DNA of 57,697 bases, taken from Bacteroidota bacterium. GTDB taxonomy: Bacteria > Bacteroidota > Bacteroidia > Cytophagales > Amoebophilaceae. A program made the translations under genes and the position numbers. Each line of letters begins with the position of its first letter. The first letter of the stretch is position 1. Below are positions 1 through 57,697 of this stretch, in pieces. The stretch spans positions 1 through 57,697 of the forward strand of contig JAAGZN010000600.1 of NCBI GenBank assembly GCA_024206165.1. Reading direction: 5' to 3'. The notes under the pieces are model-generated. The model did not search any database and was not told the DNA's origin. It saw only the letters and a list, made by a program, of their open reading frames with translations.

Positions 1-368
1 ATATTAGACATATAATTTGTATCATATGCTGCATCTATACAAAAACTAGCTGTCTCTGCTGATATAAGATGTCCAGAGTCATAGCCTTTTTTATAATAAT
101 CTGTTACTTTTGCTGTGTTTAATTCTTTGTCTTGTCTGAAATTTTTAAATCTACGTAATTTGGCATATTTAGTCTCAAAATGATTGATTTTATAATAAAC
201 ACAATGTGGGATTTTAGCTTTACTATTGTAATAAACTGTGAAATGACTATATTCTTTTTTAATAATATTAGAATCGAATATTTTAGGCTTGAAGTCACTG
301 GCAAATAAGCAACTAAAAATCAAAATAGAAATTATTAAGACTAAATAAATTTTATTTTTTATAAACAT
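1..368 (-). CDS. Secreted DNA/RNA non-specific endonuclease-like protein, N-terminal 122 codons (gene continues past the left edge)
   Basis: Hand-translated ORF absent from the track (no stop inside the window). ATG at 368-366; MFIKNKIYLVLIISILIFSCLFA is signal-like. IPHCVYYKINHFETKYAKLRRFKNFRQDKELNTAKVTDYYKKGYDSGHLISAE fits the R..F..D...DY..GYD(R)GHL active-site stretch of the Endonuclease_NS family, with S in place of R. Track ORF 119..304 is an out-of-frame shadow. Confidence 0.55.
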   Translation of the reverse strand, partial: MFIKNKIYLVLIISILIFSCLFASDFKPKIFDSNIIKKEYSHFTVYYNSKAKIPHCVYYKINHFETKYAKLRRFKNFRQDKELNTAKVTDYYKKGYDSGHLISAETASFCIDAAYDTNYMSN

Positions 369-384
369 TTTGATCCCTTAGATT

Positions 385-627
385 CTAATACAAAATATTT
401 TCTATTTTAACTTTAAAAGCATCCGCTATTTTTTCAATAGTTTGAATAGTTGGGTGCATTGCTGCTCCTTGTTCAAGTTTTGTAATAGCGTTATAAGATA
501 GTTTTGCTTTTTCTGCTAATTTCTGTTGAGACCAGCCTTGTTGTTTTCTTAATTTTTTTATATTAGAAGCTATTTTGAGTTGTTTCATTTTTTTTAAAAA
601 TTTCTTTTTTATTTTTGAACTTATCAC
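385..627 (-). CDS. XRE-family helix-turn-helix transcriptional regulator
   Basis: 80 aa; IKKLRKQQGWSQQKLAEKAKLSYNAITKLEQG is a canonical Cro/C1-type HTH signature. Confidence 0.85.
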   Translation of the reverse strand: MISSKIKKKFLKKMKQLKIASNIKKLRKQQGWSQQKLAEKAKLSYNAITKLEQGAAMHPTIQTIEKIADAFKVKIENILY

Positions 628-646
628 AACTTGTGACCAGTTTAAG

Positions 647-1342
647 TTATTTTATCGCACCATAAACTGTTCCGGCGTAATATTTCCACACTACATCAAC
701 ATTTTTGAAGCCGATTTCTTTAAGCCAAGTGATATGTTTATCTAAACTAACAGGAATATCGGACCTATTGCGTATTTTAATATATTCTTTTATTTCTTCA
801 TCTTTAAGCTGCATTTGCATAAATTCGATCCATTGAGTTAAATACATTTTTTCTAAATATGCTGTTGCTCCTTTTGTTACATCTGCATTATAGAAAACTC
901 CATCTTTTTTTAGAGCAGCATATATTTTTTGATAAAATTGTTTTTTATTTTCATCTGTTTCAAGATGATGTAAAGCTAAAGACGAAATTATTAAGTCAAA
1001 TTTACCTGTAAACTTCAATTTATCAAAATCTTTTAAAATATAAGTAATATCGGAATATTTATTTAGTTTTGTTTTTGCTGCTTTCAGCATATTTTCGGAC
1101 ATATCCACACAAGTTATTTTAGATGAAGGAAATTTTTGTTTTAAAAGTAAAGTTACATTCCCAGTTCCGCAACCTAATTCGCAAATTTTTAAGGATTTTT
1201 TACTTTCAAAAGGAATAGCATTAATAAGAGCATCAAGCATATCTAAATAAAAAGGGATAATTTTAGACATTTGTTTATCATAGTTTTTAGCTTGATCATT
1301 AAATGTATCTTGAATCATTTGTGTTCTTTCAAAATTATTCAT
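647..1342 (-). CDS. Class I SAM-dependent methyltransferase
   Basis: 231 aa; motif I ICELGCGTGNVTLLL; post-I acidic residue CVDMS; LIISSLALHHL. 4-nt overlap with the upstream gene. Confidence 0.8.
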   Translation of the reverse strand: MNNFERTQMIQDTFNDQAKNYDKQMSKIIPFYLDMLDALINAIPFESKKSLKICELGCGTGNVTLLLKQKFPSSKITCVDMSENMLKAAKTKLNKYSDITYILKDFDKLKFTGKFDLIISSLALHHLETDENKKQFYQKIYAALKKDGVFYNADVTKGATAYLEKMYLTQWIEFMQMQLKDEEIKEYIKIRNRSDIPVSLDKHITWLKEIGFKNVDVVWKYYAGTVYGAIK

Positions 1343-1821
1343 AATGATGATTTCCTTTCTGGTAATTGATTAAATTCAATTATATTGCCTTCTGGATCTT
1401 TCATGTAGACAAACTGAAAGCCTTTAAAACAAGCAGGCTCATTTACTGAAATAGGTTCAGATATAAAGGAAACGTTTTTGCTTTTAAGCTCTTCATATGT
1501 TTCTTTTAAATTTTCAACGACAATGGCAATATGTCTATATCCTGGGTGACTGGCAATGTATTCTTCTGATTTTTTTTCTATATTTTTTTCAAATTCAAAT
1601 AACTCTAATTCTATATCACTATTAGGTATCATCAAATGAGCACCTTTCGCTTTTGCTTTTTGTAGTCCAATTCCTTTTCTAATGTCTTCTGATTCTATAA
1701 TGTAACGGTCTCTTAATTTGAAACCAAGAATATTAGTATAGAAATCGATTATATTTTCTATATCTTTGACTACTAAGGCTATATGTCTAAGTCGTTTGTA
1801 TTTAATCATTTTTGTTCCCAC
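1339..1821 (-). CDS. VOC family protein (glyoxalase / bleomycin resistance / dioxygenase fold)
   Basis: 160 aa with two beta-alpha-beta-beta-beta half-domains: LRHIALVVKDIENIIDFYTNILGF and GYRHIAIVVENLKETYEELK; C-terminal DPEGNIIEF. Confidence 0.75.
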   Translation of the reverse strand: MGTKMIKYKRLRHIALVVKDIENIIDFYTNILGFKLRDRYIIESEDIRKGIGLQKAKAKGAHLMIPNSDIELELFEFEKNIEKKSEEYIASHPGYRHIAIVVENLKETYEELKSKNVSFISEPISVNEPACFKGFQFVYMKDPEGNIIEFNQLPERKSSL

Positions 1822-2099
1822 TCTGTTATTTCTTTATTAATAAAATAAGATACAATATTTTTAAAAAGTTCTTCAATGAAATTAGGGTTTAGTCCATTTT
1901 GTTTTGCTAAGGCTCTTCTTTTTTTTAGCATGCCTGTTACTCTATTTTTTGCTTTTACATCTTGTTTATCTTTTTTAAACTTTGCAGCATTTTTAACATA
2001 TAGATAACGCTTGCCTATAAGAGCTATTATTTCTTTATCTATTTTATCTATTGCTTTTCTTATTTCTGTTATATTTTCACATTTATTTGGTTCTTTCAT
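1806..2099 (-). CDS. AroQ-class chorismate mutase / isochorismate-pyruvate lyase-like protein
   Basis: 97 aa all-helical; ITEIRKAIDKIDKEIIALIGKRYLYVKNAAKFK matches the CM_2 N-terminal helix pattern (R..ID.iD..l..Ll.kR...). Confidence 0.7.
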   Translation of the reverse strand: MKEPNKCENITEIRKAIDKIDKEIIALIGKRYLYVKNAAKFKKDKQDVKAKNRVTGMLKKRRALAKQNGLNPNFIEELFKNIVSYFINKEITEWEQK

Positions 2100-2554
2100 T
2101 AAAATATCCTGCTTTTTTCTAAATACACCATTTTAATGTTATTTATTAATTCCGTTTTGAAAATTCTGTAGTCTATTTTTTCGTATAAATGAATATTTTT
2201 TAAACTTCTTGCTCCAGTAAAAAGCTCATATTTTGTAGCTTTATTAAAAATATTTTCAATTTCCTGCATAAGTTTTGTTCCAATGCCTTGGTTTTTATAA
2301 TCAGGATGAACTATTAATCGTTCTATATAACAAATATTCTTATTTTCATAAGCCTTAACTGAACCAATAATTTGGTTGTTTACGACAGCTTTTAAAACAG
2401 TTTTGTCTTGTATCTCCTTTTTGATTTCACTGGTAGTTTGTTTTAAAGGAGCAATATCCCAGTCAGTATAAATTTCTGCTTCACTTTGAAATGCCAGTAT
2501 TTGTAAATTTAATATTTTATTAGCATCTTCTATTTGAGCTTTGTCTATTATCAT
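2099..2554 (-). CDS. GNAT family N-acetyltransferase
   Basis: 151 aa; acetyl-CoA binding motif A: IERLIVHPDYKNQGIGTKLMQEIE. Confidence 0.85.
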   Translation of the reverse strand: MIIDKAQIEDANKILNLQILAFQSEAEIYTDWDIAPLKQTTSEIKKEIQDKTVLKAVVNNQIIGSVKAYENKNICYIERLIVHPDYKNQGIGTKLMQEIENIFNKATKYELFTGARSLKNIHLYEKIDYRIFKTELINNIKMVYLEKSRIF

Positions 2555-2622
2555 TTTTTAAATACGCCTACTTTATTAAGAGAATAATTTTTTAATTGCG
2601 AAATCATTGATTTCGTTTTGTT

Positions 2623-2659
2623 AAAACAAAAATAACAGACAGTGTCTGTTGTATTTTTT
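2623..2659 (-). terminator. Intrinsic terminator after gene 2709..3416 (bidirectional shape)
   Basis: Hairpin AACAGAC-agt-GTCTGTT at 2634-2650 with an A-run on one side and a T-run on the other. On the minus strand it reads stem then TATTTTTGTTTT. Confidence 0.5.
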
Positions 2660-2708
2660 GCAATAGTTAATGTTTCAATTTGGCAATCAGTGATTGCCAT
2701 TTTCATAT

Positions 2709-3416
2709 TTAACTTAATTTTATCACCATTATTTCATTGCCACCTTTGACAAATTCATAGTGTGATTTTTCTATTAGGAGTTCTTTTACCTTTATATCAG
2801 GATCGTTTAATATTTTGGATACAAAAGATGATTTTTTATATTCTAAATTCACCAGAGGGAAAATTCTAATTTCTTTTGATGTTATCCTAATTAATTCTAA
2901 AATACTTTGTTTATGAACCTCATAATCTAAATGGGCATCATACATAAACAATAGATGAGAAACTAAAGAAATACTAAAAGTATTGTTTTTAAAAGTTGTT
3001 TGTGGCAGTGTTTCAGTTGTATATTTTCCATATTCATTATACTTAAAATCTTTAATGAATAATTCATATGTCTTTTTTCGATAATTTTTTAATTCTTCAA
3101 TGTTAGCAAAAAATTTCCAAATGTATTGATTTTTAACATTTTCTAGTTTAGAACAAATAATATCTAAGTCGACTTTACATTTTTCTTCTAGTTTTTTGAC
3201 ATCAAGACTATATATTTTATCTGAACTAATGATATTGTAACCAATTTTGTTAGCTTCAACTCCAAAAGAGCTAATACCTGCTCCCATATCTAATATTTTT
3301 TCTTTTTCTAGGTTTAATTCACATAAATTGAACATTTGATTATATTCTTCAAATCTACGACCTACCAAGATTATATCATCTAATTTTAAATTTTTATTCA
3401 TATGTTTTTCCGCCAA
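2709..3416 (-). CDS. SAM-dependent methyltransferase (putative)
   Basis: 235 aa; ILDMGAGISSFGVEA glycine-rich motif I. The track start is TTG at 3416; a more likely start is ATG at 3401 (MNKNLKLDD). Confidence 0.55.
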   Translation of the reverse strand: MAEKHMNKNLKLDDIILVGRRFEEYNQMFNLCELNLEKEKILDMGAGISSFGVEANKIGYNIISSDKIYSLDVKKLEEKCKVDLDIICSKLENVKNQYIWKFFANIEELKNYRKKTYELFIKDFKYNEYGKYTTETLPQTTFKNNTFSISLVSHLLFMYDAHLDYEVHKQSILELIRITSKEIRIFPLVNLEYKKSSFVSKILNDPDIKVKELLIEKSHYEFVKGGNEIMVIKLS

Positions 3417-3458
3417 TGCGCCAAGTTTATCTCTAAGTATTCGCCAAGTTCGCCAACT
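3411..3458. repeat. Four CGCCAA (minus strand TTGGCG) direct repeats just upstream of the methyltransferase start
   Basis: cgccaa at 3411-3416, 3419-3424, 3442-3447 and 3451-3456, as two closely spaced pairs. GC-rich islands in a very AT-rich spacer. Confidence 0.4.
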
Positions 3459-3547
3459 ATTTTGAGTAAAGTGATCCTAATATTTTTAAAATTGTGCCTA
3501 AATTGCCCAATCAAAGGTCCTATATGCCCCTTAAAATGCATCTTATG

Positions 3548-4783
3548 TCACTTTGAACTATATGCTATTTTAGCATCTAAAGATGGAGCATAAATTTTTG
3601 TAGAGCCTTGTTTTTCAAAGAAAACTAAATTAGACTTTAATAATTTTTTTAAGCATTTAGAGGTATAAGGTAAACTACGTGATACTTTTTGGCTTAAATT
3701 ATTTACGGTTATTTTTTTTGAATTAACAATTTCGTTTAATATAGCTTCTTCACTTGTTGTTAATTGATGATTTTTAATACGATCTCTTGCGAAATTTTTA
3801 ATATGTTCTTCCGCTAAATGTAACCCTATTTTATCCGTTACTCCTCCAAAATAGATATTTCTTAAAAGTTTTGATATTAAATTAAAAATATATCTTAACC
3901 TTCCCTCCGTCACTTCATAAAGATATTCCAAAACTTCGTTATCTAACGGCATTATATATTTTTTATTTTTAGAATTTGTAGAAAAATACTGCATTCTCAC
4001 ATCAACGAGCGACAAAAAATCTTTTTTATTTAAAGGCATAATGTTTTCTTCATGACTTATAATATCATCTAATCTATCCACTCTACTAGCAACAAAGGAA
4101 CGAATACCAATATCTCCTACAAAAATCCATGAAGTATTTTTGATTTGAAGATAATCTCTAACAGAATTAAACAGATATAATAAATATTTTTCTTCATGGA
4201 CAATTCCTATATCTAAATTATTAAATTGGATTAATATGCCATTTTTATAACCTAATTTTACAACTAAATTAGCCAAATCTTCTATATGATGTCCTAATGC
4301 TACAGAAGATATAAGACTAGGTTGAGTTATTGTTTTATTTTGGCTATAACTGCCGCCTATACCAAATACGGATATACCAAAAGAATTAAAGGCTTCACTC
4401 ATTCTATTAGATAATGCTTTTGCTTTTAAAAATATTTCATTTTTTTTTATTTTGTCCGGATGCATCATTTCAAGTTCACGAACTATATTTATAATAACAG
4501 CACTTAGCAAAGTTTCTAGTGTCCAGTTTTGTTCAATTCTAATTTCACATCTAGGAGTTAAATAGTTCTTTTTTATTTGGGATTTGAAGCGGAGATAGTT
4601 TGCAAAAGATGTTGTGCCAACACCTCTAGCTCCTTCCACAATTATATTAATATTGCTTTCATCAAATAAATTATTACAGCGTTTAATTTGCTCTTTATGG
4701 CCAACAAATAGTTTTAGCGTTTCTAAGTTTATGGGGTCAGTTTCAAAAGGATTTTTATTGCATCCTAAAGTTTGCCAATCCAT
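3548..4783 (-). CDS. P-loop NTPase (AAA/ORC-like) with C-terminal winged-helix DNA-binding domain
   Basis: 411 aa. N-terminus NPFETDP...LFVGHKEQI...IIVEGARGVGTTSFANYL carries a Walker A; ILIQFNNLD is Walker B-like. C-terminal EEAILNEIVNSKKITVNNLSQKVSRSLPYTSKCLKKLLKSNLVFFEKQG resembles a MarR-type wHTH. Confidence 0.55.
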   Translation of the reverse strand: MDWQTLGCNKNPFETDPINLETLKLFVGHKEQIKRCNNLFDESNINIIVEGARGVGTTSFANYLRFKSQIKKNYLTPRCEIRIEQNWTLETLLSAVIINIVRELEMMHPDKIKKNEIFLKAKALSNRMSEAFNSFGISVFGIGGSYSQNKTITQPSLISSVALGHHIEDLANLVVKLGYKNGILIQFNNLDIGIVHEEKYLLYLFNSVRDYLQIKNTSWIFVGDIGIRSFVASRVDRLDDIISHEENIMPLNKKDFLSLVDVRMQYFSTNSKNKKYIMPLDNEVLEYLYEVTEGRLRYIFNLISKLLRNIYFGGVTDKIGLHLAEEHIKNFARDRIKNHQLTTSEEAILNEIVNSKKITVNNLSQKVSRSLPYTSKCLKKLLKSNLVFFEKQGSTKIYAPSLDAKIAYSSK

Positions 4784-4803
4784 CTCAACCTCCTTTGAGT
4801 TTA

Positions 4804-4872
4804 TTTAACATAATATAAGAATTTTATGTTAAATAGTCAACACTTAATGTAAAAATGTTAAGTCATGTTAAA
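4804..4872. promoter_or_regulatory. ATGTTAA(A) repeat cluster (candidate operator) upstream of the ATPase gene
   Basis: Perfect 10-bp inverted repeat TTTAACATAA (4804-4813) / TTATGTTAAA (4824-4833), plus direct copies ATGTTAA (4855-4861) and ATGTTAAA (4865-4872), 20-90 bp upstream of the start at 4783. Confidence 0.45.
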
Positions 4873-4943
4873 CAAGAATCGTAAAAAATATTTTGAATGA
4901 TCGCAATAAAACAGATTTGATCTAAATAATGATCTAAATAATT

Positions 4944-5156
4944 TTACCATGAAGATGAGCTTTTTTGTTTATTAATAGTAGCTTCTAAAGACTTTATTTT
5001 ATTTTCTAAAGCATCCAAAGTATTATTATGCAGTTTCACCTCAATAGAATTATAGGTTTTACAATATCTGCACTTTTTAATAACTTTTCCATCAACTAAT
5101 TCTATTTCCATTAAAGTTTTGTGGCATTTTCCGCACTTATATTCTTTTAAACTCAT
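4944..5156 (-). CDS. Mu Com-like zinc-ribbon protein
   Basis: 70 aa; two CxxC pairs in YKCGKCHKTLMEIELVDGKVIKKCRYCKTYNSIEV, as in the phage Mu Com translational activator; short coiled-coil tail. Confidence 0.5.
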   Translation of the reverse strand: MSLKEYKCGKCHKTLMEIELVDGKVIKKCRYCKTYNSIEVKLHNNTLDALENKIKSLEATINKQKSSSSW

Positions 5157-5506
5157 GTATTTACCTCTGCATATGGTTTGATTTCTATTTCTATAAAATC
5201 TTTACTGCTTGGTATTTTTTTAAGTGACAATTCCATAATAAACCTATCATCATTTATAATATTCATCTTTGTAAGAATATCTAACAAAGGCTTTGTAGGG
5301 TTGTCCACGTCATCTGATTTCCAATTTTTTAAATACCAGTTACATTTCACTAATAATAAGCCATTGAATTTTTTTATTTTCTTTTTTTGTGTAAGCAATA
5401 AATAACCTATATCTTTTGTATACTGTTTATATTCCTCCGTTTTAAAACGACGCCCAGTATATGCTTTATTTATTGATAAAGGTTTTATGTCAAATGCTAA
5501 TTTCAT
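5153..5506 (-). CDS. rusA: RusA-family Holliday junction resolvase
   Basis: KPLSINKAY...KSDDVDNPTKPLLDILTKMNIINDDRFIMEL matches the RusA catalytic D.DN..K...D.L......DD pattern. Start placed at ATG 5506 (MKLAFDIKPLS), forming an ATGA overlap with the MuF-like stop; the track start 5545 is probably too far upstream. Confidence 0.7.
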   Translation of the reverse strand: MKLAFDIKPLSINKAYTGRRFKTEEYKQYTKDIGYLLLTQKKKIKKFNGLLLVKCNWYLKNWKSDDVDNPTKPLLDILTKMNIINDDRFIMELSLKKIPSSKDFIEIEIKPYAEVNT

Positions 5507-6363
5507 AATAAATCCTGTAAATATGGCTCGGCAGAACAACGACATTGATAATCTTCGCCTGGATGTCCTGTAGAAAATGGCGGTTCATCCCATGAAAAAA
5601 TTTGACCATTATTTATATTATGACTTGGTCTTACTCTGTTATCATTTGAATCTCGCCAAACATATTTAGTTACCCCTAATCCTCGTTGTCTTAAATTATT
5701 AAGACTTCCATTAAATTTTGACATTTGATCTCTTGCTATTAAATCCGCTCTTTTTCGTGTTGTGTTAAATTTAGAACGTATTTCTTTGCTTATTACTGGA
5801 CCTGTTAAACCGCTTCTTGCACCTCTAAATACTATTTCTTCTATTTGATAGAAATATTGTTCAGGTATAGATTTTATTAGTCTAACATTACTTTCAACAA
5901 AACCTTTAATTTCATCATTTAACCAAGGTTCATTTAAAAAAATATCAAGACCTATCATTGTAGAAAGAGTGCGTTTTAATTGTTTGCCTTGAAAAGCAAC
6001 AGTTGTCGTCCCTATTTTTAAAGCGATATCTTCCATATCTCGTTCTGTATAAGCATTATTAAATTCAAAACGTAATTTTTCCATATTTTCTACTATATCA
6101 TCAGCATAAGCATCTTTTCTTTTAGGTCTTAAAAAATTTGCTTCTTCTAATATCGCTGGAATAACAGGTATTAATATGCTTTTTGTTTTTTGTTTTAAAA
6201 TATCAACCACTCTATTAAGCTCACGCATATATTCTCGTTCTATTGTCAAAGGAAACAACATTTTAGGAGCTTTGCGTAACTTAAAAGGACGGTTGCCTAT
6301 CAGTAGCTTTTTGTACTCAATAATATCCTTAATATGTGTTTTCCTATTGATATAAAATGGCAT
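5503..6363 (-). CDS. Phage head morphogenesis protein (Mu F / SPP1 gp7 family)
   Basis: 286 aa; C-terminal VWRDSNDNRVRPSHNINNGQIFSWDEPP...GHPGEDYQCRCSAEP is the Phage_Mu_F signature. Confidence 0.85.
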   Translation of the reverse strand: MPFYINRKTHIKDIIEYKKLLIGNRPFKLRKAPKMLFPLTIEREYMRELNRVVDILKQKTKSILIPVIPAILEEANFLRPKRKDAYADDIVENMEKLRFEFNNAYTERDMEDIALKIGTTTVAFQGKQLKRTLSTMIGLDIFLNEPWLNDEIKGFVESNVRLIKSIPEQYFYQIEEIVFRGARSGLTGPVISKEIRSKFNTTRKRADLIARDQMSKFNGSLNNLRQRGLGVTKYVWRDSNDNRVRPSHNINNGQIFSWDEPPFSTGHPGEDYQCRCSAEPYLQDLL

Positions 6364-7748
6364 TAATCAGTCTCCTCTTCTTTTGCTTTTTGTTCTAAAT
6401 CTAGGTCTTTCTGCCGCAGCCTTGTTTTATTATCCACCTTTGTCTCGATAGAATATTCTTCTCCTTCAAATCTTGAGGCTGTTATTTCTTGAGGGTCAAT
6501 TACTCCATTTCCAATATATAAATTATCTGTTTCTGCTTGTATTTTTCTTATTTCAACAATTTCTTTATCATCCATTTGCCATAATGGATTAAATTTGATA
6601 TTCCAATCCTCAAGTTCTTTGCCTTTTGTAATGCCTTTGCGAGAGAGCATATAAATTTTTATAATTTGTTCTATAGGTTCTCTAATGATCGCTTCTTGAT
6701 GAGAAGCAACTGTATCATAATAATCTCTATTTTCACTTTCTCCTTTGCCTGACATCCCACCTGTAGGGCTATCACCAAGAATTATGGTATGAGGCAAACC
6801 AGTAGCACTGACAAGTCTATTTTCAATAACATCAAGTAGTTTATCTAATCCTGAAACATTAATAGTGTCTCTTTTATATTCTTCGTCTTGATCTATGATA
6901 AAAGATCTTAAAGAACTTTTTTGCATATCAAAAGCAAGTAATCTATTAAGTACCTTTTCACTTTCACCAGAAGCCAGCATATCGGATATATCTTTAAGTT
7001 TAAGCATTCCTAATGTAAATTCTTGTACTATGGTTGGAAGTGTATCATGAGCAAGATTAAAGTTTCTTAGTACATTATATAAGCGAGATAATATAGAATC
7101 ATGCCAATATCCATTTTTTATAAATCCTTCAATGGATAATTCACTACCATTAAATCTTATTAAGCGTGTATAATGGATCTCTCTACTACCTTTTTCATCT
7201 ACTCTTTCCCCCTTAAGCCTATATAATTCAGGTAGGCCAAAATTTTTACTTTTAGCGTCTTTAGTAATACTGTTTTTTACTGCTTCTAATTCATATTTTG
7301 TTAATACTGTAAGAGCATTAAGACTTTGAATGTTGTTATAATTTAGTTCTTGATCGGTATTTTCTCCATCACTTGTGCTAAGTAAGATTGCAGAACCACC
7401 ATACAATCTTGCCCATCTCCACGCTTCGTGTATCTTTTTTAAGAACCCTATATCTTTCAAAACTTTTTTTATGTCTTGTGCTTGTGCCATATCTTTTGCC
7501 ATAATTTCAAAGCCTTTGCGTATCCCATCATACGGAAGAATATCAACGACTTTTTTTGCTATGTCATCACCATCATATAACTCACTTACATCTTCTTTTG
7601 TAAGTATAGTGGCACTTAATATTGCTCCTGTTCGTTTATCTTTACCAGCTTCACCTAGCCCTGTTAATACATTTTTCCAACCATCATAAATAGTTACTAT
7701 TTTTTTTTTTATTGTCATTTTTAAAAGTCCTCCTAAAACTAAAACCAC
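6363..7748 (-). CDS. Phage portal protein (DUF1073-type)
   Basis: 461 aa between TerL and the MuF-like gene. N-terminal YDGWKNVLTGLGEAGKDKR is typical of DUF1073 portals; acidic C-terminus. The start may be the internal MTIKKK (7718). Confidence 0.75.
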   Translation of the reverse strand: MVLVLGGLLKMTIKKKIVTIYDGWKNVLTGLGEAGKDKRTGAILSATILTKEDVSELYDGDDIAKKVVDILPYDGIRKGFEIMAKDMAQAQDIKKVLKDIGFLKKIHEAWRWARLYGGSAILLSTSDGENTDQELNYNNIQSLNALTVLTKYELEAVKNSITKDAKSKNFGLPELYRLKGERVDEKGSREIHYTRLIRFNGSELSIEGFIKNGYWHDSILSRLYNVLRNFNLAHDTLPTIVQEFTLGMLKLKDISDMLASGESEKVLNRLLAFDMQKSSLRSFIIDQDEEYKRDTINVSGLDKLLDVIENRLVSATGLPHTIILGDSPTGGMSGKGESENRDYYDTVASHQEAIIREPIEQIIKIYMLSRKGITKGKELEDWNIKFNPLWQMDDKEIVEIRKIQAETDNLYIGNGVIDPQEITASRFEGEEYSIETKVDNKTRLRQKDLDLEQKAKEEETD

Positions 7749-9211
7749 CCCATAGAATCTAAGGTGTTTGATTTTTTCTCATCAGCCCATATCAGAGCTT
7801 GACTTATTGAATCTACTATATCGTCATGTACACCATTCGGAAATTTAGCACATTCATCAATTACACTTTCCACATCAAATGTGGCTATCTGTTTTACTGG
7901 TACAAATACATTTCCTGCTTCAAGCTGTGGCGTTATTCTATGGGCTCGCTCAATTTTGCTATTCGTACCGGGATTATAAGCTAATATCCCAGTAATTTTT
8001 TTCTTTAAAAGTTCTATAATAGCTGTACCATTTGCTTTATCTTCAATCAAAGAACGTTTTAATTTAGGGAATCGTTCCCTATGTGCAAGCACTGCTTTTA
8101 TTGACTCTACAAAGCCCATTCTTTTGCGTGTCATATGTAATAAATAGCAGTTTGCTCCAATTCTTCCCCATACAGTTCCTACAACATAATCAGAAGTATG
8201 CAGGTCTTTAAAAGTCATATCCCAGCTATCAAATATGTCTTCAAATTCTTTTGGCCGAACATTATAATATTGCCAATATGCCTTTTTTAAAACACCGCCT
8301 TCTTCTGGGCTGGGTTGCTGTAATATTTGTCCTGCATAACCAAAAGAACCAAGCCTACTTTTAAGTTTTTGTAAGCTATCTTTTGGAAATCTTGCAGGAA
8401 ATAACAACCCATCTTGATAATTTTTTTCAAGACTTTTAGGGTATACTTCTGCATTTTCTAATTCGCCAGGTAAACATATGTATCTATAGTTATTTTTTTC
8501 ATTTTGTAGTAAATATCCTGTTAAATCGTCTTCATGCAGTCTTTGCATAATAATCAAAAAAAGCCCTATTTTTTCTTCATTTAAACGAGTAGAAAGCGTT
8601 TGAGTGAAGAAATCTATAGCATTTTTTCTTTCTACTTCTGATACAGCTTTTTTAGGGTTTATAGGGTCATCACAAAATATGATATTGCCCCCAGTACCAG
8701 TTAATGTGCCTCCAGTGGATGTTGCTCGTCTAAAACCATTATGTGTATTTTCAAATTTACCTTTAGTATTTTGATCGGTTGTAAGGATTACTTTGTTGCC
8801 CCAATAGTTTGTATACCAATCAGATTCTATAAGCCTTCTGCATTTAACATTATGTTCTATCGCCAAATCAGAACTATAACTAGTACCTATAAACTGCATA
8901 CTTGGCATAGGTATCCAACTCCATGCAGGCCAACAGATACTTACTATAAAACTTTTCAAAGAACGTGGTGGAACATTTATGATGATATCTTTTTCTTTTG
9001 GGATTCTGTTTTTAATCCGTTCCGTTTCTTCTTGTAAAATGTCGCAAATGTACTTGATATGCCAATTATCAACCATTTTCTGTTTGTTGTGGCAAACCTC
9101 AAAGGCGTCTTGTACAAATTCATGAAAACTCCTCTCAACTACGAATTTGCGTATCTTGTGAAAAATATCCAGCCTTTTTGAGCTTAGATTCAATATCTCT
9201 GAGTTCTGCAT
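7739..9211 (-). CDS. terL: Terminase large subunit
   Basis: 490 aa; ATPase part NVPPRSLKSFIVS / IIFCDDPINP; C-terminal nuclease motif GVHDDIVDSISQAL. GAGGAAG SD 8 nt before the ATG; overlaps terS by 77 nt. Confidence 0.85.
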   Translation of the reverse strand: MQNSEILNLSSKRLDIFHKIRKFVVERSFHEFVQDAFEVCHNKQKMVDNWHIKYICDILQEETERIKNRIPKEKDIIINVPPRSLKSFIVSICWPAWSWIPMPSMQFIGTSYSSDLAIEHNVKCRRLIESDWYTNYWGNKVILTTDQNTKGKFENTHNGFRRATSTGGTLTGTGGNIIFCDDPINPKKAVSEVERKNAIDFFTQTLSTRLNEEKIGLFLIIMQRLHEDDLTGYLLQNEKNNYRYICLPGELENAEVYPKSLEKNYQDGLLFPARFPKDSLQKLKSRLGSFGYAGQILQQPSPEEGGVLKKAYWQYYNVRPKEFEDIFDSWDMTFKDLHTSDYVVGTVWGRIGANCYLLHMTRKRMGFVESIKAVLAHRERFPKLKRSLIEDKANGTAIIELLKKKITGILAYNPGTNSKIERAHRITPQLEAGNVFVPVKQIATFDVESVIDECAKFPNGVHDDIVDSISQALIWADEKKSNTLDSMGWF

Positions 9212-9731
9212 TTAATTCTTCCTCAGTCATGTCTATTCCTGTTTTTATTGTTCCACTGTGTTCTGTATGAGATGTATCTTTCCATTTTCCTTTACCTTGA
9301 TTAATCATCTTGAACTTAAGTGCATTGAAACTAGGTGGTATATATTTACCTTTTGTTACAATTCTTTTATGTACTACCTTAGTGCCTGTTTTTGGATCCA
9401 TCTTAATATCAACAATTTCAGTTTTTTCAGTAAGTTTAAAACCGCGTGCAAGTAAACTCATTTTGCTTTCCATTCGTTTTAAACTAGTTGCTTCTAATTC
9501 TTGTTTTTTTTTAATTCTCCCTCGTTTAAGAGAGTTCGCTAAGTTCGGGAACTCCGTTAACCATTCATAGAATCTAGTTTTGCCAACATGTAAAATATCT
9601 TTTGCAATGTCTTCATTTGTTGCACCTTGATGAGCATAATTTTCTATCAGTTTGTTATATTTTTCAGCGTTATATTTAGTTTTTCGTTTAGTTGTTTTTT
9701 TTATATTTTTTGTAACTGTTTTTGTTTGCAT
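9135..9731 (-). CDS. terS: Terminase small subunit (HTH-type), putative
   Basis: 198 aa, basic, immediately upstream of terL. HTH-like GATNEDIAKDILHVGKTRFYEWLTEFPNLANSLKRGR. Confidence 0.6.
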   Translation of the reverse strand: MQTKTVTKNIKKTTKRKTKYNAEKYNKLIENYAHQGATNEDIAKDILHVGKTRFYEWLTEFPNLANSLKRGRIKKKQELEATSLKRMESKMSLLARGFKLTEKTEIVDIKMDPKTGTKVVHKRIVTKGKYIPPSFNALKFKMINQGKGKWKDTSHTEHSGTIKTGIDMTEEELNAELRDIESKLKKAGYFSQDTQIRS

Positions 9732-9753
9732 AATTTTTCTCTTTTTAATTGCC

Positions 9754-10821
9754 TCAAGTGCAACTTGTAAACCACTGTAAATAAAGTTGATGAGCTATAT
9801 TAGCAATCATAAGAGGTGGTACACTCATTCCTATTATATATTGCACATTATTATCAACAAAAACATAATCCATTGGAAAAGAGCCTGCTAGTATTAACTC
9901 TTTATTACTCATCTTTCTTTTTTGCTTTGGATGATACAATGATGACCCACTTGCGATTGTATTTACTGGTCTGTTATACGCTAATTTTATTGAATTAAAA
10001 TGATGTCCTTTAGGGTGAATACTTGCTATTGAATATCCTTTTTGACAATCGTTATAAAGCTTAACTTCACTTTTTGAAACAGGCTTATAATTTTTGATAA
10101 TGCCCTCATCTATTTCTTTAAAAGTTCTAGTTTTTTCTTTAAATTTAAGAGAGAGTTTAGGCATTTTTAAATCTTTTCTACTGCTTATTATAAATACTCG
10201 TTGTCTTGATTGTGGTACTCCCATTAATGCACTATTTAAAAGAAATATTTGTGAGTTATAGCCTATTTTTTCAAAGTTTTTTATAATTTCAACTAAATAT
10301 CCTTTAGCATTACCACTAACTAAACCTTTCACATTTTCAGAGATTACAACCTTAGGCTTTAGTTTTTCTGCTAAATCTATAAAATCAAAGAACAGATCAC
10401 TTAATACTTGCTTTGCTTGTCCCTCTCTAAATCTTTTTTTCTTCCCCCATGTTTTTTCTCTTTGTCCTGACATAGAGAATGTTGAACAAGGTGGCGAACC
10501 ATCTAAAATATCTAATTCAAATAATTCTTTTGGCAAATCACTTCGTAATTTAAAAGTTTGGATACTCTCTAAAAAGCTATGTTTAGGCGCATGATTTGTT
10601 CTATATACTTTCATCATTTTAGGGTCAATTTCATTGCAACCTATAACATCATATCCAGCAAGTTTATATCCCATAGTAGAACCACCACCACAAGCAAAAC
10701 ATGAAAAAACTTTTAATTTATGGGGATTTACTCCGCTTACTTTGTAATTATCTTTAATATGCCATTTGTAATTAAACATAGACTTATTGGCTGAACTTGA
10801 ATTTGCATTTTGGACACTCAA
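9754..10821 (-). CDS. dcm: DNA (cytosine-5)-methyltransferase
   Basis: Motif I FSCFACGGGSTMGY, motif IV GSPPCSTFSMSG, motif VI ENVKGL, motif VIII QSRQRVFII. The true start may be MFNYKWH at 10779, which avoids the overlap with the ParB-like gene. Confidence 0.9.
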   Translation of the reverse strand: MSVQNANSSSANKSMFNYKWHIKDNYKVSGVNPHKLKVFSCFACGGGSTMGYKLAGYDVIGCNEIDPKMMKVYRTNHAPKHSFLESIQTFKLRSDLPKELFELDILDGSPPCSTFSMSGQREKTWGKKKRFREGQAKQVLSDLFFDFIDLAEKLKPKVVISENVKGLVSGNAKGYLVEIIKNFEKIGYNSQIFLLNSALMGVPQSRQRVFIISSRKDLKMPKLSLKFKEKTRTFKEIDEGIIKNYKPVSKSEVKLYNDCQKGYSIASIHPKGHHFNSIKLAYNRPVNTIASGSSLYHPKQKRKMSNKELILAGSFPMDYVFVDNNVQYIIGMSVPPLMIANIAHQLYLQWFTSCT

Positions 10822-11284
10822 TAGTTAAGTCCTCCTCAATATCATTAATATCAAGTTCTTTGTTTTCAAGGTTATCTTCAAATTGGCGGAAGATTTTTTT
10901 TAAATCATCAGTATCAAAACCGATTTCTTTTAAAAATTCCTCGCTATCTTCACCCAGCATTTCATAATCCCATACACCAGTGTTGAGATTGCTACGCCTT
11001 TGATATTCTTTTGCTTCTGATTTTGTTAATTTACGGTTAGGTACTCTTACATCTATAGTTTCTTCGCCTCTATCAATAAGTTTTAATACCATACACCTCT
11101 GATGCCCTGCTAAGATCATGTTGTCTGTATTAATTGCAGGTATTTCGGCAATATTAAATTTTTCAATAGATTCAGTAAGATGTTGCTTTTGTTTATCTGT
11201 GAGTATCCGTGGATTTTTAGGGTCAGCGATTAAATCATTGACCTTTCTTTGTTCGGTATGCCATTCTATATTTGGTTTATTCAT
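10784..11284 (-). CDS. ParB N-terminal (nuclease-like) domain protein
   Basis: 166 aa; LIADPKNPRILTD...IPAINTDNMILAGHQRC is the ParB/Srx box; C-terminal CPKCKFKF zinc knuckle. The ParB-like plus methyltransferase pairing is typical of phages. Confidence 0.75.
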   Translation of the reverse strand: MNKPNIEWHTEQRKVNDLIADPKNPRILTDKQKQHLTESIEKFNIAEIPAINTDNMILAGHQRCMVLKLIDRGEETIDVRVPNRKLTKSEAKEYQRRSNLNTGVWDYEMLGEDSEEFLKEIGFDTDDLKKIFRQFEDNLENKELDINDIEEDLTIECPKCKFKFSQ

Positions 11285-11479
11285 TGCCTAATTTCTCCTA
11301 TTACTTAAAGCATTTTCTTAGAAATAAAAAGTTTTAGTTGGTACACAATATGGGTCTAGGATACTGTCTACTGTCTAGGAAATAAGGCTTACCTTATATA
11401 AATGTTTTAGGAAGGAATTTTTATATTGTTTCTGTTCCTTTATGATTAGCACGTAGGAACTCAGTCAGGATTTTATCAG

Positions 11480-11686
11480 CTAATCCATGTAAAAGATTGC
11501 TAATATAAACTGCTGAATGATTAGTTTTGTCATGCCAATCCATTTTTTTTTCACCTCATTTGCTGTGCCTTCGCATTCAAAATTGCAAAATTTACATTTT
11601 TTATTGATAACCTGTTTGTCTATTTCTTTTCGGTTCAAATTATTCCTCCATATTATTTTATATATCACTTTTTCCATTTTGATCAA
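11480..11686 (-). CDS. Small hypothetical protein (uncertain; contains an A9 tract)
   Basis: GGAGG followed by TTG at about 11638 gives NRKEIDKQVINKKCKFCNFECEGTANEVKKKW... An overlapping +1 frame after the A9 run (11543-11551) encodes MDWHDKTNHSAVYISNLLHGLADKILTEFLRANHKGTETI. Confidence 0.3.
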   Translation of the reverse strand: MIKMEKVIYKIIWRNNLNRKEIDKQVINKKCKFCNFECEGTANEVKKKWIGMTKLIIQQFILAIFYMD

Positions 11687-11768
11687 ATATTTTTATAAAG
11701 TTTAAAAATTTGGGCTTTCATATTTACGTTTTAAACGATTATTTTGGGTCTCCTAATGCTTTTATACC

Positions 11769-12671
11769 TTAAAGCTTGTTTATTGCATTTTGTAAGTTCT
11801 GTCTATTCGTATGTATATATATTCTCGTCGTATTTAAGGAAGCATGACCTAATAATGTTTGAATGTCTACTAAATTTGCTCCCTCTTGTAATAATTTTGT
11901 TGCGAAAGTATGTCTAAATTTATGAGCCGATACTTTTTTTGTAAGACCTGCTTTTATTCCAAATTGCTTTACTACTTCTTGAGCCGATCGCTTCAAAAAT
12001 CTTTTTTTACTATGCACATTTATAAAGACAGCTTCATTTTTTATCTCAGTTGAAGGTCTTGCGTGTAACCACATATAAAGGATTTCTTCTGCTTCTTTTT
12101 TAAGAGGAATATGTCGCTCTTTATTTCCTTTTCCGATAATCCTTAAATATATATCTGCACCTTCTCTATGAATATCACTCATGTTAAGAGCAGAAAGCTC
12201 CTCTATTCTTATGCCTGTATAATATAAAAGAGTGATAATTGCATAGTCTCTTTTTCCTTGTAGCGTATTTATATTTCTTCTCGCTTCATTAAATATTCTA
12301 ATTCTTTCATTGTCTGTTAAATACTCAGGTTTTCTTTCTGGTATTTTTGGACTTTCAATGAACTCCATTGGATTTACCACTACTTTTTTTTCTCTCATAC
12401 AAAATCTAAAAAAAGATTTTAAAGTTGCTTGTTTTCTTAAAAGACCTCTGGCACTATAATTTCGATCTCGTTTTAAATAAAACAAAAACTCTTTAATATC
12501 TGAATCTTTTGCTTCTAAAATATCTTTTTTAAAAAAATCGTTAAAAAGGCTTAAATCACTCAAATATTCTTCAATCGTCCTTTTTGAGTAATTTTTCTCT
12601 ACTTCCATAAAAATCGCAAATTTGTTTATCATAGGACACCCACTGTAATTTTTGGTGAAAGAAAATAACAT
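11769..12671 (-). CDS. Tyrosine recombinase / phage integrase (XerC/D-like)
   Basis: 300 aa; N-terminal SAM-like core-binding domain. Catalytic region GIRIEEL, HKFRHTFATKLLQEGANLVDIQTLLGHASLNTTRIYIH (R..H-R-H..Y). The start is uncertain (12671 or MINKF at 12632). Confidence 0.9.
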   Translation of the reverse strand: MLFSFTKNYSGCPMINKFAIFMEVEKNYSKRTIEEYLSDLSLFNDFFKKDILEAKDSDIKEFLFYLKRDRNYSARGLLRKQATLKSFFRFCMREKKVVVNPMEFIESPKIPERKPEYLTDNERIRIFNEARRNINTLQGKRDYAIITLLYYTGIRIEELSALNMSDIHREGADIYLRIIGKGNKERHIPLKKEAEEILYMWLHARPSTEIKNEAVFINVHSKKRFLKRSAQEVVKQFGIKAGLTKKVSAHKFRHTFATKLLQEGANLVDIQTLLGHASLNTTRIYIHTNRQNLQNAINKL

Positions 12672-12766
12672 TTGATGAAAAGGTATGTTTTCTCATAAAA
12701 TTTATTGACCTCCACTTTATTAATCCACTCCTCTAAAAATAGAGCAGTTGTCTAGGATTTAAAAAG

Positions 12767-12811
12767 ATTATAGCATACTTTTATCTTTTCATCAAACATA
12801 TATTTGATGAA
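12767..12811 (-). promoter_or_regulatory. Near-consensus sigma70-type promoter for the integrase, with a palindrome over the -35
   Basis: Minus strand: TTGATG (12795-12790), 17 nt, TGcTATAAT (-10 at 12772-12767, extended TG). The palindrome TCATCAAAcatataTTTGATGA (12789-12810) overlaps the -35. The motif AAATCCTAGACAA follows at about +1 to +20. Confidence 0.55.
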
Positions 12812-12825
12812 AATAGCTTTTTTAA

Positions 12826-12870
12826 GCAAAAAAATAGCGAAGTCCTTTTTTGCAAGACCTCGCTTTTTAT
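12826..12870. terminator. Bidirectional intrinsic terminator
   Basis: Stem AGCGAAGTC (12836-12844) / GACCTCGCT (12856-12864), 9 bp with one mismatch, flanked by an A-run (12826-12835) and a T-run (12865-12869). Confidence 0.5.
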
Positions 12871-13000
12871 ATTCTGCCGCATCCAACCTTCTAAAATCAT
12901 TAATAGGATACAATCTTTTATTATTGGAGAAAAAACACCAGAAGAAATTGCCTTTGATATACAAAAGATAAATAGATTATTTCAAAGGAGACTTTAACCA

Positions 13001-13078
13001 ATGATAAATTTTATTAACTCACTCTCTTTATTAGTTGCTCTTATTATTATTTTGTTAATGATATTGAAATCTTTATAA
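13001..13078 (+). CDS. 25-aa hydrophobic peptide, the only plus-strand coding candidate (type I toxin-like)
   Basis: AAAGGAG (12984-12990), 10 nt, then ATG. Product MINFINSLSLLVALIIILLMILKSL has a single TM helix. It lies in an otherwise non-coding spacer, antisense to the 3' UTR of the leftward operon that ends at the 12826-12870 terminator. Confidence 0.35.
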   Translation: MINFINSLSLLVALIIILLMILKSL

Positions 13079-13139
13079 TGAAACAAATTAAATTGTTATT
13101 GTCATTTTCTGTCCATTTACTATTGGTCTATATATTTAT

Positions 13140-13493
13140 CTAAAATGCTGCTGCTCGTAATTTAGTAAAAGTTTGACTATCAGTAGTAGCAAGTAATTTT
13201 TTACCATTTTTAAACTTAGCAATAAAAGTAACTTCTTTCTTTTTTCCACCAAGAAGAAGTCCTGCTAATAAACCCAATGGACCTAAAAGAACACCACCCG
13301 CAACTCCCCAGCCAACTGTACCACCTAATTTTTTTACATTTTCTTCATCAGCAACTTCTACCATTTCCAATTCTGTAATAGGCACTACCTCCCCTATAAT
13401 ACTATGCTCTTTGGTTTTTAACATGAATGACCCCAAACTATACTGACTGTCTCCCTTTAAAAAATCTCCAGCATGGACTTTAACTTTTGCCAT
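13140..13493 (-). CDS. Hypothetical protein with a glycine-zipper membrane segment
   Basis: 117 aa; central GWGVAGGVLLGPLGLLAGLLLGG flanked by soluble beta-rich segments. No family recognised. Confidence 0.5.
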   Translation of the reverse strand: MAKVKVHAGDFLKGDSQYSLGSFMLKTKEHSIIGEVVPITELEMVEVADEENVKKLGGTVGWGVAGGVLLGPLGLLAGLLLGGKKKEVTFIAKFKNGKKLLATTDSQTFTKLRAAAF

Positions 13494-13553
13494 TTAGTTC
13501 CTCCTATTCATTCCCATTATGAACATTTGAAGGGAATATGTAATTTTTCTTTA

Positions 13554-14162
13554 TTACTCATCTATGACTTTGAGAATAGGAACACAACCTAAAAAAAGTA
13601 TTCCTATTTCTATAATAATACAGACTGATAGTACTTTATACTCTACATATCCGCCTATTGCATGTATTTTATGAGATAAACATATTCCAACTGCAAACAA
13701 TACTACACTTATAAATAAAAGTGCTGAAAATTGTTTTTTTATAAAATACTTAATTTTCTCTTTTTCCTTACTTATCTCATACCAATATTCGCTATGTGTC
13801 TTAAGTTCTTTATCTCCACCCTTAAAGCTTTCATCTAAAAACTTTCTTTTATCTTTAAGCTTTTTTTTATCAAAATCAATAATCCAAGTTGGATATGCAA
13901 TTATTATTTTACTATCTTTTAAAGATGTTTTTATAGCATTTATTGAAGATTGTAGACTTTGATTTTTAGAAATGAGAGCAACAATTATAATTGAAAAAAA
14001 TGCTGCATTTGCTTGGAGTAATGCACTGAAAAAATAAAAACTAGTAACATCTGAAAACAAATTAACGTTTTTTGGATAAATAAATTTTGAAGGTAAAAAT
14101 ATAATCATCACAATAATAAAGAGGAGCGTAACTATTATTATGTTTTTTAAATTCTTGCTCAT
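13554..14162 (-). CDS. Four-pass membrane protein, unknown function
   Basis: 202 aa; hydrophobic helices at about 8-24, 41-65, 146-165 and 175-197, with a charged ~80-aa loop between TM2 and TM3. Confidence 0.55.
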   Translation of the reverse strand: MSKNLKNIIIVTLLFIIVMIIFLPSKFIYPKNVNLFSDVTSFYFFSALLQANAAFFSIIIVALISKNQSLQSSINAIKTSLKDSKIIIAYPTWIIDFDKKKLKDKRKFLDESFKGGDKELKTHSEYWYEISKEKEKIKYFIKKQFSALLFISVVLFAVGICLSHKIHAIGGYVEYKVLSVCIIIEIGILFLGCVPILKVIDE

Positions 14163-14188
14163 ATTCTAATCCTTTAAGGGATATACCA

Positions 14189-15091
14189 TTATTTGTTTGT
14201 TATTATTTCAATTTTACCTTGACTCTGAATTTGTCTAATAAAACCTATATTTTCACTATATCCAGTATATCTTCTAAGCTCTGCAAAAAGGCCACCTATT
14301 CCATCTTGTACATAATTTAAGTATTTAACAATATTTCTAACCTCATACTCTATGGTAGGAGATTCAGGATGTACAATTTTATTTCTTTGACCTTTCAAAT
14401 CAAAAAATTTGGCTCTATATTTTGACTGCTTAAATTCTTCTTTGTTATTGACTGCAAATGTTGTCATCCAAGCTTCAAGTCTGTCTTCTATTGAACGCCT
14501 TGAATCTAATATCGCTATATTACCATAAGCCTTTTCGCTTAAAGGGATCTTATTTTTAACAAAAAAAGTATATCTATATAAAAACCAATCCACTAAGGAA
14601 ATACAACTTTGCAGATATGACCTATATCCTCTTGAAAATTTTTTAAAATCAGACTCATTATATGCTTTTATAACTTCTTCTCGATAATACAAAATATCAT
14701 CAACTAATGAAGTCTCAGGGGATTCTATATATCCTTCACCTTTTATGCTACTTGAATGATCCCCAAAATTAGATTCTATTTTTACTTTTATACCTTCGAC
14801 ACCATCATTTTTTATGCCTATATTTAAAGGTGTATTTAAAAAAATATCATTTGTATCGAACATAAATTGAAGCATATTGGCTTTTCCATTATGTCTTACA
14901 AATTCTACTTCTTTTTCAAGGTTTATTTTTATTACTTTAATACCATTATTGATTTCTATTGTTTTATTAAGCTCTTTTCTATGGGTTACAGGATATTTTA
15001 AAGACTTACATAATGATAATACATATTGCTCTGCTTTTGATTTCCCAACCTGAATATCTGTAACTTTTAACTTCAATTTATTTCTCTCCAA
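14189..15091 (-). CDS. Hypothetical protein with a C-terminal HEPN-like domain (Rx4H motif)
   Basis: 300 aa; helical C-terminal half contains LKGQRNKIVHPES. R236-N-K-I-V-H241 is encoded at 14386-14369 and was checked codon by codon; it is the RNxxxH form of the HEPN RNase motif. The N-terminal ~140 aa are unassigned. Confidence 0.4.
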   Translation of the reverse strand: MERNKLKLKVTDIQVGKSKAEQYVLSLCKSLKYPVTHRKELNKTIEINNGIKVIKINLEKEVEFVRHNGKANMLQFMFDTNDIFLNTPLNIGIKNDGVEGIKVKIESNFGDHSSSIKGEGYIESPETSLVDDILYYREEVIKAYNESDFKKFSRGYRSYLQSCISLVDWFLYRYTFFVKNKIPLSEKAYGNIAILDSRRSIEDRLEAWMTTFAVNNKEEFKQSKYRAKFFDLKGQRNKIVHPESPTIEYEVRNIVKYLNYVQDGIGGLFAELRRYTGYSENIGFIRQIQSQGKIEIITNK

Positions 15092-15106
15092 CTGACTAAA
15101 TATTAC

Positions 15107-15355
15107 TTAAACTTTAATCAAAAATAATTTTTGTTTTCTTGTTAAGTTTTTAATTCTTATTTCTTCTTTAAGGGCTTTGCTAAGACTAGAAAAGCCTTTA
15201 GACCATATTAATTTTACAGGGCTTCGTCCTCTTGTATATTTTGCCCCTTTCCCTTCATTATGTGCCTTAATTCTATTATCTAAATTTGTTGTGTATCCTG
15301 TATATATTGTTTCATCAGAACATTTAAGCATATACACATAATATTTTGCCTTCAT
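15107..15355 (-). CDS. GIY-YIG nuclease family protein (small, YhbQ-like)
   Basis: 82 aa; YYVYMLKCSDETIYTGYTTNLDNRIKAHNEGKGAKYTRGR is the GIY-YIG / UPF0213 signature. Confidence 0.85.
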   Translation of the reverse strand: MKAKYYVYMLKCSDETIYTGYTTNLDNRIKAHNEGKGAKYTRGRSPVKLIWSKGFSSLSKALKEEIRIKNLTRKQKLFLIKV

Positions 15356-15732
15356 TATATTTTTTTAACTCTACAGCCCTCAATTAAACTCTTTTTAGCA
15401 ATTTCATTAGTGAGATTAAGGGTTGATGGTTGTTTATCTTCCATATTTATTTTATTAAAAAGGTCTTTATTTTTATCTTTTTCCAAATAAAATCCAACTG
15501 CTGATTTATACTTTACATCCCAAAAACAATCATTATATTTTACTACGTCATCCTCATAAATATCTTTACCTGTTTGATCTTGAACTTCCGCCCATCTCAT
15601 TACAGGCTGATTATTTGCATGAGCAACAGCTAATATCCATGACGCATTTTCTTCCCCTTCTCTTGGACCAAAGACCATTTTTTCTTTAACTTTATTGAAT
15701 ATTCTAAGTTTTATTTTATCTGCTTCTATCAT
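15355..15732 (-). CDS. YopX-like phage protein (putative)
   Basis: 125 aa; EVQDQTGKDIYEDDVVKYN...WDVKY...GFYL resembles the YopX core (tGl.DknGkeIYEGDIv). Confidence 0.4.
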   Translation of the reverse strand: MIEADKIKLRIFNKVKEKMVFGPREGEENASWILAVAHANNQPVMRWAEVQDQTGKDIYEDDVVKYNDCFWDVKYKSAVGFYLEKDKNKDLFNKINMEDKQPSTLNLTNEIAKKSLIEGCRVKKI

Positions 15733-15752
15733 AACAACTTACTCCTTTACTA

Positions 15753-16913
15753 TTATGTCGTAAATATATCTATGTATTTTTTATATATATACGATTGAGC
15801 ATATTTTTTATTTTTATCTTTAGGAGTAAGTATTTCCATCTCTATAAATCTATCTATCATTATTTGTGTTCCTGCACGACTAAATCCTGTCCATTCCCTC
15901 AAAACTTTAGCATTAATAATAGGTTGTCTATATAATTTTGGCAGGACTTTCAAAGCACTTTCTGAGGCACGTTTGCCTAATTTGTGAATTTTAGCCATAT
16001 CTTGCTCTCGTAAAGCTGTAATATCTCCAACAATATCTATAGCTTCATTAGAAATTTCAATTACGCCATCAAGGAAAAAATCTATCCAGTCCTCCACCTT
16101 TCCATTGTGATAAGCCAGTAATTTTTCATAATATATTTGTTGATATTTTTTAAAATAAGAAGATATGAATAAAACAGGTTTTTCTAAAAATTTTTCTTTC
16201 CATAAATAAAAAGTAATAAGCATTCTTCCTGTTCGGCCATTCCCATCTAAAAAAGGATGGATTGTTTCAAATTGTGCATGAATAAGACCTGCTTTTATAA
16301 TTTTTGGGATTATATCATCGGAATGTAAAAATTTTTCAAGGTCATTCAAGGCTTGTATCATATCATAAGCAGGAGGAGGAACAAATCGAGCATTATCTGG
16401 TCTTGTTCCACCAATCCAGTTCTGACTTTTACGAAATTGACCAGGATCAGAGAAATGTGTTTGTCTTGCTTGAGTCATAAGTTCTTTATGTAACTCTTTT
16501 ATAAAACGGAGAGATATAGGGAAATTATCTTTAGAAACTCTTTTTATTCCATAATTAAGGGCTTTTATATAATGTAAAATATCGTCAACATCTGCTGGAA
16601 TATTTTTATTAAGCTGTACTTCTGCTTCAATAGCGTCTATCATTGTTGCCATAGTCCCTTCTATTTGACTTGAAGAGGCTGCGTCTTTTCTTAAATACAT
16701 AAGCAGAAAAAAATCACAATCAGGTAAAAATCTAGTAAGACCATCAAGCTTGCCTATTAATAATGTAGCTTGATTGTTTTTATTCATCAGCTTTGCATTA
16801 AAATTAAAACTAGGAGGAAACTTATCAGGAATAAAGGCTTTAAAGCCTTCTGGTTGATTTTTAAAAGTCCCTATTTTAATAATAGACATAGTTTGTTTAC
16901 ATCTCCTTTTCAA
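15753..16913 (-). CDS. Fic family protein (AMPylase-type) with N-terminal inhibitory helix and C-terminal wHTH
   Basis: Fic motif HPFLDGNGRTGRML; inhibitory (S/T)xxxE(G/N) motif SSSQIEGT. The likely start is MSIIKIGTF (16889). Confidence 0.85.
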   Translation of the reverse strand: MKRRCKQTMSIIKIGTFKNQPEGFKAFIPDKFPPSFNFNAKLMNKNNQATLLIGKLDGLTRFLPDCDFFLLMYLRKDAASSSQIEGTMATMIDAIEAEVQLNKNIPADVDDILHYIKALNYGIKRVSKDNFPISLRFIKELHKELMTQARQTHFSDPGQFRKSQNWIGGTRPDNARFVPPPAYDMIQALNDLEKFLHSDDIIPKIIKAGLIHAQFETIHPFLDGNGRTGRMLITFYLWKEKFLEKPVLFISSYFKKYQQIYYEKLLAYHNGKVEDWIDFFLDGVIEISNEAIDIVGDITALREQDMAKIHKLGKRASESALKVLPKLYRQPIINAKVLREWTGFSRAGTQIMIDRFIEMEILTPKDKNKKYAQSYIYKKYIDIFTT

Positions 16914-16963
16914 TGTACAGAAAGTATAATAGTTTCTTTACATTTAATCAACAATTTTCTATT

Positions 16964-17281
16964 TTACGCTGCCTTATCAAGCTTGTTAACATACAATAAT
17001 ACGTTTGCTTCATTATCATATTTTACGCCTGAAAAATCATATGACATATTATTTATTCCTTGTAAAAAAGCATTTTGTTCTGGCTTTACCTGTAATAAAT
17101 ACTTGATTAAATCTTTTACTTGTACAATATCGCAAGCTCCTTTATGTGTAGCATACATATCTATATCGCAATTATCATCTGTGTTGATTCCTAAAGCATG
17201 ATTTTTTCTTCCTAATTTTATCCATACTCTATTTTCTTGATTAACTCTTTCTAGTTTGGTTAAAAGTTCTATTACTTGCAT
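16964..17281 (-). CDS. Hypothetical phage protein
   Basis: 105-aa ORF, co-directional and tightly packed; no motif recognised. Confidence 0.5.
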   Translation of the reverse strand: MQVIELLTKLERVNQENRVWIKLGRKNHALGINTDDNCDIDMYATHKGACDIVQVKDLIKYLLQVKPEQNAFLQGINNMSYDFSGVKYDNEANVLLYVNKLDKAA

Positions 17282-17283
17282 TT

Positions 17284-17484
17284 TTAATTATCCTCCTTTG
17301 GAATTTTGCCGATAGCTTCACTTAATAATGAAGCCTTATTAAAACTATCTAAAATATATTCTGCCAATTCTTCTTTTGTGGCCACTTCTATCATATCCTT
17401 AATAACTTTCTCATTTTTATTGATTTCATTATTAAAATATTGGCATAAAACATTTGTAATTTTGTCTGTACAATATTTATTCAT
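17284..17484 (-). CDS. Hypothetical phage protein
   Basis: 66-aa ORF, 2 nt from the next gene; no motif recognised. Confidence 0.45.
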   Translation of the reverse strand: MNKYCTDKITNVLCQYFNNEINKNEKVIKDMIEVATKEELAEYILDSFNKASLLSEAIGKIPKEDN

Positions 17485-17532
17485 TTTACTATATTCCTCC
17501 TTATAAATTTTCTTAAAAATTAAGTATATACT

Positions 17533-17698
17533 TTATGATTCAGCATGAATTGCTTTTTTAACGCCTGATTTTCTCTCTTCGTTTGTTGCATGCTGCCAAC
17601 AATGATCACATACAACCTGATAACCATGTTCTTTTTCAAAATATACTTCACACCATGAACATTGAAACCCATTTATAATATCATCTGTTAGTCCGGTC
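17533..17698 (-). pseudogene. Frameshifted paralogue of the zinc-ribbon gene 20719..20910
   Basis: ATG at 17698 gives MTGLTDDIINGFQCSWCEVF then TGA. Shifting frame restores FEKEHGYQVVCDHCWQHATNEERKSGVKKAIHAES. DNA alignment to 20719..20910 shows 2 nt missing (tcaaaaCAtact vs tcaaaatact, near 17640). Confidence 0.7.
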
Positions 17699-17747
17699 AT
17701 TGTTTGCCTCCTTTGAAAAGTGAAAACAGTGTTTTCACAATTAAATT

Positions 17748-18596
17748 TTAAGCGTTAGGATATCCTCTAAAACGCATATAATATGTCTCTTTTTCAACAT
17801 ATTTTTTTCTTTCTTTTTTAGCTGTTTTCTTTTTAATAAGGTCTTCTAGTTTCATATTAATCCAGTTTGAATTATATTGTTTTTTTCCTTTGGAATTACT
17901 TGAAAAATATTCTGGCTCTAAACCACATCTATGCTTTAATATGCTTTCAATCTCTTGTATTTCTTCGCCGAGTAATTTTTCTTCTGCTTCAAAATCATTA
18001 TATTTTGTTTCTCTCATTCTTTCTTCTTCTGTTGCATAGTGGCCTTTTATATTATCCCAATCAGATATAAATTTTTTTACATCTATTAAGTTACTTAAAA
18101 AGTTTTTAGCATTGTCTGTTATAATAAGCTTCATATATTCCCAATGTATGTCTTTTGTATATAAACCATATCCTTTTTCTATATACCCATAATTACAGTG
18201 TTCTTTTTTTTCCTCTAATATACTTTCAACTATTTTTTTTGCTTCTTCTTTCGTTGAGCTACTATCTATATCGTTTAATAAGCCATAAGAGCCTCCAAAA
18301 CTATCGCATTCGTCTTTAAATATCCTTTCAATACTAGAATCTATATTAACTCCCTCGTGCTTAATATAGCCCATTTTATCTTTGATACATCTATATTTTA
18401 TAAAGATGACAAATCTATTTTTTTTATTTTTAATACATTTTTTATGAAATTGTCCTAATTTTCCACTGTCTTGATTGGTTTCTTCCTCTTTATCAGTATA
18501 GACATATTCATAATCTATTGACTTATCAGATATTACTCGCTTTTTAATTGATAATTTTTTATCTTGCTCTGGAAATAGAGTCATTTGTTGGTTCAT
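17748..18596 (-). CDS. Hypothetical phage protein
   Basis: 282-aa ORF; 4-nt overlap with the upstream gene; charged/coiled C-terminal half; no family recognised. Confidence 0.55.
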   Translation of the reverse strand: MNQQMTLFPEQDKKLSIKKRVISDKSIDYEYVYTDKEEETNQDSGKLGQFHKKCIKNKKNRFVIFIKYRCIKDKMGYIKHEGVNIDSSIERIFKDECDSFGGSYGLLNDIDSSSTKEEAKKIVESILEEKKEHCNYGYIEKGYGLYTKDIHWEYMKLIITDNAKNFLSNLIDVKKFISDWDNIKGHYATEEERMRETKYNDFEAEEKLLGEEIQEIESILKHRCGLEPEYFSSNSKGKKQYNSNWINMKLEDLIKKKTAKKERKKYVEKETYYMRFRGYPNA

Positions 18597-19177
18597 AGTT
18601 TTAGACCCTGTAATTTCTTTTTTTCTTGATTATTCATAAAGGCTAATAGCCAATCAATACCTCCTTTAATAGGTGTATCAAGATAGTTGAAACCATTAAG
18701 CTCTCCCGTTGTATTTTTTTCATATTGTTTAGTATTTATTAAATAATCAACTACATGGATAATACCTTTCTTTAAACTAATTGGTCGAAAAGATATACTA
18801 AGGCAATTATCCCCCTCAAATTTTTCGTCTTTATCAACTCCATTTTTATAAAAATGTATAGATGTTTCGGCCGACAGTCCAAATGGTCCTAAAATATCAT
18901 AGTATCTGTTCTCTAGCTTTTTGTTCATTTCCTCTGCAATAGGCTTTATAATTGCATCTACCCAAGAAATATACTTGAAACTACTTGCCTCTTTTTCATA
19001 AACTTTTACCTTATTTTTAGCTTTCTCTAATTTTTTACTTAATTGTGTTACTTGTTTACTTGCTGTTTCTATATTTTCTACCGCCTCTTTTTCTGCCACA
19101 GCATTGTCTTTTTCAAGCTGTTTACTTTTCTCAAGATAACTATTAACAATATTTTTTACAGATATTGACATTTTCAT
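18593..19177 (-). CDS. Hypothetical phage protein (N-terminal coiled coil)
   Basis: 194-aa ORF; no family recognised. Confidence 0.55.
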   Translation of the reverse strand: MKMSISVKNIVNSYLEKSKQLEKDNAVAEKEAVENIETASKQVTQLSKKLEKAKNKVKVYEKEASSFKYISWVDAIIKPIAEEMNKKLENRYYDILGPFGLSAETSIHFYKNGVDKDEKFEGDNCLSISFRPISLKKGIIHVVDYLINTKQYEKNTTGELNGFNYLDTPIKGGIDWLLAFMNNQEKKKLQGLKL

Positions 19178-19190
19178 ACCTCCTAATATT

Positions 19191-19931
19191 TTATTTATCC
19201 TCTAGTTTTTCTTTTATTACCTCTAAATTTTCATTTTTAACTAACTCTAAAAACTCAAAATATTCTGTTTCAAACTCTTTAAAGGTCTCATAAAATTCTT
19301 TCAATATTTTTACAAAATTTTTATTAAGCCATGTTTCTATATCTTCAAGAGTTGGAAAATCTTTAATAATGTTTTTAATATTGGCTTTACTATAAAAAGT
19401 ATCATATCTGAGACCATACATGTATGGAATATTTATAATATCTGAACTATGATTAAATATAGTTTGTCCTATACAACATAAAGTATATTTATTTTTGGGT
19501 TTATCATTTTCATAGATATATAGCCCTACTTTTAAATTATCTTCATCAAAAAGAGGCTTTAAAAACTTGCCATAACGTCGATCATTCTCTAATCTTTTGA
19601 AATCTAAAAAAGAAATATAATCAACAGTAATAGAGCTCTTATTACTTAAAGCAACCTCTGTAAAATATAGGTATCTTTTTTGCTGCGGCAGAAAAACAGC
19701 GTTTTTATAATTTGTATCAATGCTATCTTTGAGCTCATTAATTTTATTATACTCTTTGTTTGTTAAATCTGAATAATAATTGGATATTTCCCTCTTTTTT
19801 TTATATTCTTCCTCTGATAGTTTTTTTATATTGTCTTCTATCTCTTTTATTTCAGATCCTTTTAAATTACTATTTTTTTTTAGATCATCTCTTTCTTTGA
19901 TATATTGTTTTAAGTATTCTTGTATATTCAT
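19191..19931 (-). CDS. Hypothetical phage protein
   Basis: 246-aa ORF; no family recognised. Confidence 0.55.
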   Translation of the reverse strand: MNIQEYLKQYIKERDDLKKNSNLKGSEIKEIEDNIKKLSEEEYKKKREISNYYSDLTNKEYNKINELKDSIDTNYKNAVFLPQQKRYLYFTEVALSNKSSITVDYISFLDFKRLENDRRYGKFLKPLFDEDNLKVGLYIYENDKPKNKYTLCCIGQTIFNHSSDIINIPYMYGLRYDTFYSKANIKNIIKDFPTLEDIETWLNKNFVKILKEFYETFKEFETEYFEFLELVKNENLEVIKEKLEDK

Positions 19932-19956
19932 TATAATACCCTCTTTTTAATTCAGT

Positions 19957-20595
19957 TTATTTTTTTACATCTTCATCAACATAACCTAAAACTTTTGTAT
20001 ATAATGGAATCCAATGTTTTTGCATAAAATTATACCCTGCACCTGAAACAAACAATAAAGTATTAAAATGTTCTCCGCCTTCCATTACACCAAAACCTAT
20101 TTCGTATAATTCATCTATACAATGTAAAAGTTTATCGCTTAAATAATCACTTCTAACTTCATATAAGGTATTCCACATAGGATAATGTTCGTTCTCATCC
20201 CATAAATCCATAACCTTTGAATATTTATTGCATTTAGCCCATTCACAAAAACTATCAAATTCATCATCTTTTATATTGATTTCTTTACTTTTTTCGCCTA
20301 TATTTTCAAAATATTCTTCCAGCCATTCTTCTTTATCTATCCTGTCAAATACATAATTTTTCATAAGCATATTAAAAGATGGATTTACTATGTTTTCAAA
20401 ATCAGCTCCCTTAAGCATTTTATTAACTAAATTATGTTGTATAAAGTTAAAATCATAATGAAATTTAGTATCTACTTCATCTTTAATCCTTTGCCACTCT
20501 GGATGGCTGTATGTAATTCTATTCATATTTTTATATCTCCTGTTTTTAAAAATATTCTGGCAAGGTAAGGATATAGTCCTTAAAATAAGTTTCAC
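19957..20595 (-). CDS. Hypothetical phage protein
   Basis: The likely true start is ATG 20526 (MNRITYSHPEW), preceded by AACAGGAGATATAAAAAT. C-terminal VSGAGYNFMQKHWIPLY; no family recognised. Confidence 0.55.
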   Translation of the reverse strand: MKLILRTISLPCQNIFKNRRYKNMNRITYSHPEWQRIKDEVDTKFHYDFNFIQHNLVNKMLKGADFENIVNPSFNMLMKNYVFDRIDKEEWLEEYFENIGEKSKEINIKDDEFDSFCEWAKCNKYSKVMDLWDENEHYPMWNTLYEVRSDYLSDKLLHCIDELYEIGFGVMEGGEHFNTLLFVSGAGYNFMQKHWIPLYTKVLGYVDEDVKK

Positions 20596-20718
20596 GTTTG
20601 TCTAGGATTTGTCCCTCGTAGCCTGCTTATTTAATAGTCATATAACTATTCCCTGCCAGTCTAGTTTTTACTTTTGATAAGAAGCATTGAAAACTAGAAA
20701 ACTCGCTCCTGCCCATAA

Positions 20719-20910
20719 TTACAGTTCAGCATAAATAGCTTTTTGCACACCTGAACTTTTTATTTGTTTTTTTGTTGCATTTTTCCAACAGTCATCACAT
20801 ATTACAGGGTATCCATGTTCTTCTTCAAAACATACTCCGCACCACGAACATTGAAACCCACTTATAATATCATCTGCTATTTCGCCCATTTTATTGTTCT
20901 CCTTTTCCAT
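20719..20910 (-). CDS. Small zinc-ribbon protein
   Basis: 63 aa; CSWCGVC...CDDCW (two Cys pairs); has a frameshifted paralogue at 17533..17698. Confidence 0.6.
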   Translation of the reverse strand: MEKENNKMGEIADDIISGFQCSWCGVCFEEEHGYPVICDDCWKNATKKQIKSSGVQKAIYAEL

Positions 20911-20916
20911 AATTTC

Positions 20917-21090
20917 TTACAGATTAACTTTAATATTTTTTAAAATATCTTTTACTTCCATATAAGCTATATATTTACTTGCTCTAAAAAAATTACCTTT
21001 CATTTCAGCGATAGTTGTATCTGCTCTAAAGCCAAAACGTTTTTCAAAAAATTTGATTCTATTTTTTAATTCTATTTCTATTGCTCCCAT
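20917..21090 (-). CDS. Small hypothetical protein (57 aa, below the track cutoff)
   Basis: GGAGG (21103-21099), 8 nt, ATG 21090. MGAIEIELKNRIKFFEKRFGFRADTTIAEMKGNFFRASKYIAYMEVKDILKNIKVNL; stop at 20919-20917. It fills the gap between two genes exactly. Confidence 0.5.
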   Translation of the reverse strand: MGAIEIELKNRIKFFEKRFGFRADTTIAEMKGNFFRASKYIAYMEVKDILKNIKVNL

Positions 21091-21102
21091 AATAAATACC
21101 TC

Positions 21103-21426
21103 CTATATATTATTTCCTTCTCTTTCTATAAACCTTGTTATTGAAGATAAAGGCATTTTGATTTCTACCATTTCAAAATATTTACTGGCTGAGATTGTTT
21201 TGTATCTTTTCTCTTTTCTTTTATTAATTTTATTTTTTATATACTTTAAGGCTGTTTCAGTATTAGGAAATCTTTTTATATACTTATTCAATTTTTCTTT
21301 TGGTAGTCCTATTCTTCCTCTATATGAAGTTACTACTTCTTCTTTTGTTAATTCATCTGTATAAGTATCAAAACCCCAAACCTTAAAGCTGTTAGCCTTT
21401 ATATTCGTATAAATTAATTCAGACAT
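21103..21426 (-). CDS. WGR-domain-like protein (putative)
   Basis: 107 aa; FKVWGF...SYRGRIGLPK...FPNTETALKYIKNKINKRKEKRY resembles the WGR fold signature (W....wGRiG......f.....A...f.k....K...GY). Confidence 0.35.
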   Translation of the reverse strand: MSELIYTNIKANSFKVWGFDTYTDELTKEEVVTSYRGRIGLPKEKLNKYIKRFPNTETALKYIKNKINKRKEKRYKTISASKYFEMVEIKMPLSSITRFIEREGNNI

Positions 21427-21474
21427 AAGCCTCTCCTTTGAAATGGAGCGACATTTTAAGCCGCTCCATATGTT

Positions 21475-21846
21475 TTATGCGTCTAGCAAACTTTCTAACC
21501 AAGCTACCACATCATTGCTAATCTTTTTCTTAAGCCTCGCATACTCCTTTGTTTTGCCTTTTTCTTGAACATAAGCTATTTGACTACCCTGTTCATTATT
21601 TGTGCGAAATATCAATGCTTCTGCACATCTAAAGGTAGTATCCACCCTTATTACAGCTTCACAGCAGTTATCACTATTAAGTAAAATAGCGATAAAATTA
21701 TCTGTGGCTTTTGTAATGGTTAAAGTATTCTTACCTTTTAACTCTTTTTGGAAACCTTGAGCTATTGCATGGTCCTTTAAAAAAGCCTCTAACCCCTGTG
21801 TAATTTTGTCAATATAGATATAAAGTTCTTGATATATATTAATCAT
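21475..21846 (-). CDS. Hypothetical phage protein
   Basis: 123-aa ORF; no family recognised. Confidence 0.5.
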   Translation of the reverse strand: MINIYQELYIYIDKITQGLEAFLKDHAIAQGFQKELKGKNTLTITKATDNFIAILLNSDNCCEAVIRVDTTFRCAEALIFRTNNEQGSQIAYVQEKGKTKEYARLKKKISNDVVAWLESLLDA

Positions 21847-21860
21847 GTCAATATCCTCCT

Positions 21861-22229
21861 TTAAGCTACTTGTTTCTTTAAAAAATCCACTTCGTTTTGT
21901 AGTTTCTTTAAAGTTTTTTTTTGCTTTTCTTTAATAATTTCAGGGCAATAAATAATACAGAAATCTAAATGCTCCCCTTGATGTAACCTCGTTTCAATAT
22001 GCCATCCTGTAATATACTCTTGATTTATAAGAAGCTTTTTAATAATAGCCGTGTCTTCATCTACCCAAAAATTATCTGTATCTGCCTTTAAAAACATAGC
22101 TTTATCAACATTAGAATATTGTGCTACATCATAAAGACAGTACCATCTTGACTTTTTTAAGGTAGTATTAGTATCTTCTTCAAAATGTTCTATAAGTTCT
22201 TTATCTGTGAATATATTTTTTATAATCAT
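21861..22229 (-). CDS. Hypothetical phage protein
   Basis: 122-aa ORF; its ATG overlaps the stop of the upstream small ORF (TCATGA). Confidence 0.5.
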   Translation of the reverse strand: MIIKNIFTDKELIEHFEEDTNTTLKKSRWYCLYDVAQYSNVDKAMFLKADTDNFWVDEDTAIIKKLLINQEYITGWHIETRLHQGEHLDFCIIYCPEIIKEKQKKTLKKLQNEVDFLKKQVA

Positions 22230-22375
22230 GATTTGTTCCTCCTGTTTTTGTTCCTTTTGTAATCATCTATGCAATCCTCTAAAAGCACTTGGCAAAAACA
22301 AAAACCAAATAGCATAATGATTCCGTATATTACTGTAATTATCTTTTCTAATAAGCTCATTGTTTCCCATGACAT
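22226..22375 (-). CDS. Small membrane protein (49 aa, below the track cutoff)
   Basis: AGGAGGTGG, 5 nt, ATG 22375. MSWETMSLLEKIITVIYGIIMLFGFCFCQVLLEDCIDDYKRNKNRRNKS has one TM helix; its stop overlaps the next start. Confidence 0.55.
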   Translation of the reverse strand: MSWETMSLLEKIITVIYGIIMLFGFCFCQVLLEDCIDDYKRNKNRRNKS

Positions 22376-22429
22376 TTTAACCACCTCCTATAAAGGATTG
22401 TGGCGCTGATTTTCTCAGCGTCGCTTATT

Positions 22430-23311
22430 TTAAAGACCTGCGGTTTGCATTTGACCTAGCACATAACTAGCCTGTTGATGATTTAGCAAATTTACTGAAT
22501 CAATCTTGCCGACCGTTTCGTCTTTTCTTTTTGTATATTCCCTTAATTTTGCTTTTCCCTTTTCCTCATCTCCACCTGAAAATCTATCTAGTATTTCTGT
22601 GATTTGTTGATGAGGAGTTTTTGCTTTTTCTCCGCTATTTAACCAGCCCAAAATTTCTTTACCTATAGAAGCTTCAATTATAAAATCCTTTCCATCAAAT
22701 AGGCTGGTGCGGTCTTTTGATACACTGGCCATATGATTTTGGTTAAGGTCAAAGACAACAGTAAACTCATAATCTACAGACTCCCTTTGAATAGGTGCTG
22801 TGCCTTTCTTTTGTATTGTCATCTTATTTGTTTTAGCGTCTGTGCCTGTTTCATAGGCCGTTTTTGATCGCATAGTACCTATTACGTGCATATTGGTTGA
22901 TAAAATAGCGTTGATAAAATTATCATGTCTAGGTGTTACTTTCCCCCATGCTGTGTAACTGTTCCCATCAACCTTTGACACCAAATCCAAACATCCACCC
23001 TTACCGTTCCATTCATGCGACATAGAGTCTATAATCAAAACTCCATAACCCATCTTTTCTGCCGCATCTATCATCCTAATATAAGCCTCTGGAGTATAAG
23101 GCGGTTTTAACTCAACAACATCAAAATTAAACTTGTCAGAATATAAACTCGCTGATCCGTGTTCCGTATCAATTACAGCGACTTTTTCCCCTAAAGTTTT
23201 TGCTAAAGTTTCTGCTAATATCAAAGCTGAATATGTCTTACCGCTACCGCTTGCTCCTTCTATAGCAAGTCTTAATTTGGATTGTTTTTTACTAGCTTTT
23301 TTAAACATCAT
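22430..23311 (-). CDS. AAA_24 / Sak4-like RecA-fold ATPase (phage recombination module)
   Basis: 293 aa; Walker A LAIEGASGSGKTYSAL, Walker B VLIIDSMSH. Position next to a Gp157-like gene is the usual Sak4 module layout. Confidence 0.75.
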   Translation of the reverse strand: MMFKKASKKQSKLRLAIEGASGSGKTYSALILAETLAKTLGEKVAVIDTEHGSASLYSDKFNFDVVELKPPYTPEAYIRMIDAAEKMGYGVLIIDSMSHEWNGKGGCLDLVSKVDGNSYTAWGKVTPRHDNFINAILSTNMHVIGTMRSKTAYETGTDAKTNKMTIQKKGTAPIQRESVDYEFTVVFDLNQNHMASVSKDRTSLFDGKDFIIEASIGKEILGWLNSGEKAKTPHQQITEILDRFSGGDEEKGKAKLREYTKRKDETVGKIDSVNLLNHQQASYVLGQMQTAGL

Positions 23312-23423
23312 AATCCTCCTCGATAACTATATGCTTCCCTGATAAATATTGTCCTCTTTCATCATCAGTTAAGCCTTCATAATCATTGCGTGATATATAA
23401 ACAACATTGCTTTCATCGTACAT
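23301..23423 (-). CDS. Small acidic hypothetical protein (40 aa)
   Basis: GGAGG, 8 nt, ATG 23423. MYDESNVVYISRNDYEGLTDDERGQYLSGKHIVIEEDYDV; overlaps the ATPase start. Confidence 0.45.
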   Translation of the reverse strand: MYDESNVVYISRNDYEGLTDDERGQYLSGKHIVIEEDYDV

Positions 23424-23434
23424 AGTAGAACCTC

Positions 23435-23824
23435 CTAAAATGGTATTTCTTCCTCTATTTCACTTGTTAAATCATTATTTTCAACACTGCTTTCAAGCTG
23501 TACTTCATTTTTTAATTCATTTATTTTTTTATTATTTACATCTTGATTCATTTGCTCATAGTCTATGCTGTGTTGGTACTTTTGATTAACAAGAGCTAAA
23601 AGGTACTCTTCAAACCCCTTACTAGGACATACATAAGAATAATATTTTTGTTCTCCATCTTTTTCGTATGTTCTTGATGGCATAGAAAGCCATAGACCAT
23701 TATTTGTATTCATCAATGTAATACCTCTGAGATGTAAGAAAAAATCAAAAGTTACTTCAACAGAGGCTAATGCTCCTTTGCTTATGTCATCTTTAGGGAT
23801 AACTTTAAGATTTGTAATCTTCAT
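23435..23824 (-). CDS. spoVG: SpoVG-family protein (phage-encoded)
   Basis: N-terminus MKITNLKVIPKDDISKGALASVEVTFDFFLHLRGITLMNTNNGLWLSMPSR parallels the SpoVG pattern (v.v.......klkA.asitld..f.v..irv.....Glfv.mPs.k). Confidence 0.65.
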   Translation of the reverse strand: MKITNLKVIPKDDISKGALASVEVTFDFFLHLRGITLMNTNNGLWLSMPSRTYEKDGEQKYYSYVCPSKGFEEYLLALVNQKYQHSIDYEQMNQDVNNKKINELKNEVQLESSVENNDLTSEIEEEIPF

Positions 23825-23836
23825 AATTAATGCCTC

Positions 23837-24403
23837 CTATTTAAGCCACAAGGTAACAACACTCTCTGTGCTAATACCTTCTGTAATTTGATGATTTTTA
23901 AACGCCTCTTTTGCTTGTCTTTTATCCAGCTTGTATTCCTTCCGAAAGAAATCAGGGTGCTTTTCCAACAGGACTGGCTCAGAGTAGTTATATTTAATTT
24001 GTTGTTTTCTTATGACTTTTTGTCCGGTTGGTAAATCCACTTTGTCTTTCTTAAGAACTTCCATACAATAAAGTAATATGGATTTCATACGAGATATGGA
24101 TTTTTCTAAAGAATTGGAATACTTTTTAATTCTGGCGGTTTCTTGACTACAGAATAAGATTTGATTTTCGAGATATTTGATAGTATTTCTATAGGCGACT
24201 ACTTTTTTATCAAAATTAGCTAAAGTATCAGCTTTCAATTCTTCTAAAACTGATTCTTCATTAATAGTAATTTCACCTGTGGTTGTATCAACTACCTCTG
24301 AATCTTGCTCTAATTGTTCTAATATTTTCAAATCTTCTGTGATTGAAAATAAAGTCAATTTTTGAGTGCTTTTTTCTTGGCTTGTTTTTTGTAAAACTTG
24401 CAT
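23837..24403 (-). CDS. Siphovirus Gp157-like protein
   Basis: 188 aa; coiled-coil N-terminal half, C-terminal ...KQQIKYNYSEPVLLEKHPDFFRKEYKLDKRQAKEAFKNHQITEGISTESVVTLWLK. First gene of the Gp157/Sak4 recombination module. Confidence 0.55.
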   Translation of the reverse strand: MQVLQKTSQEKSTQKLTLFSITEDLKILEQLEQDSEVVDTTTGEITINEESVLEELKADTLANFDKKVVAYRNTIKYLENQILFCSQETARIKKYSNSLEKSISRMKSILLYCMEVLKKDKVDLPTGQKVIRKQQIKYNYSEPVLLEKHPDFFRKEYKLDKRQAKEAFKNHQITEGISTESVVTLWLK

Positions 24404-24434
24404 AATAATATACCTCCTTATTTCTCAAAATAAA

Positions 24435-24482
24435 TTTCTCGAGAAAAGAAAGAATATACCCACAAGTTTTAAAGTCAGTCGA
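24435..24482 (-). promoter_or_regulatory. Possible leftward promoter with a 12-bp palindrome at the transcription start
   Basis: Minus strand TCGACT (24482-24477), 18 nt, TATATT (24458-24453). Perfect palindrome TTTCTCGAGAAA at 24435-24446, plus an extra ATTTCTC direct copy at 24419-24425. Confidence 0.3.
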
Positions 24483-24524
24483 TTATTTCTTGAAGTTTTT
24501 AGGTTGGTATGCTAGAATAGATAC

Positions 24525-24594
24525 TGACTAAGGTTGTCTATTCGTAGATACCGCCCTCACTCTGACTTCGGTTTCTGTGGGGGTTCTTTTTTTT
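24525..24594 (+). ncRNA. Candidate small RNA 1 (about 70 nt), antisense to the leftward operon leader
   Basis: Plus-strand promoter TTGAAG (24490-24495), 17 nt, tgcTAGAAT (24513-24518). 5' hairpin GUCUA-UUCG-UAGAU. Terminator CCCUCAC...UUCG...GUGGGGG (24554-24583) followed by UUCUUUUUUUU. No plus-strand ORF. Confidence 0.5.
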
Positions 24595-24694
24595 CTCTAA
24601 TTTTTTTTATTTTTTACCTCCTTGTTTTAAAATCATTCTCTTACAATCTTTAAAAAATATTGATTTATAGGGACTCCTGTGCTATACTTAAATC

Positions 24695-24777
24695 GTCTAG
24701 GATATAGGATACCCAAATGGTTATAACCCTGTAGCCCCTGCATTAGCTTTCGTTATTGTAGGGGTTTCCTTTTTTTT
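24695..24777 (+). ncRNA. Candidate small RNA 2 (about 80 nt)
   Basis: Plus-strand promoter TTGATT (24660-24665), 17 nt, tgtgcTATACT (24683-24688). Terminator CCCCUGCA (24735-24742) / UGUAGGGG (24757-24764) plus UUUCCUUUUUUUU. The transcript starts at the GTCTAGGAT motif. Confidence 0.5.
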
Positions 24778-25240
24778 AGACATTTATACACCTCAAAAAA
24801 CTAAAAGAATACCCATCACTTAAATCTTTATTTCTTAACTTAGTTAACAAATATTCTCTTGCTGTGTAACTTATTTCTGGAATCCATTCATTAATTACTT
24901 TTACATCTTTAAAAAACGCAAAGTATTCTTTTGCATCTTCAAATGCTTTATTAAGTATTTCATCGCTAATTTCTCTATGACAACTAACAAATTTAGATTG
25001 TGGCATATCATCTCTTGTATTAGTATGTTCATATATATCTTCCATCCCATTAAATGATCCATATTGATATTTACTTATTATTTCTTCGACTAATCTTGCA
25101 GGAACACCATTTATCCAAGAGACATTAACACTATCCCCCATAGAAAAATTATCACTTCTCACACTAAATTTTACATTTGGAAATTTTGATTTTAATTCTT
25201 TTTTAATAGCTTTAGCTGCTAAAGCTGCTTGTGTTTTCAT
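24776..25240 (-). CDS. LPD29-like (polyvalent-protein-associated) domain protein, putative
   Basis: 154 aa; AKAIKKELKSKFPNVKFSVRSDNFSMGDSVNVSWINGVPARLVEEIISKYQYGSFNGMEDIYEH resembles a domain recurrent in phage and plasmid polyvalent proteins. Recalled from memory, not searched. Confidence 0.4.
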   Translation of the reverse strand: MKTQAALAAKAIKKELKSKFPNVKFSVRSDNFSMGDSVNVSWINGVPARLVEEIISKYQYGSFNGMEDIYEHTNTRDDMPQSKFVSCHREISDEILNKAFEDAKEYFAFFKDVKVINEWIPEISYTAREYLLTKLRNKDLSDGYSFSFLRCINV

Positions 25241-25259
25241 TGGTTTATTCCTCCTATTA

Positions 25260-25574
25260 TTATGCTACTTTTTTAATTTTTAGTTTTTCTATTGTTTCTT
25301 CAAAATAATCAAGAACTAAATCACCAACTACTTCATTTGCCGCTGTTATATACCATTCTGTATTTTCAGTAATTAATCCATACTGTTTAACATCACAAAT
25401 TGTAAAAATTTCACCATCTATTGTTCCCTTCCATTGTACTTTCACACCTGCGTTTTTATATTTTTTTGGCCATCCAAAAACTTTTTTAAGGTCTTGGTAA
25501 GTAGTTCCATCTGGAAAACGACCGACATAAAATGTTCTACCCGCATTTAATTTTCTATCTATTTTTAATATCAT
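25260..25574 (-). CDS. Hypothetical protein, first gene of the leftward early operon
   Basis: 104 aa; strong SD AGGCAGGAGG 7 nt upstream of the ATG; no family recognised. Confidence 0.55.
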   Translation of the reverse strand: MILKIDRKLNAGRTFYVGRFPDGTTYQDLKKVFGWPKKYKNAGVKVQWKGTIDGEIFTICDVKQYGLITENTEWYITAANEVVGDLVLDYFEETIEKLKIKKVA

Positions 25575-25627
25575 TTTCTTGCCTCCTGCCTTTTAATTTC
25601 TCGTCGACATTATCGACTCACAATATT

Positions 25628-25656
25628 ATTATATCGTGAAAAAACCAGTTTGTACA
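25628..25656 (-). promoter_or_regulatory. Candidate early promoter
   Basis: Minus strand TGTACA (25656-25651), 17 nt, TATAAT (25633-25628), followed by the inverted repeat GTCGAtaatgTCGAC (about 25603-25617). Confidence 0.4.
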
Positions 25657-25735
25657 CGTTTTTATGATATTTTTTTGGGATAATTTTGCAAAGGAAAGTT
25701 TTTATATTATAGAGGAGGATAAACAAAAATATTTT

Positions 25736-26803
25736 TTATGATGTTGTTTTACGCAAAACATAACAGGTATCTCTGCCTTTACCAATTCTTTTGACAATGC
25801 CTCTTTTCATTAGTTCTTCAAAAATACGGTAAACAGTATTACTGCTCACATTAAAGTATTCTTGCAAAGCACTATTAGTGCCTGTTCCATATCTTTTTAA
25901 ATATTCTACTGTTTTAACATGTCTCTCTTTCATTAAAACTTGTTTATTTGTAACCTGTTTTTCTTTATTACCTCTTAGGAGCTCCATTTTTTCTCTCATA
26001 CTATAAATACTTAAAGAAGCTCCACAACATATATATTCCAGCCAACCTGTTAAATCTAAAGTTTTTGGATCAATTGTATTTAATGTAGCATAATATTTAG
26101 GTCTTTCATTCCAATAATAATCATCTAAATAAAAGAATCGTTTAGGGTCAAAACCATCTCTAAATAGAACCAAATAGGCTAATGCCCTTGCTGTTCTTCC
26201 ATTTCCATCAATAAAAGGATGTATTCGCACAAATTCATAATGAACAAGGCCTGCCTTAAGAATAGAGTTTAATTCTATTATGTCGTCACTATTCAACCAT
26301 TCTAACAGTTCATTCATTAATTTAGGTACTTCTTTTGTTTCTGGCGGTCTAAAAACAACCTTTCCTGTTAAACTATTTACAACACATACATTCTCTTTGT
26401 TTTTTCTATATCTTCCGCTTTGATCAGGTTTTCTCATAACCTTATCTGTAATGAGTTTATGCAGGTTTAAAATAGTTTCATTGGTTATTAATGGAGTTTT
26501 AGTAGCTGTTTGTTTAAATTCATTGATATATTTTAAAGCATTGAAATAATTTATAACTTCTTGAGTATCTTTAAATAAAGCGTCAATATGTCTACCAAGA
26601 AATAAACTAGCAACTTGTTCTTTATATAGCCTATTTCCTTCAATAGCAGTACTTGCATGCGACATCTCTATAATGGCTTCTTTTCTAAAGTCTTCTTCCC
26701 ATTTGCGTATTAAAGGCGTATCTAAAACTTTTGCTCTATTTACTGCTATATCAGTTAAATAATTTAGCATTTTAGGTGTTATTTTAAAATTTGGTTTAAA
26801 CAT
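25736..26803 (-). CDS. Fic family protein (second copy) with C-terminal wHTH
   Basis: Fic motif HPFIDGNGRTARAL; inhibitory motif STAIEGN; C-terminal SNTVYRIFEELMKRGIVKRIGKGRDTCY wHTH. Confidence 0.85.
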   Translation of the reverse strand: MFKPNFKITPKMLNYLTDIAVNRAKVLDTPLIRKWEEDFRKEAIIEMSHASTAIEGNRLYKEQVASLFLGRHIDALFKDTQEVINYFNALKYINEFKQTATKTPLITNETILNLHKLITDKVMRKPDQSGRYRKNKENVCVVNSLTGKVVFRPPETKEVPKLMNELLEWLNSDDIIELNSILKAGLVHYEFVRIHPFIDGNGRTARALAYLVLFRDGFDPKRFFYLDDYYWNERPKYYATLNTIDPKTLDLTGWLEYICCGASLSIYSMREKMELLRGNKEKQVTNKQVLMKERHVKTVEYLKRYGTGTNSALQEYFNVSSNTVYRIFEELMKRGIVKRIGKGRDTCYVLRKTTS

Positions 26804-26821
26804 TTAAGCCTCTATTTTTAT

Positions 26822-27814
26822 TTATTTTAAATCTGTATTCTCTGCCGCAGCTAGTTTATCTTTATTCTTTTTATACCAAGGAATGATGATTTTGCGAATA
26901 ATAAAACTCATTTTTTCTTTATTTTTGTTTACATCTACAAAATTATGATTAACTCCTGGCAGTAGATGAAATTCAAAATTATCATAGTCTTTAACCTGAT
27001 TTTTTAAATATTCAAAACTTTCGATAGGAACACTATAATCTTTATCCCCAATAATATAAAGTACAGGCACTTTTAACTTTTTTATATATGGTATTGGGTC
27101 ATATTCTAAAGCAGAAGCCCATATTTTATAAGGTCTTCCTAACCAAAATAAGTCTTCTCTAGGATTATCTTTTATATCTTGAAATTTATCCTGCAAATCT
27201 TGCTTATCAAAAATACCAGTATACTCAAATGCTCCCTGTCCTTTTTCTTGGGCCATTTCTTTTTCTAAAAATATCTCAAATTCTTTTTTCTGTGGTAAGC
27301 CTCCTGCTCCTAATACAATTAATCCACTTAGATTTGGGATATTTGAAGCTATTTTAGGCGCTATTACTCCACCATCACTATCTGCCATAACAGCTACTTC
27401 AGTTAGCTTATTCTTATAAATATCTTCTTTAACATGGTTTAAAACGAAATTTATATCATTAATTCTTCTCTCAAATGAATTTGTCTTGTAAAACAATTTT
27501 TTATCATCATAACCATATTTCTCTATAAATAAGACATCATATCCTAAATATACAGCAGGAGCACCTCTATATCCATATTCTTTAACAGAAAATCTACCTG
27601 AGCCTTGTATATATAATAAAAGTTTATTAGAAGGTTCTGTGTTTTTTTCTTCGGTACAAATATAAAAGGATATGGATTTTCCTTTATCATTTTTAACACT
27701 ATAGTCTTTAATAGACATATCTATTCTTGTACAAGCAACTAAAGATAGCCCAAAACAAGCTAAAATTAGCCATTTAAGACATTTTACTGAAATTGATATA
27801 TTAATTTTGTTCAT
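26822..27814 (-). CDS. Alpha/beta hydrolase lipoprotein
   Basis: 330 aa; signal plus lipobox LILACFGLSLVAC; hydrolase-like VAVMADSDGG nucleophile elbow; late IIGDKDYSVP and NH motifs. Confidence 0.55.
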   Translation of the reverse strand: MNKINISISVKCLKWLILACFGLSLVACTRIDMSIKDYSVKNDKGKSISFYICTEEKNTEPSNKLLLYIQGSGRFSVKEYGYRGAPAVYLGYDVLFIEKYGYDDKKLFYKTNSFERRINDINFVLNHVKEDIYKNKLTEVAVMADSDGGVIAPKIASNIPNLSGLIVLGAGGLPQKKEFEIFLEKEMAQEKGQGAFEYTGIFDKQDLQDKFQDIKDNPREDLFWLGRPYKIWASALEYDPIPYIKKLKVPVLYIIGDKDYSVPIESFEYLKNQVKDYDNFEFHLLPGVNHNFVDVNKNKEKMSFIIRKIIIPWYKKNKDKLAAAENTDLK

Positions 27815-29153
27815 ATTTTATCTCTTTAGAATGAAATTCATAATAAATATTTTTTCTCCATTTTTTCCCTAATTCTGTCAATTCAATTTTTTGATCATTA
27901 ATTTTTACTAAAGAATGTTGTTTCAGTTTCGTAAAAATCTCATGGAAAATATCCATAGGGTCTTTTTTAAATTTATTATAAAAATCTATACGATTTAATT
28001 TCGCAGAATAGAAATTATGTATAATATATCTTTCCATTAAATTTTTATAACTAGCTTTAGGAGATAGGCTGTCAGCTTCAAAGTATAAACCATTTTTTAC
28101 TTGATTTTTATATATTTCTGAATCTTTTGTAATGGTAAACTGATATCCATTAATAAAACTATATGCACCTGCTCCAAATCCCAATATTTCACTGCTGCTA
28201 TTACAGCTTAATTGGACATATTTTTGCCTATGATTGGGTTGAGTAAAAATGCCTCTAACTTGTTCGGAATAATTATATTCTTTTAATTTTTCAACAGTCC
28301 AAAGATACCATTCATATTCGATATCAAGATCATGTTGCTGTTTTAAGTGTCCATTTTTAATCAAGTCCTCTGCTTTACTTCCTGGAAATACAACATAATT
28401 TCCTACACTTATACTTTCTGGTTTAACCTTCAGTATTATTTCTATATCTTTCTTCCATTGTTCAAATGTTTGTCCTGGAACATTAAAAAGTAAATCTACA
28501 TTAACAGCTTCAAAGCCTACAGAAAGAGCATTATTAAGAGATTCTAATGCTGTTTTTCGCCTGTGAGCTGTATTAAGTGCTTCTAAAGTTATGTTCTGTC
28601 CACTTTGATATCCTATAGATAATCTAGTGACTCCACTCTTTTTTATGTTTTCTAAATAGTTTAAAGAAAAATCTAGGGGATTCCCTTCTAAATTAATCTC
28701 TATATCTAATGTCATGTTAAATGAATTTTTTAATACATTTATTAATCTCTCTACTTGATTTACTGTTAATACAGAAGCAGTTCCTCCACCTATATAAATC
28801 GCTCCACATTTAGATGAAGTAACCCGTATAGTATCTGCATATGCTTTTATCTGGCTAATTAGAACATTCAGATAATCATTTAAAAAAGAATTTTTATCTG
28901 CATTATCCGGAAGGAAACCTCTAAAACAGCAACAAGAATTACATTTAGTTCTACAATATGGAATTGAAACATAAATTGTAAATAAATCCTCTTTCAAGTA
29001 AGCTTTATCTAAATCTAATTTATCTTTTAAACAAAATGTTTCATGCCCTAAAGAAGATTTCATTGGAGGATAAATAAAAAAATTTATTTCATCAGGAACT
29101 GAAACATATGGAAAATCTAGAGTCCTGCTTGTTTTTTCCCTTTTTCCATTCAT
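27801..29153 (-). CDS. HemN-like (coproporphyrinogen III oxidase family) radical SAM enzyme
   Basis: 450 aa; CRTKCNSC (Cx3Cx2C), IYIGGGTASVL (GGGTPS-like), plus the C-terminal HemN_C-like region. Confidence 0.8.
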   Translation of the reverse strand: MNGKREKTSRTLDFPYVSVPDEINFFIYPPMKSSLGHETFCLKDKLDLDKAYLKEDLFTIYVSIPYCRTKCNSCCCFRGFLPDNADKNSFLNDYLNVLISQIKAYADTIRVTSSKCGAIYIGGGTASVLTVNQVERLINVLKNSFNMTLDIEINLEGNPLDFSLNYLENIKKSGVTRLSIGYQSGQNITLEALNTAHRRKTALESLNNALSVGFEAVNVDLLFNVPGQTFEQWKKDIEIILKVKPESISVGNYVVFPGSKAEDLIKNGHLKQQHDLDIEYEWYLWTVEKLKEYNYSEQVRGIFTQPNHRQKYVQLSCNSSSEILGFGAGAYSFINGYQFTITKDSEIYKNQVKNGLYFEADSLSPKASYKNLMERYIIHNFYSAKLNRIDFYNKFKKDPMDIFHEIFTKLKQHSLVKINDQKIELTELGKKWRKNIYYEFHSKEIKYEQN

Positions 29154-29172
29154 TGTTTTATTTCTCCTTCTT

Positions 29173-29853
29173 TTAAGTAATCTGAATATCTAATGAATAT
29201 AATAATGCCATAGCTTCAGGTAATGTGAATTTGGCTTGTTTTACTTTATTTATAGTTATATCAATAGTATAATTTTTAGCATTTCTAAAATTTGTTTTTG
29301 TGAGATTAGTATTTAAAAACAAACTATCAACTAAATTTGTTTCTTTAAAATTTGCTTCTGTAAGATCTGCTTCCCTGAAATCAACATCCTTAGCAAGACA
29401 CCCTATTATCTCAATTTCTTTTAACTTCATGGCTAAAAATGTGGAATAACTTATATTACACTCAAAAAAATTTATGGGACGATAAAGTTGAGTTCTTTCC
29501 CAAGTCGCTTCTGTCCAGTTAATTCCAACAAGTTTAGAATTTTTAAAACTTGTATTTGAATAAGCACTGTTTTTTATCTTAACAGAACTTAAATTTGAAT
29601 TTTCAAAGTTACAATCATAAAATTTACAATTTTGTAAAAATGATTCACTAAAATCACACTTTATAAAATTACAATCATAAAACTCTTTTGAAATTATTTC
29701 ATCTTTAGTTAAAATGATGTCTTCAAAAACTTTTTCGCTATATTCTATATCATTAAAATTGTTCATATTGTTTATCTCCTGATATTTTTTAAGATAATAA
29801 TTTTTTAAAATAGTCCTTTTGCATTTTTTCTTTACGTATAGTTGCATCATCAA
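29173..29853 (-). CDS. Pentapeptide-repeat protein
   Basis: Consecutive A(D/N)LxX-type repeats: FYDCNFIKCDFSESFLQNCKFYDCNFENSNLSSVKIKNSAY...FREADLTEANFKETNLVDSLFLNTNLTKTNFRNAK. The likely start is ATG 29766 (MNNFNDIEY) after CAGGAGATAAACAAT, which removes the overlap with the upstream gene. Confidence 0.85.
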   Translation of the reverse strand: MMMQLYVKKKCKRTILKNYYLKKYQEINNMNNFNDIEYSEKVFEDIILTKDEIISKEFYDCNFIKCDFSESFLQNCKFYDCNFENSNLSSVKIKNSAYSNTSFKNSKLVGINWTEATWERTQLYRPINFFECNISYSTFLAMKLKEIEIIGCLAKDVDFREADLTEANFKETNLVDSLFLNTNLTKTNFRNAKNYTIDITINKVKQAKFTLPEAMALLYSLDIQIT

Positions 29854-31303
29854 GAACCACTGAAGTCTTAGAAGTTTTTGTTATGAGTTCACTATGTTTG
29901 TATCCTAGATTCCGTAACCTAGAATAAACTGCCCAATCAGCAAGAGGTTTCTTTTTTAAAAAAGACTCTTGTATTTTTCTTGTAAGTTTTTCTGCATATT
30001 CTTTATTCATAAATTCATTTTGCCACTGAGGACCATCTGTCGATATTCCTGTCCCTAATTGTGGACCTGTAATTGTATATCCATATTTTTCGGGATTTGC
30101 TGCTATTTTAGAGATAGGAGCATTTGGATTATCAGTTGTTGGCCTAATATTTAAAGGACTGAAAACAGCATCATCTAAAGGACAATCCTCTTTTTGTAAC
30201 CATTCAACTGTACTCCAAATAGATTCTTCTGATTCTCCTGGCAATCCTACAATAAATGATCCAGTAGTAATTATTTCACCTTTCCATGTTTCTTTAAGAT
30301 AATAAAGAGTTTCTTTTATTTTATCTGGATGTATTCCTTTCCCTATTTCTTTTGCAGCAGCAGGATTTAAAGTTTCTATTCCTATCAAAATAGCCTTAAG
30401 ACCTGACTCAATAAGTAATTCTCTTTGCTCCGGATGTGAATATATAACATCAACTCGTCCATATCCTGTCCATTCTAATTTAAAAGGTAATTGTTGAAAA
30501 AGATTATGCAATCTTATTACTTTTTCATGACTATCATTATAGGTGTCATCGCAAAACATATATCCTGTAGTTCCAAAAAGCTCATAATTACGTATCAACT
30601 CTTCCTTTAATATTTCTGTAGACTTAGTATATTCTCCTGGATTTTTATGTAAAGGATTAGCACAAAATGCACACCTAAAAATACATCCTCTATCTATTTC
30701 TATAGGTAAATGTTCATTTGGGAATAAATAATCTTGTTTTTGCCACATTATTTTTGATTTATAGTAATCATCATAACATGGATAATCTTTATTAGAAATA
30801 ATACTTCCTATTTGTCCAGGAGTAGTAACAAGTTCATTTCCAAATTTTAAATGATTCGCCAATGCGATAACACTTCTATCAGCTAACCCCCAAAACCAAT
30901 AATCTACTCCTTTTAATGTTGTGACATTTGCTTTTCCTCCACCTATTACAATTTTTATTTGGGGATTCCTTTTTTTAAAAATATTAAACATTTCCTGAAC
31001 AAAATCTTCATCTTGTGGCAAATGTCCTGAATATCGATTTTCTTTAGTTCTATCAAGCCTAGAAATTGATGATTTTTTGGTCTTTTTTATTAAAAGAGTT
31101 GTAGCAAATCCAACAAACAATGTGTTGTTATCAATAAATTTATAGGTAATATCCTCAATATCTTTCAAAGTAATATCTGCAAAAAATTCTATAACTTGAG
31201 TGCTATATCCTGCCTTTCGAAGCTCAGTAGCAATTCTATATGCCCCTGCATATCTTCCAAATCCTATTACACCATTAACATCCGTAAATATTATTACATT
31301 CAT
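29789..31303 (-). CDS. B12-binding-domain radical SAM enzyme
   Basis: 504 aa; N-terminal Rossmann-like cobalamin-binding region (MNVIIFTDVNG...AGAYRIATELRKAGY), then IEIDRGCIFRCAFCANP (Cx3Cx2C). Confidence 0.8.
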   Translation of the reverse strand: MNVIIFTDVNGVIGFGRYAGAYRIATELRKAGYSTQVIEFFADITLKDIEDITYKFIDNNTLFVGFATTLLIKKTKKSSISRLDRTKENRYSGHLPQDEDFVQEMFNIFKKRNPQIKIVIGGGKANVTTLKGVDYWFWGLADRSVIALANHLKFGNELVTTPGQIGSIISNKDYPCYDDYYKSKIMWQKQDYLFPNEHLPIEIDRGCIFRCAFCANPLHKNPGEYTKSTEILKEELIRNYELFGTTGYMFCDDTYNDSHEKVIRLHNLFQQLPFKLEWTGYGRVDVIYSHPEQRELLIESGLKAILIGIETLNPAAAKEIGKGIHPDKIKETLYYLKETWKGEIITTGSFIVGLPGESEESIWSTVEWLQKEDCPLDDAVFSPLNIRPTTDNPNAPISKIAANPEKYGYTITGPQLGTGISTDGPQWQNEFMNKEYAEKLTRKIQESFLKKKPLADWAVYSRLRNLGYKHSELITKTSKTSVVLDDATIRKEKMQKDYFKKLLS

Positions 31304-32736
31304 TTTTTATCTCCAAAAATATTTCTAAAACCTTGTATCATTTCAAAAGGTAATATATAATCTCTACAAGATAAATTTGCTCCTTCATAGCCTAACTTTG
31401 TCAACTTTTTATAATGCTTAATAGTATTATCAATATTTCCCTGCCCTAAAGTTAGGTCTATATCTTTAAAAACTGCTGAAAAAACACTAGAAAAAATACA
31501 TCCCATTAAATCATAATCCGATGTACGATAATCTACCATCATGGCAAAAGGATTTTTTTTATCTATAGATGATGGCATATATCTTAATTCATGAATAGGT
31601 TTATTTAATTTTATCATGCCACCTTCTGTAAATAATATATCTCTTTTTTTTATAAATCGTTGAATAGCTTTCACATAATCAAAACAATGTGGAGCTGAAT
31701 CATCAACAATTATTGTTCCCGGTTTAAGCATATCAACATTAAGTACATTTTCAATATTTGTAGCTCCTATTATAAAAGTTGTTTTATAAAAATCGATAGG
31801 AACTTGTGCTTTTGAAATAACTATCTTCACTTCTCCTTTAAACCCAAAACCATCAATTATTTCCTTTTTAATTTGTTCCAATAATTCATATTTTCCAAAC
31901 ACATCACACAATGTAATAGTTAATGGATGAGGAAGCACTTTTAACATTAATCTTAAAGAAGTTAATCCTATTGATCCTAGTCCTAATAAGCCTACTTTTT
32001 CTTGTTCAATAAATCTATTACTCATGCACAAAATTTTTTTAATTGCAAAAATTACTGAACTAGCTGTTGTAGCATGCCCCGTTGAAATTTTTGGGAAATC
32101 TTTTTTTTCAACAACTCTTTTATTTACGTCATTGCCATAATCAGTTGCAGAGGGGAGTAATCCAGTAAGGGAAACTACTTTAGCATCTAAACTTTTTGCA
32201 ATCTCGATTCCAGCCATAATATTATCTAATAAATTTTCTGAATTATTATAAATTTCAAAAGCAAATATCGGTAAAGTTATATGACAAATACGTCCTAATT
32301 CAGTTGTAAAAATTCGTCTAATTTGTGGAAGATTCTTGAACCATTTTTGGATTATTTCATTTTTAGTTAAACCCATATCATGAGGCAATGTATTAGGTAA
32401 ATATCCTAATGCAACTGCATCTACCTTTTGAATTTTTCTAGTATTATATAATGTTAATAAAGAACGTTTTTCGAATTTCAAAAATGAAAAAGAAGATAAC
32501 TGATTAGAAATTTTTGTAATTTTGTTTATTGTTTCTAAACTTTTTTCTGGATTAGAAATGTAATCCTCTTTAAAATAATCACTGATTGCAGCAATACTTT
32601 GATAAGACAATAAAAATTTCACGGAGATATTATGTTCTAACAAAACCGACATTTTAGATACTAACTGGATCGCTTGAAGAGAATGCCCACCTAAATCAAA
32701 AAAATTATCATTAATACTTATATTGTGAACTCCCAA
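31300..32736 (-). CDS. Carrier-protein (T) domain fused to an acyl-ACP-reductase-like NAD(P) Rossmann domain
   Basis: N-terminus (KLLKIWEQVL)GVHNISINDNFFDLGGHSLQAIQL is a PCP core. The C-terminal ~390 aa have SLTGLLPSAT, STGHATTAS, VGLLGLGSIGLT (GxGxxG), IIVDDSAPH and LMGCIFSSVF. These parallel cyanobacterial acyl-ACP reductase (ALGGFTSI, TTGNTHTA, VVGATGDIG, LIDGGYP, MFACFAEAM with the catalytic Cys). No ATG: the frame opens just after a TAA at 32766-32764 and the track start is TTG. Confidence 0.55.
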   Translation of the reverse strand: MGVHNISINDNFFDLGGHSLQAIQLVSKMSVLLEHNISVKFLLSYQSIAAISDYFKEDYISNPEKSLETINKITKISNQLSSFSFLKFEKRSLLTLYNTRKIQKVDAVALGYLPNTLPHDMGLTKNEIIQKWFKNLPQIRRIFTTELGRICHITLPIFAFEIYNNSENLLDNIMAGIEIAKSLDAKVVSLTGLLPSATDYGNDVNKRVVEKKDFPKISTGHATTASSVIFAIKKILCMSNRFIEQEKVGLLGLGSIGLTSLRLMLKVLPHPLTITLCDVFGKYELLEQIKKEIIDGFGFKGEVKIVISKAQVPIDFYKTTFIIGATNIENVLNVDMLKPGTIIVDDSAPHCFDYVKAIQRFIKKRDILFTEGGMIKLNKPIHELRYMPSSIDKKNPFAMMVDYRTSDYDLMGCIFSSVFSAVFKDIDLTLGQGNIDNTIKHYKKLTKLGYEGANLSCRDYILPFEMIQGFRNIFGDKK

Positions 32737-32887
32737 AACTTGTTCCCATATTTTTAATAATTTTTATTATCATGATACTTTTTAATGGATTTTATATTTT
32801 CTCCATATAGCAATATATTTATTGAGAAAATAAAGCCTAAAAATATTATTAACATTAATTTATTCAATTATTTTATCCTTTAATTTG

Positions 32888-33091
32888 CTATTTTATATTT
32901 GATTTTATTCTCTTTTTTCGTAAATCATAAATAACTAAATTATTTCCATCATAAAAACTTGAAACATATCTACCATTTGGCGATATGCTTGGAGAAAACC
33001 CCTCTATCCCTAATTTTGTTAATTTCCCTTTTTCCAATAAATATACATATCTGGTTAACTCATTAACTCTATGCGAACTAAATAACTTATT
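32888..33091 (-). pseudogene. Fragment of a beta-propeller paralogue, in frame directly after the stop of 33092..34132
   Basis: After TAA the frame continues NKLFSSHRVNELTRYVYLLEKGKLTKLGIEGFSPSISPNGRYVSSFYDGNNLVIYDLRKKRIKSNIK then TAG. It aligns to residues ~38-105 of the upstream protein (SKRSSDRNMYIYLLENGKLKNLKIESNMAKISPDGELVAAF...LCLYSLKENKIIKK). There is no start codon. Confidence 0.6.
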
Positions 33092-34132
33092 TTATTTTTC
33101 ATAAAATTCCTTAAGCCCTTCATACCACCAATCAGGACAACTATCATCACTATATTTGATTATTTTTTTCCCATTACTCTCTACGTCATATGGAACAGGA
33201 AATGTTACCATAATCTCTTTATCCCTTTCCCCAGCACGTCCAACTACTAAACTAAAAACTTGGTACGGATTATTAACTGCACTATAAATATACTTCCCTC
33301 TTGGACACAATCTTTCTGAACTATAAAATTTCTGAACTATATCTTCCACAACTTCATATTCTAACGTATCCACATTTAATTTATACAAACTTCCAAAGGC
33401 ATTATTTATTTGCTTCCAATCTTTATTATTTGTATGAATTAAAATATGTTTATTATCTGGATACCAACCAAGTGGAACAGCTATATCCCAAAGTTTTTTT
33501 ATTTTTTTCCCTTTAATATTCATAAGATATAATTTTGTCATATTTTCTTTAGAAACATCTTTATATTTTCCACTTTCTCCAATACAAGCAAGCATTCTTT
33601 TATTATTTGGAGAAATACAAATATCCTCGATATCATACCAAAATCCAACATCTCTAAATTTTTTCAAAATTTTTTCTTTTCCATTTCGAATATTTATACG
33701 CATTAAATATTTATTATATAAATTTCGACCATCCTCATTTTTATTGCCAGTCTTTTCATATGATCCATAAATTATATATTTATTATTTTTCCCCCACTCC
33801 AAGTTATTTACTATACCTATTTTTATAGAATATTTTTTTATAATTTTATTTTCTTTTAAACTATATAAACAAAGTTCATCATTTTCCTTATTATCACTTA
33901 CGAAAGCTGCTACAAGTTCACCATCCGGAGATATTTTTGCCATATTACTTTCTATTTTCAAATTTTTTAATTTCCCATTTTCTAATAAATATATATACAT
34001 ATTCCTATCAGAACTTCTTTTTGAAGTAAAAATCATTTTACCAGGTAAATCCTCCACAATTTTGATTTCTTCTGCAACAGTAAAACTTATTAATAATAAA
34101 TAACAAAAAAACAACAATAAACTTTTTTTCAT
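33092..34132 (-). CDS. Secreted TolB-like (PD40) beta-propeller protein
   Basis: 346 aa; signal peptide MKKSLLLFFCYLLLISFTVA; repeated ...ISPDG/ISPNN... blades (KISPDGELVA, CISPNNKRMLA). Confidence 0.6.
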   Translation of the reverse strand: MKKSLLLFFCYLLLISFTVAEEIKIVEDLPGKMIFTSKRSSDRNMYIYLLENGKLKNLKIESNMAKISPDGELVAAFVSDNKENDELCLYSLKENKIIKKYSIKIGIVNNLEWGKNNKYIIYGSYEKTGNKNEDGRNLYNKYLMRINIRNGKEKILKKFRDVGFWYDIEDICISPNNKRMLACIGESGKYKDVSKENMTKLYLMNIKGKKIKKLWDIAVPLGWYPDNKHILIHTNNKDWKQINNAFGSLYKLNVDTLEYEVVEDIVQKFYSSERLCPRGKYIYSAVNNPYQVFSLVVGRAGERDKEIMVTFPVPYDVESNGKKIIKYSDDSCPDWWYEGLKEFYEK

Positions 34133-34145
34133 ATTTAGTCTCCCA

Positions 34146-36032
34146 TTATATTCTAATATTCAAATTAGCATACGCCCTTTTATTTTCTAATTCTCCTCCA
34201 ACTTCAAAACTTCCTAAACTAAAACCATAAAATACTCCAGCTTTTAAACTATTGTCACTTAAATTATCCAAACTTATAAGTATATGAATACTTTTTGTAA
34301 TTACTTTTTTAGCATTTACTCTAAAATGATCTTGTAAACCTGCTCTTTTATCTTCTGAATTTACAACAACTTTCTTATCATAACTCCCCTTAATTTGTAT
34401 CCCGCCAAAGACTTCTTCATCAATAACATATACATTTAACTCATCTGTGCCTGGTGTAAATATATTTTTCCGATTCATATCTAACTTATTTGAATCTAAA
34501 TATTTTTCATTTTTAAAAGCATTCTCCATATCTTCATAACCTTTTTTGAAGCCTTTCCCATCTATTTTTATAAAATTTTGTTCTGTTTTTAATAATTGAT
34601 TAATTGCTGAAGCTATATTATCAGATTGCCTCCAACTTTTATCTTGTTCTTTTTTATATTTTTGAATATATGTGTTTTTATTTTTCATAAAATTATCAAA
34701 AGTCGTGCCTGTATTTCTATTTAAACTATCATTGTTATCTGTACTCTTATTTGTCTTTTGTTTATTTCCAACTAAACTATCTATCGCATTATCTACTTTA
34801 TTAAATTTCTCATCAACACTGTCTACTAAATTACTATCTAAAGATCCCTGACCTCCTATACTTCGTAAAAAAGCATTAATTGGTTTAGCAACAAATTTCA
34901 ATCCTGCTTCCATGAAATTCCAAGCTGCCATCCCTTTTTCTGCACTATAATCCCATGTATTTTTCATAAAATCCCATACCTTATTTATAATATTTTTATT
35001 TTTAATAGAATGACTTTGAGACTGACCTTTTAATGTCTTCACTGCTAATGTCAACTTATTACTACCAACATCTACCTTCATTACATTTTTTTGATCACTA
35101 TCTATAATATTTAAATTCGTTACCGCACCTTTAACAATTGCTATTAATTGTGCTCCTATTGGAAAACTACTTGTATCTTGCCCTTTAAGTAAAATTTCTC
35201 CAAAACTTGAATCTGCATCTGCTATCCATATTTCAGCACCAGTTGCTTCTAGTTTGCCACCTCGATCTACAAGTTCTCTGCCTTGTATAATAAGCTTCCC
35301 ATCTTTATCTTCACCCATCCTTAAAACTTGCATCCCTAACTTAGTTCCTGCTACATCCATTGTTAACGTATTATTTTCACTGTCATAGCTCCAGCCTTTT
35401 GCTTTTGCTAATTTCATAATCTGAGCTTGTTTTAGCTCATCCTGCATACTGACTAATTTTGATGTTAACATTGCAGGATCTTTATCATTCATTACAGGTA
35501 AACTTGCTAATATATCATTTTGCTCTTTTTTATCAAGTTTGCTGAACTGTTTAACTTTAACTCCACTTCCAAGTGAAGAAACTTTATCACTAAATACAAC
35601 CACTTCCTGATTGCCTTTTGAATCTTGTGTATGAACATATTCAAGAGCACCTGTATCTCTATTTATACTTATTTCTCTTGCTGCCCCTGTATTCATTGTT
35701 TCTTGATAGACTATTCGTGCATTTGATCCAAGCCCTAATTCTTCCATTAACTTTTTGCCTACTCCGCTCATTCCAGTTGCACTAAGCACTTCTTTAATTA
35801 CAAATTGACCTGCTGCTTGGTTTGTATATTTACCGTTTTCCAATAAATAAACTTTACCTCTTGACTTCACTCCTTCTTCTTTACTGTTATAATCATAGGT
35901 TAATAGTCTCATATCTCCATTTACTAATCTATGTTCACTAGCAAGCACTTTTGCATTACCCATCCCATCTGTTTCCATGTAAACTCGTTTCATAGATCCA
36001 TCGTTATACTCTTCTGTATAAATTTCATCCAC
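34146..36032 (-). CDS. Large hypothetical protein (628 aa), no recognisable family
   Basis: GTG start without a convincing SD. The frame is open upstream into the NRPS stop region, so it may be 5'-truncated. No signal peptide; Asn/Lys-rich middle; beta-rich C-terminus. Confidence 0.45.
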   Translation of the reverse strand: MDEIYTEEYNDGSMKRVYMETDGMGNAKVLASEHRLVNGDMRLLTYDYNSKEEGVKSRGKVYLLENGKYTNQAAGQFVIKEVLSATGMSGVGKKLMEELGLGSNARIVYQETMNTGAAREISINRDTGALEYVHTQDSKGNQEVVVFSDKVSSLGSGVKVKQFSKLDKKEQNDILASLPVMNDKDPAMLTSKLVSMQDELKQAQIMKLAKAKGWSYDSENNTLTMDVAGTKLGMQVLRMGEDKDGKLIIQGRELVDRGGKLEATGAEIWIADADSSFGEILLKGQDTSSFPIGAQLIAIVKGAVTNLNIIDSDQKNVMKVDVGSNKLTLAVKTLKGQSQSHSIKNKNIINKVWDFMKNTWDYSAEKGMAAWNFMEAGLKFVAKPINAFLRSIGGQGSLDSNLVDSVDEKFNKVDNAIDSLVGNKQKTNKSTDNNDSLNRNTGTTFDNFMKNKNTYIQKYKKEQDKSWRQSDNIASAINQLLKTEQNFIKIDGKGFKKGYEDMENAFKNEKYLDSNKLDMNRKNIFTPGTDELNVYVIDEEVFGGIQIKGSYDKKVVVNSEDKRAGLQDHFRVNAKKVITKSIHILISLDNLSDNSLKAGVFYGFSLGSFEVGGELENKRAYANLNIRI

Positions 36033-36067
36033 ATCACTTTCATTTACTTTATCAAAAACTCCTCTCT

Positions 36068-39000
36068 CTATTGCCTCAGCTTTTCTTGCTTCATACTGTT
36101 TGCTGCCTTTTCTTTATGATGACAGTCTGTTATATTCTCTTGTTTTAATACTTTGGCAATAGAGGCAATTGTTTGATATTTGAAAATATCTTGCAGCGTA
36201 AACTTTAATTTTTTTTCTTTAGCCATATAAAGAACTTGTAAGCTTCGTATAGAATCCCCACCTAATTCGAAAAAATTATCATAAATGCTTATTCGTTTTA
36301 CTTTTAAAACAGAACTCCATATATTAGCCAAAATTTTTTCAACATCAGTTTCAGGAGAAACAAAATTATTTGATACAAAAGATTCGATTTGTTGTGGAAT
36401 TGGGAAGCGATTTCGTTCTATCTTTCCATTCGTATTTAATGGAAAAGTCTCTAATACCATAAAATTTAATGGAATCATGTAATCGGGCAATTTTATTTTT
36501 AAATAACTGCGAAGTTCATTAATAGAAAAGTGATTCTGATCTAAAACAATAATATAGGCAATTAAAATATTAGTCCCTGGGATATCTTCTTTGGAAATAA
36601 CAACAACATCTTTTATAGAAGAATGATCTCGAATAACTGATTCTATCTCTCCCAACTCAACTCTAAAACCTTTTACTTTCACTTGATAATCTAATCTTCC
36701 AATAAATTCAATATTCCCATCTGGTAAAAAACGTGCTAAGTCTCCTGTTTTATATAGTTTAGAATATGGATTAAAAGGATTTTTTATAAATTTTTGTTCT
36801 GTTAATTCTGAACGATTCAAATAGCCTTTCGCTAAATTTGCTCCTCCTATATAAACTTCTCCAGGTATCCCTACAGGAAGTGGTTGAAGAAAATTATCTA
36901 GTATATATAATTGTGTATTTGCAATGGGTTTGCCTATAGGAACTGATATTAAATTAAGATTATCTTTTTTCTTACATTCCCACCAAGTGACATCTACCGC
37001 CGCTTCTGTTGGCCCATATAAATTGTATAAAGAAACATTTAATTTATCGAAAAATTTATTTTGAAGCTTATAGGTTAAAGTTTCTCCACTACATATTACT
37101 CTTTTTAACATCTTATTACACTGTTGAACTTTTTTATCTTCTAAAAAAAATTGTAACATCGAAGGAACAAAATGAATTGTAGTTATTTTATTATTAACAA
37201 TTGTACTTATCAAATAGTTCACATCTCGATGTCCTCCTGGTTTTGCTATAACTAAACATGCTCCTGATATTAATGGCCAGAAAAATTCCCAAACAGAAAC
37301 ATCAAAACTACAAGATGTTTTTTGTAAAACCCGATCACTTTGTTTTAATCTAAATGTTTCCTGCATCCACAATAAACGGTTACAAATTCCCTTATGTGTA
37401 TTCATAACTCCTTTTGGCTTTCCTGTTGAACCTGAAGTATAAATTACATATGCTGCATTTTCCGCCATGTTATCATCATAATCTGGATTCACACAACTAT
37501 ATTGTTTAATATGTACATTATTATCAATATTTATAATTTTTCCTTTATATTCCGGAAGCTTATGTATTAAATCATTATTTGTAATCAATATAGAAATATT
37601 TGCATCATTTAATAAAAAATCAATCCTTTCTGCTGGATATTCTGTATCTAAAGGTAAATAAGCACATCCTGATTTTAGAATCCCTAACAAAGTTACAACC
37701 ATTTCTATTGAACGGTCTAGAAAAACACCAACAATCGAATCAACTCTCCCTACTAAATCTTTTAAATAATGTGCTAATTGATTAGACTTATAATTTAATT
37801 CTTGATAAGTTAAATGAGCATGATCTTTACCTTCAAAAGCACCTATTGTTGCTATAATATTTGGTGTTCTATTAACTTGTTCCTGAAATAAACCATGTAA
37901 GGTTTTCTTAGATGGATATGAAGAAAAGGTATCATTCCATTTAAGTAATATCTTATCGCTTTCTTTTTTAGATAAAATTGGAATATCCGATATTTTAGAC
38001 TCACTATGAGTAACTATATTTTCAAGCAAAGTATTAAAATTAGTAAGCATATTTTTAATCGTTGTTTTTTCAAAAATATCCGTATTATATTCTAGCAATA
38101 TTTTAAAACTGTCAATGTCTTCTTCAATAAATAATGTTAGATCGAATTTAGATTTGTCATAATCAACTAAAAAGTAGTTAAATTCTATATCAATTACTTT
38201 TGATGTTTCTCTTTGAATAGGTTCATGAGCAACTAAGACTTGAAAAATCGGATTATGTTTTAAATTTCGATTTATCTTTAATGATTTTACTATTTTAGAA
38301 AAAGGAACATCACTATGTAGCAATGCTTTTAAGAATTTATCTCGGTTTCTTAACAGCAAATTTTTAAAACTTGGATTATCAGAAAAATTAGTACGTAAAG
38401 GAACTGTATTTACAAAGTATCCGATTGATTTATCAGTTTCATATCTTCTGTTAGCAGAAAGAAAACCTATTACACTATCTTTTTGGCCTGTATATCGATA
38501 AATTAATACTTGAAAGGCTGTCAGCAAGATTTGAAATATTGTTGTATGTTCTGCACGAGCCATATTTTTTAATTCATAACATAATTTTTTTTTGGGTTTA
38601 TAAACTTCAATTTTCCCGTTAAATGATTGCTCATTAGGTCTTACTCTGTCCAATGGCAATTTCATTACTTCTTCTATTGAGTCCAGTTCCTTCTTCCAAT
38701 ACTCTAATTGATAAGACAATAATTCTTTGTTTATAATTTTATTTTGCCATATTGCAAAATCTTTATATTGTATAATATTGCCTTTTTCAATTATATGCTC
38801 TTTGTTTTGATGATATTTTTCATAAATGCTTAATAAGTTTTTCATTAAAACACCCATTGACCAAGCATCTGCAATAATATGATGAATAGTAATTTGTAAA
38901 ATATATTCAGTATCATTTAATATCCATAATTTTGGTCTAAATAACAACCCATTAGAAAAATTAAATGGTTTTTTAGCTTCAATTTGAGCTAATTTTAAAG

Positions 39001-39505
39001 CCGTAGATTTTCTTTCATTTACATCTAAGTAGGTTAAATCTTCTTTTAATAAGATTATTTTTTTTCCTTCTAATACTTTTTGATAAACTTCACCATCATT
39101 ATATTCAAATATTGTTCTTAAACTATCATGCCATGTTACTAATTTATTTAAACTATCCTCCAGCATCTTAATATCTATAACACCTTTGATATGAATTGCT
39201 CCAGGTATATTGTAAAGAGATGAATGTTTATGTAATTCACTGAAAAACCATAATTGTTTTTGATTAATAGACAATTTTGTTTTATTCGTTTTTTCTTTAT
39301 TTGGGATGATAGCAGGAAGCTGTAATGTTTTATTTATATTGTTTTTTAGGATTTCAATTATTTCTTTTTTATACACTCTTAGTTGGGTTAGTAATTTCTC
39401 GGTCATTACATTTGATGGAGCATCATAACATAACTGCTCATCATCAATCCATGTCTTCACATCTAAATTTTTAAGTTTTAATAGTAGCTGCTCTACCTTA
39501 TTCAT
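36068..39505 (-). CDS. Non-ribosomal peptide synthetase: TubC-type N-terminal docking domain, then C-A-T
   Basis: N-terminus VEQLLLKLKNLDVKTWIDDEQLCYDAP...LRVYKKEIIEIL (docking). C domain HHIIADAWS. A domain LTYQELN, YTSGSTGKPKGV, SFDVSVWE, NLYGPTE, GELGEIE, NGKIER. T domain FFELGGDSIRSL. Confidence 0.9.
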   Translation of the reverse strand: MNKVEQLLLKLKNLDVKTWIDDEQLCYDAPSNVMTEKLLTQLRVYKKEIIEILKNNINKTLQLPAIIPNKEKTNKTKLSINQKQLWFFSELHKHSSLYNIPGAIHIKGVIDIKMLEDSLNKLVTWHDSLRTIFEYNDGEVYQKVLEGKKIILLKEDLTYLDVNERKSTALKLAQIEAKKPFNFSNGLLFRPKLWILNDTEYILQITIHHIIADAWSMGVLMKNLLSIYEKYHQNKEHIIEKGNIIQYKDFAIWQNKIINKELLSYQLEYWKKELDSIEEVMKLPLDRVRPNEQSFNGKIEVYKPKKKLCYELKNMARAEHTTIFQILLTAFQVLIYRYTGQKDSVIGFLSANRRYETDKSIGYFVNTVPLRTNFSDNPSFKNLLLRNRDKFLKALLHSDVPFSKIVKSLKINRNLKHNPIFQVLVAHEPIQRETSKVIDIEFNYFLVDYDKSKFDLTLFIEEDIDSFKILLEYNTDIFEKTTIKNMLTNFNTLLENIVTHSESKISDIPILSKKESDKILLKWNDTFSSYPSKKTLHGLFQEQVNRTPNIIATIGAFEGKDHAHLTYQELNYKSNQLAHYLKDLVGRVDSIVGVFLDRSIEMVVTLLGILKSGCAYLPLDTEYPAERIDFLLNDANISILITNNDLIHKLPEYKGKIINIDNNVHIKQYSCVNPDYDDNMAENAAYVIYTSGSTGKPKGVMNTHKGICNRLLWMQETFRLKQSDRVLQKTSCSFDVSVWEFFWPLISGACLVIAKPGGHRDVNYLISTIVNNKITTIHFVPSMLQFFLEDKKVQQCNKMLKRVICSGETLTYKLQNKFFDKLNVSLYNLYGPTEAAVDVTWWECKKKDNLNLISVPIGKPIANTQLYILDNFLQPLPVGIPGEVYIGGANLAKGYLNRSELTEQKFIKNPFNPYSKLYKTGDLARFLPDGNIEFIGRLDYQVKVKGFRVELGEIESVIRDHSSIKDVVVISKEDIPGTNILIAYIIVLDQNHFSINELRSYLKIKLPDYMIPLNFMVLETFPLNTNGKIERNRFPIPQQIESFVSNNFVSPETDVEKILANIWSSVLKVKRISIYDNFFELGGDSIRSLQVLYMAKEKKLKFTLQDIFKYQTIASIAKVLKQENITDCHHKEKAANSMKQEKLRQ

Positions 39506-41388
39506 ATTTTCCCCTGCTCACGCTTAATAAATATCCCTTTCTCATCATTACTATTATTCTGTAAATATTCAGCAAGACTAGCTATTGTAGGATATTCAAA
39601 TAATAAAGAAGCTGAAAAATTTATATTAAACTTATTGTAAATTTTTACAATCATTTGAAATCCTAATAATGAATTTCCGCCTAATTCAAAATAATCATCA
39701 AATATTCCTATTTCTGTAATCTTTAATATTTCACTCCATATTTTTAGTAATTCTTTTTCATAATAATTACGCGGATGTGCCAAGTTTGTTTTTCCTCGAT
39801 TTATCAAATTGGGATTAAAATCTGGTAAATTAATTCTATTAACTTTGCCATTCGGAGTTAACGGTAAAGCTTTTAATAAAACAAAATGTGTTGGTACCAT
39901 ATAAGTTGGTAATTTTTTACTAATTGTTTTTCTTACTTTAGTAGGATCTAATTTAGATTTCTCTGTTTTTACCAAATAAGCAACTAAATATTTTTTATTT
40001 TCAAATTCTTTAGCAATAACAACTGATTCCTGTATTTTGGGATGTTCATTAATAGTCAATTCAATTTCCTTAGGGTCTATTCTAATACCATGTAACTTAA
40101 TTTGATGATCACTTCTTCCAATATATTCAATATATCCATTAGGGTTATATCGGCAAATGTCCCCACTTTTAAACAATGTTACACTTTTTTTTCTTAATGA
40201 TTTCGAGTGAAAAGAATTTTTAATAATAATCTCACGAGTAAGACTTGGTTGATTTAAATATCCTGAAGTAATATGGGAACCACTAATATATAAAAAACCT
40301 TTTTCGCCTTTTTCTACAGGATTCATATTTTCATCTAGGATATAAATATCCATTCCGCTTATTGCTGACCCTATCGGTATTACTTTAACTCCATTATTGT
40401 TAAATACCGGAATTTTGTAGATACTTACTATTCCACAGGTTTCACTTAACCCATACATATTAATATATGTAATATTTTGTTTAAATAGATTCCTCCATTC
40501 TTGTATTATGTTAGATAATAATGCCTCACTCGCAGAAAGAATAAGCCTTAAATCATTATTTAATAAAAAACTTTGTTCATCTGTCTTTAAGCCTTTTAAT
40601 AAATTTATACAACTCCTCATATGTGAAGGCACTAAATCTATTATTGTTACTTTTTGTGATTTAATAACTTTAAACATTAAAAGAGGATTAAACTTTTCCT
40701 CCTGAGTAGCCATAATTATCGTACTACCATGTACAAGAGGTACCATGAGCTGCCTGTTAGATGAGCTAAATGCAATTGATGCTGTATGTAAATAAATATC
40801 TTGATTCGTAATGCCTAATTTTTTACTTAAAGATTTTATGTAATTACATATATTTTTGTGAGAAATCATGACTCCTTTTGGTTGACCTGTTGTCCCTGAT
40901 GTATAAACTACACAAGCTAAATCATTTAGGCATATATGTTTATTATCCTTAATTTTTTCTTTTTCTGATTTTTCAAATTCACTGGAATCAAGATAGATTA
41001 TCTTAACATTATTTTTAAATACAATTTCTGGTAAACTATTAGTGTATTTCTTTTGAGTTATCAGTACTTTCAATTTACTATCTTTCAATAAAAATTCTAT
41101 CCGTTCTTTAGGATATTTTGGATCTAATGGAATATATGCCGAACCCGATTTTAATATACCTAAAATACCTATTACAGTTTCTAATGAACGATCAGTATAT
41201 ACACCTATTAAATTATTATCTTTTTGACTTAATGATAATAAATAGTTTGCAAGTTTATTTGCTTCTGAATCTAACTGTCTATAAGTTAAATAATTGGGAC
41301 CTATCACAATAGCTTTTTTATTGGGAAATCTATCTACCTGAGATTCAATAAGTTTGTGAAGACATCCATTATTTTCTTGTTTTTTCAT
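39502..41388 (-). CDS. Non-ribosomal peptide synthetase A-T didomain with a non-canonical A4 region
   Basis: YTSGTTGQPKGV, NMYGLSE, GDICRY, NGKVNR; T domain YFELGGNSLLGF. The A4 region reads ASIAFSSSNRQ where FDxS is expected. 4-nt overlap with the downstream NRPS gene. Confidence 0.85.
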   Translation of the reverse strand: MKKQENNGCLHKLIESQVDRFPNKKAIVIGPNYLTYRQLDSEANKLANYLLSLSQKDNNLIGVYTDRSLETVIGILGILKSGSAYIPLDPKYPKERIEFLLKDSKLKVLITQKKYTNSLPEIVFKNNVKIIYLDSSEFEKSEKEKIKDNKHICLNDLACVVYTSGTTGQPKGVMISHKNICNYIKSLSKKLGITNQDIYLHTASIAFSSSNRQLMVPLVHGSTIIMATQEEKFNPLLMFKVIKSQKVTIIDLVPSHMRSCINLLKGLKTDEQSFLLNNDLRLILSASEALLSNIIQEWRNLFKQNITYINMYGLSETCGIVSIYKIPVFNNNGVKVIPIGSAISGMDIYILDENMNPVEKGEKGFLYISGSHITSGYLNQPSLTREIIIKNSFHSKSLRKKSVTLFKSGDICRYNPNGYIEYIGRSDHQIKLHGIRIDPKEIELTINEHPKIQESVVIAKEFENKKYLVAYLVKTEKSKLDPTKVRKTISKKLPTYMVPTHFVLLKALPLTPNGKVNRINLPDFNPNLINRGKTNLAHPRNYYEKELLKIWSEILKITEIGIFDDYFELGGNSLLGFQMIVKIYNKFNINFSASLLFEYPTIASLAEYLQNNSNDEKGIFIKREQGKI

Positions 41389-41391
41389 ATA

Positions 41392-42468
41392 TTAATTACT
41401 CCAGCTATCTTTAATTACCCTTAGCCAATTCTTATAAGCTATTTTTTCTAACTCTTCATTAGAATATCCATTTTTCTTAAGCATATTTATTAAGCCCTGT
41501 AGTTTTGATACATCTTTTAATTTATTTGGCATTTGTCCTCCATCAAAATCTGACCCCAAACAAACATGGTCTATCCCTATTTTATTCACGATGTAATCTA
41601 TATGTCTTAAAATAATATCAAGCGATGTATTTGTCATAAATTGAGCATCTGGTCTAGTATTAAGCACATCGAAAATAATACCAACAACTCCATTTGTCCT
41701 TTTAATAGCACTTATTTGTGAATCAATTAAATTCGTTGCCGTGTTACAAATAGAATGAACCCCTGCATGAGATACAACTAAAGGAGCTTTAGATATAGAT
41801 GCAACATCAAAAAATCCCTTCTTATTAATATGTGCTAAATCAACAATAATTCCTAATTCATTACATTTTCTAACCAGATTTTTTCCTGCATTAGTTAATC
41901 CTGTCCCAATATCTGGATGAGAAGGATATTTAAAAGGAACCCCACAACCAAAAACATTAGCTCTACTCCACACAAGCCCTAAAGACCTTAATCCTTTTTC
42001 ATAGTAATATTCTAAATTCGATAAATCTTCTTTAATTATCTCTGCTCCTTCAAAGTGAAGTATAATTGAAAAAATATCTTTTTCTATACATTCTTCAAGA
42101 TTCTTATAATTAGTTACGATACTTATGTCTTTTGATTGCTTTACATAACTCAAAAAAGAATTAAACACTTCATCTGTAAACTGTTCTGCGTAATGCTGCT
42201 TTAAAGGGGAAGGATAAAGCACTTCCCATCCTTTATCTACAATCTTTAATCCATATCCAAACTGTCTTTTTCCCTTATCTTCAGGTAGTACTGAAATTGC
42301 AAAAAAAGCTCCTATTAGCCCCCCTTTTTTAGCTCTAGGAAAATCAACATGTCCTTGTTTAGTTTCTTTTAAAAAAGGCCTTCTTTTAAAATATACATTA
42401 TTTATTGTATCGTTATGTCCATCTATAATGGGAATTATCATTCTTTCCATCCTACCGCTTCGCACCAT
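41392..42468 (-). CDS. Membrane dipeptidase (peptidase M19, renal dipeptidase family)
   Basis: 358 aa; IIDGHNDT, HFEGAE, VDLAHINKKGFFD, VVSHAGVHS, LGSDFDGG (zinc ligand positions of M19). Confidence 0.8.
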   Translation of the reverse strand: MVRSGRMERMIIPIIDGHNDTINNVYFKRRPFLKETKQGHVDFPRAKKGGLIGAFFAISVLPEDKGKRQFGYGLKIVDKGWEVLYPSPLKQHYAEQFTDEVFNSFLSYVKQSKDISIVTNYKNLEECIEKDIFSIILHFEGAEIIKEDLSNLEYYYEKGLRSLGLVWSRANVFGCGVPFKYPSHPDIGTGLTNAGKNLVRKCNELGIIVDLAHINKKGFFDVASISKAPLVVSHAGVHSICNTATNLIDSQISAIKRTNGVVGIIFDVLNTRPDAQFMTNTSLDIILRHIDYIVNKIGIDHVCLGSDFDGGQMPNKLKDVSKLQGLINMLKKNGYSNEELEKIAYKNWLRVIKDSWSN

Positions 42469-43253
42469 ATTATAGAGTCAAATGCATCTGGATTCCTCCC
42501 CCAGTTTTTGCAATCAACACTTAATTTTTTCATCTCATCAATTGTAGCCCAATTCATTTTAACTGCTGTTTCTGTCATATATGTAATGAGCTCTGCTGCC
42601 AAGTCGCCTCTTTTTTGGGTTTCCTCTAAAATTCCATCATATTCGCAACTTGAGGAAGCTTCAACATTTATGAATCCCGCTTTCCGCAATAATTCACGGT
42701 GTTGTCTCCCTACTTTTGGGTTCCCTCCATAATGTTTCATAGATTTTTTAATAAGCTCTATTACTTTATTCATCGAAGAATTATGCGGTGATAAAATAAG
42801 ACTTCCCTGGTCATCATCACGCAATCCAACAACGCCTCTAGGCTTCAAAACTCTTTTAATTTCTTTCAAAGCATTTAAAGGATGTTTTAAATGCTGCATT
42901 AATGCATGAGAAAATACTGCATCAAAAGAATTATCAGAAAAAGGCAATTCATAAATATTAGCAACTTGAAATTGTATATTAGAAATATTTTGGTCAAGTG
43001 CATGTTTTTTTGCCTTTTCTATTTGGGTAACTTCTATATCAATTCCTGTGACTTTCCCTTCTGAAACTATCTTAGCTAAACCTACAGTAATCGTTCCTGG
43101 ACCACATCCACAATCCAATAAATTCATTTTTGAATGCAAATGAGGAGTAAAAAATATTGCTTCTCTGTTCACTTTTCGTCTTTGATATGATTGAATTAAT
43201 TTTTTACTATATCCTGGACTATATTTTTCACATTCTTTTTTTTTCTCTTTCAT
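42438..43253 (-). CDS. Class I SAM-dependent methyltransferase
   Basis: 271 aa; LLDCGCGPGTITVGLA motif I, GIDIE post-I, AVFSHALMQHL. Confidence 0.8.
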   Translation of the reverse strand: MKEKKKECEKYSPGYSKKLIQSYQRRKVNREAIFFTPHLHSKMNLLDCGCGPGTITVGLAKIVSEGKVTGIDIEVTQIEKAKKHALDQNISNIQFQVANIYELPFSDNSFDAVFSHALMQHLKHPLNALKEIKRVLKPRGVVGLRDDDQGSLILSPHNSSMNKVIELIKKSMKHYGGNPKVGRQHRELLRKAGFINVEASSSCEYDGILEETQKRGDLAAELITYMTETAVKMNWATIDEMKKLSVDCKNWGRNPDAFDSIIWCEAVGWKE

Positions 43254-43278
43254 AAAATTATCCTCCTCAATTTTTATT

Positions 43279-44334
43279 TTAAAAAGATTTTTCAGGTTGA
43301 AATCCTTCTATCCTTATTCCTTTATTTTTTTTTATTCCTAATTTATATACAAAACTAGCAACAGCTATATCTAATATCCCTAGACCGAATGGACTAAAAA
43401 CAGTAACTTTATCACTAAAATTTTTTGGCGAAATCTTATTTAAAAGAATATCACTTAATGTACATCGAATAAAATCTCTATTCCCTACAAGTTGCTCTGT
43501 TAAATGAATTGAAGTTCCTGCACGACATACATGATCTATATCATCAACAATATTATCACAATTCATAATAACATCAGGGCTTAAATCTCTTAAAGATATA
43601 TTTAATATTAAAGAACCTTTCAAACATTGAGAAATATCAAAAATATATGGGACAGATACTGTGGTTGCAAGTGATATAACAGAAGAGTGCATAAAAATTC
43701 TATTTATATCTTTTACAATCTCAATTTCTATCGTATTAAATTTATTATTACATTTTTCTTTAAAATAATTTGCTTTATCAATATTTACATCAAATATATA
43801 TATTTTTTTTAAAGATGGATTTGAATAAGAAATAAATTTAAGTATTTCAAAGTTAATTAATCCGCATCCAATCAGTCCGATTGAAAAAATTTTATTATCT
43901 TTTTGTAAACATCTAATTGCTAAACTAGCACTGGCCGCTGTTCTTTTTGAACTAATTATAGAACTTTCTAATATAGCTTTAACTCTTCCTGTTTTTAATG
44001 AATTGAGCATCATAATAGCAGACGCTCTATCTAACCCTATCTTTACATTTTCTGGAAATGAAGATATCCATTTAATCCCTGCTACATTAAATCCATCATT
44101 TAAGTATGCTGGCAAAGCTATTATTCTATTTTTATCATCATTACGAAATTTTAAAAATGTAGAATGAGGTAATGAATAAATATTTTTTGCATAAACTTCA
44201 TATGCTTTTTGAACTATATTTATTAGTTCATCTTCTTTAAATTTAAGTAAAGACCGAATCTCTTCTCCATTTAACATTAATATATCGTTTTTCATTTTAA
44301 ATCTCACAATTCTATAAAATTGACACATTGTCAA
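43279..44334 (-). CDS. sbnB: Ornithine cyclodeaminase / mu-crystallin family dehydrogenase, SbnB-like
   Basis: 351 aa; OCD-family layout with Rossmann IGLIGCGLINFE. Immediately downstream of an SbnA-like PLP enzyme, the diagnostic pairing. The likely start is MKNDILML (44295). Confidence 0.65.
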   Translation of the reverse strand: MTMCQFYRIVRFKMKNDILMLNGEEIRSLLKFKEDELINIVQKAYEVYAKNIYSLPHSTFLKFRNDDKNRIIALPAYLNDGFNVAGIKWISSFPENVKIGLDRASAIMMLNSLKTGRVKAILESSIISSKRTAASASLAIRCLQKDNKIFSIGLIGCGLINFEILKFISYSNPSLKKIYIFDVNIDKANYFKEKCNNKFNTIEIEIVKDINRIFMHSSVISLATTVSVPYIFDISQCLKGSLILNISLRDLSPDVIMNCDNIVDDIDHVCRAGTSIHLTEQLVGNRDFIRCTLSDILLNKISPKNFSDKVTVFSPFGLGILDIAVASFVYKLGIKKNKGIRIEGFQPEKSF

Positions 44335-45292
44335 AATGTTTCTTAACCCAATCTTTTGAATAAATAGTATCTATATATCTTTCTCCTCTATCAGGAAAAA
44401 TTAAAACACAATTAGAATCACAAGTTATTAAGTCTTTCATTTTTTCTACAGCCATTATTACTCCACCTGAAGACCCTCCTACCAAAAGTGCTTCCTCTTT
44501 TAATAATCTATGGCAACCAACAACACAATCTAAGTCAGATACTCGTATACAAGTATCTACCATTTTCTTTAACCCTTTTTTGCTAAAGAAAGGTTCAATA
44601 GCTGCTCCATGTCCTGGGATAAGCCTTTTATATTTTTCTCCTCCAAAAATAACACTGCCTAATGCATCAACAGCAACAATTTTAGTATTCATTTTATTAT
44701 CTTTTATATAATCAATACATCCCTTAAGTGTCCCACAAGTACTTACAGCACAGAATAAAAAATCTATTTTTCTTAAACTATTCATCAATTCACTCATAGT
44801 TGTTTTATAATGTGCCATGGGGTTATGTTCATTTGTATACTGACATGGCCAATAACTATTTTTTATCTTCTTTAGCAATGCTTTTACACGGTTTAATCTA
44901 GCTTGCAGAAAACTGCCAGTTGTTATATCTTGACATTCAACCATCTCTATTTTAGCTCCATAAATTTCTAAAATTTTAAGGTTTTGAGAAGATATTTTAG
45001 GGTCTACTACACATATAAAATTTAACTTATAATACGCACAAGCTAACGCCATTCCGATAGCCATATTTCCTGAACTAGATTCAATTACAGTTGTCCCTTG
45101 TTTTATTTTGCCACTTTTTAAAGCATTTTCTATAATACATAATGCAGCTCTATCTTTTATACTTCCTGCTGGATTAAAACATTCTAATTTAGCAAATAAA
45201 TTAAACGAAATATCTTTAAAAATTTTATTCAATTTTATCAAAGGCGTATTTCCTACTGTAGATAATATCCCTTCTGAGTACATCTTTTCCAT
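44312..45292 (-). CDS. sbnA: PLP-dependent cysteine-synthase-fold enzyme, SbnA-like
   Basis: 326 aa; NPAGSIKDRAAL (PLP lysine), SSSGNMAIGMALA, GGSSGG. Confidence 0.7.
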   Translation of the reverse strand: MEKMYSEGILSTVGNTPLIKLNKIFKDISFNLFAKLECFNPAGSIKDRAALCIIENALKSGKIKQGTTVIESSSGNMAIGMALACAYYKLNFICVVDPKISSQNLKILEIYGAKIEMVECQDITTGSFLQARLNRVKALLKKIKNSYWPCQYTNEHNPMAHYKTTMSELMNSLRKIDFLFCAVSTCGTLKGCIDYIKDNKMNTKIVAVDALGSVIFGGEKYKRLIPGHGAAIEPFFSKKGLKKMVDTCIRVSDLDCVVGCHRLLKEEALLVGGSSGGVIMAVEKMKDLITCDSNCVLIFPDRGERYIDTIYSKDWVKKHFDNVSIL

Positions 45293-45321
45293 ATTAAAGT
45301 CCTTTTATATTTTCATCAAAA

Positions 45322-46098
45322 TTATTTTTTCCTACATATATACATCTCAATATATGAATCACATTTATTTTTTATAAACTTATTTCTTGTAGCATATGCA
45401 CAAGTATCAATTCCATATGATGTGGCTATCATTTTGCAAACTGCCAGTAAAAGTTGATGGAACCCTTTACCTCTATATAATTTATTAATAGAACCCCATG
45501 TAAAAAAAGCTCTTTGATCATATATGCTAACTGTCCCACCCCCTACACATTGCCTATCTTGTGTATTTATTAATACAGTATATGATTTAGCTTTTTTATT
45601 TTTATAACTATCCTCTATAAATTTTATAGATTGTTCATTAAGATCAAAATTTGTCTTTACTATATCCTTATACTCCTGAACTAATCCATTTATTTTAGAA
45701 AATTTATATACTGTAAAACTAAAATCGGATGGCATATTTATTGCTATCGGTTTTTCTAATATATTTATTCTCAATGGTGCCGGATCAAAGCTCCAATTAA
45801 ATTTTTTACAGACTAACTTTATAGATTCAATATCATCCTTTTCCCCTTTTATAAAATTAAAATAAGGCGTTTTTTCAACTGCTGAATTTATAATTGGATG
45901 ATTTTTAAAATAATTTTCAACATATTCTAAATCTTTTTTTTCAAGAGTTTCCCCAGGGATAAGTAAAATTGGAGAAAAACTAGGAGTCTCCCAGTTAGGG
46001 ACTAAATTAAAAATAAAATTGTTGTTTTTAAAATATCTAGATTTTTCTCCTAAAACTGAAAATATCTTAATAAGCTCATTAAAATTAAAATCTTTCAT
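45322..46098 (-). CDS. Hypothetical protein with a possible GNAT-like C-terminal half
   Basis: 258 aa; ...LYRGKGFHQLLLAVCKMIA resembles an acetyl-CoA binding loop; otherwise unassigned. Confidence 0.35.
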   Translation of the reverse strand: MKDFNFNELIKIFSVLGEKSRYFKNNNFIFNLVPNWETPSFSPILLIPGETLEKKDLEYVENYFKNHPIINSAVEKTPYFNFIKGEKDDIESIKLVCKKFNWSFDPAPLRINILEKPIAINMPSDFSFTVYKFSKINGLVQEYKDIVKTNFDLNEQSIKFIEDSYKNKKAKSYTVLINTQDRQCVGGGTVSIYDQRAFFTWGSINKLYRGKGFHQLLLAVCKMIATSYGIDTCAYATRNKFIKNKCDSYIEMYICRKK

Positions 46099-46144
46099 TC
46101 CCTATAAATCCTCTAAATTAATTAAATATATTAAAAAACAGTTC

Positions 46145-46714
46145 TTATAATTTTATTTCCATTGCTTCTAATCCCTTAACAAATGCTTTAATATTCAACT
46201 CATCTTTTGATTTTTGTACTATTGTTTTCTCTATTACATCTTGAGAAATAGGAAATAACTTTTTAGCCATAATAAACCCTAACATAACAATGTTTGTTTT
46301 ACGAATATCTCCCAAGTTAGAAGCAATATGGCTTGCATTTAAATAGCAAGTTTTAATATTTAAATTTTTTAAAAACAGTTCTATTTCAGTATTTAATCTT
46401 TCTTCTGTATTTAAAAAAATATATCCGCCGTTCTTTATAAAAGATAAATTTCTTATTAACTCATCTGAATTTAAAGCTATTATTATATCCGCCGTTCTAT
46501 GCTGTATCAAAGGAGCTTCCTCATCTCCTAACTTAAAATGAGAAACAACAGCTCCTCCCCTTTGACTCATCCCATGAATTTCTGAAACCATAACTGGATA
46601 ACCAATTTCAGTAAATGCTTCTGCAAATATCCTACTCAAAAATAATATTCCTTGTCCTCCTAACCCTGTAATAATAATTCTATATATCTTTAAATTCGAT
46701 TGATACTCATTCAT
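46145..46714 (-). CDS. iorB: Indolepyruvate/2-oxoacid:ferredoxin oxidoreductase, beta (IorB-like) subunit
   Basis: 189 aa; IIITGLGGQGILFLSRIF...VMVSEIHGMSQRGG is typical of the POR gamma / IorB family. 4-nt overlap with iorA. Confidence 0.8.
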   Translation of the reverse strand: MNEYQSNLKIYRIIITGLGGQGILFLSRIFAEAFTEIGYPVMVSEIHGMSQRGGAVVSHFKLGDEEAPLIQHRTADIIIALNSDELIRNLSFIKNGGYIFLNTEERLNTEIELFLKNLNIKTCYLNASHIASNLGDIRKTNIVMLGFIMAKKLFPISQDVIEKTIVQKSKDELNIKAFVKGLEAMEIKL

Positions 46715-48582
46715 TTAAAATCTTCCATTTTTTTAATAATACATCCCTTAGGACAGGCAACTATACATTGTCCGCAATTTGTACAAATGTCATAATTTAT
46801 ATCTATATAACCTTTCTCATTATTAAACATTAATGCAGGACATTCAAAATTTTTTATACAATCACAACAACCATCGCAACTATCTTGTACAATAATAATT
46901 TTATCACTTTTATTAAAAGAACCTTTGTCTTGAATTACACAAGGTCGTTTAGCAATAATAACAGCTACATTCCCATTCTCTTCTAAAGTATGATTATAGG
47001 CATCTCTCAATGTTTTCCTAAACACCTTATAATCATATGGATCGACTTCCCTTAAAAAATTAATATTGCAGGCTTTTACTAAATCATTAATATCTATTTT
47101 TTGGGCAGACTTGCTCCCATCTGCAAGTATTTTGCTTTCTGCAGTTGGCTGAAAGCCTGTCATAGCTGTTGTATTATTATTTAAAATAACTAATATAAAT
47201 TTAGAATCCGTATGAACAGAATCAACAAGAGGGGGAATACCTGAGTGTAGAAATGTTGAATCGCCAATAGTAGCAATAATAGGTTTTTTATCATCCATCA
47301 ATTTATTAGTATGATAAAATCCCTGTGCCATACCTATAGAAGCCCCCATATTAAGAAATGTATCAACAGCTTCTAAGTTAGTCCCTAAGGTATAACATCC
47401 AATATCTCCTGGATAAATTGCATAATCCCCAAATTCAGACTTTATCGCAAAAAATGCTGATCTATGTGAACAACCAGGACATAAACGTGGCGGATACATT
47501 GGAGGAGTAAATTTATCAATTAGTGTTTTTAATTTATCAGATTTAGATAATAAACTCAGCTTATATCCATTTTTTTTCAATATCTTAATTAAAATAGATG
47601 ATACTATCTCAGGAGACAACTCTCCTTCTTTTGGAACTGTTTCATCTAATCGCCCTCTCACTTTTTCTCTATTTAAAATTTGTAACTCTAAACAACAATT
47701 TGTCTCTTCTAAAACTAAAACTTCTTTATATTTTTTTATAAAATTGTTTGCTAATTTTTTAGGCAAAGGGTACGGAGTTCCTATTTTTAACATAGGCAAA
47801 TTTAACCCTAAATTTTTTAACACTTGTTTTGCTGTATGAAAAACAACACCAGAAGCAATAATTCCTACCTTATCTATACTATTTTTGTTAGTTATAAAAT
47901 TGTATTTAATATCCTCAAATTCATTTTCAATTTTAGTTAACTTTTTATTCAACTCCGTATGAAGCAAAAAACGTAATTTAGGTGTAGCAGTCCAATTTTT
48001 AGGATTCTTTTGAAATTCAACTTTAGATACAATATCATTAGATTTAGCTTTTTCCTTTACAGAAATAGTTTGCAATGCATGACAAAGTCTGGTTACTGGT
48101 CTAATTAAAACAGGAATTTTATATTTTTCAGATATTATAAAAGCATCTTCAATCATAGCATATACTTCAGATGGAGAAGATGGGTCAAAAACTGGAACTT
48201 TGGCAGTAAGTGATATTAAACGAGAATCCTGTTCAGTTTGGGAAGAATGAGGACCAGGATCATCAGCAGAAATAATAATGAATCCTCCTTTAACTCCAGT
48301 ATATGCTGAACTAAAAAATGGATCTGAGGCAACATTTAACCCTACTTGTTTCATAGCCACAGCAGCTCTGACTCCTACCCAACTGGCTGCCAAAACTGTT
48401 TCAAAAGCTACTTTTTCATTTATAGACCACTCAATATGTGCTTTATAATCAAAATCTTTTTTATATTTAACTGCATTAGATAAAATTTCTGAACTAGGTG
48501 TTCCTGGATACGCTGTTATTACCCTACATTTTTGTTCAATTAAACCTAACGCTAAAACTTCATTTCCTAATAATAACTTCAT
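46711..48582 (-). CDS. iorA: Indolepyruvate:ferredoxin oxidoreductase, alpha (IorA-like) subunit
   Basis: 623 aa; N-terminal GNEVLALGLIE...AYPGTPSSEIL; TPP motif GDSTFLHSG...NNNTTAMTGFQ; C-terminal two [4Fe-4S] motifs CDGCCDCIKNFECP and CTNCGQCIVACP. Confidence 0.85.
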   Translation of the reverse strand: MKLLLGNEVLALGLIEQKCRVITAYPGTPSSEILSNAVKYKKDFDYKAHIEWSINEKVAFETVLAASWVGVRAAVAMKQVGLNVASDPFFSSAYTGVKGGFIIISADDPGPHSSQTEQDSRLISLTAKVPVFDPSSPSEVYAMIEDAFIISEKYKIPVLIRPVTRLCHALQTISVKEKAKSNDIVSKVEFQKNPKNWTATPKLRFLLHTELNKKLTKIENEFEDIKYNFITNKNSIDKVGIIASGVVFHTAKQVLKNLGLNLPMLKIGTPYPLPKKLANNFIKKYKEVLVLEETNCCLELQILNREKVRGRLDETVPKEGELSPEIVSSILIKILKKNGYKLSLLSKSDKLKTLIDKFTPPMYPPRLCPGCSHRSAFFAIKSEFGDYAIYPGDIGCYTLGTNLEAVDTFLNMGASIGMAQGFYHTNKLMDDKKPIIATIGDSTFLHSGIPPLVDSVHTDSKFILVILNNNTTAMTGFQPTAESKILADGSKSAQKIDINDLVKACNINFLREVDPYDYKVFRKTLRDAYNHTLEENGNVAVIIAKRPCVIQDKGSFNKSDKIIIVQDSCDGCCDCIKNFECPALMFNNEKGYIDINYDICTNCGQCIVACPKGCIIKKMEDFK

Positions 48583-48606
48583 TTTTTACCCATTTTTTAT
48601 AAAAAT

Positions 48607-49308
48607 TTATTTTATATCAGCAATTATTTCATCCAAATCTCTAAGAATAACTTTTTCTGGAAAACTATTGCTGCTATAATTACAAACAGCTATTTTATAC
48701 CCATCTATCATTTTATATTGTTTAAAAAATCGATTAGTATCTATATTCTCGAGTAATAATCTTATATTGTTTTCTCTATTGAATCTTACTTCCATTGTAT
48801 TAGGATAAATAGATAATCCTCTTCCATTAGCTTTTATATAACTTTCCTTTATAGTCCATATATCAAAAAATAAATCTTTTTTTTCCACAGAAGTATCAAA
48901 ATTATTAAACATGTCAACCTCATTAGGATGAAATACTTGATGTATTATATTTAAATCTACTTTTTTAACTTCTTCTATATCAATCCCTACTATATTTCTT
49001 TTATCTATCACACAAATAACCCATTCCCCTGAATGAGAAATATTAAAATAAAAATTATTGTCTTTTAGATACGGTTTACCATGTTTATTAAGTCTAAATT
49101 CAATATCAAAATTCCGTATATTTAATTTTCTACAAATAATACTTCTTATCAAAACATCTGATATTAATCCTCTTTGAAAATCCTCCCATCTTTTGAACCT
49201 TTTAAGCTTTTCCTTTTTTTCAGGTGCAATATATTGAAACAAAAAATCAAATCTATTTTTTACAAAAACAAATTTACTTAATAATTTTGTAGCATATATC
49301 TCTGGCAT
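48607..49308 (-). CDS. Sfp-type 4'-phosphopantetheinyl transferase
   Basis: 233 aa; GKPYL...FNISHSGEWVICV, GIDIEEV, WTIKESYIKANGRGLS. Confidence 0.85.
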   Translation of the reverse strand: MPEIYATKLLSKFVFVKNRFDFLFQYIAPEKKEKLKRFKRWEDFQRGLISDVLIRSIICRKLNIRNFDIEFRLNKHGKPYLKDNNFYFNISHSGEWVICVIDKRNIVGIDIEEVKKVDLNIIHQVFHPNEVDMFNNFDTSVEKKDLFFDIWTIKESYIKANGRGLSIYPNTMEVRFNRENNIRLLLENIDTNRFFKQYKMIDGYKIAVCNYSSNSFPEKVILRDLDEIIADIK

Positions 49309-49346
49309 ACTTTCTCTCTTTCACAAGTACTTTTATTAAAATATGT

Positions 49347-51278
49347 TTATTTAAAATCCTCAATTTCTAAGGTCATTGCAAAAATATGAAAATTCAAATT
49401 TTCCCCAAAAGACAATTGTTTTATTTTCTTATTAACTGGTAACTTTACAGTTTGTAACCACAATTTTGGTTTCCAATTAGAAGAATCTAGCTTTTCCCAA
49501 TCTTCTTTTTTATATATTTTAGAATTTAAACTTAAAATTTCTTTATGTTTTTGATAATTCACAAAAGGAGCCTCCGCAAAAAAATTCCTATTAATCTCTT
49601 GCCCTTCATCAGGAGAGTGTAAATGAGAAAATAAAAATGCCAATTTTTCATTATAAATAGGATAAAGCAACCAATTACTAAGACCTAAATGAACTACTTT
49701 TGTAGAATTGTCATAAAATTTTATATATAGTTTTTCATTCCATGAATTCCCTTTTTCGCCTTCTGTGGCACCTATAACATAAAGAGCTTTATAATAACTT
49801 TTAGGTAATACAAAAATTTGTTCTTGTAAAACTAAATTATTTTTAAATCCTGCTTCCTTATGTGGGGAAAAAAATGGAATTTTATCTATTTTAATAACCG
49901 AATTAGATTCAGGGAATTCTTCAGCAGGATAAGTAGCCCCATGCCCATCAAAAGAACCATCACATTTTAAATTATCATATGATATGCCATCATTATTAAA
50001 ATATTCACTAAGATTTATAGGATAAAATTTTTCTATCATATCGTTTTTTTCTACCATTATAACTCCACTTTGCTTCTTATTTTTTCGAAAATCCTCAATA
50101 ACAGTAGTAAAATTAGATAGTATTCTTTTGTCCCTTAATAATACAAATTGTGGTATCCAAACAAACTCTTCTGCAAGTAAATAGGAATTGGGACATTTTA
50201 TTTGAGCAGGTATTATCACCTTTATTTTTTCACATATCTTGCTCCAGAAAGGATCATATTTAAGATATTTTTTTTCACTAAAATATGGAAACTGATCTAA
50301 TGGTAATTCTTCATATCCTCCCCAACATGGGATTCCATTTTCATTTAAATATTTGATAAACTTACTTTTATCTTTATTATTAAATTCTTCTTTTTTATAT
50401 CTGAACATGAAAAAATGACATCCATGTTGCGTTAAATTATTAGGGACCTTAATTGAAACAATACCTGGAATATTTAAACATTGTTCAAATAAAAATCTAT
50501 ATTTATTTTCTCTTAACAAATTATATTCTTTAAACTTATAAAGCTGTGCTAAAAGCACTGCTCCTTGAAACTCACTAAGTCTATTATTCCCACTTAAATA
50601 TTTAAACTCTACATCTTCTCTTGATTCATCGTAGTTATAGTCTAAATATTTAGCTATTTTGATGGCTAATTTGTTATCTTCTGTTACGATAGCGCCTCCT
50701 TCTCCAGAAGTAATATTTTTGCTATTTTGAAAGCTAAAACATCCAACATTACCAAATGTTCCAACATGTTTTTCATTATAAAAAGTTCCTAATGCTTGTG
50801 CACAATCTTCAATAACAACAATTTTATTTTCTTTCGCCCAATTAACAATCGTATCTATTTCACAACATTGTCCTCCAAAATGAACGACTATTATTGCTTT
50901 AACTTTATTGCGGAATTGTGAATATACTGTTTTAATTGATTTTAAATCCATACATGCTGTATCAGAATTTACATCTGCAAAAACAGGAATTCCTCCAACC
51001 TTAAGTACAGAGAGAGCAGTTCCAATAAAAGTTATATTTGGAACAATAACATAATCTAAAAAACCTATATCTAAACTTTTTAAAGCTATTTCTAAAGCAA
51101 CTGTTCCACTAGAACAGCACACTGCATGTTTTATGTTTAATAAAACTGAAAAATGATGCTGAAATTTCTTAACGAATTCACCTTCTCTAGACCACCATCT
51201 TCTATTAAATAGTACTTTTTTCAAGTTATATTCTTCTGTTCCTACATTTATTGGCCATTCAATAATATTTTTACTCAT
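49347..51278 (-). CDS. DegT/DnrJ/EryC1/StrS-family PLP aminotransferase fused to a ~240-aa unknown C-terminal domain
   Basis: 643 aa; aminotransferase core to about residue 400 with FSFQNSKNITSGEGGAIVT (PLP lysine). Residues ~405-643 have no recognisable motif. Confidence 0.75.
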   Translation of the reverse strand: MSKNIIEWPINVGTEEYNLKKVLFNRRWWSREGEFVKKFQHHFSVLLNIKHAVCCSSGTVALEIALKSLDIGFLDYVIVPNITFIGTALSVLKVGGIPVFADVNSDTACMDLKSIKTVYSQFRNKVKAIIVVHFGGQCCEIDTIVNWAKENKIVVIEDCAQALGTFYNEKHVGTFGNVGCFSFQNSKNITSGEGGAIVTEDNKLAIKIAKYLDYNYDESREDVEFKYLSGNNRLSEFQGAVLLAQLYKFKEYNLLRENKYRFLFEQCLNIPGIVSIKVPNNLTQHGCHFFMFRYKKEEFNNKDKSKFIKYLNENGIPCWGGYEELPLDQFPYFSEKKYLKYDPFWSKICEKIKVIIPAQIKCPNSYLLAEEFVWIPQFVLLRDKRILSNFTTVIEDFRKNKKQSGVIMVEKNDMIEKFYPINLSEYFNNDGISYDNLKCDGSFDGHGATYPAEEFPESNSVIKIDKIPFFSPHKEAGFKNNLVLQEQIFVLPKSYYKALYVIGATEGEKGNSWNEKLYIKFYDNSTKVVHLGLSNWLLYPIYNEKLAFLFSHLHSPDEGQEINRNFFAEAPFVNYQKHKEILSLNSKIYKKEDWEKLDSSNWKPKLWLQTVKLPVNKKIKQLSFGENLNFHIFAMTLEIEDFK

Positions 51279-51293
51279 ATTTTTCTCCCAATT

Positions 51294-52331
51294 TTAATTT
51301 CTATGAGAACATCTATAGCAAATAGCTTCATATCGTTTATCTAATCCTAATAAATTATATTTTGACAGATCTAAAAAATCCTCAAAACAATCATCTTTTA
51401 TATTTCCTATGACTGTATCTAAAAAATCAGGACATATTAATATATTACCTGTATCATCAACAACTAAAGCTTCTTCAATCCTATCACAAGGTGTATTTAT
51501 AATATCCCATGGGTCTGGTCTTAATGTGGGAAGTAATATATCGGGTCTTTCATGAAAAACTCTTAAATTTTCTTCATTTATTCTAAAATTCTCCTTTCTA
51601 TTCCTTATAAAATATCCATGTTCATCTATAATTTGACAATAAATTTCTGATAATAATTTATAATCAAACATATTTGATTTATTCTTCTGATAGGCTTCCC
51701 ATGAACAAATGTCTTTTTTATATAGCTTCAGTGTTTTTTCTCTAAATTTTTCACCTAATTTTGGATCAACCAACAATAAAAAATTAATACAAATTGTATC
51801 AACATCCCAACTTTTAATTTCTCTACAAAATTCTGGGAGGGTTAAATAATTTTCAGGTTGTACCACAAAATTAATAACGACCTCTGTCTTAGGCTTTTTA
51901 TGTCTAATTAACTCAATATACTTTTTCAAAGACTTTTCAACTTTATTAAATAACCCTGGGAAACCTCTTATTTCATCATGTAAATCCCCTAATCCATCCA
52001 AAGATACAATTAATGTTTCAATAGGCCTATTGGATAAAAAATCTATATATTCATCTAATAATAACCCATTAGTATTAATAGCAATTTTAGTTTCCTTTTC
52101 TAAAAAGAACTCTATTATTTCAACCAAATTTGGATGTAAAAGAGGTTCTCCTCCCCATAAATAAGCATATAAATCTTTGGGAATGTTAGAAAAAAACGAT
52201 TTCATATGCTTTATATCCATAAAATGTTTTTTTTCTAATCCTTCTCCTCTTATTCTTTGCCCACACATCTTGCAATTCAGATTACATACATTTGTTAATT
52301 TTAAATTTAAAAGGTTTATGTTTCTTTTCAT
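51294..52331 (-). CDS. Radical SAM enzyme with a Cys-rich (SPASM/twitch-like) C-terminus
   Basis: 345 aa; LKLTNVCNLNCKMCGQ (Cx3Cx2C), WGGEPLLHP; C-terminal cysteines ...PCDRIEE...ICPDF...AICYRCSHRN. Confidence 0.8.
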   Translation of the reverse strand: MKRNINLLNLKLTNVCNLNCKMCGQRIRGEGLEKKHFMDIKHMKSFFSNIPKDLYAYLWGGEPLLHPNLVEIIEFFLEKETKIAINTNGLLLDEYIDFLSNRPIETLIVSLDGLGDLHDEIRGFPGLFNKVEKSLKKYIELIRHKKPKTEVVINFVVQPENYLTLPEFCREIKSWDVDTICINFLLLVDPKLGEKFREKTLKLYKKDICSWEAYQKNKSNMFDYKLLSEIYCQIIDEHGYFIRNRKENFRINEENLRVFHERPDILLPTLRPDPWDIINTPCDRIEEALVVDDTGNILICPDFLDTVIGNIKDDCFEDFLDLSKYNLLGLDKRYEAICYRCSHRN

Positions 52332-52340
52332 AAAATTATC

Positions 52341-53672
52341 CTACTTAACTTTAGAAATAAAATATTTGAATTTACCACTTGTTGAATCATTAGAAATAAT
52401 ATCTTTTACAATTTCTATATCTATATCCACTTTATAACCAAAAATATTTAAAAAATAGTCTTCTAAAAATAATTTAGCTTTTTCTACCTTATTTTGTGAT
52501 ATATTTTCTGCTCTTATTATATAAATAAATTTATCTATACTTTCTTGAATAACTTGATATTGCCCAAAATCTAATATATTTTCTCGCTTCATAAAATAAA
52601 CCGAATCTGTAATAATCCAATTTTCACAAAACATTCCATCCTTCCCCTTAATTAAATCATTTACTCTATATTGTTTTAAATTTATAGCTGGGCTTTTTAA
52701 CCCACATTGACAGTCTTTTTGAAGCCAATTTGCACAATCTCCTGTTTTGTATCTAATTAAAGGCATATTATCATGTGTTAAGGTAGTTGCTACTACCTCA
52801 TAACTTCCTTTTGAGGTTTTTATAAGTTCTACGAATACATTCCTATCAAAAATATGCATGTTCCCCATTTCACAAGTAGCTCCCATAAATTGTATTTCAT
52901 TAGAAGCATATATACTTCTAGGAACTATCCCAAATGCTTGTTCTATATTATCTTTTTGCCAATCAAATAAATGCTCACTATGACACTCTATATAACGAAT
53001 ATCTAGATTTAGCTTATTAGCATATTTAACAATATATTCTCCAAAATATGCTAAAATAGAAGAGCCACCAACCATCCACTTTATTTTATTACTCACAATA
53101 AATTTTAATAATTTATCAAAAACTTCCATATTATAGTTACAAAGATAGTGTACATATCCATATTTATCAATTTGTAAAAAAGATTCTTCATTTCCAAAAG
53201 CTGTTTTGGATATAAATGGATTTACTCCCCATATCCAAATATATGGATGCTCAAAAATATCAGGCCAAATTTTTTTCCTATACATATTAAGCAGAAAAAA
53301 ACTTTTATTAATATCTTTAAAATTTTTAAAAATAGATAAAGGCATTCCTGTTGATCCACTTGTGCGATAAAGCATTAACTTATATTTTCTTGTATATTTC
53401 ATTTTTTCTTTAGGGTCTTTAATATTTTCATATATAGATAAATCAAAGCCTTCATTAAAAATTGTTTCTGATACAAACTCTGATATATTCATTTGACAAT
53501 TTTTTTTTGTCGTAAATGGAAACTTTTTAAAATCTTCATAAGTTTTAATTTTATTTATATCTATAGAATTTTTTTCATAAAGCTTTTTATAATAAGGAAC
53601 TTTCATAGATTCCTGTAAAATTTTTGCTATAAGTTCACGATTTTTATTAAAAATATTCTTTTCAATTTTCAT
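52341..53672 (-). CDS. Phenylacetate-CoA ligase (PaaK) / CapK-like adenylate-forming enzyme
   Basis: 443 aa; YRTSGSTGMPLSIF core motif and overall PaaK-like length and layout. Confidence 0.65.
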   Translation of the reverse strand: MKIEKNIFNKNRELIAKILQESMKVPYYKKLYEKNSIDINKIKTYEDFKKFPFTTKKNCQMNISEFVSETIFNEGFDLSIYENIKDPKEKMKYTRKYKLMLYRTSGSTGMPLSIFKNFKDINKSFFLLNMYRKKIWPDIFEHPYIWIWGVNPFISKTAFGNEESFLQIDKYGYVHYLCNYNMEVFDKLLKFIVSNKIKWMVGGSSILAYFGEYIVKYANKLNLDIRYIECHSEHLFDWQKDNIEQAFGIVPRSIYASNEIQFMGATCEMGNMHIFDRNVFVELIKTSKGSYEVVATTLTHDNMPLIRYKTGDCANWLQKDCQCGLKSPAINLKQYRVNDLIKGKDGMFCENWIITDSVYFMKRENILDFGQYQVIQESIDKFIYIIRAENISQNKVEKAKLFLEDYFLNIFGYKVDIDIEIVKDIISNDSTSGKFKYFISKVK

Positions 53673-54393
53673 AAGATATTCCTGAATTTAGATTAAAAAC
53701 CTGACTTGTAACGTTTTTGCACAAATCAGACGAAAAAAATAACAGAAAGTTCAACAAATCATATAAATACTTACTGTCTCTTTGCCTATTATCATCTATT
53801 TTTTTGTTTAAATCTGTAGGTATGCAACCTGGACAGATAGAATTAACTGTTATTTCAAATTCTTCTAGTTCTTTTGCTAAAGACTTTGTAAATCCTATAA
53901 TACCTGCTTTAGAAGCTGCATAATTTGTTTGTCCCTTACTACCCGTTATCCCTCTTAATGAAGTTATATTAATTATTTTTCCATATCGATTTTTTATCAT
54001 TGCTTTAGAAAAAAATCGACTACATAAATAAATTCCTGTAAGATTTACATCTATAACATCTTTCCATTGTTTTAATGTCATCATTGGCAACAAATTATCC
54101 CTTGCTATACCTGAATTATTTATTAATACATCAACTTTATTATTATACCTCTCCATCACTGTTCTATATAAATTTTTAACTTCTTCCTCTTTAGATACAT
54201 CTGCTTTTATAATTATGCATTTTTTATTAAATTTATTTATCTCATCAAACAGATTATATGCCTCTTCTTTTGAATTATTATAAGTTATTACTACTTGCGA
54301 TTCTTCCTTGGCAAAACAGTATGCTATATGTCTTCCTATACCTTTTGAACTGCCTGTAATTACTACAACTTTATTCCGTAAGTTAATGTTCAT
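53662..54393 (-). CDS. Short-chain dehydrogenase/reductase (3-oxoacyl-ACP reductase-like)
   Basis: 243 aa; VVVITGSSKGIGRHIA (TGxxxGxG), NNSG, S...YAASKAG (catalytic YxxxK). Confidence 0.85.
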   Translation of the reverse strand: MNINLRNKVVVITGSSKGIGRHIAYCFAKEESQVVITYNNSKEEAYNLFDEINKFNKKCIIIKADVSKEEEVKNLYRTVMERYNNKVDVLINNSGIARDNLLPMMTLKQWKDVIDVNLTGIYLCSRFFSKAMIKNRYGKIINITSLRGITGSKGQTNYAASKAGIIGFTKSLAKELEEFEITVNSICPGCIPTDLNKKIDDNRQRDSKYLYDLLNFLLFFSSDLCKNVTSQVFNLNSGISYEN

Positions 54394-54646
54394 TTTTATT
54401 TTTTAATTCCTTTTTTACATAATTTTGCAAAACTGAATATTTAGTTAATGTCGGACTGCCTAAATACTCATCATCAAATTCAATACCAAACTCCTTTTCT
54501 ATATCTACCACTAATTGAATTAACTGAACTGAATCATATCCAAAATTATCTATTAAATCAGATGCTCCTATAATATCCTCTATTCTTACTTTAATACGTG
54601 CATTCTTTACTATTATATCTTTCAATTTTTCATCTAACATAAACAT
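54383..54646 (-). CDS. Acyl carrier protein
   Basis: 87 aa; LIDNFGYDSVQLIQLVVDIEKEFGIEF has the DSx phosphopantetheine attachment serine. Confidence 0.8.
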   Translation of the reverse strand: MFMLDEKLKDIIVKNARIKVRIEDIIGASDLIDNFGYDSVQLIQLVVDIEKEFGIEFDDEYLGSPTLTKYSVLQNYVKKELKNKNEH

Positions 54647-56118
54647 TGGCTCCTTATAATTTTCCCATTCTTGGTGTAAGAAAGTGTCCTAACAAAATAT
54701 ATTTGGCCAGGGACCTTATAGCTAGATAAATTTGTTAAACAAAAATCTATAATTTCTTGTGTATCAATATCGTCTGATTTTTTTACAACATTAGCCACTG
54801 GAATTTCGCCCAACAAATCATTTGATATCCCATAGACATACGCATCTTGAATTAAGGGATGTTGTTTTAATATTTCTTCTACTTCTTCAGGATATATATT
54901 CATTCCACCTGAAATAATAATATTCTTTTGTCTTCCTTTAAGATAAATATATCCTTCATTATCATACAATCCCAAATCACCAGTATGAAGCCACCCAGCT
55001 TTATCAAATTCATTTTTATCTTTTTTTTGTTTGTAATATCCTTGCATAATATTCTTCCCTTTTATTACAATCTCTCCTATCTCTCCCACATTCACATCTT
55101 TTTCATCTTTATCAACTATCCGCAATTTTATATCTCCTATAGGTTTGCCTATTGAATCTGTTTTTTGATGTATATCTTTATCTTCTAATGTAGTTACTCG
55201 TGGAGATGCTTCTGTTAATCCATATGTTTTAAAAAATTTAATCTTATTAAACATAGTCATCAATTTTTTCATATTGTCACCAGATATATGAGCTCCGCCT
55301 ATACTTATCCATTTTAAAGAAGATATATTATTGCTGATCTTTTTATTTTTATAATCTAACAATGTAATTGCTTGTGAAGGCACTGTCATAAAATTAGATA
55401 TATTTTCTTTTTCTACTATTTTGAAAAATAATTTTGGGAAAAACATAGTTTTAATAATAATTATTGTTGCTCCAACATATAAATGGCTTAAAAACTGTGC
55501 TGTGTTACAATAAGAAAAACTCATTGGTAAAGTTATCAAACTTCTATCATTTTTATTAATTTTCAAAGACTTTACATTTGCTTTTACATTAAATAATAAA
55601 TTACTATGACTTAGCATTACATATTTAGGTGAATCAATCGTTCCTGAAGTGGGCAATATAATAGCTGTATCTTTAAAAATATTCTTCTCTATAATCTTAT
55701 CATTATTTTTTGAACTAATAACATTTATGTGATCTATATTAGAATTTACACTGATTATTGTTACATTATTATTTTTCAAAATATCTTTTAATTGTTGCAG
55801 ATAAAAATCATTTGTTATAACCACTTTAATATCGCAATAATTAATTATTGCGAGTATTTCATACTTCTTACTTTGTACATTTATAGGCACTATAACTTTA
55901 TTTAAAAAACATATTACAAAATAAAAAACCCCATATTGTATTGAATTAGGAACAAAAATAGCAATATTCTGAGTATCTTCGACACTTTTAGAAATTGTAT
56001 CCTTAATCTTATTTACAGATAAAAATAACTGTTTATAAGTAATTGTTTTTTCTCCATATTGTATTGCTAATTTATTATAGTTAGCATACTTAATTAATAT
56101 ATCTTTAATTGTTTTCAT
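54634..56118 (-). CDS. Acyl-AMP/CoA ligase (ANL superfamily adenylating enzyme)
   Basis: 494 aa; LPTSGTIDSPKYVMLSH, YGLTEASP, GWLHTGDLGLYDNEGYIYLKGRQKNIIISGGMNIYPEEVE, YTKNGKIIR. The ATG lies 2 nt after the stop of the phage-derived ORF, with no SD. Confidence 0.85.
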   Translation of the reverse strand: MKTIKDILIKYANYNKLAIQYGEKTITYKQLFLSVNKIKDTISKSVEDTQNIAIFVPNSIQYGVFYFVICFLNKVIVPINVQSKKYEILAIINYCDIKVVITNDFYLQQLKDILKNNNVTIISVNSNIDHINVISSKNNDKIIEKNIFKDTAIILPTSGTIDSPKYVMLSHSNLLFNVKANVKSLKINKNDRSLITLPMSFSYCNTAQFLSHLYVGATIIIIKTMFFPKLFFKIVEKENISNFMTVPSQAITLLDYKNKKISNNISSLKWISIGGAHISGDNMKKLMTMFNKIKFFKTYGLTEASPRVTTLEDKDIHQKTDSIGKPIGDIKLRIVDKDEKDVNVGEIGEIVIKGKNIMQGYYKQKKDKNEFDKAGWLHTGDLGLYDNEGYIYLKGRQKNIIISGGMNIYPEEVEEILKQHPLIQDAYVYGISNDLLGEIPVANVVKKSDDIDTQEIIDFCLTNLSSYKVPGQIYFVRTLSYTKNGKIIRSQCLC

Positions 56119-56120
56119 AA

Positions 56121-57452
56121 TTAATGTTTATAGTGACTTAAAATTGATTCTAATTCTATAAGCCCCTCTTCCTCCAAAATATATATCGTGTCTATTTTTT
56201 CTTTTAATCTAAGATAATTATTATTATCCGAAATAGAACATTTATAACAGAGATTACGAAAAATATCCCAACTATATATAAGATTTTTATATATATTTAA
56301 TAAGTTGGTTAAATCATATTTAATCTGATCTTTTATTGTAGTTAAAAAATTAAAATAACGTTTTCTTTCATCACTAATAAATAACAGTTGATCAAATAAT
56401 ATTCCTAACAAAATATTTATTTCCTTTTCCCTTAATGTAGTCAACACTTCTTTAAAATCCTCTTTAAATCTTCTCAATCCATGAATTCCAAAAAGGCTCC
56501 CATTATCATCTATACATACCTTACACGCTACATTTAAAAGTCCAATTCGTACCTTAGCAGCCGATTTAATTTCATCTGCATCCATTTTTTCTGAACTTTT
56601 CTTTTTTTCAGAACTTAATTCTGCTTGCAATGCGTCTGCTTTTGCCTCTATTTGATCTTTTGTTTTGGTCAATTCTTTTATGTTAGACTCTTTTTCATCA
56701 ATTTTGGTTTGCAGTGATTGCGTTTGATTTTGAAGCCGTTCTATTTCTTTTGCAGCTTCTGGTTTTACTTCATACTCTACGTCATTAATTTTGATCTTTA
56801 CCATTTTTGAAACCTCCTCACATGGTATTTTTTCTATATGCTTATCGCTGATGGTCTTTTCATCTTTTTTTCCAATATTTTTGATTTCTTCGACAAGCTC
56901 TCCATCTGCACTGTCTAGTTTTAATCTTGCATTTTGACCTGCTCTTGCTAAGGCAACAACTGCAAGATGGTTATAACGGATATTTTTTTGTATAGCGTCA
57001 TATCCTTCACCCATATAATCACCAGTTTTAAGCTCTAATTCGCATTCATAACCGCACGAAAGTTGTTGTTTACCATTTTCTATATCTTTTATTGTTCTCT
57101 CATCAGTTACGAATGCTTTAGTTGTTATCCACTCACCATCTTTGTCTACCTTGTCGCTTGTATAGCCAACCATATATTTTTTAGAATTTTTGGTTGTTAC
57201 AAGTTCTGGCGGATGGCCGTTAGTTAGTGGTTTTCCTTCAAATGTTTTCATAGATTCATATGCAAATACTTCTTCTGGGAGCCTTAGCTCTTTAAATACT
57301 GATCCATCAGACATTCTGTATTTAAAAACGCCTGTACGTGTTGCTCTTGCAGGCAATACAAGGAAGCCAGTACTAGGATCGACTCGGCTATCACTAATAA
57401 TGGAATAATCATATCTGCGTACAACTTTAGGCTTGGTATCTTTCTTTTCCAT
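56121..57452 (-). CDS. Phage DUF2213-type scaffold/prohead protein with an unrelated AT-rich C-terminal ~130 aa (apparent chimera)
   Basis: Residues 1-~200, YDYSIISDSRVDPSTGFLVLPARATRTGVFKY...FEGKPLTNGHP...GYECEL...YNHLAVVALARAG, match DUF2213. A coiled-coil scaffold segment follows, up to ...AAKVRIGLLNVACKV. The remaining tail is Ile/Asn/Leu-rich and has no phage-like features. Confidence 0.6.
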   Translation of the reverse strand: MEKKDTKPKVVRRYDYSIISDSRVDPSTGFLVLPARATRTGVFKYRMSDGSVFKELRLPEEVFAYESMKTFEGKPLTNGHPPELVTTKNSKKYMVGYTSDKVDKDGEWITTKAFVTDERTIKDIENGKQQLSCGYECELELKTGDYMGEGYDAIQKNIRYNHLAVVALARAGQNARLKLDSADGELVEEIKNIGKKDEKTISDKHIEKIPCEEVSKMVKIKINDVEYEVKPEAAKEIERLQNQTQSLQTKIDEKESNIKELTKTKDQIEAKADALQAELSSEKKKSSEKMDADEIKSAAKVRIGLLNVACKVCIDDNGSLFGIHGLRRFKEDFKEVLTTLREKEINILLGILFDQLLFISDERKRYFNFLTTIKDQIKYDLTNLLNIYKNLIYSWDIFRNLCYKCSISDNNNYLRLKEKIDTIYILEEEGLIELESILSHYKH

Positions 57453-57470
57453 ATTTGTTATTTCCCCTAT

Positions 57471-57550
57471 AAAATAAAAAAGCCCCGTAAGTAGAATAGA
57501 CGTAATATGCCTAATCTACCGACGGGGCTGTTAAAGCCGCTTTAATCGGT
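57471..57550 (-). terminator. Structured repeat copy 1: long hairpin plus U-tract (minus strand), immediately upstream of the scaffold gene SD
   Basis: Minus strand: AGCGGCTTTAAC-AGCCCCGTCGGTAGA...TCTACTTACGGGGCT-TTTTATTTT. Stem 57481-57495 / 57515-57529; small hairpin TTAAAG-ccg-CTTTAA at 57531-57545. Confidence 0.55.
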
Positions 57551-57580
57551 TAAAATTTTTAAAAACTAAATTGTGTATAA

Positions 57581-57661
57581 ATAAAAAAAGCCCCATTAGT
57601 AAATGAGACCAAAATTTTGATCTGATTTACCAATGGGGCTGATATAGCCGCTAATTGATAG
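57581..57661 (-). terminator. Structured repeat copy 2: long hairpin plus U-tract (minus strand)
   Basis: Minus strand: AGCGGCTATATC-AGCCCCATTGGTAAATCAGATCAAAATTTTGGTCTCATTTACTAATGGGGCT-TTTTTTTAT. Near-perfect ~23-bp stem at 57589-57640; shares the AGCGGCT...CAGCCCC...GGGGCT frame with copy 1. Confidence 0.55.
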
Positions 57662-57697
57662 CAATATAAAAAATAATTTCTAATACAACTTTATAAC

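Follow-up and report, generated by a model that had tools for sequence, protein, structure and literature searches.

Positions 26822-56118 of the window, by which the whole analysed contig of 57,697 nucleotides is meant, hold a tightly packed, single-strand thiotemplate biosynthetic cluster of antibiotic type, ~29 kb long (Table 1). This segment is probably an orphan hybrid thiotemplate gene cluster of bacterial origin that was joined to a now-defective phage by illegitimate recombination.

Organization of the Cluster

The minus strand holds all 60 ORFs of ≥80 aa treated as genes in the contig. As the preliminary description had proposed, the cluster is co-directional and packed, with 23 ORFs separated by overlaps or gaps of ≤46 nt, the sole exception being a gap of 355 nt (32737-33091). 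The whole 57.7 kb is transcribed one way, like a phage or plasmid and not like a typical chromosome. Domain calls checked with Pfam, NCBIfam and PDB reproduced nearly all of the functions first assigned, and they likewise revealed no exporter or regulator in the cluster. Two corrections are needed: the true right border lies inside the adjoining DUF2213 ORF, and the stretch 32737-36032 is non-biosynthetic. The cluster had also been called more AT-rich than the phage genes, which holds marginally for overall GC (27.8% vs. 29–32% in the phage parts) but not for GC3, which is indistinguishable (~0.15–0.2); this shared GC3 supports the view that cluster and phage genes have resided together for a long time in a single low-GC host.

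Table 1. Features of the window in descending order of position; all lie on the minus strand (-).
Position	Feature	Basis
56514..57452	DUF2213 (Pa193_gp24-type) head scaffold/protease, first 313 codons	PF09979 6e-45; phrog_530 8e-79
56121..56513	BtrH-type (BtrH_N+DUF4872) transacylase remnant, 3' part of chimeric ORF	tblastn
54634..56118	ANL-superfamily acyl-AMP/CoA ligase, 494 aa	AMP-binding 2e-62; 49% identity to L007 orthologue
54383..54646	Stand-alone ACP, 87 aa	PP-binding; 48% identity to L007 87-aa ACP
53662..54393	FabG-like ketoreductase (SDR)	adh_short 7e-59 + KR; TIGR01830 228 bits, under cut-off
52341..53672	PaaK-like adenylating ligase, 443 aa	NCBIfam DVU_1553/FlxY/PaaK; PDB phenylacetate-CoA ligases 8e-13
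51294..52331	Radical SAM/SPASM enzyme, 345 aa	Pfam; top PDB match BlsE cytosylglucuronate decarboxylase 4e-12
49347..51278	DegT-family PLP aminotransferase (aa 1-~400) + AziU2/Azi28-like domain (aa ~400-643)	DegT 8.5e-78
48607..49308	Sfp-type 4'-phosphopantetheinyl transferase	ACPS + AASDHPPT_N
46711-48582	IorA, arylpyruvate:ferredoxin oxidoreductase	TIGR03336 632.9 bits vs. cut-off 650.9
46145-46714	IorB, arylpyruvate:ferredoxin oxidoreductase	
45322..46098	258-aa protein without family	GNAT-like R-G-K-G motif at C-terminus, by eye alone
44312-45292	SbnA, L-2,3-diaminopropionate synthesis	TIGR03945 420.8 bits, cut-off 349.95
43279-44334	SbnB, L-2,3-diaminopropionate synthesis	TIGR03944 382.2 bits, cut-off 326.9
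42438..43253	Class I SAM methyltransferase	Methyltransf_31 5e-31
41392..42468	M19 (renal-type) dipeptidase	Peptidase_M19 6.6e-90
39502..41388	NRPS loading module A-T	Pfam; A-domain 10-residue code SSRDLAMGIK
36068..39505	NRPS TubC-dock-C-A-T	Pfam; A code DVWHISLVDK, Ser/Dap-like
32906..36032	Non-biosynthetic insert	Three parts, next three rows
34146-36032	628-aa fragment-like ORF	Matches internal or C-terminal parts of 1000–3000-aa proteins
33092-34132	346-aa secreted, signal-peptide, beta-propeller-like ORF	
32906-33085	64-codon pseudogene fragment of a paralogue	39% identity, E=2.5e-8
31300..32763	T domain + AAR/PigE-type thioester reductase (R*)	PDB 9e4s/9e4x 1e-105, ~50% identity; PigE N-terminal match
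29789..31303	B12-type (class B) radical SAM enzyme, 504 aa	Radical_SAM; PhpK/HpnJ/B12-rSAM NCBIfam under cut-offs
29173..29853	Pentapeptide-repeat protein, Qnr/MfpA-like	Pentapeptide_4 1.7e-20; Qnr-family matches under cut-off
27801..29153	HemN-like (class C) radical SAM enzyme	ChuW/HutW 194 bits, HemW, HemN
26822..27814	Alpha/beta-hydrolase lipoprotein, lipobox LVAC	BD-FAE + DLH; EstD-like
25736..26803	SoFic-type Fic gene, anti-phage defence family	Fic 8e-21; phrog_5978; PADLOC SoFic 5.6e-56
11769..25574	Phage early/replication-recombination region	LPD29, Gp157, SpoVG, Sak4-like ATPase, second SoFic, YopX, GIY-YIG, small Zn-ribbon ORFs
11769-12671	XerC/D-like tyrosine recombinase, end of early region	
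5503..11284	Phage packaging/head-start module	ParB-like + DNA MTase, TerS, TerL, portal, MuF/gp7; PHROGs
1..5545	Non-virion genes after MuF	RusA, Com-like Zn ribbon, ATPase-wHTH, MTase-like, GNAT, chorismate mutase, VOC/glyoxalase, MTase, XRE HTH (Pfam)
368..1	Signal-peptide EndoG-like nuclease ORF, runs past contig end	PDB EndoG family E=0.002

The Right Border

A phage scaffold-derived ORF had been placed on the right flank, and a DUF2213 phage gene does lie there, but ORF 56121-57452 (-) is a chimera in which the N-terminal part of that gene is fused in frame to a BtrH-type C-terminal part belonging to the cluster's cassette. The DUF2213 stump is without the usual C-terminal ~100 codons; it is 67% identical to P0122 over aa 2-313 only and 47% identical to phage L001, with the match stopping at 56514. 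On the other side, codons ~320-404 (window 56495-56241) are 47% identical to aa 210-294 of a 337-aa L007 protein that matches BtrH_N and DUF4872, and the remnant is 38% identical to L008 (tblastn in both cases). The remnant keeps only the DUF4872-side C-terminal portion, the papain-like N-domain being lost, and no other BtrH_N copy was found in the window. GC falls from 35.4% to 23.2% between the two parts, and on each side of the junction the gene fragment is still read in its native frame. Judged from these matches, the border at ~56,495-56,514 is a recombination scar truncating one phage gene and one cluster gene. Illegitimate recombination would have cut the phage scaffold/protease gene after codon 313 and, in the same join, the transacylase gene at ~codon 205, giving one in-frame chimeric ORF; the cement, capsid, connector, tail and lysis genes that normally come next would have been lost, and the leftover early region, recombinase, ParB-MTase, TerS, TerL, portal and MuF would form a mosaic around the cluster.

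An abrupt GC change is also what could be seen if the assembler had joined a phage genome to a bacterial chromosomal cluster, both present in one low-GC community, and this is a singleton metagenomic contig with a second copy in no collection searched. Such an assembly chimera is nevertheless very improbable, as it needs two independent false joins, at ~56.5 kb and ~26.8 kb, while the junction regions share no repeat, the parts do not differ in GC3 or codon regime, and neither fragment has lost its frame. A native cluster at an ordinary chromosomal site, flanked by two unrelated prophage remnants through neighbouring insertions only, is unlikely: the in-frame fusion of half a phage gene and half a cluster gene is a direct deletion or recombination joint, not adjacency, and MuF (44%) and the DUF2213 stump (47%) are equally diverged from the same reference phage L001, as for one ancestral phage. 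This explanation does accommodate the isolation of the stump from other head genes, the left end of the contig running into a secreted nuclease gene, and the left-end genes from RusA to XRE, which could be a second element's.

Enzymes and Proposed Chemistry

In the acyl-ligase/rSAM/DegT cassette on the right, the fatty-acid/MenE-type NCBIfam matches of the ANL ligase are under cut-offs. The PaaK-like ligase has no Pfam match, although NCBIfam families and PaaK structures do match, and is 48% identical to its L007 and L009 orthologues; the radical SAM/SPASM enzyme is 51–61% identical to orthologues in L006-L009. The C-terminal half of the DegT fusion matches PDB 8gs1/7wuw (~1e-7) and is 45–50% identical to separate 231-aa and 237-aa proteins of L007 and, in the same range, to the BtrH-type protein of L008 over its C-terminal half; the fusion is kept in P0242. 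A fold relationship links the AziU2-like domain to BtrH/CtaG-type ligases (PMC12865890).

Further left, the IorAB region matches the POR family (1e-32, Pfam), the 258-aa protein has no match in Pfam, NCBIfam, PHROG or PDB, and SbnA and SbnB both exceed NCBIfam equivalog cut-offs. The A domain of the loading module is without Asp235, and the C domain of the dock-C-A-T protein, whose closest homologues are 41–46% identical, has HHIIAD. In L004, a relative of the C-A-T module adjoins PALP/OCD genes, and an SbnAB pair (52–54% identical) adjoins related NRPS genes. The R* domain retains the conserved Cys of PDB 9e4s/9e4x, and its AAR/PigE-type assignment draws on PMC8341465 alongside the PDB 9e4s and PigE matches. 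The HemN-like enzyme matches PDB HemN (8e-25) and the methyltransferase NocN (2.5e-18).

Between the C-A-T and T-R genes lies the 3.3-kb insert (32737-36032 including the gap), which has no family matches; among cluster representatives, 17 clusters matched, most of them of giant proteins. The insert has a GC skew of -0.49 and a shared repeat, YLLE(N/K)GK. Next to it, the first usable start of the T-R gene is a TTG at 32736, and nine more T-domain codons (KLLKIWEQV) stand upstream of it, directly behind three stop codons; the PP-binding match begins at profile position 16, and T homology extends to 32760-32763. The 5' end is thus likely clipped beside this foreign insert, a call that reflects the lack of a canonical start codon and allows for a rare start. 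Because the BtrH-type catalytic half is deleted and the T-R 5' end is probably clipped, the cluster in its present form may have lost some or all of its function.

All steps, substrates and the product proposed here derive from family membership. SbnA and SbnB would convert O-phosphoserine and glutamate to L-2,3-diaminopropionate. Since Asp235 is absent, the substrate of the A-T module is probably a carboxylate that lacks an alpha-amino group; IorAB may supply it as an aryl or keto acid. The dock-C-A-T module would add Dap or Ser, given its Ser/Dap-like code and its relatives beside SbnAB genes, and the AAR/PigE-type reductase would release the thioester as an aldehyde. In the separate conserved cassette, the ligase, ACP and KR would build an acyl-ACP, the rSAM/SPASM enzyme and DegT domain would make an amine, and the BtrH/AziU2-type transacylase would pass the acyl group onto it. 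Tailoring may be performed by the SAM methyltransferase, the B12-rSAM and the HemN-like rSAM. The pentapeptide-repeat protein is a candidate immunity protein and likely a self-protection factor which, if true, hints at a DNA- or topoisomerase-directed product.

Relatives of the Cluster

The enzyme combination had been described as unfamiliar, and this stands: among 5.8 billion proteins the closest NRPS homologues are ≤~46% identical, and no characterised pathway with the cluster's enzyme set was found. Only the ligase-ACP-KR-PaaK-like-rSAM-DegT sub-cassette recurs elsewhere, at 47–63% identity and in phage-free chromosomal settings. In L007 the same gene set (47–57% identity) adjoins leuS and BatD/VWA genes, and a core version adjoins ribosomal protein genes in an Endomicrobium MAG; from these phage-free neighbours, the cassette is judged to be of bacterial origin. 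Megablast gave no match for the cluster in phages or plasmids, and neither the organism nor the phage had a close relative in the collections searched.

Phage Genes and Their Fate

On the left, the first non-cluster gene is the Fic gene, with phage early genes beyond it, as previously described. All genes of the packaging/head-start module are full length, and TerL, portal and MuF are 42–47% identical to those of L001. In reading direction, TerS to MuF come ~47 kb after the DUF2213 stump, RusA follows MuF, and two terminator hairpins precede the stump. Pfam and PHROG scans of the other ORFs ≥80 aa treated as genes found no cement, capsid, connector, tail or lysis genes in the 57.7-kb contig, and in tblastn the full set of L001 late proteins matched the window only at TerL, portal, MuF and the stump. 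At least two breaks interrupt the head module, and the contig represents only part of a larger replicon. The best reading is a defective, E217/Pa193-like phage with a DUF2213-type head module, or a phage-derived island.

The cluster had been read as phage cargo. It is contiguous with genuine phage genes on both sides, but a place as cargo between modules of a phage able to carry it is not supported: the scaffold gene is truncated and fused, virion genes are absent, the head module is broken, and the conserved cassette part is phage-free elsewhere. Least probable of the alternatives, and highly improbable, is that a viable temperate phage or phage-plasmid carries the cluster as an accessory load (a giant 'moron') and has its capsid, tail and lysis genes outside the contig. 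This reading agrees with the uniform orientation, with the packaging and early genes, which are genuine, intact and on the same strand to one side, with a GC3 common to cluster and phage genes, and with SoFic defence genes typical of prophages. The Xer-like recombinase fits it too, being similar to the recombinases of vB_BtS_BMBtp14 and vB_BtS_B83, plasmid-like prophages of B. thuringiensis. A viable phage, however, needs a second intact copy of the scaffold/protease gene now fused to a truncated cluster gene; RusA and metabolic genes, not head genes, come after MuF, terminators precede the stump, and the contig exceeds the ~44-kb related phage genomes by 14 kb without holding virion body genes.

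Decidedly unlikely is a helper-dependent mobilisable element, a defective lambda-dgal-like transducing derivative that retained replication, recombinase, TerS, TerL and portal genes of its own and could move the cluster between hosts in the capsids and tails of a related helper phage. In its favour, the early genes and those from TerS to MuF are intact, the illegitimate joint has the look of an aberrant excision, and related ~42–46-kb phages are common in metagenomes; but no helper is known, the separation of the stump from MuF calls for more than one rearrangement, and the contig, incomplete at ≥57.7 kb, is ~130% or more of related phage genomes and would exceed that capsid's headful.

Because it is fused to a broken head gene and the capsid, tail and lysis genes are missing, the cluster resembles bacterial cargo trapped in the remains of a crippled phage, not the weapon of a working virus. 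That the flanking genes are dead remnants agrees with the truncated scaffold and absent virion genes, but TerS, TerL, portal, MuF, the recombinase and the early genes are full length without frameshifts. Such intact genes would be unexpected in an old dead remnant and leave room for an element recently formed or still mobilisable. Compared with known systems, the contig departs from the order TerS-TerL-portal-MuF-DUF2213-cement-MCP-tail of the related phages L001, L002 and L003, and its head scaffold/protease is of the E217/Pa193 type.

Structure of the right border

On the most probable reading, illegitimate recombination has joined a cluster of bacterial origin to a phage of E217/Pa193-like type that is now defective, or to an island derived from a phage; the joint lies inside a single chimeric ORF of 443 aa (see the table for coordinates). 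The preliminary description took this ORF to be scaffold-derived and the first cluster gene to adjoin it; similarity to phage DUF2213 proteins is confined to residues 1–313, with 67% identity to P0122, the nearest DUF2213 relative, and 47% to the protein of the related 43.7-kb phage contig L001, while the usual C-terminal ~100 residues are missing and the remainder of the ORF is a truncated cluster gene. Residues ~320–404 are 47% identical to residues 210–294 of a 337-aa protein encoded by L007, a 53-kb metagenomic contig, and 38% identical to the corresponding part of a 592-aa protein of L008, another locus with a version of the cluster's recurrent cassette. The 337-aa protein consists of Pfam BtrH_N and DUF4872 and belongs to the cassette that is conserved immediately downstream in the window. 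Since the homology switches between 56,514 and 56,495, GC falls from 35.4% to 23.2% across this break and the window holds no other BtrH_N-like sequence, one recombination or deletion event accounts for the border: the phage head gene lost its 3′ end, the cluster gene lost its 5′ two-thirds, and an in-frame hybrid was left. Among the lost BtrH portions is the papain-like domain, the seat of the catalytic Cys in BtrH/CtaG-type enzymes (PMC12865890); only the equivalent of aa 210–294 is kept, and the ORF is not a BtrH-type acyltransferase. In L003, the closest relative among the phage loci, DUF2213 is followed by a gene that does not belong to the cluster and that the window lacks. That the joint is an assembly chimera has a low probability; the sharp GC step at the break would speak for it, but GC3 is ~0.15–0.2 throughout the window, so that cluster and phage genes form one codon regime.

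Coordinates of the features discussed (window positions unless a locus is named)
Feature	Position	Strand	Remarks
Signal-peptide ORF with DSGH motif	1-368	minus	EndoG-type non-specific nuclease, weak similarity, E=0.002
Regulatory/metabolic cassette	385-3416	minus	XRE regulator, SAM MTase, VOC/glyoxalase, type II chorismate mutase, GNAT, MTase-like protein
P-loop ATPase, 411 aa	3548-4783	minus	C-terminal winged helix
Tyrosine recombinase, 300 aa	11769-12671	minus	between early and packaging genes; ~470-nt non-coding gaps on both sides
Fic paralogue	15753-16913	minus	PADLOC SoFic model, 5.5e-107
Small zinc-ribbon ORF	17540-17748	minus	~55 aa, CxxC...CxxC
Rejected capsid candidate	17748-18596	minus	tblastn E=0.09
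Small zinc-ribbon ORF	20730-20920	minus	~55 aa, CxxC...CxxC
Fic paralogue	25736-26803	minus	PADLOC SoFic model, 5.6e-56
Biosynthetic cluster	26822-56118	minus	
T-R gene	31300-32763	minus	T domain fused to reductase
Stretch of extreme GC skew	32906-36032		skew -0.49
Recurrent cassette in the window	49347-56118	minus	ANL acyl ligase, 87-aa ACP, FabG-like KR, PaaK-like ligase, rSAM/SPASM, 643-aa DegT fusion
Chimeric ORF	56121-57452	minus	DUF2213 part 56514-57452
Two tandem long-stem hairpins	57455-57697	minus	each hairpin closes with a U-run; fold z-score -9.0
Cassette in L007	8220-16825		AziU2-like, rSAM/SPASM, DegT, BtrH-type, second AziU2-like, ligase, 87-aa ACP, KR, PaaK-like ligase
Cassette in L089	10001-14445		
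Cassette in L008	793-6534		
Cassette in L006	309-11212		

Phage modules and the missing virion genes

In the related phage loci L001 and L002, the genes run in the order TerS, TerL, portal, MuF, DUF2213, cement, PF09950 major capsid, connectors, tail terminator, sheath, tube, chaperone, tape measure and baseplate. In the window, TerS, TerL and portal are recognized by PHROGs (44–47% identity to L001), and TerL, portal and MuF are full length at 42–47% identity to L001, but ~47 kb separates them from the DUF2213 stump, which lies upstream. After MuF come RusA, a Com-like zinc ribbon, the ATPase with a winged helix-turn-helix, methyltransferases, GNAT, chorismate mutase, a glyoxalase-family protein and an XRE regulator. 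When all L001 late proteins were compared with the window by tblastn, no match was obtained beyond TerL, portal, MuF and the DUF2213 stump, and Pfam and PHROG searches of the remaining ORFs of at least 80 aa treated as genes found no capsid, tail or lysis gene on the contig. For the major capsid, there was no PF09950 or other capsid match, and the best tblastn value with the L001 protein was E=0.09; the ORF giving this value was considered as a hidden capsid gene and rejected, Pfam and PHROGs both being silent. The scaffold/protease of an intact prophage is likewise lacking, as DUF2213 is cut at aa 313. Because the stump lies ~47 kb from MuF and has two strong terminator hairpins, not MuF, on its 5′ side, RusA follows MuF and the late genes are missing, the head module must have been interrupted at two sites or more. 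That this is a viable phage with its virion genes beyond the contig has a low probability, since the head module is interrupted within the contig itself; the retained phage genes, including two SoFic-type defence genes and the XerC/D-like recombinase, are nevertheless intact.

Other types of mobile element fit the contig poorly. Phage satellites (PICI, cf-PICI, P4-like) measure ~5–20 kb, whereas the contig spans at least 57.7 kb, and a satellite is also contradicted by early and packaging modules that are complete and of a kind seen in ordinary phages of ~44 kb. For a phage-plasmid, the sole ParB-like match is a nuclease-type domain beside a DNA MTase, virion body genes are absent, and a direct end-to-end circular join is unsupported, as there is no terminal repeat and a gene leaves the left end. 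A closed circle of 57.7 kb, which would make MuF and the DUF2213 stump neighbours across the contig ends, was therefore dropped: the ends do not overlap, the EndoG-like ORF leaving the left end shows that the contig is cut inside a gene, and the right end has stop codons in all frames. A larger circle is possible. The listed phage matches of the tyrosine recombinase are all 33–35% identical and include Xer-like enzymes (~33%) of the Bacillus thuringiensis phages vB_BtS_BMBtp14 and vB_BtS_B83, which are plasmid-like prophages. No tRNA or att repeat was found for the recombinase, and tRNA and Rfam scans of the window returned nothing, so that a tRNA-type att site could not be proposed.

A helper-dependent mobilisable element is also of low probability. 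It would be a phage-derived, still mobilisable 'BGC-transducing' defective phage, which acquired the NRPS hybrid cluster by aberrant recombination and which an intact relative could help to package or spread. In its favour, the element has kept genes of its own for replication, recombinase, both terminase subunits (small and large) and portal; were the reading true, a 29-kb secondary-metabolite pathway could be moved between hosts. Nevertheless, we consider it improbable. The proposal that the cluster is cargo inside a phage is not supported, as its border consists of two truncated genes fused together and the virion module is missing; a phage-carried BGC with a complete phage genome and clean gene borders is not what was found. 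What the data favour is a fossilised junction, at which a phage head gene meets a gene of the cluster.

Layout and composition of the contig

The window is a whole contig of 57,697 bp. Every ORF treated as a gene lies on the minus strand, and overall GC is ~28%. In reading order, two terminator-like hairpins are followed by the DUF2213 ORF, the cluster, a Fic gene and the phage early region, then by the tyrosine recombinase, the ParB-like gene and DNA MTase, TerS, TerL, portal and MuF, and finally by RusA, a few regulatory or metabolic genes and the ORF leaving the left end; the earlier placement of a Fic gene and then phage early genes to the left of the cluster was thus correct. The cluster had also been judged more AT-rich than the phage genes, which is slightly so (27.8% GC, compared with 29.3% in the early region and 32% in the packaging module), but the difference is marginal and GC3 is equal. 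The hairpins each have a conserved AGCGGCU..CAGCCCC box on the 5′ side and are without a counterpart in Rfam; lying directly 5′ of the stump, they resemble either a double terminator or a small structured RNA. A sigma-70 promoter scan was uninformative at 28% GC, its counts being those of shuffled sequence.

The window's own proteins are known from a single contig only in clustered protein collections. Megablast of both window halves against GenBank phages and PLSDB plasmids gave no match, the proteins of the two end genes have no exact record, a 33-mer from the right end is absent from metagenome and viral contigs, and IMG/VR scans with TerL and NRPS found no relative.

Several smaller features accompany the phage genes. 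The two Fic paralogues are 31% identical, and one of them abuts the cluster directly. The small zinc-ribbon ORFs are paralogous, with 83% DNA identity, and occupy apparent intergenic gaps of ~470–500 nt in the early region. After MuF and RusA, the regulatory/metabolic cassette includes a VOC/glyoxalase protein of the bleomycin-resistance fold family; it could hold precursor-supply or resistance genes tied to the cluster, or unrelated cargo. The 411-aa ATPase has weak CasR/HTH_24 matches and no clear family, and may serve to initiate replication or to regulate a second element.

Genes and domains of the cluster

Nearly all domain calls of the preliminary description were reproduced by Pfam, NCBIfam and PDB sequence searches, as were the tight packing of the genes (overlaps or gaps of at most 46 nt, except for a single 355-nt gap) and the absence of an exporter or pathway regulator from the cluster. 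The PaaK-like ligase has no Pfam match but matches NCBIfam PaaK-type families and PaaK structures. After the DegT fusion come the Sfp PPTase, IorA/IorB and a 258-aa protein without an assigned family. SbnA (420.8 bits; NCBIfam equivalog cut-off 349.95) and SbnB (382.2 bits; cut-off 326.9) are encoded by adjacent genes overlapping by 23 nt, as expected of a diaminopropionate-synthesis pair, and are the only pathway-specific NCBIfam equivalogs in the cluster; a SAM methyltransferase and an M19 dipeptidase follow. The assembly line comprises NRPS A-T, NRPS TubC-dock-C-A-T and a T domain fused to a reductase, giving a thiotemplate system of two A domains, three NRPS T domains and one ACP, one C domain (HHxxxD) and an Sfp-type PPTase. 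The A-domain codes are SSRDLAMGIK in the loading module, which lacks Asp235, and DVWHISLVDK, Ser/Dap-like, in the second. The T-R reductase is ~50% identical to a solved NRPS-derived domain (PDB 9e4s/9e4x, E=1e-105) and also resembles the thioester-reductase part of PigE (NCBIfam match; PMC8341465); a literature search on PDB 9E4S and 'AAR-like' NRPS domains found nothing useful. The last genes encode a B12-type rSAM, a pentapeptide-repeat protein, a HemN-like rSAM and a lipoprotein alpha/beta hydrolase.

Internal damage of the cluster

Apart from the BtrH remnant, the T-R gene and a 3.3-kb insert, the cluster genes have the lengths of their orthologues. The insert, with its extreme GC skew, lies between the C-A-T and T-R genes. 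Its 628-aa ORF has as sole homologues internal or C-terminal parts of 1000–3000-aa proteins (17 clusters among 1.8 billion representatives), and it also holds a 346-aa secreted beta-propeller-like protein and a 64-codon fragment of the latter's paralogue, a pseudogene; a YLLE(N/K)GK motif is common to all three. The T-R ORF begins at a TTG inside helix 1 of its carrier domain, and nine T-domain codons (KLLKIWEQV) are found in frame upstream of this TTG, right after three stop codons. The R* domain is full length with its Cys conserved, but in the sole ORF that has a canonical start the T domain is short of ~9–12 N-terminal residues. Because the solved relatives of the reductase belong to a protein named 'amino acid adenylation domain protein', loss of an upstream A or C-A portion from the T-R gene is suggested. 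Given the loss of the catalytic BtrH domain and the clipping of the T-R gene, the cluster in its present state is judged to have a chance of well under one half of yielding its full product.

Recurrent cassette and origin of the cluster

Among 5.8 billion clustered proteins, no NRPS homologue exceeds ~46% identity, and the best matches are mainly cyanobacterial; GenBank phage records gave generic NRPS matches only, at no more than 34% identity, several of them from evident contaminant or bacterial contigs. The cassette at the start of the cluster is recurrent: DegT, AziU2-like protein, rSAM/SPASM and PaaK-like ligase, with or without BtrH-type protein, ligase, ACP and KR, occur in phage-free chromosomal contexts of unrelated bacteria, often beside glycosidase or glycosyltransferase genes and exporters. 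In L007, which carries leuS and BatD/VWA genes, the cassette genes are 45–57% identical to those of the window. Smaller versions adjoin glycosidase-like genes in L006, L008 and L090, and that of a termite-gut Endomicrobium MAG adjoins ribosomal-protein genes, an ABC/OEP exporter and a glycosyltransferase; none of these five contexts has phage-like surroundings. A GTDB scan with the rSAM alignment returned 80 loci, with one true orthologue (Endomicrobium), the rest being SPASM enzymes of ~25% identity.

Proposed chemistry

SbnA and SbnB would supply L-Dap. A relative of the C-A-T module (41% identity) adjoins a PALP/OCD pair 52–54% identical to the window's SbnA and SbnB, and this neighbourhood supports Dap as the probable substrate of the C-A-T module, whose A domain is predicted to be Ser/Dap-like. 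Asp235 is missing from the loading A domain, so that its substrate is probably an acid that has no alpha-amino group; aryl-pyruvate or aryl-acetate chemistry would be indicated by IorAB, by the PaaK-like ligase and perhaps by the chorismate mutase near the left end. By analogy with butirosin BtrS/BtrN/BtrI/BtrH, the cassette may make an amine and N-acylate it from acyl-ACP. Three methyl-transfer or radical enzymes may tailor the product, the AAR/PigE-type reductase would release it as an aldehyde, and the pentapeptide-repeat protein hints that the producer protects itself from a product aimed at DNA or gyrase. Three rSAM enzymes together with IorAB indicate that the low-GC host is probably anaerobic.

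Significance

A complete NRPS hybrid in a working phage would be notable because the BGCs of prophages in one survey were nearly all of bacteriocin/RiPP type, with NRPS-like fragments only partial (bioRxiv 10.1101/2020.10.01.322628); carried by such a phage, the cluster would be among very few large NRPS pathways known to travel in virions and would change the view of how secondary metabolism spreads. As found, it is a concrete case in which illegitimate recombination was able to weld a large biosynthetic locus to phage DNA, and a warning that virion modules need checking in 'viral' contigs with BGCs. In addition, the uncharacterised recurrent DegT/AziU2-like/rSAM/SPASM/PaaK-like cassette and the orphan Dap-using NRPS line with its AAR-type reductase are worth biochemical study.

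Comparison with known systems

The window's TerL, portal, MuF and DUF2213 residues 1–313 are 38–47% identical to those of E217/Pa193-like myoviruses, Aeromonas phage vB_AsaM-56 (DUF2213 being the Pa193_gp24 family) and metagenomic relatives of ~43–44 kb, and the order TerS-TerL-portal-MuF is the same. Unlike E217, Pa193 and vB_AsaM-56, the window lacks cement, PF09950 capsid, sheath, tube, tape measure, baseplate and lysis genes, and its truncated DUF2213 lies ~47 kb away from MuF.

The SbnA/SbnB route to L-2,3-diaminopropionate serves staphyloferrin B and also zwittermicin, dapdiamide and other Dap-containing NRPS products. The window shares adjacent equivalogs and a Ser/Dap-like A domain with the staphyloferrin B-type pathway, but it has no NIS synthetase or siderophore transport gene, and its downstream assembly line is unrelated. 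The cassette resembles the butirosin logic (BtrH/BtrI, BtrS aminotransferase, BtrN radical-SAM dehydrogenase) and the CtaG/AziU2-U3-fold ligases (PMC12865890) in its stand-alone ACP, adenylating ligase, DegT aminotransferase, SPASM-type rSAM, BtrH_N/DUF4872 protein and AziU2-like domains; it differs from butirosin in lacking aminocyclitol or sugar genes, its AziU2 similarity is just ~1e-7, and the catalytic BtrH_N part has been lost from the window. A short line with a thioester reductase at its end also recalls the dipeptide aldehydes that anaerobic gut bacteria make by NRPS and release reductively, as well as the PigE/TamH-type thioester reductases; the R* domain is related to the PigE N-terminal reductase (PMC8341465). 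In contrast to the gut systems, the reductase is of AAR/PigE type rather than an SDR-type R, it sits in a separate 5′-clipped T-R protein, and the loading module lacks Asp235.

As in the surveyed prophage BGCs, the cluster is linked to temperate-phage genes; unlike them, it is a 29-kb NRPS hybrid and the phage is not intact. The lambda dgal/dbio defective transducing genomes offer a parallel, in that neighbouring bacterial genes have taken the place of one late-region end by way of an illegitimate joint and the genes for packaging and early functions persist, but the window has no second att-type junction beside the recombinase, its size exceeds the expected headful, and more than one rearrangement is indicated.
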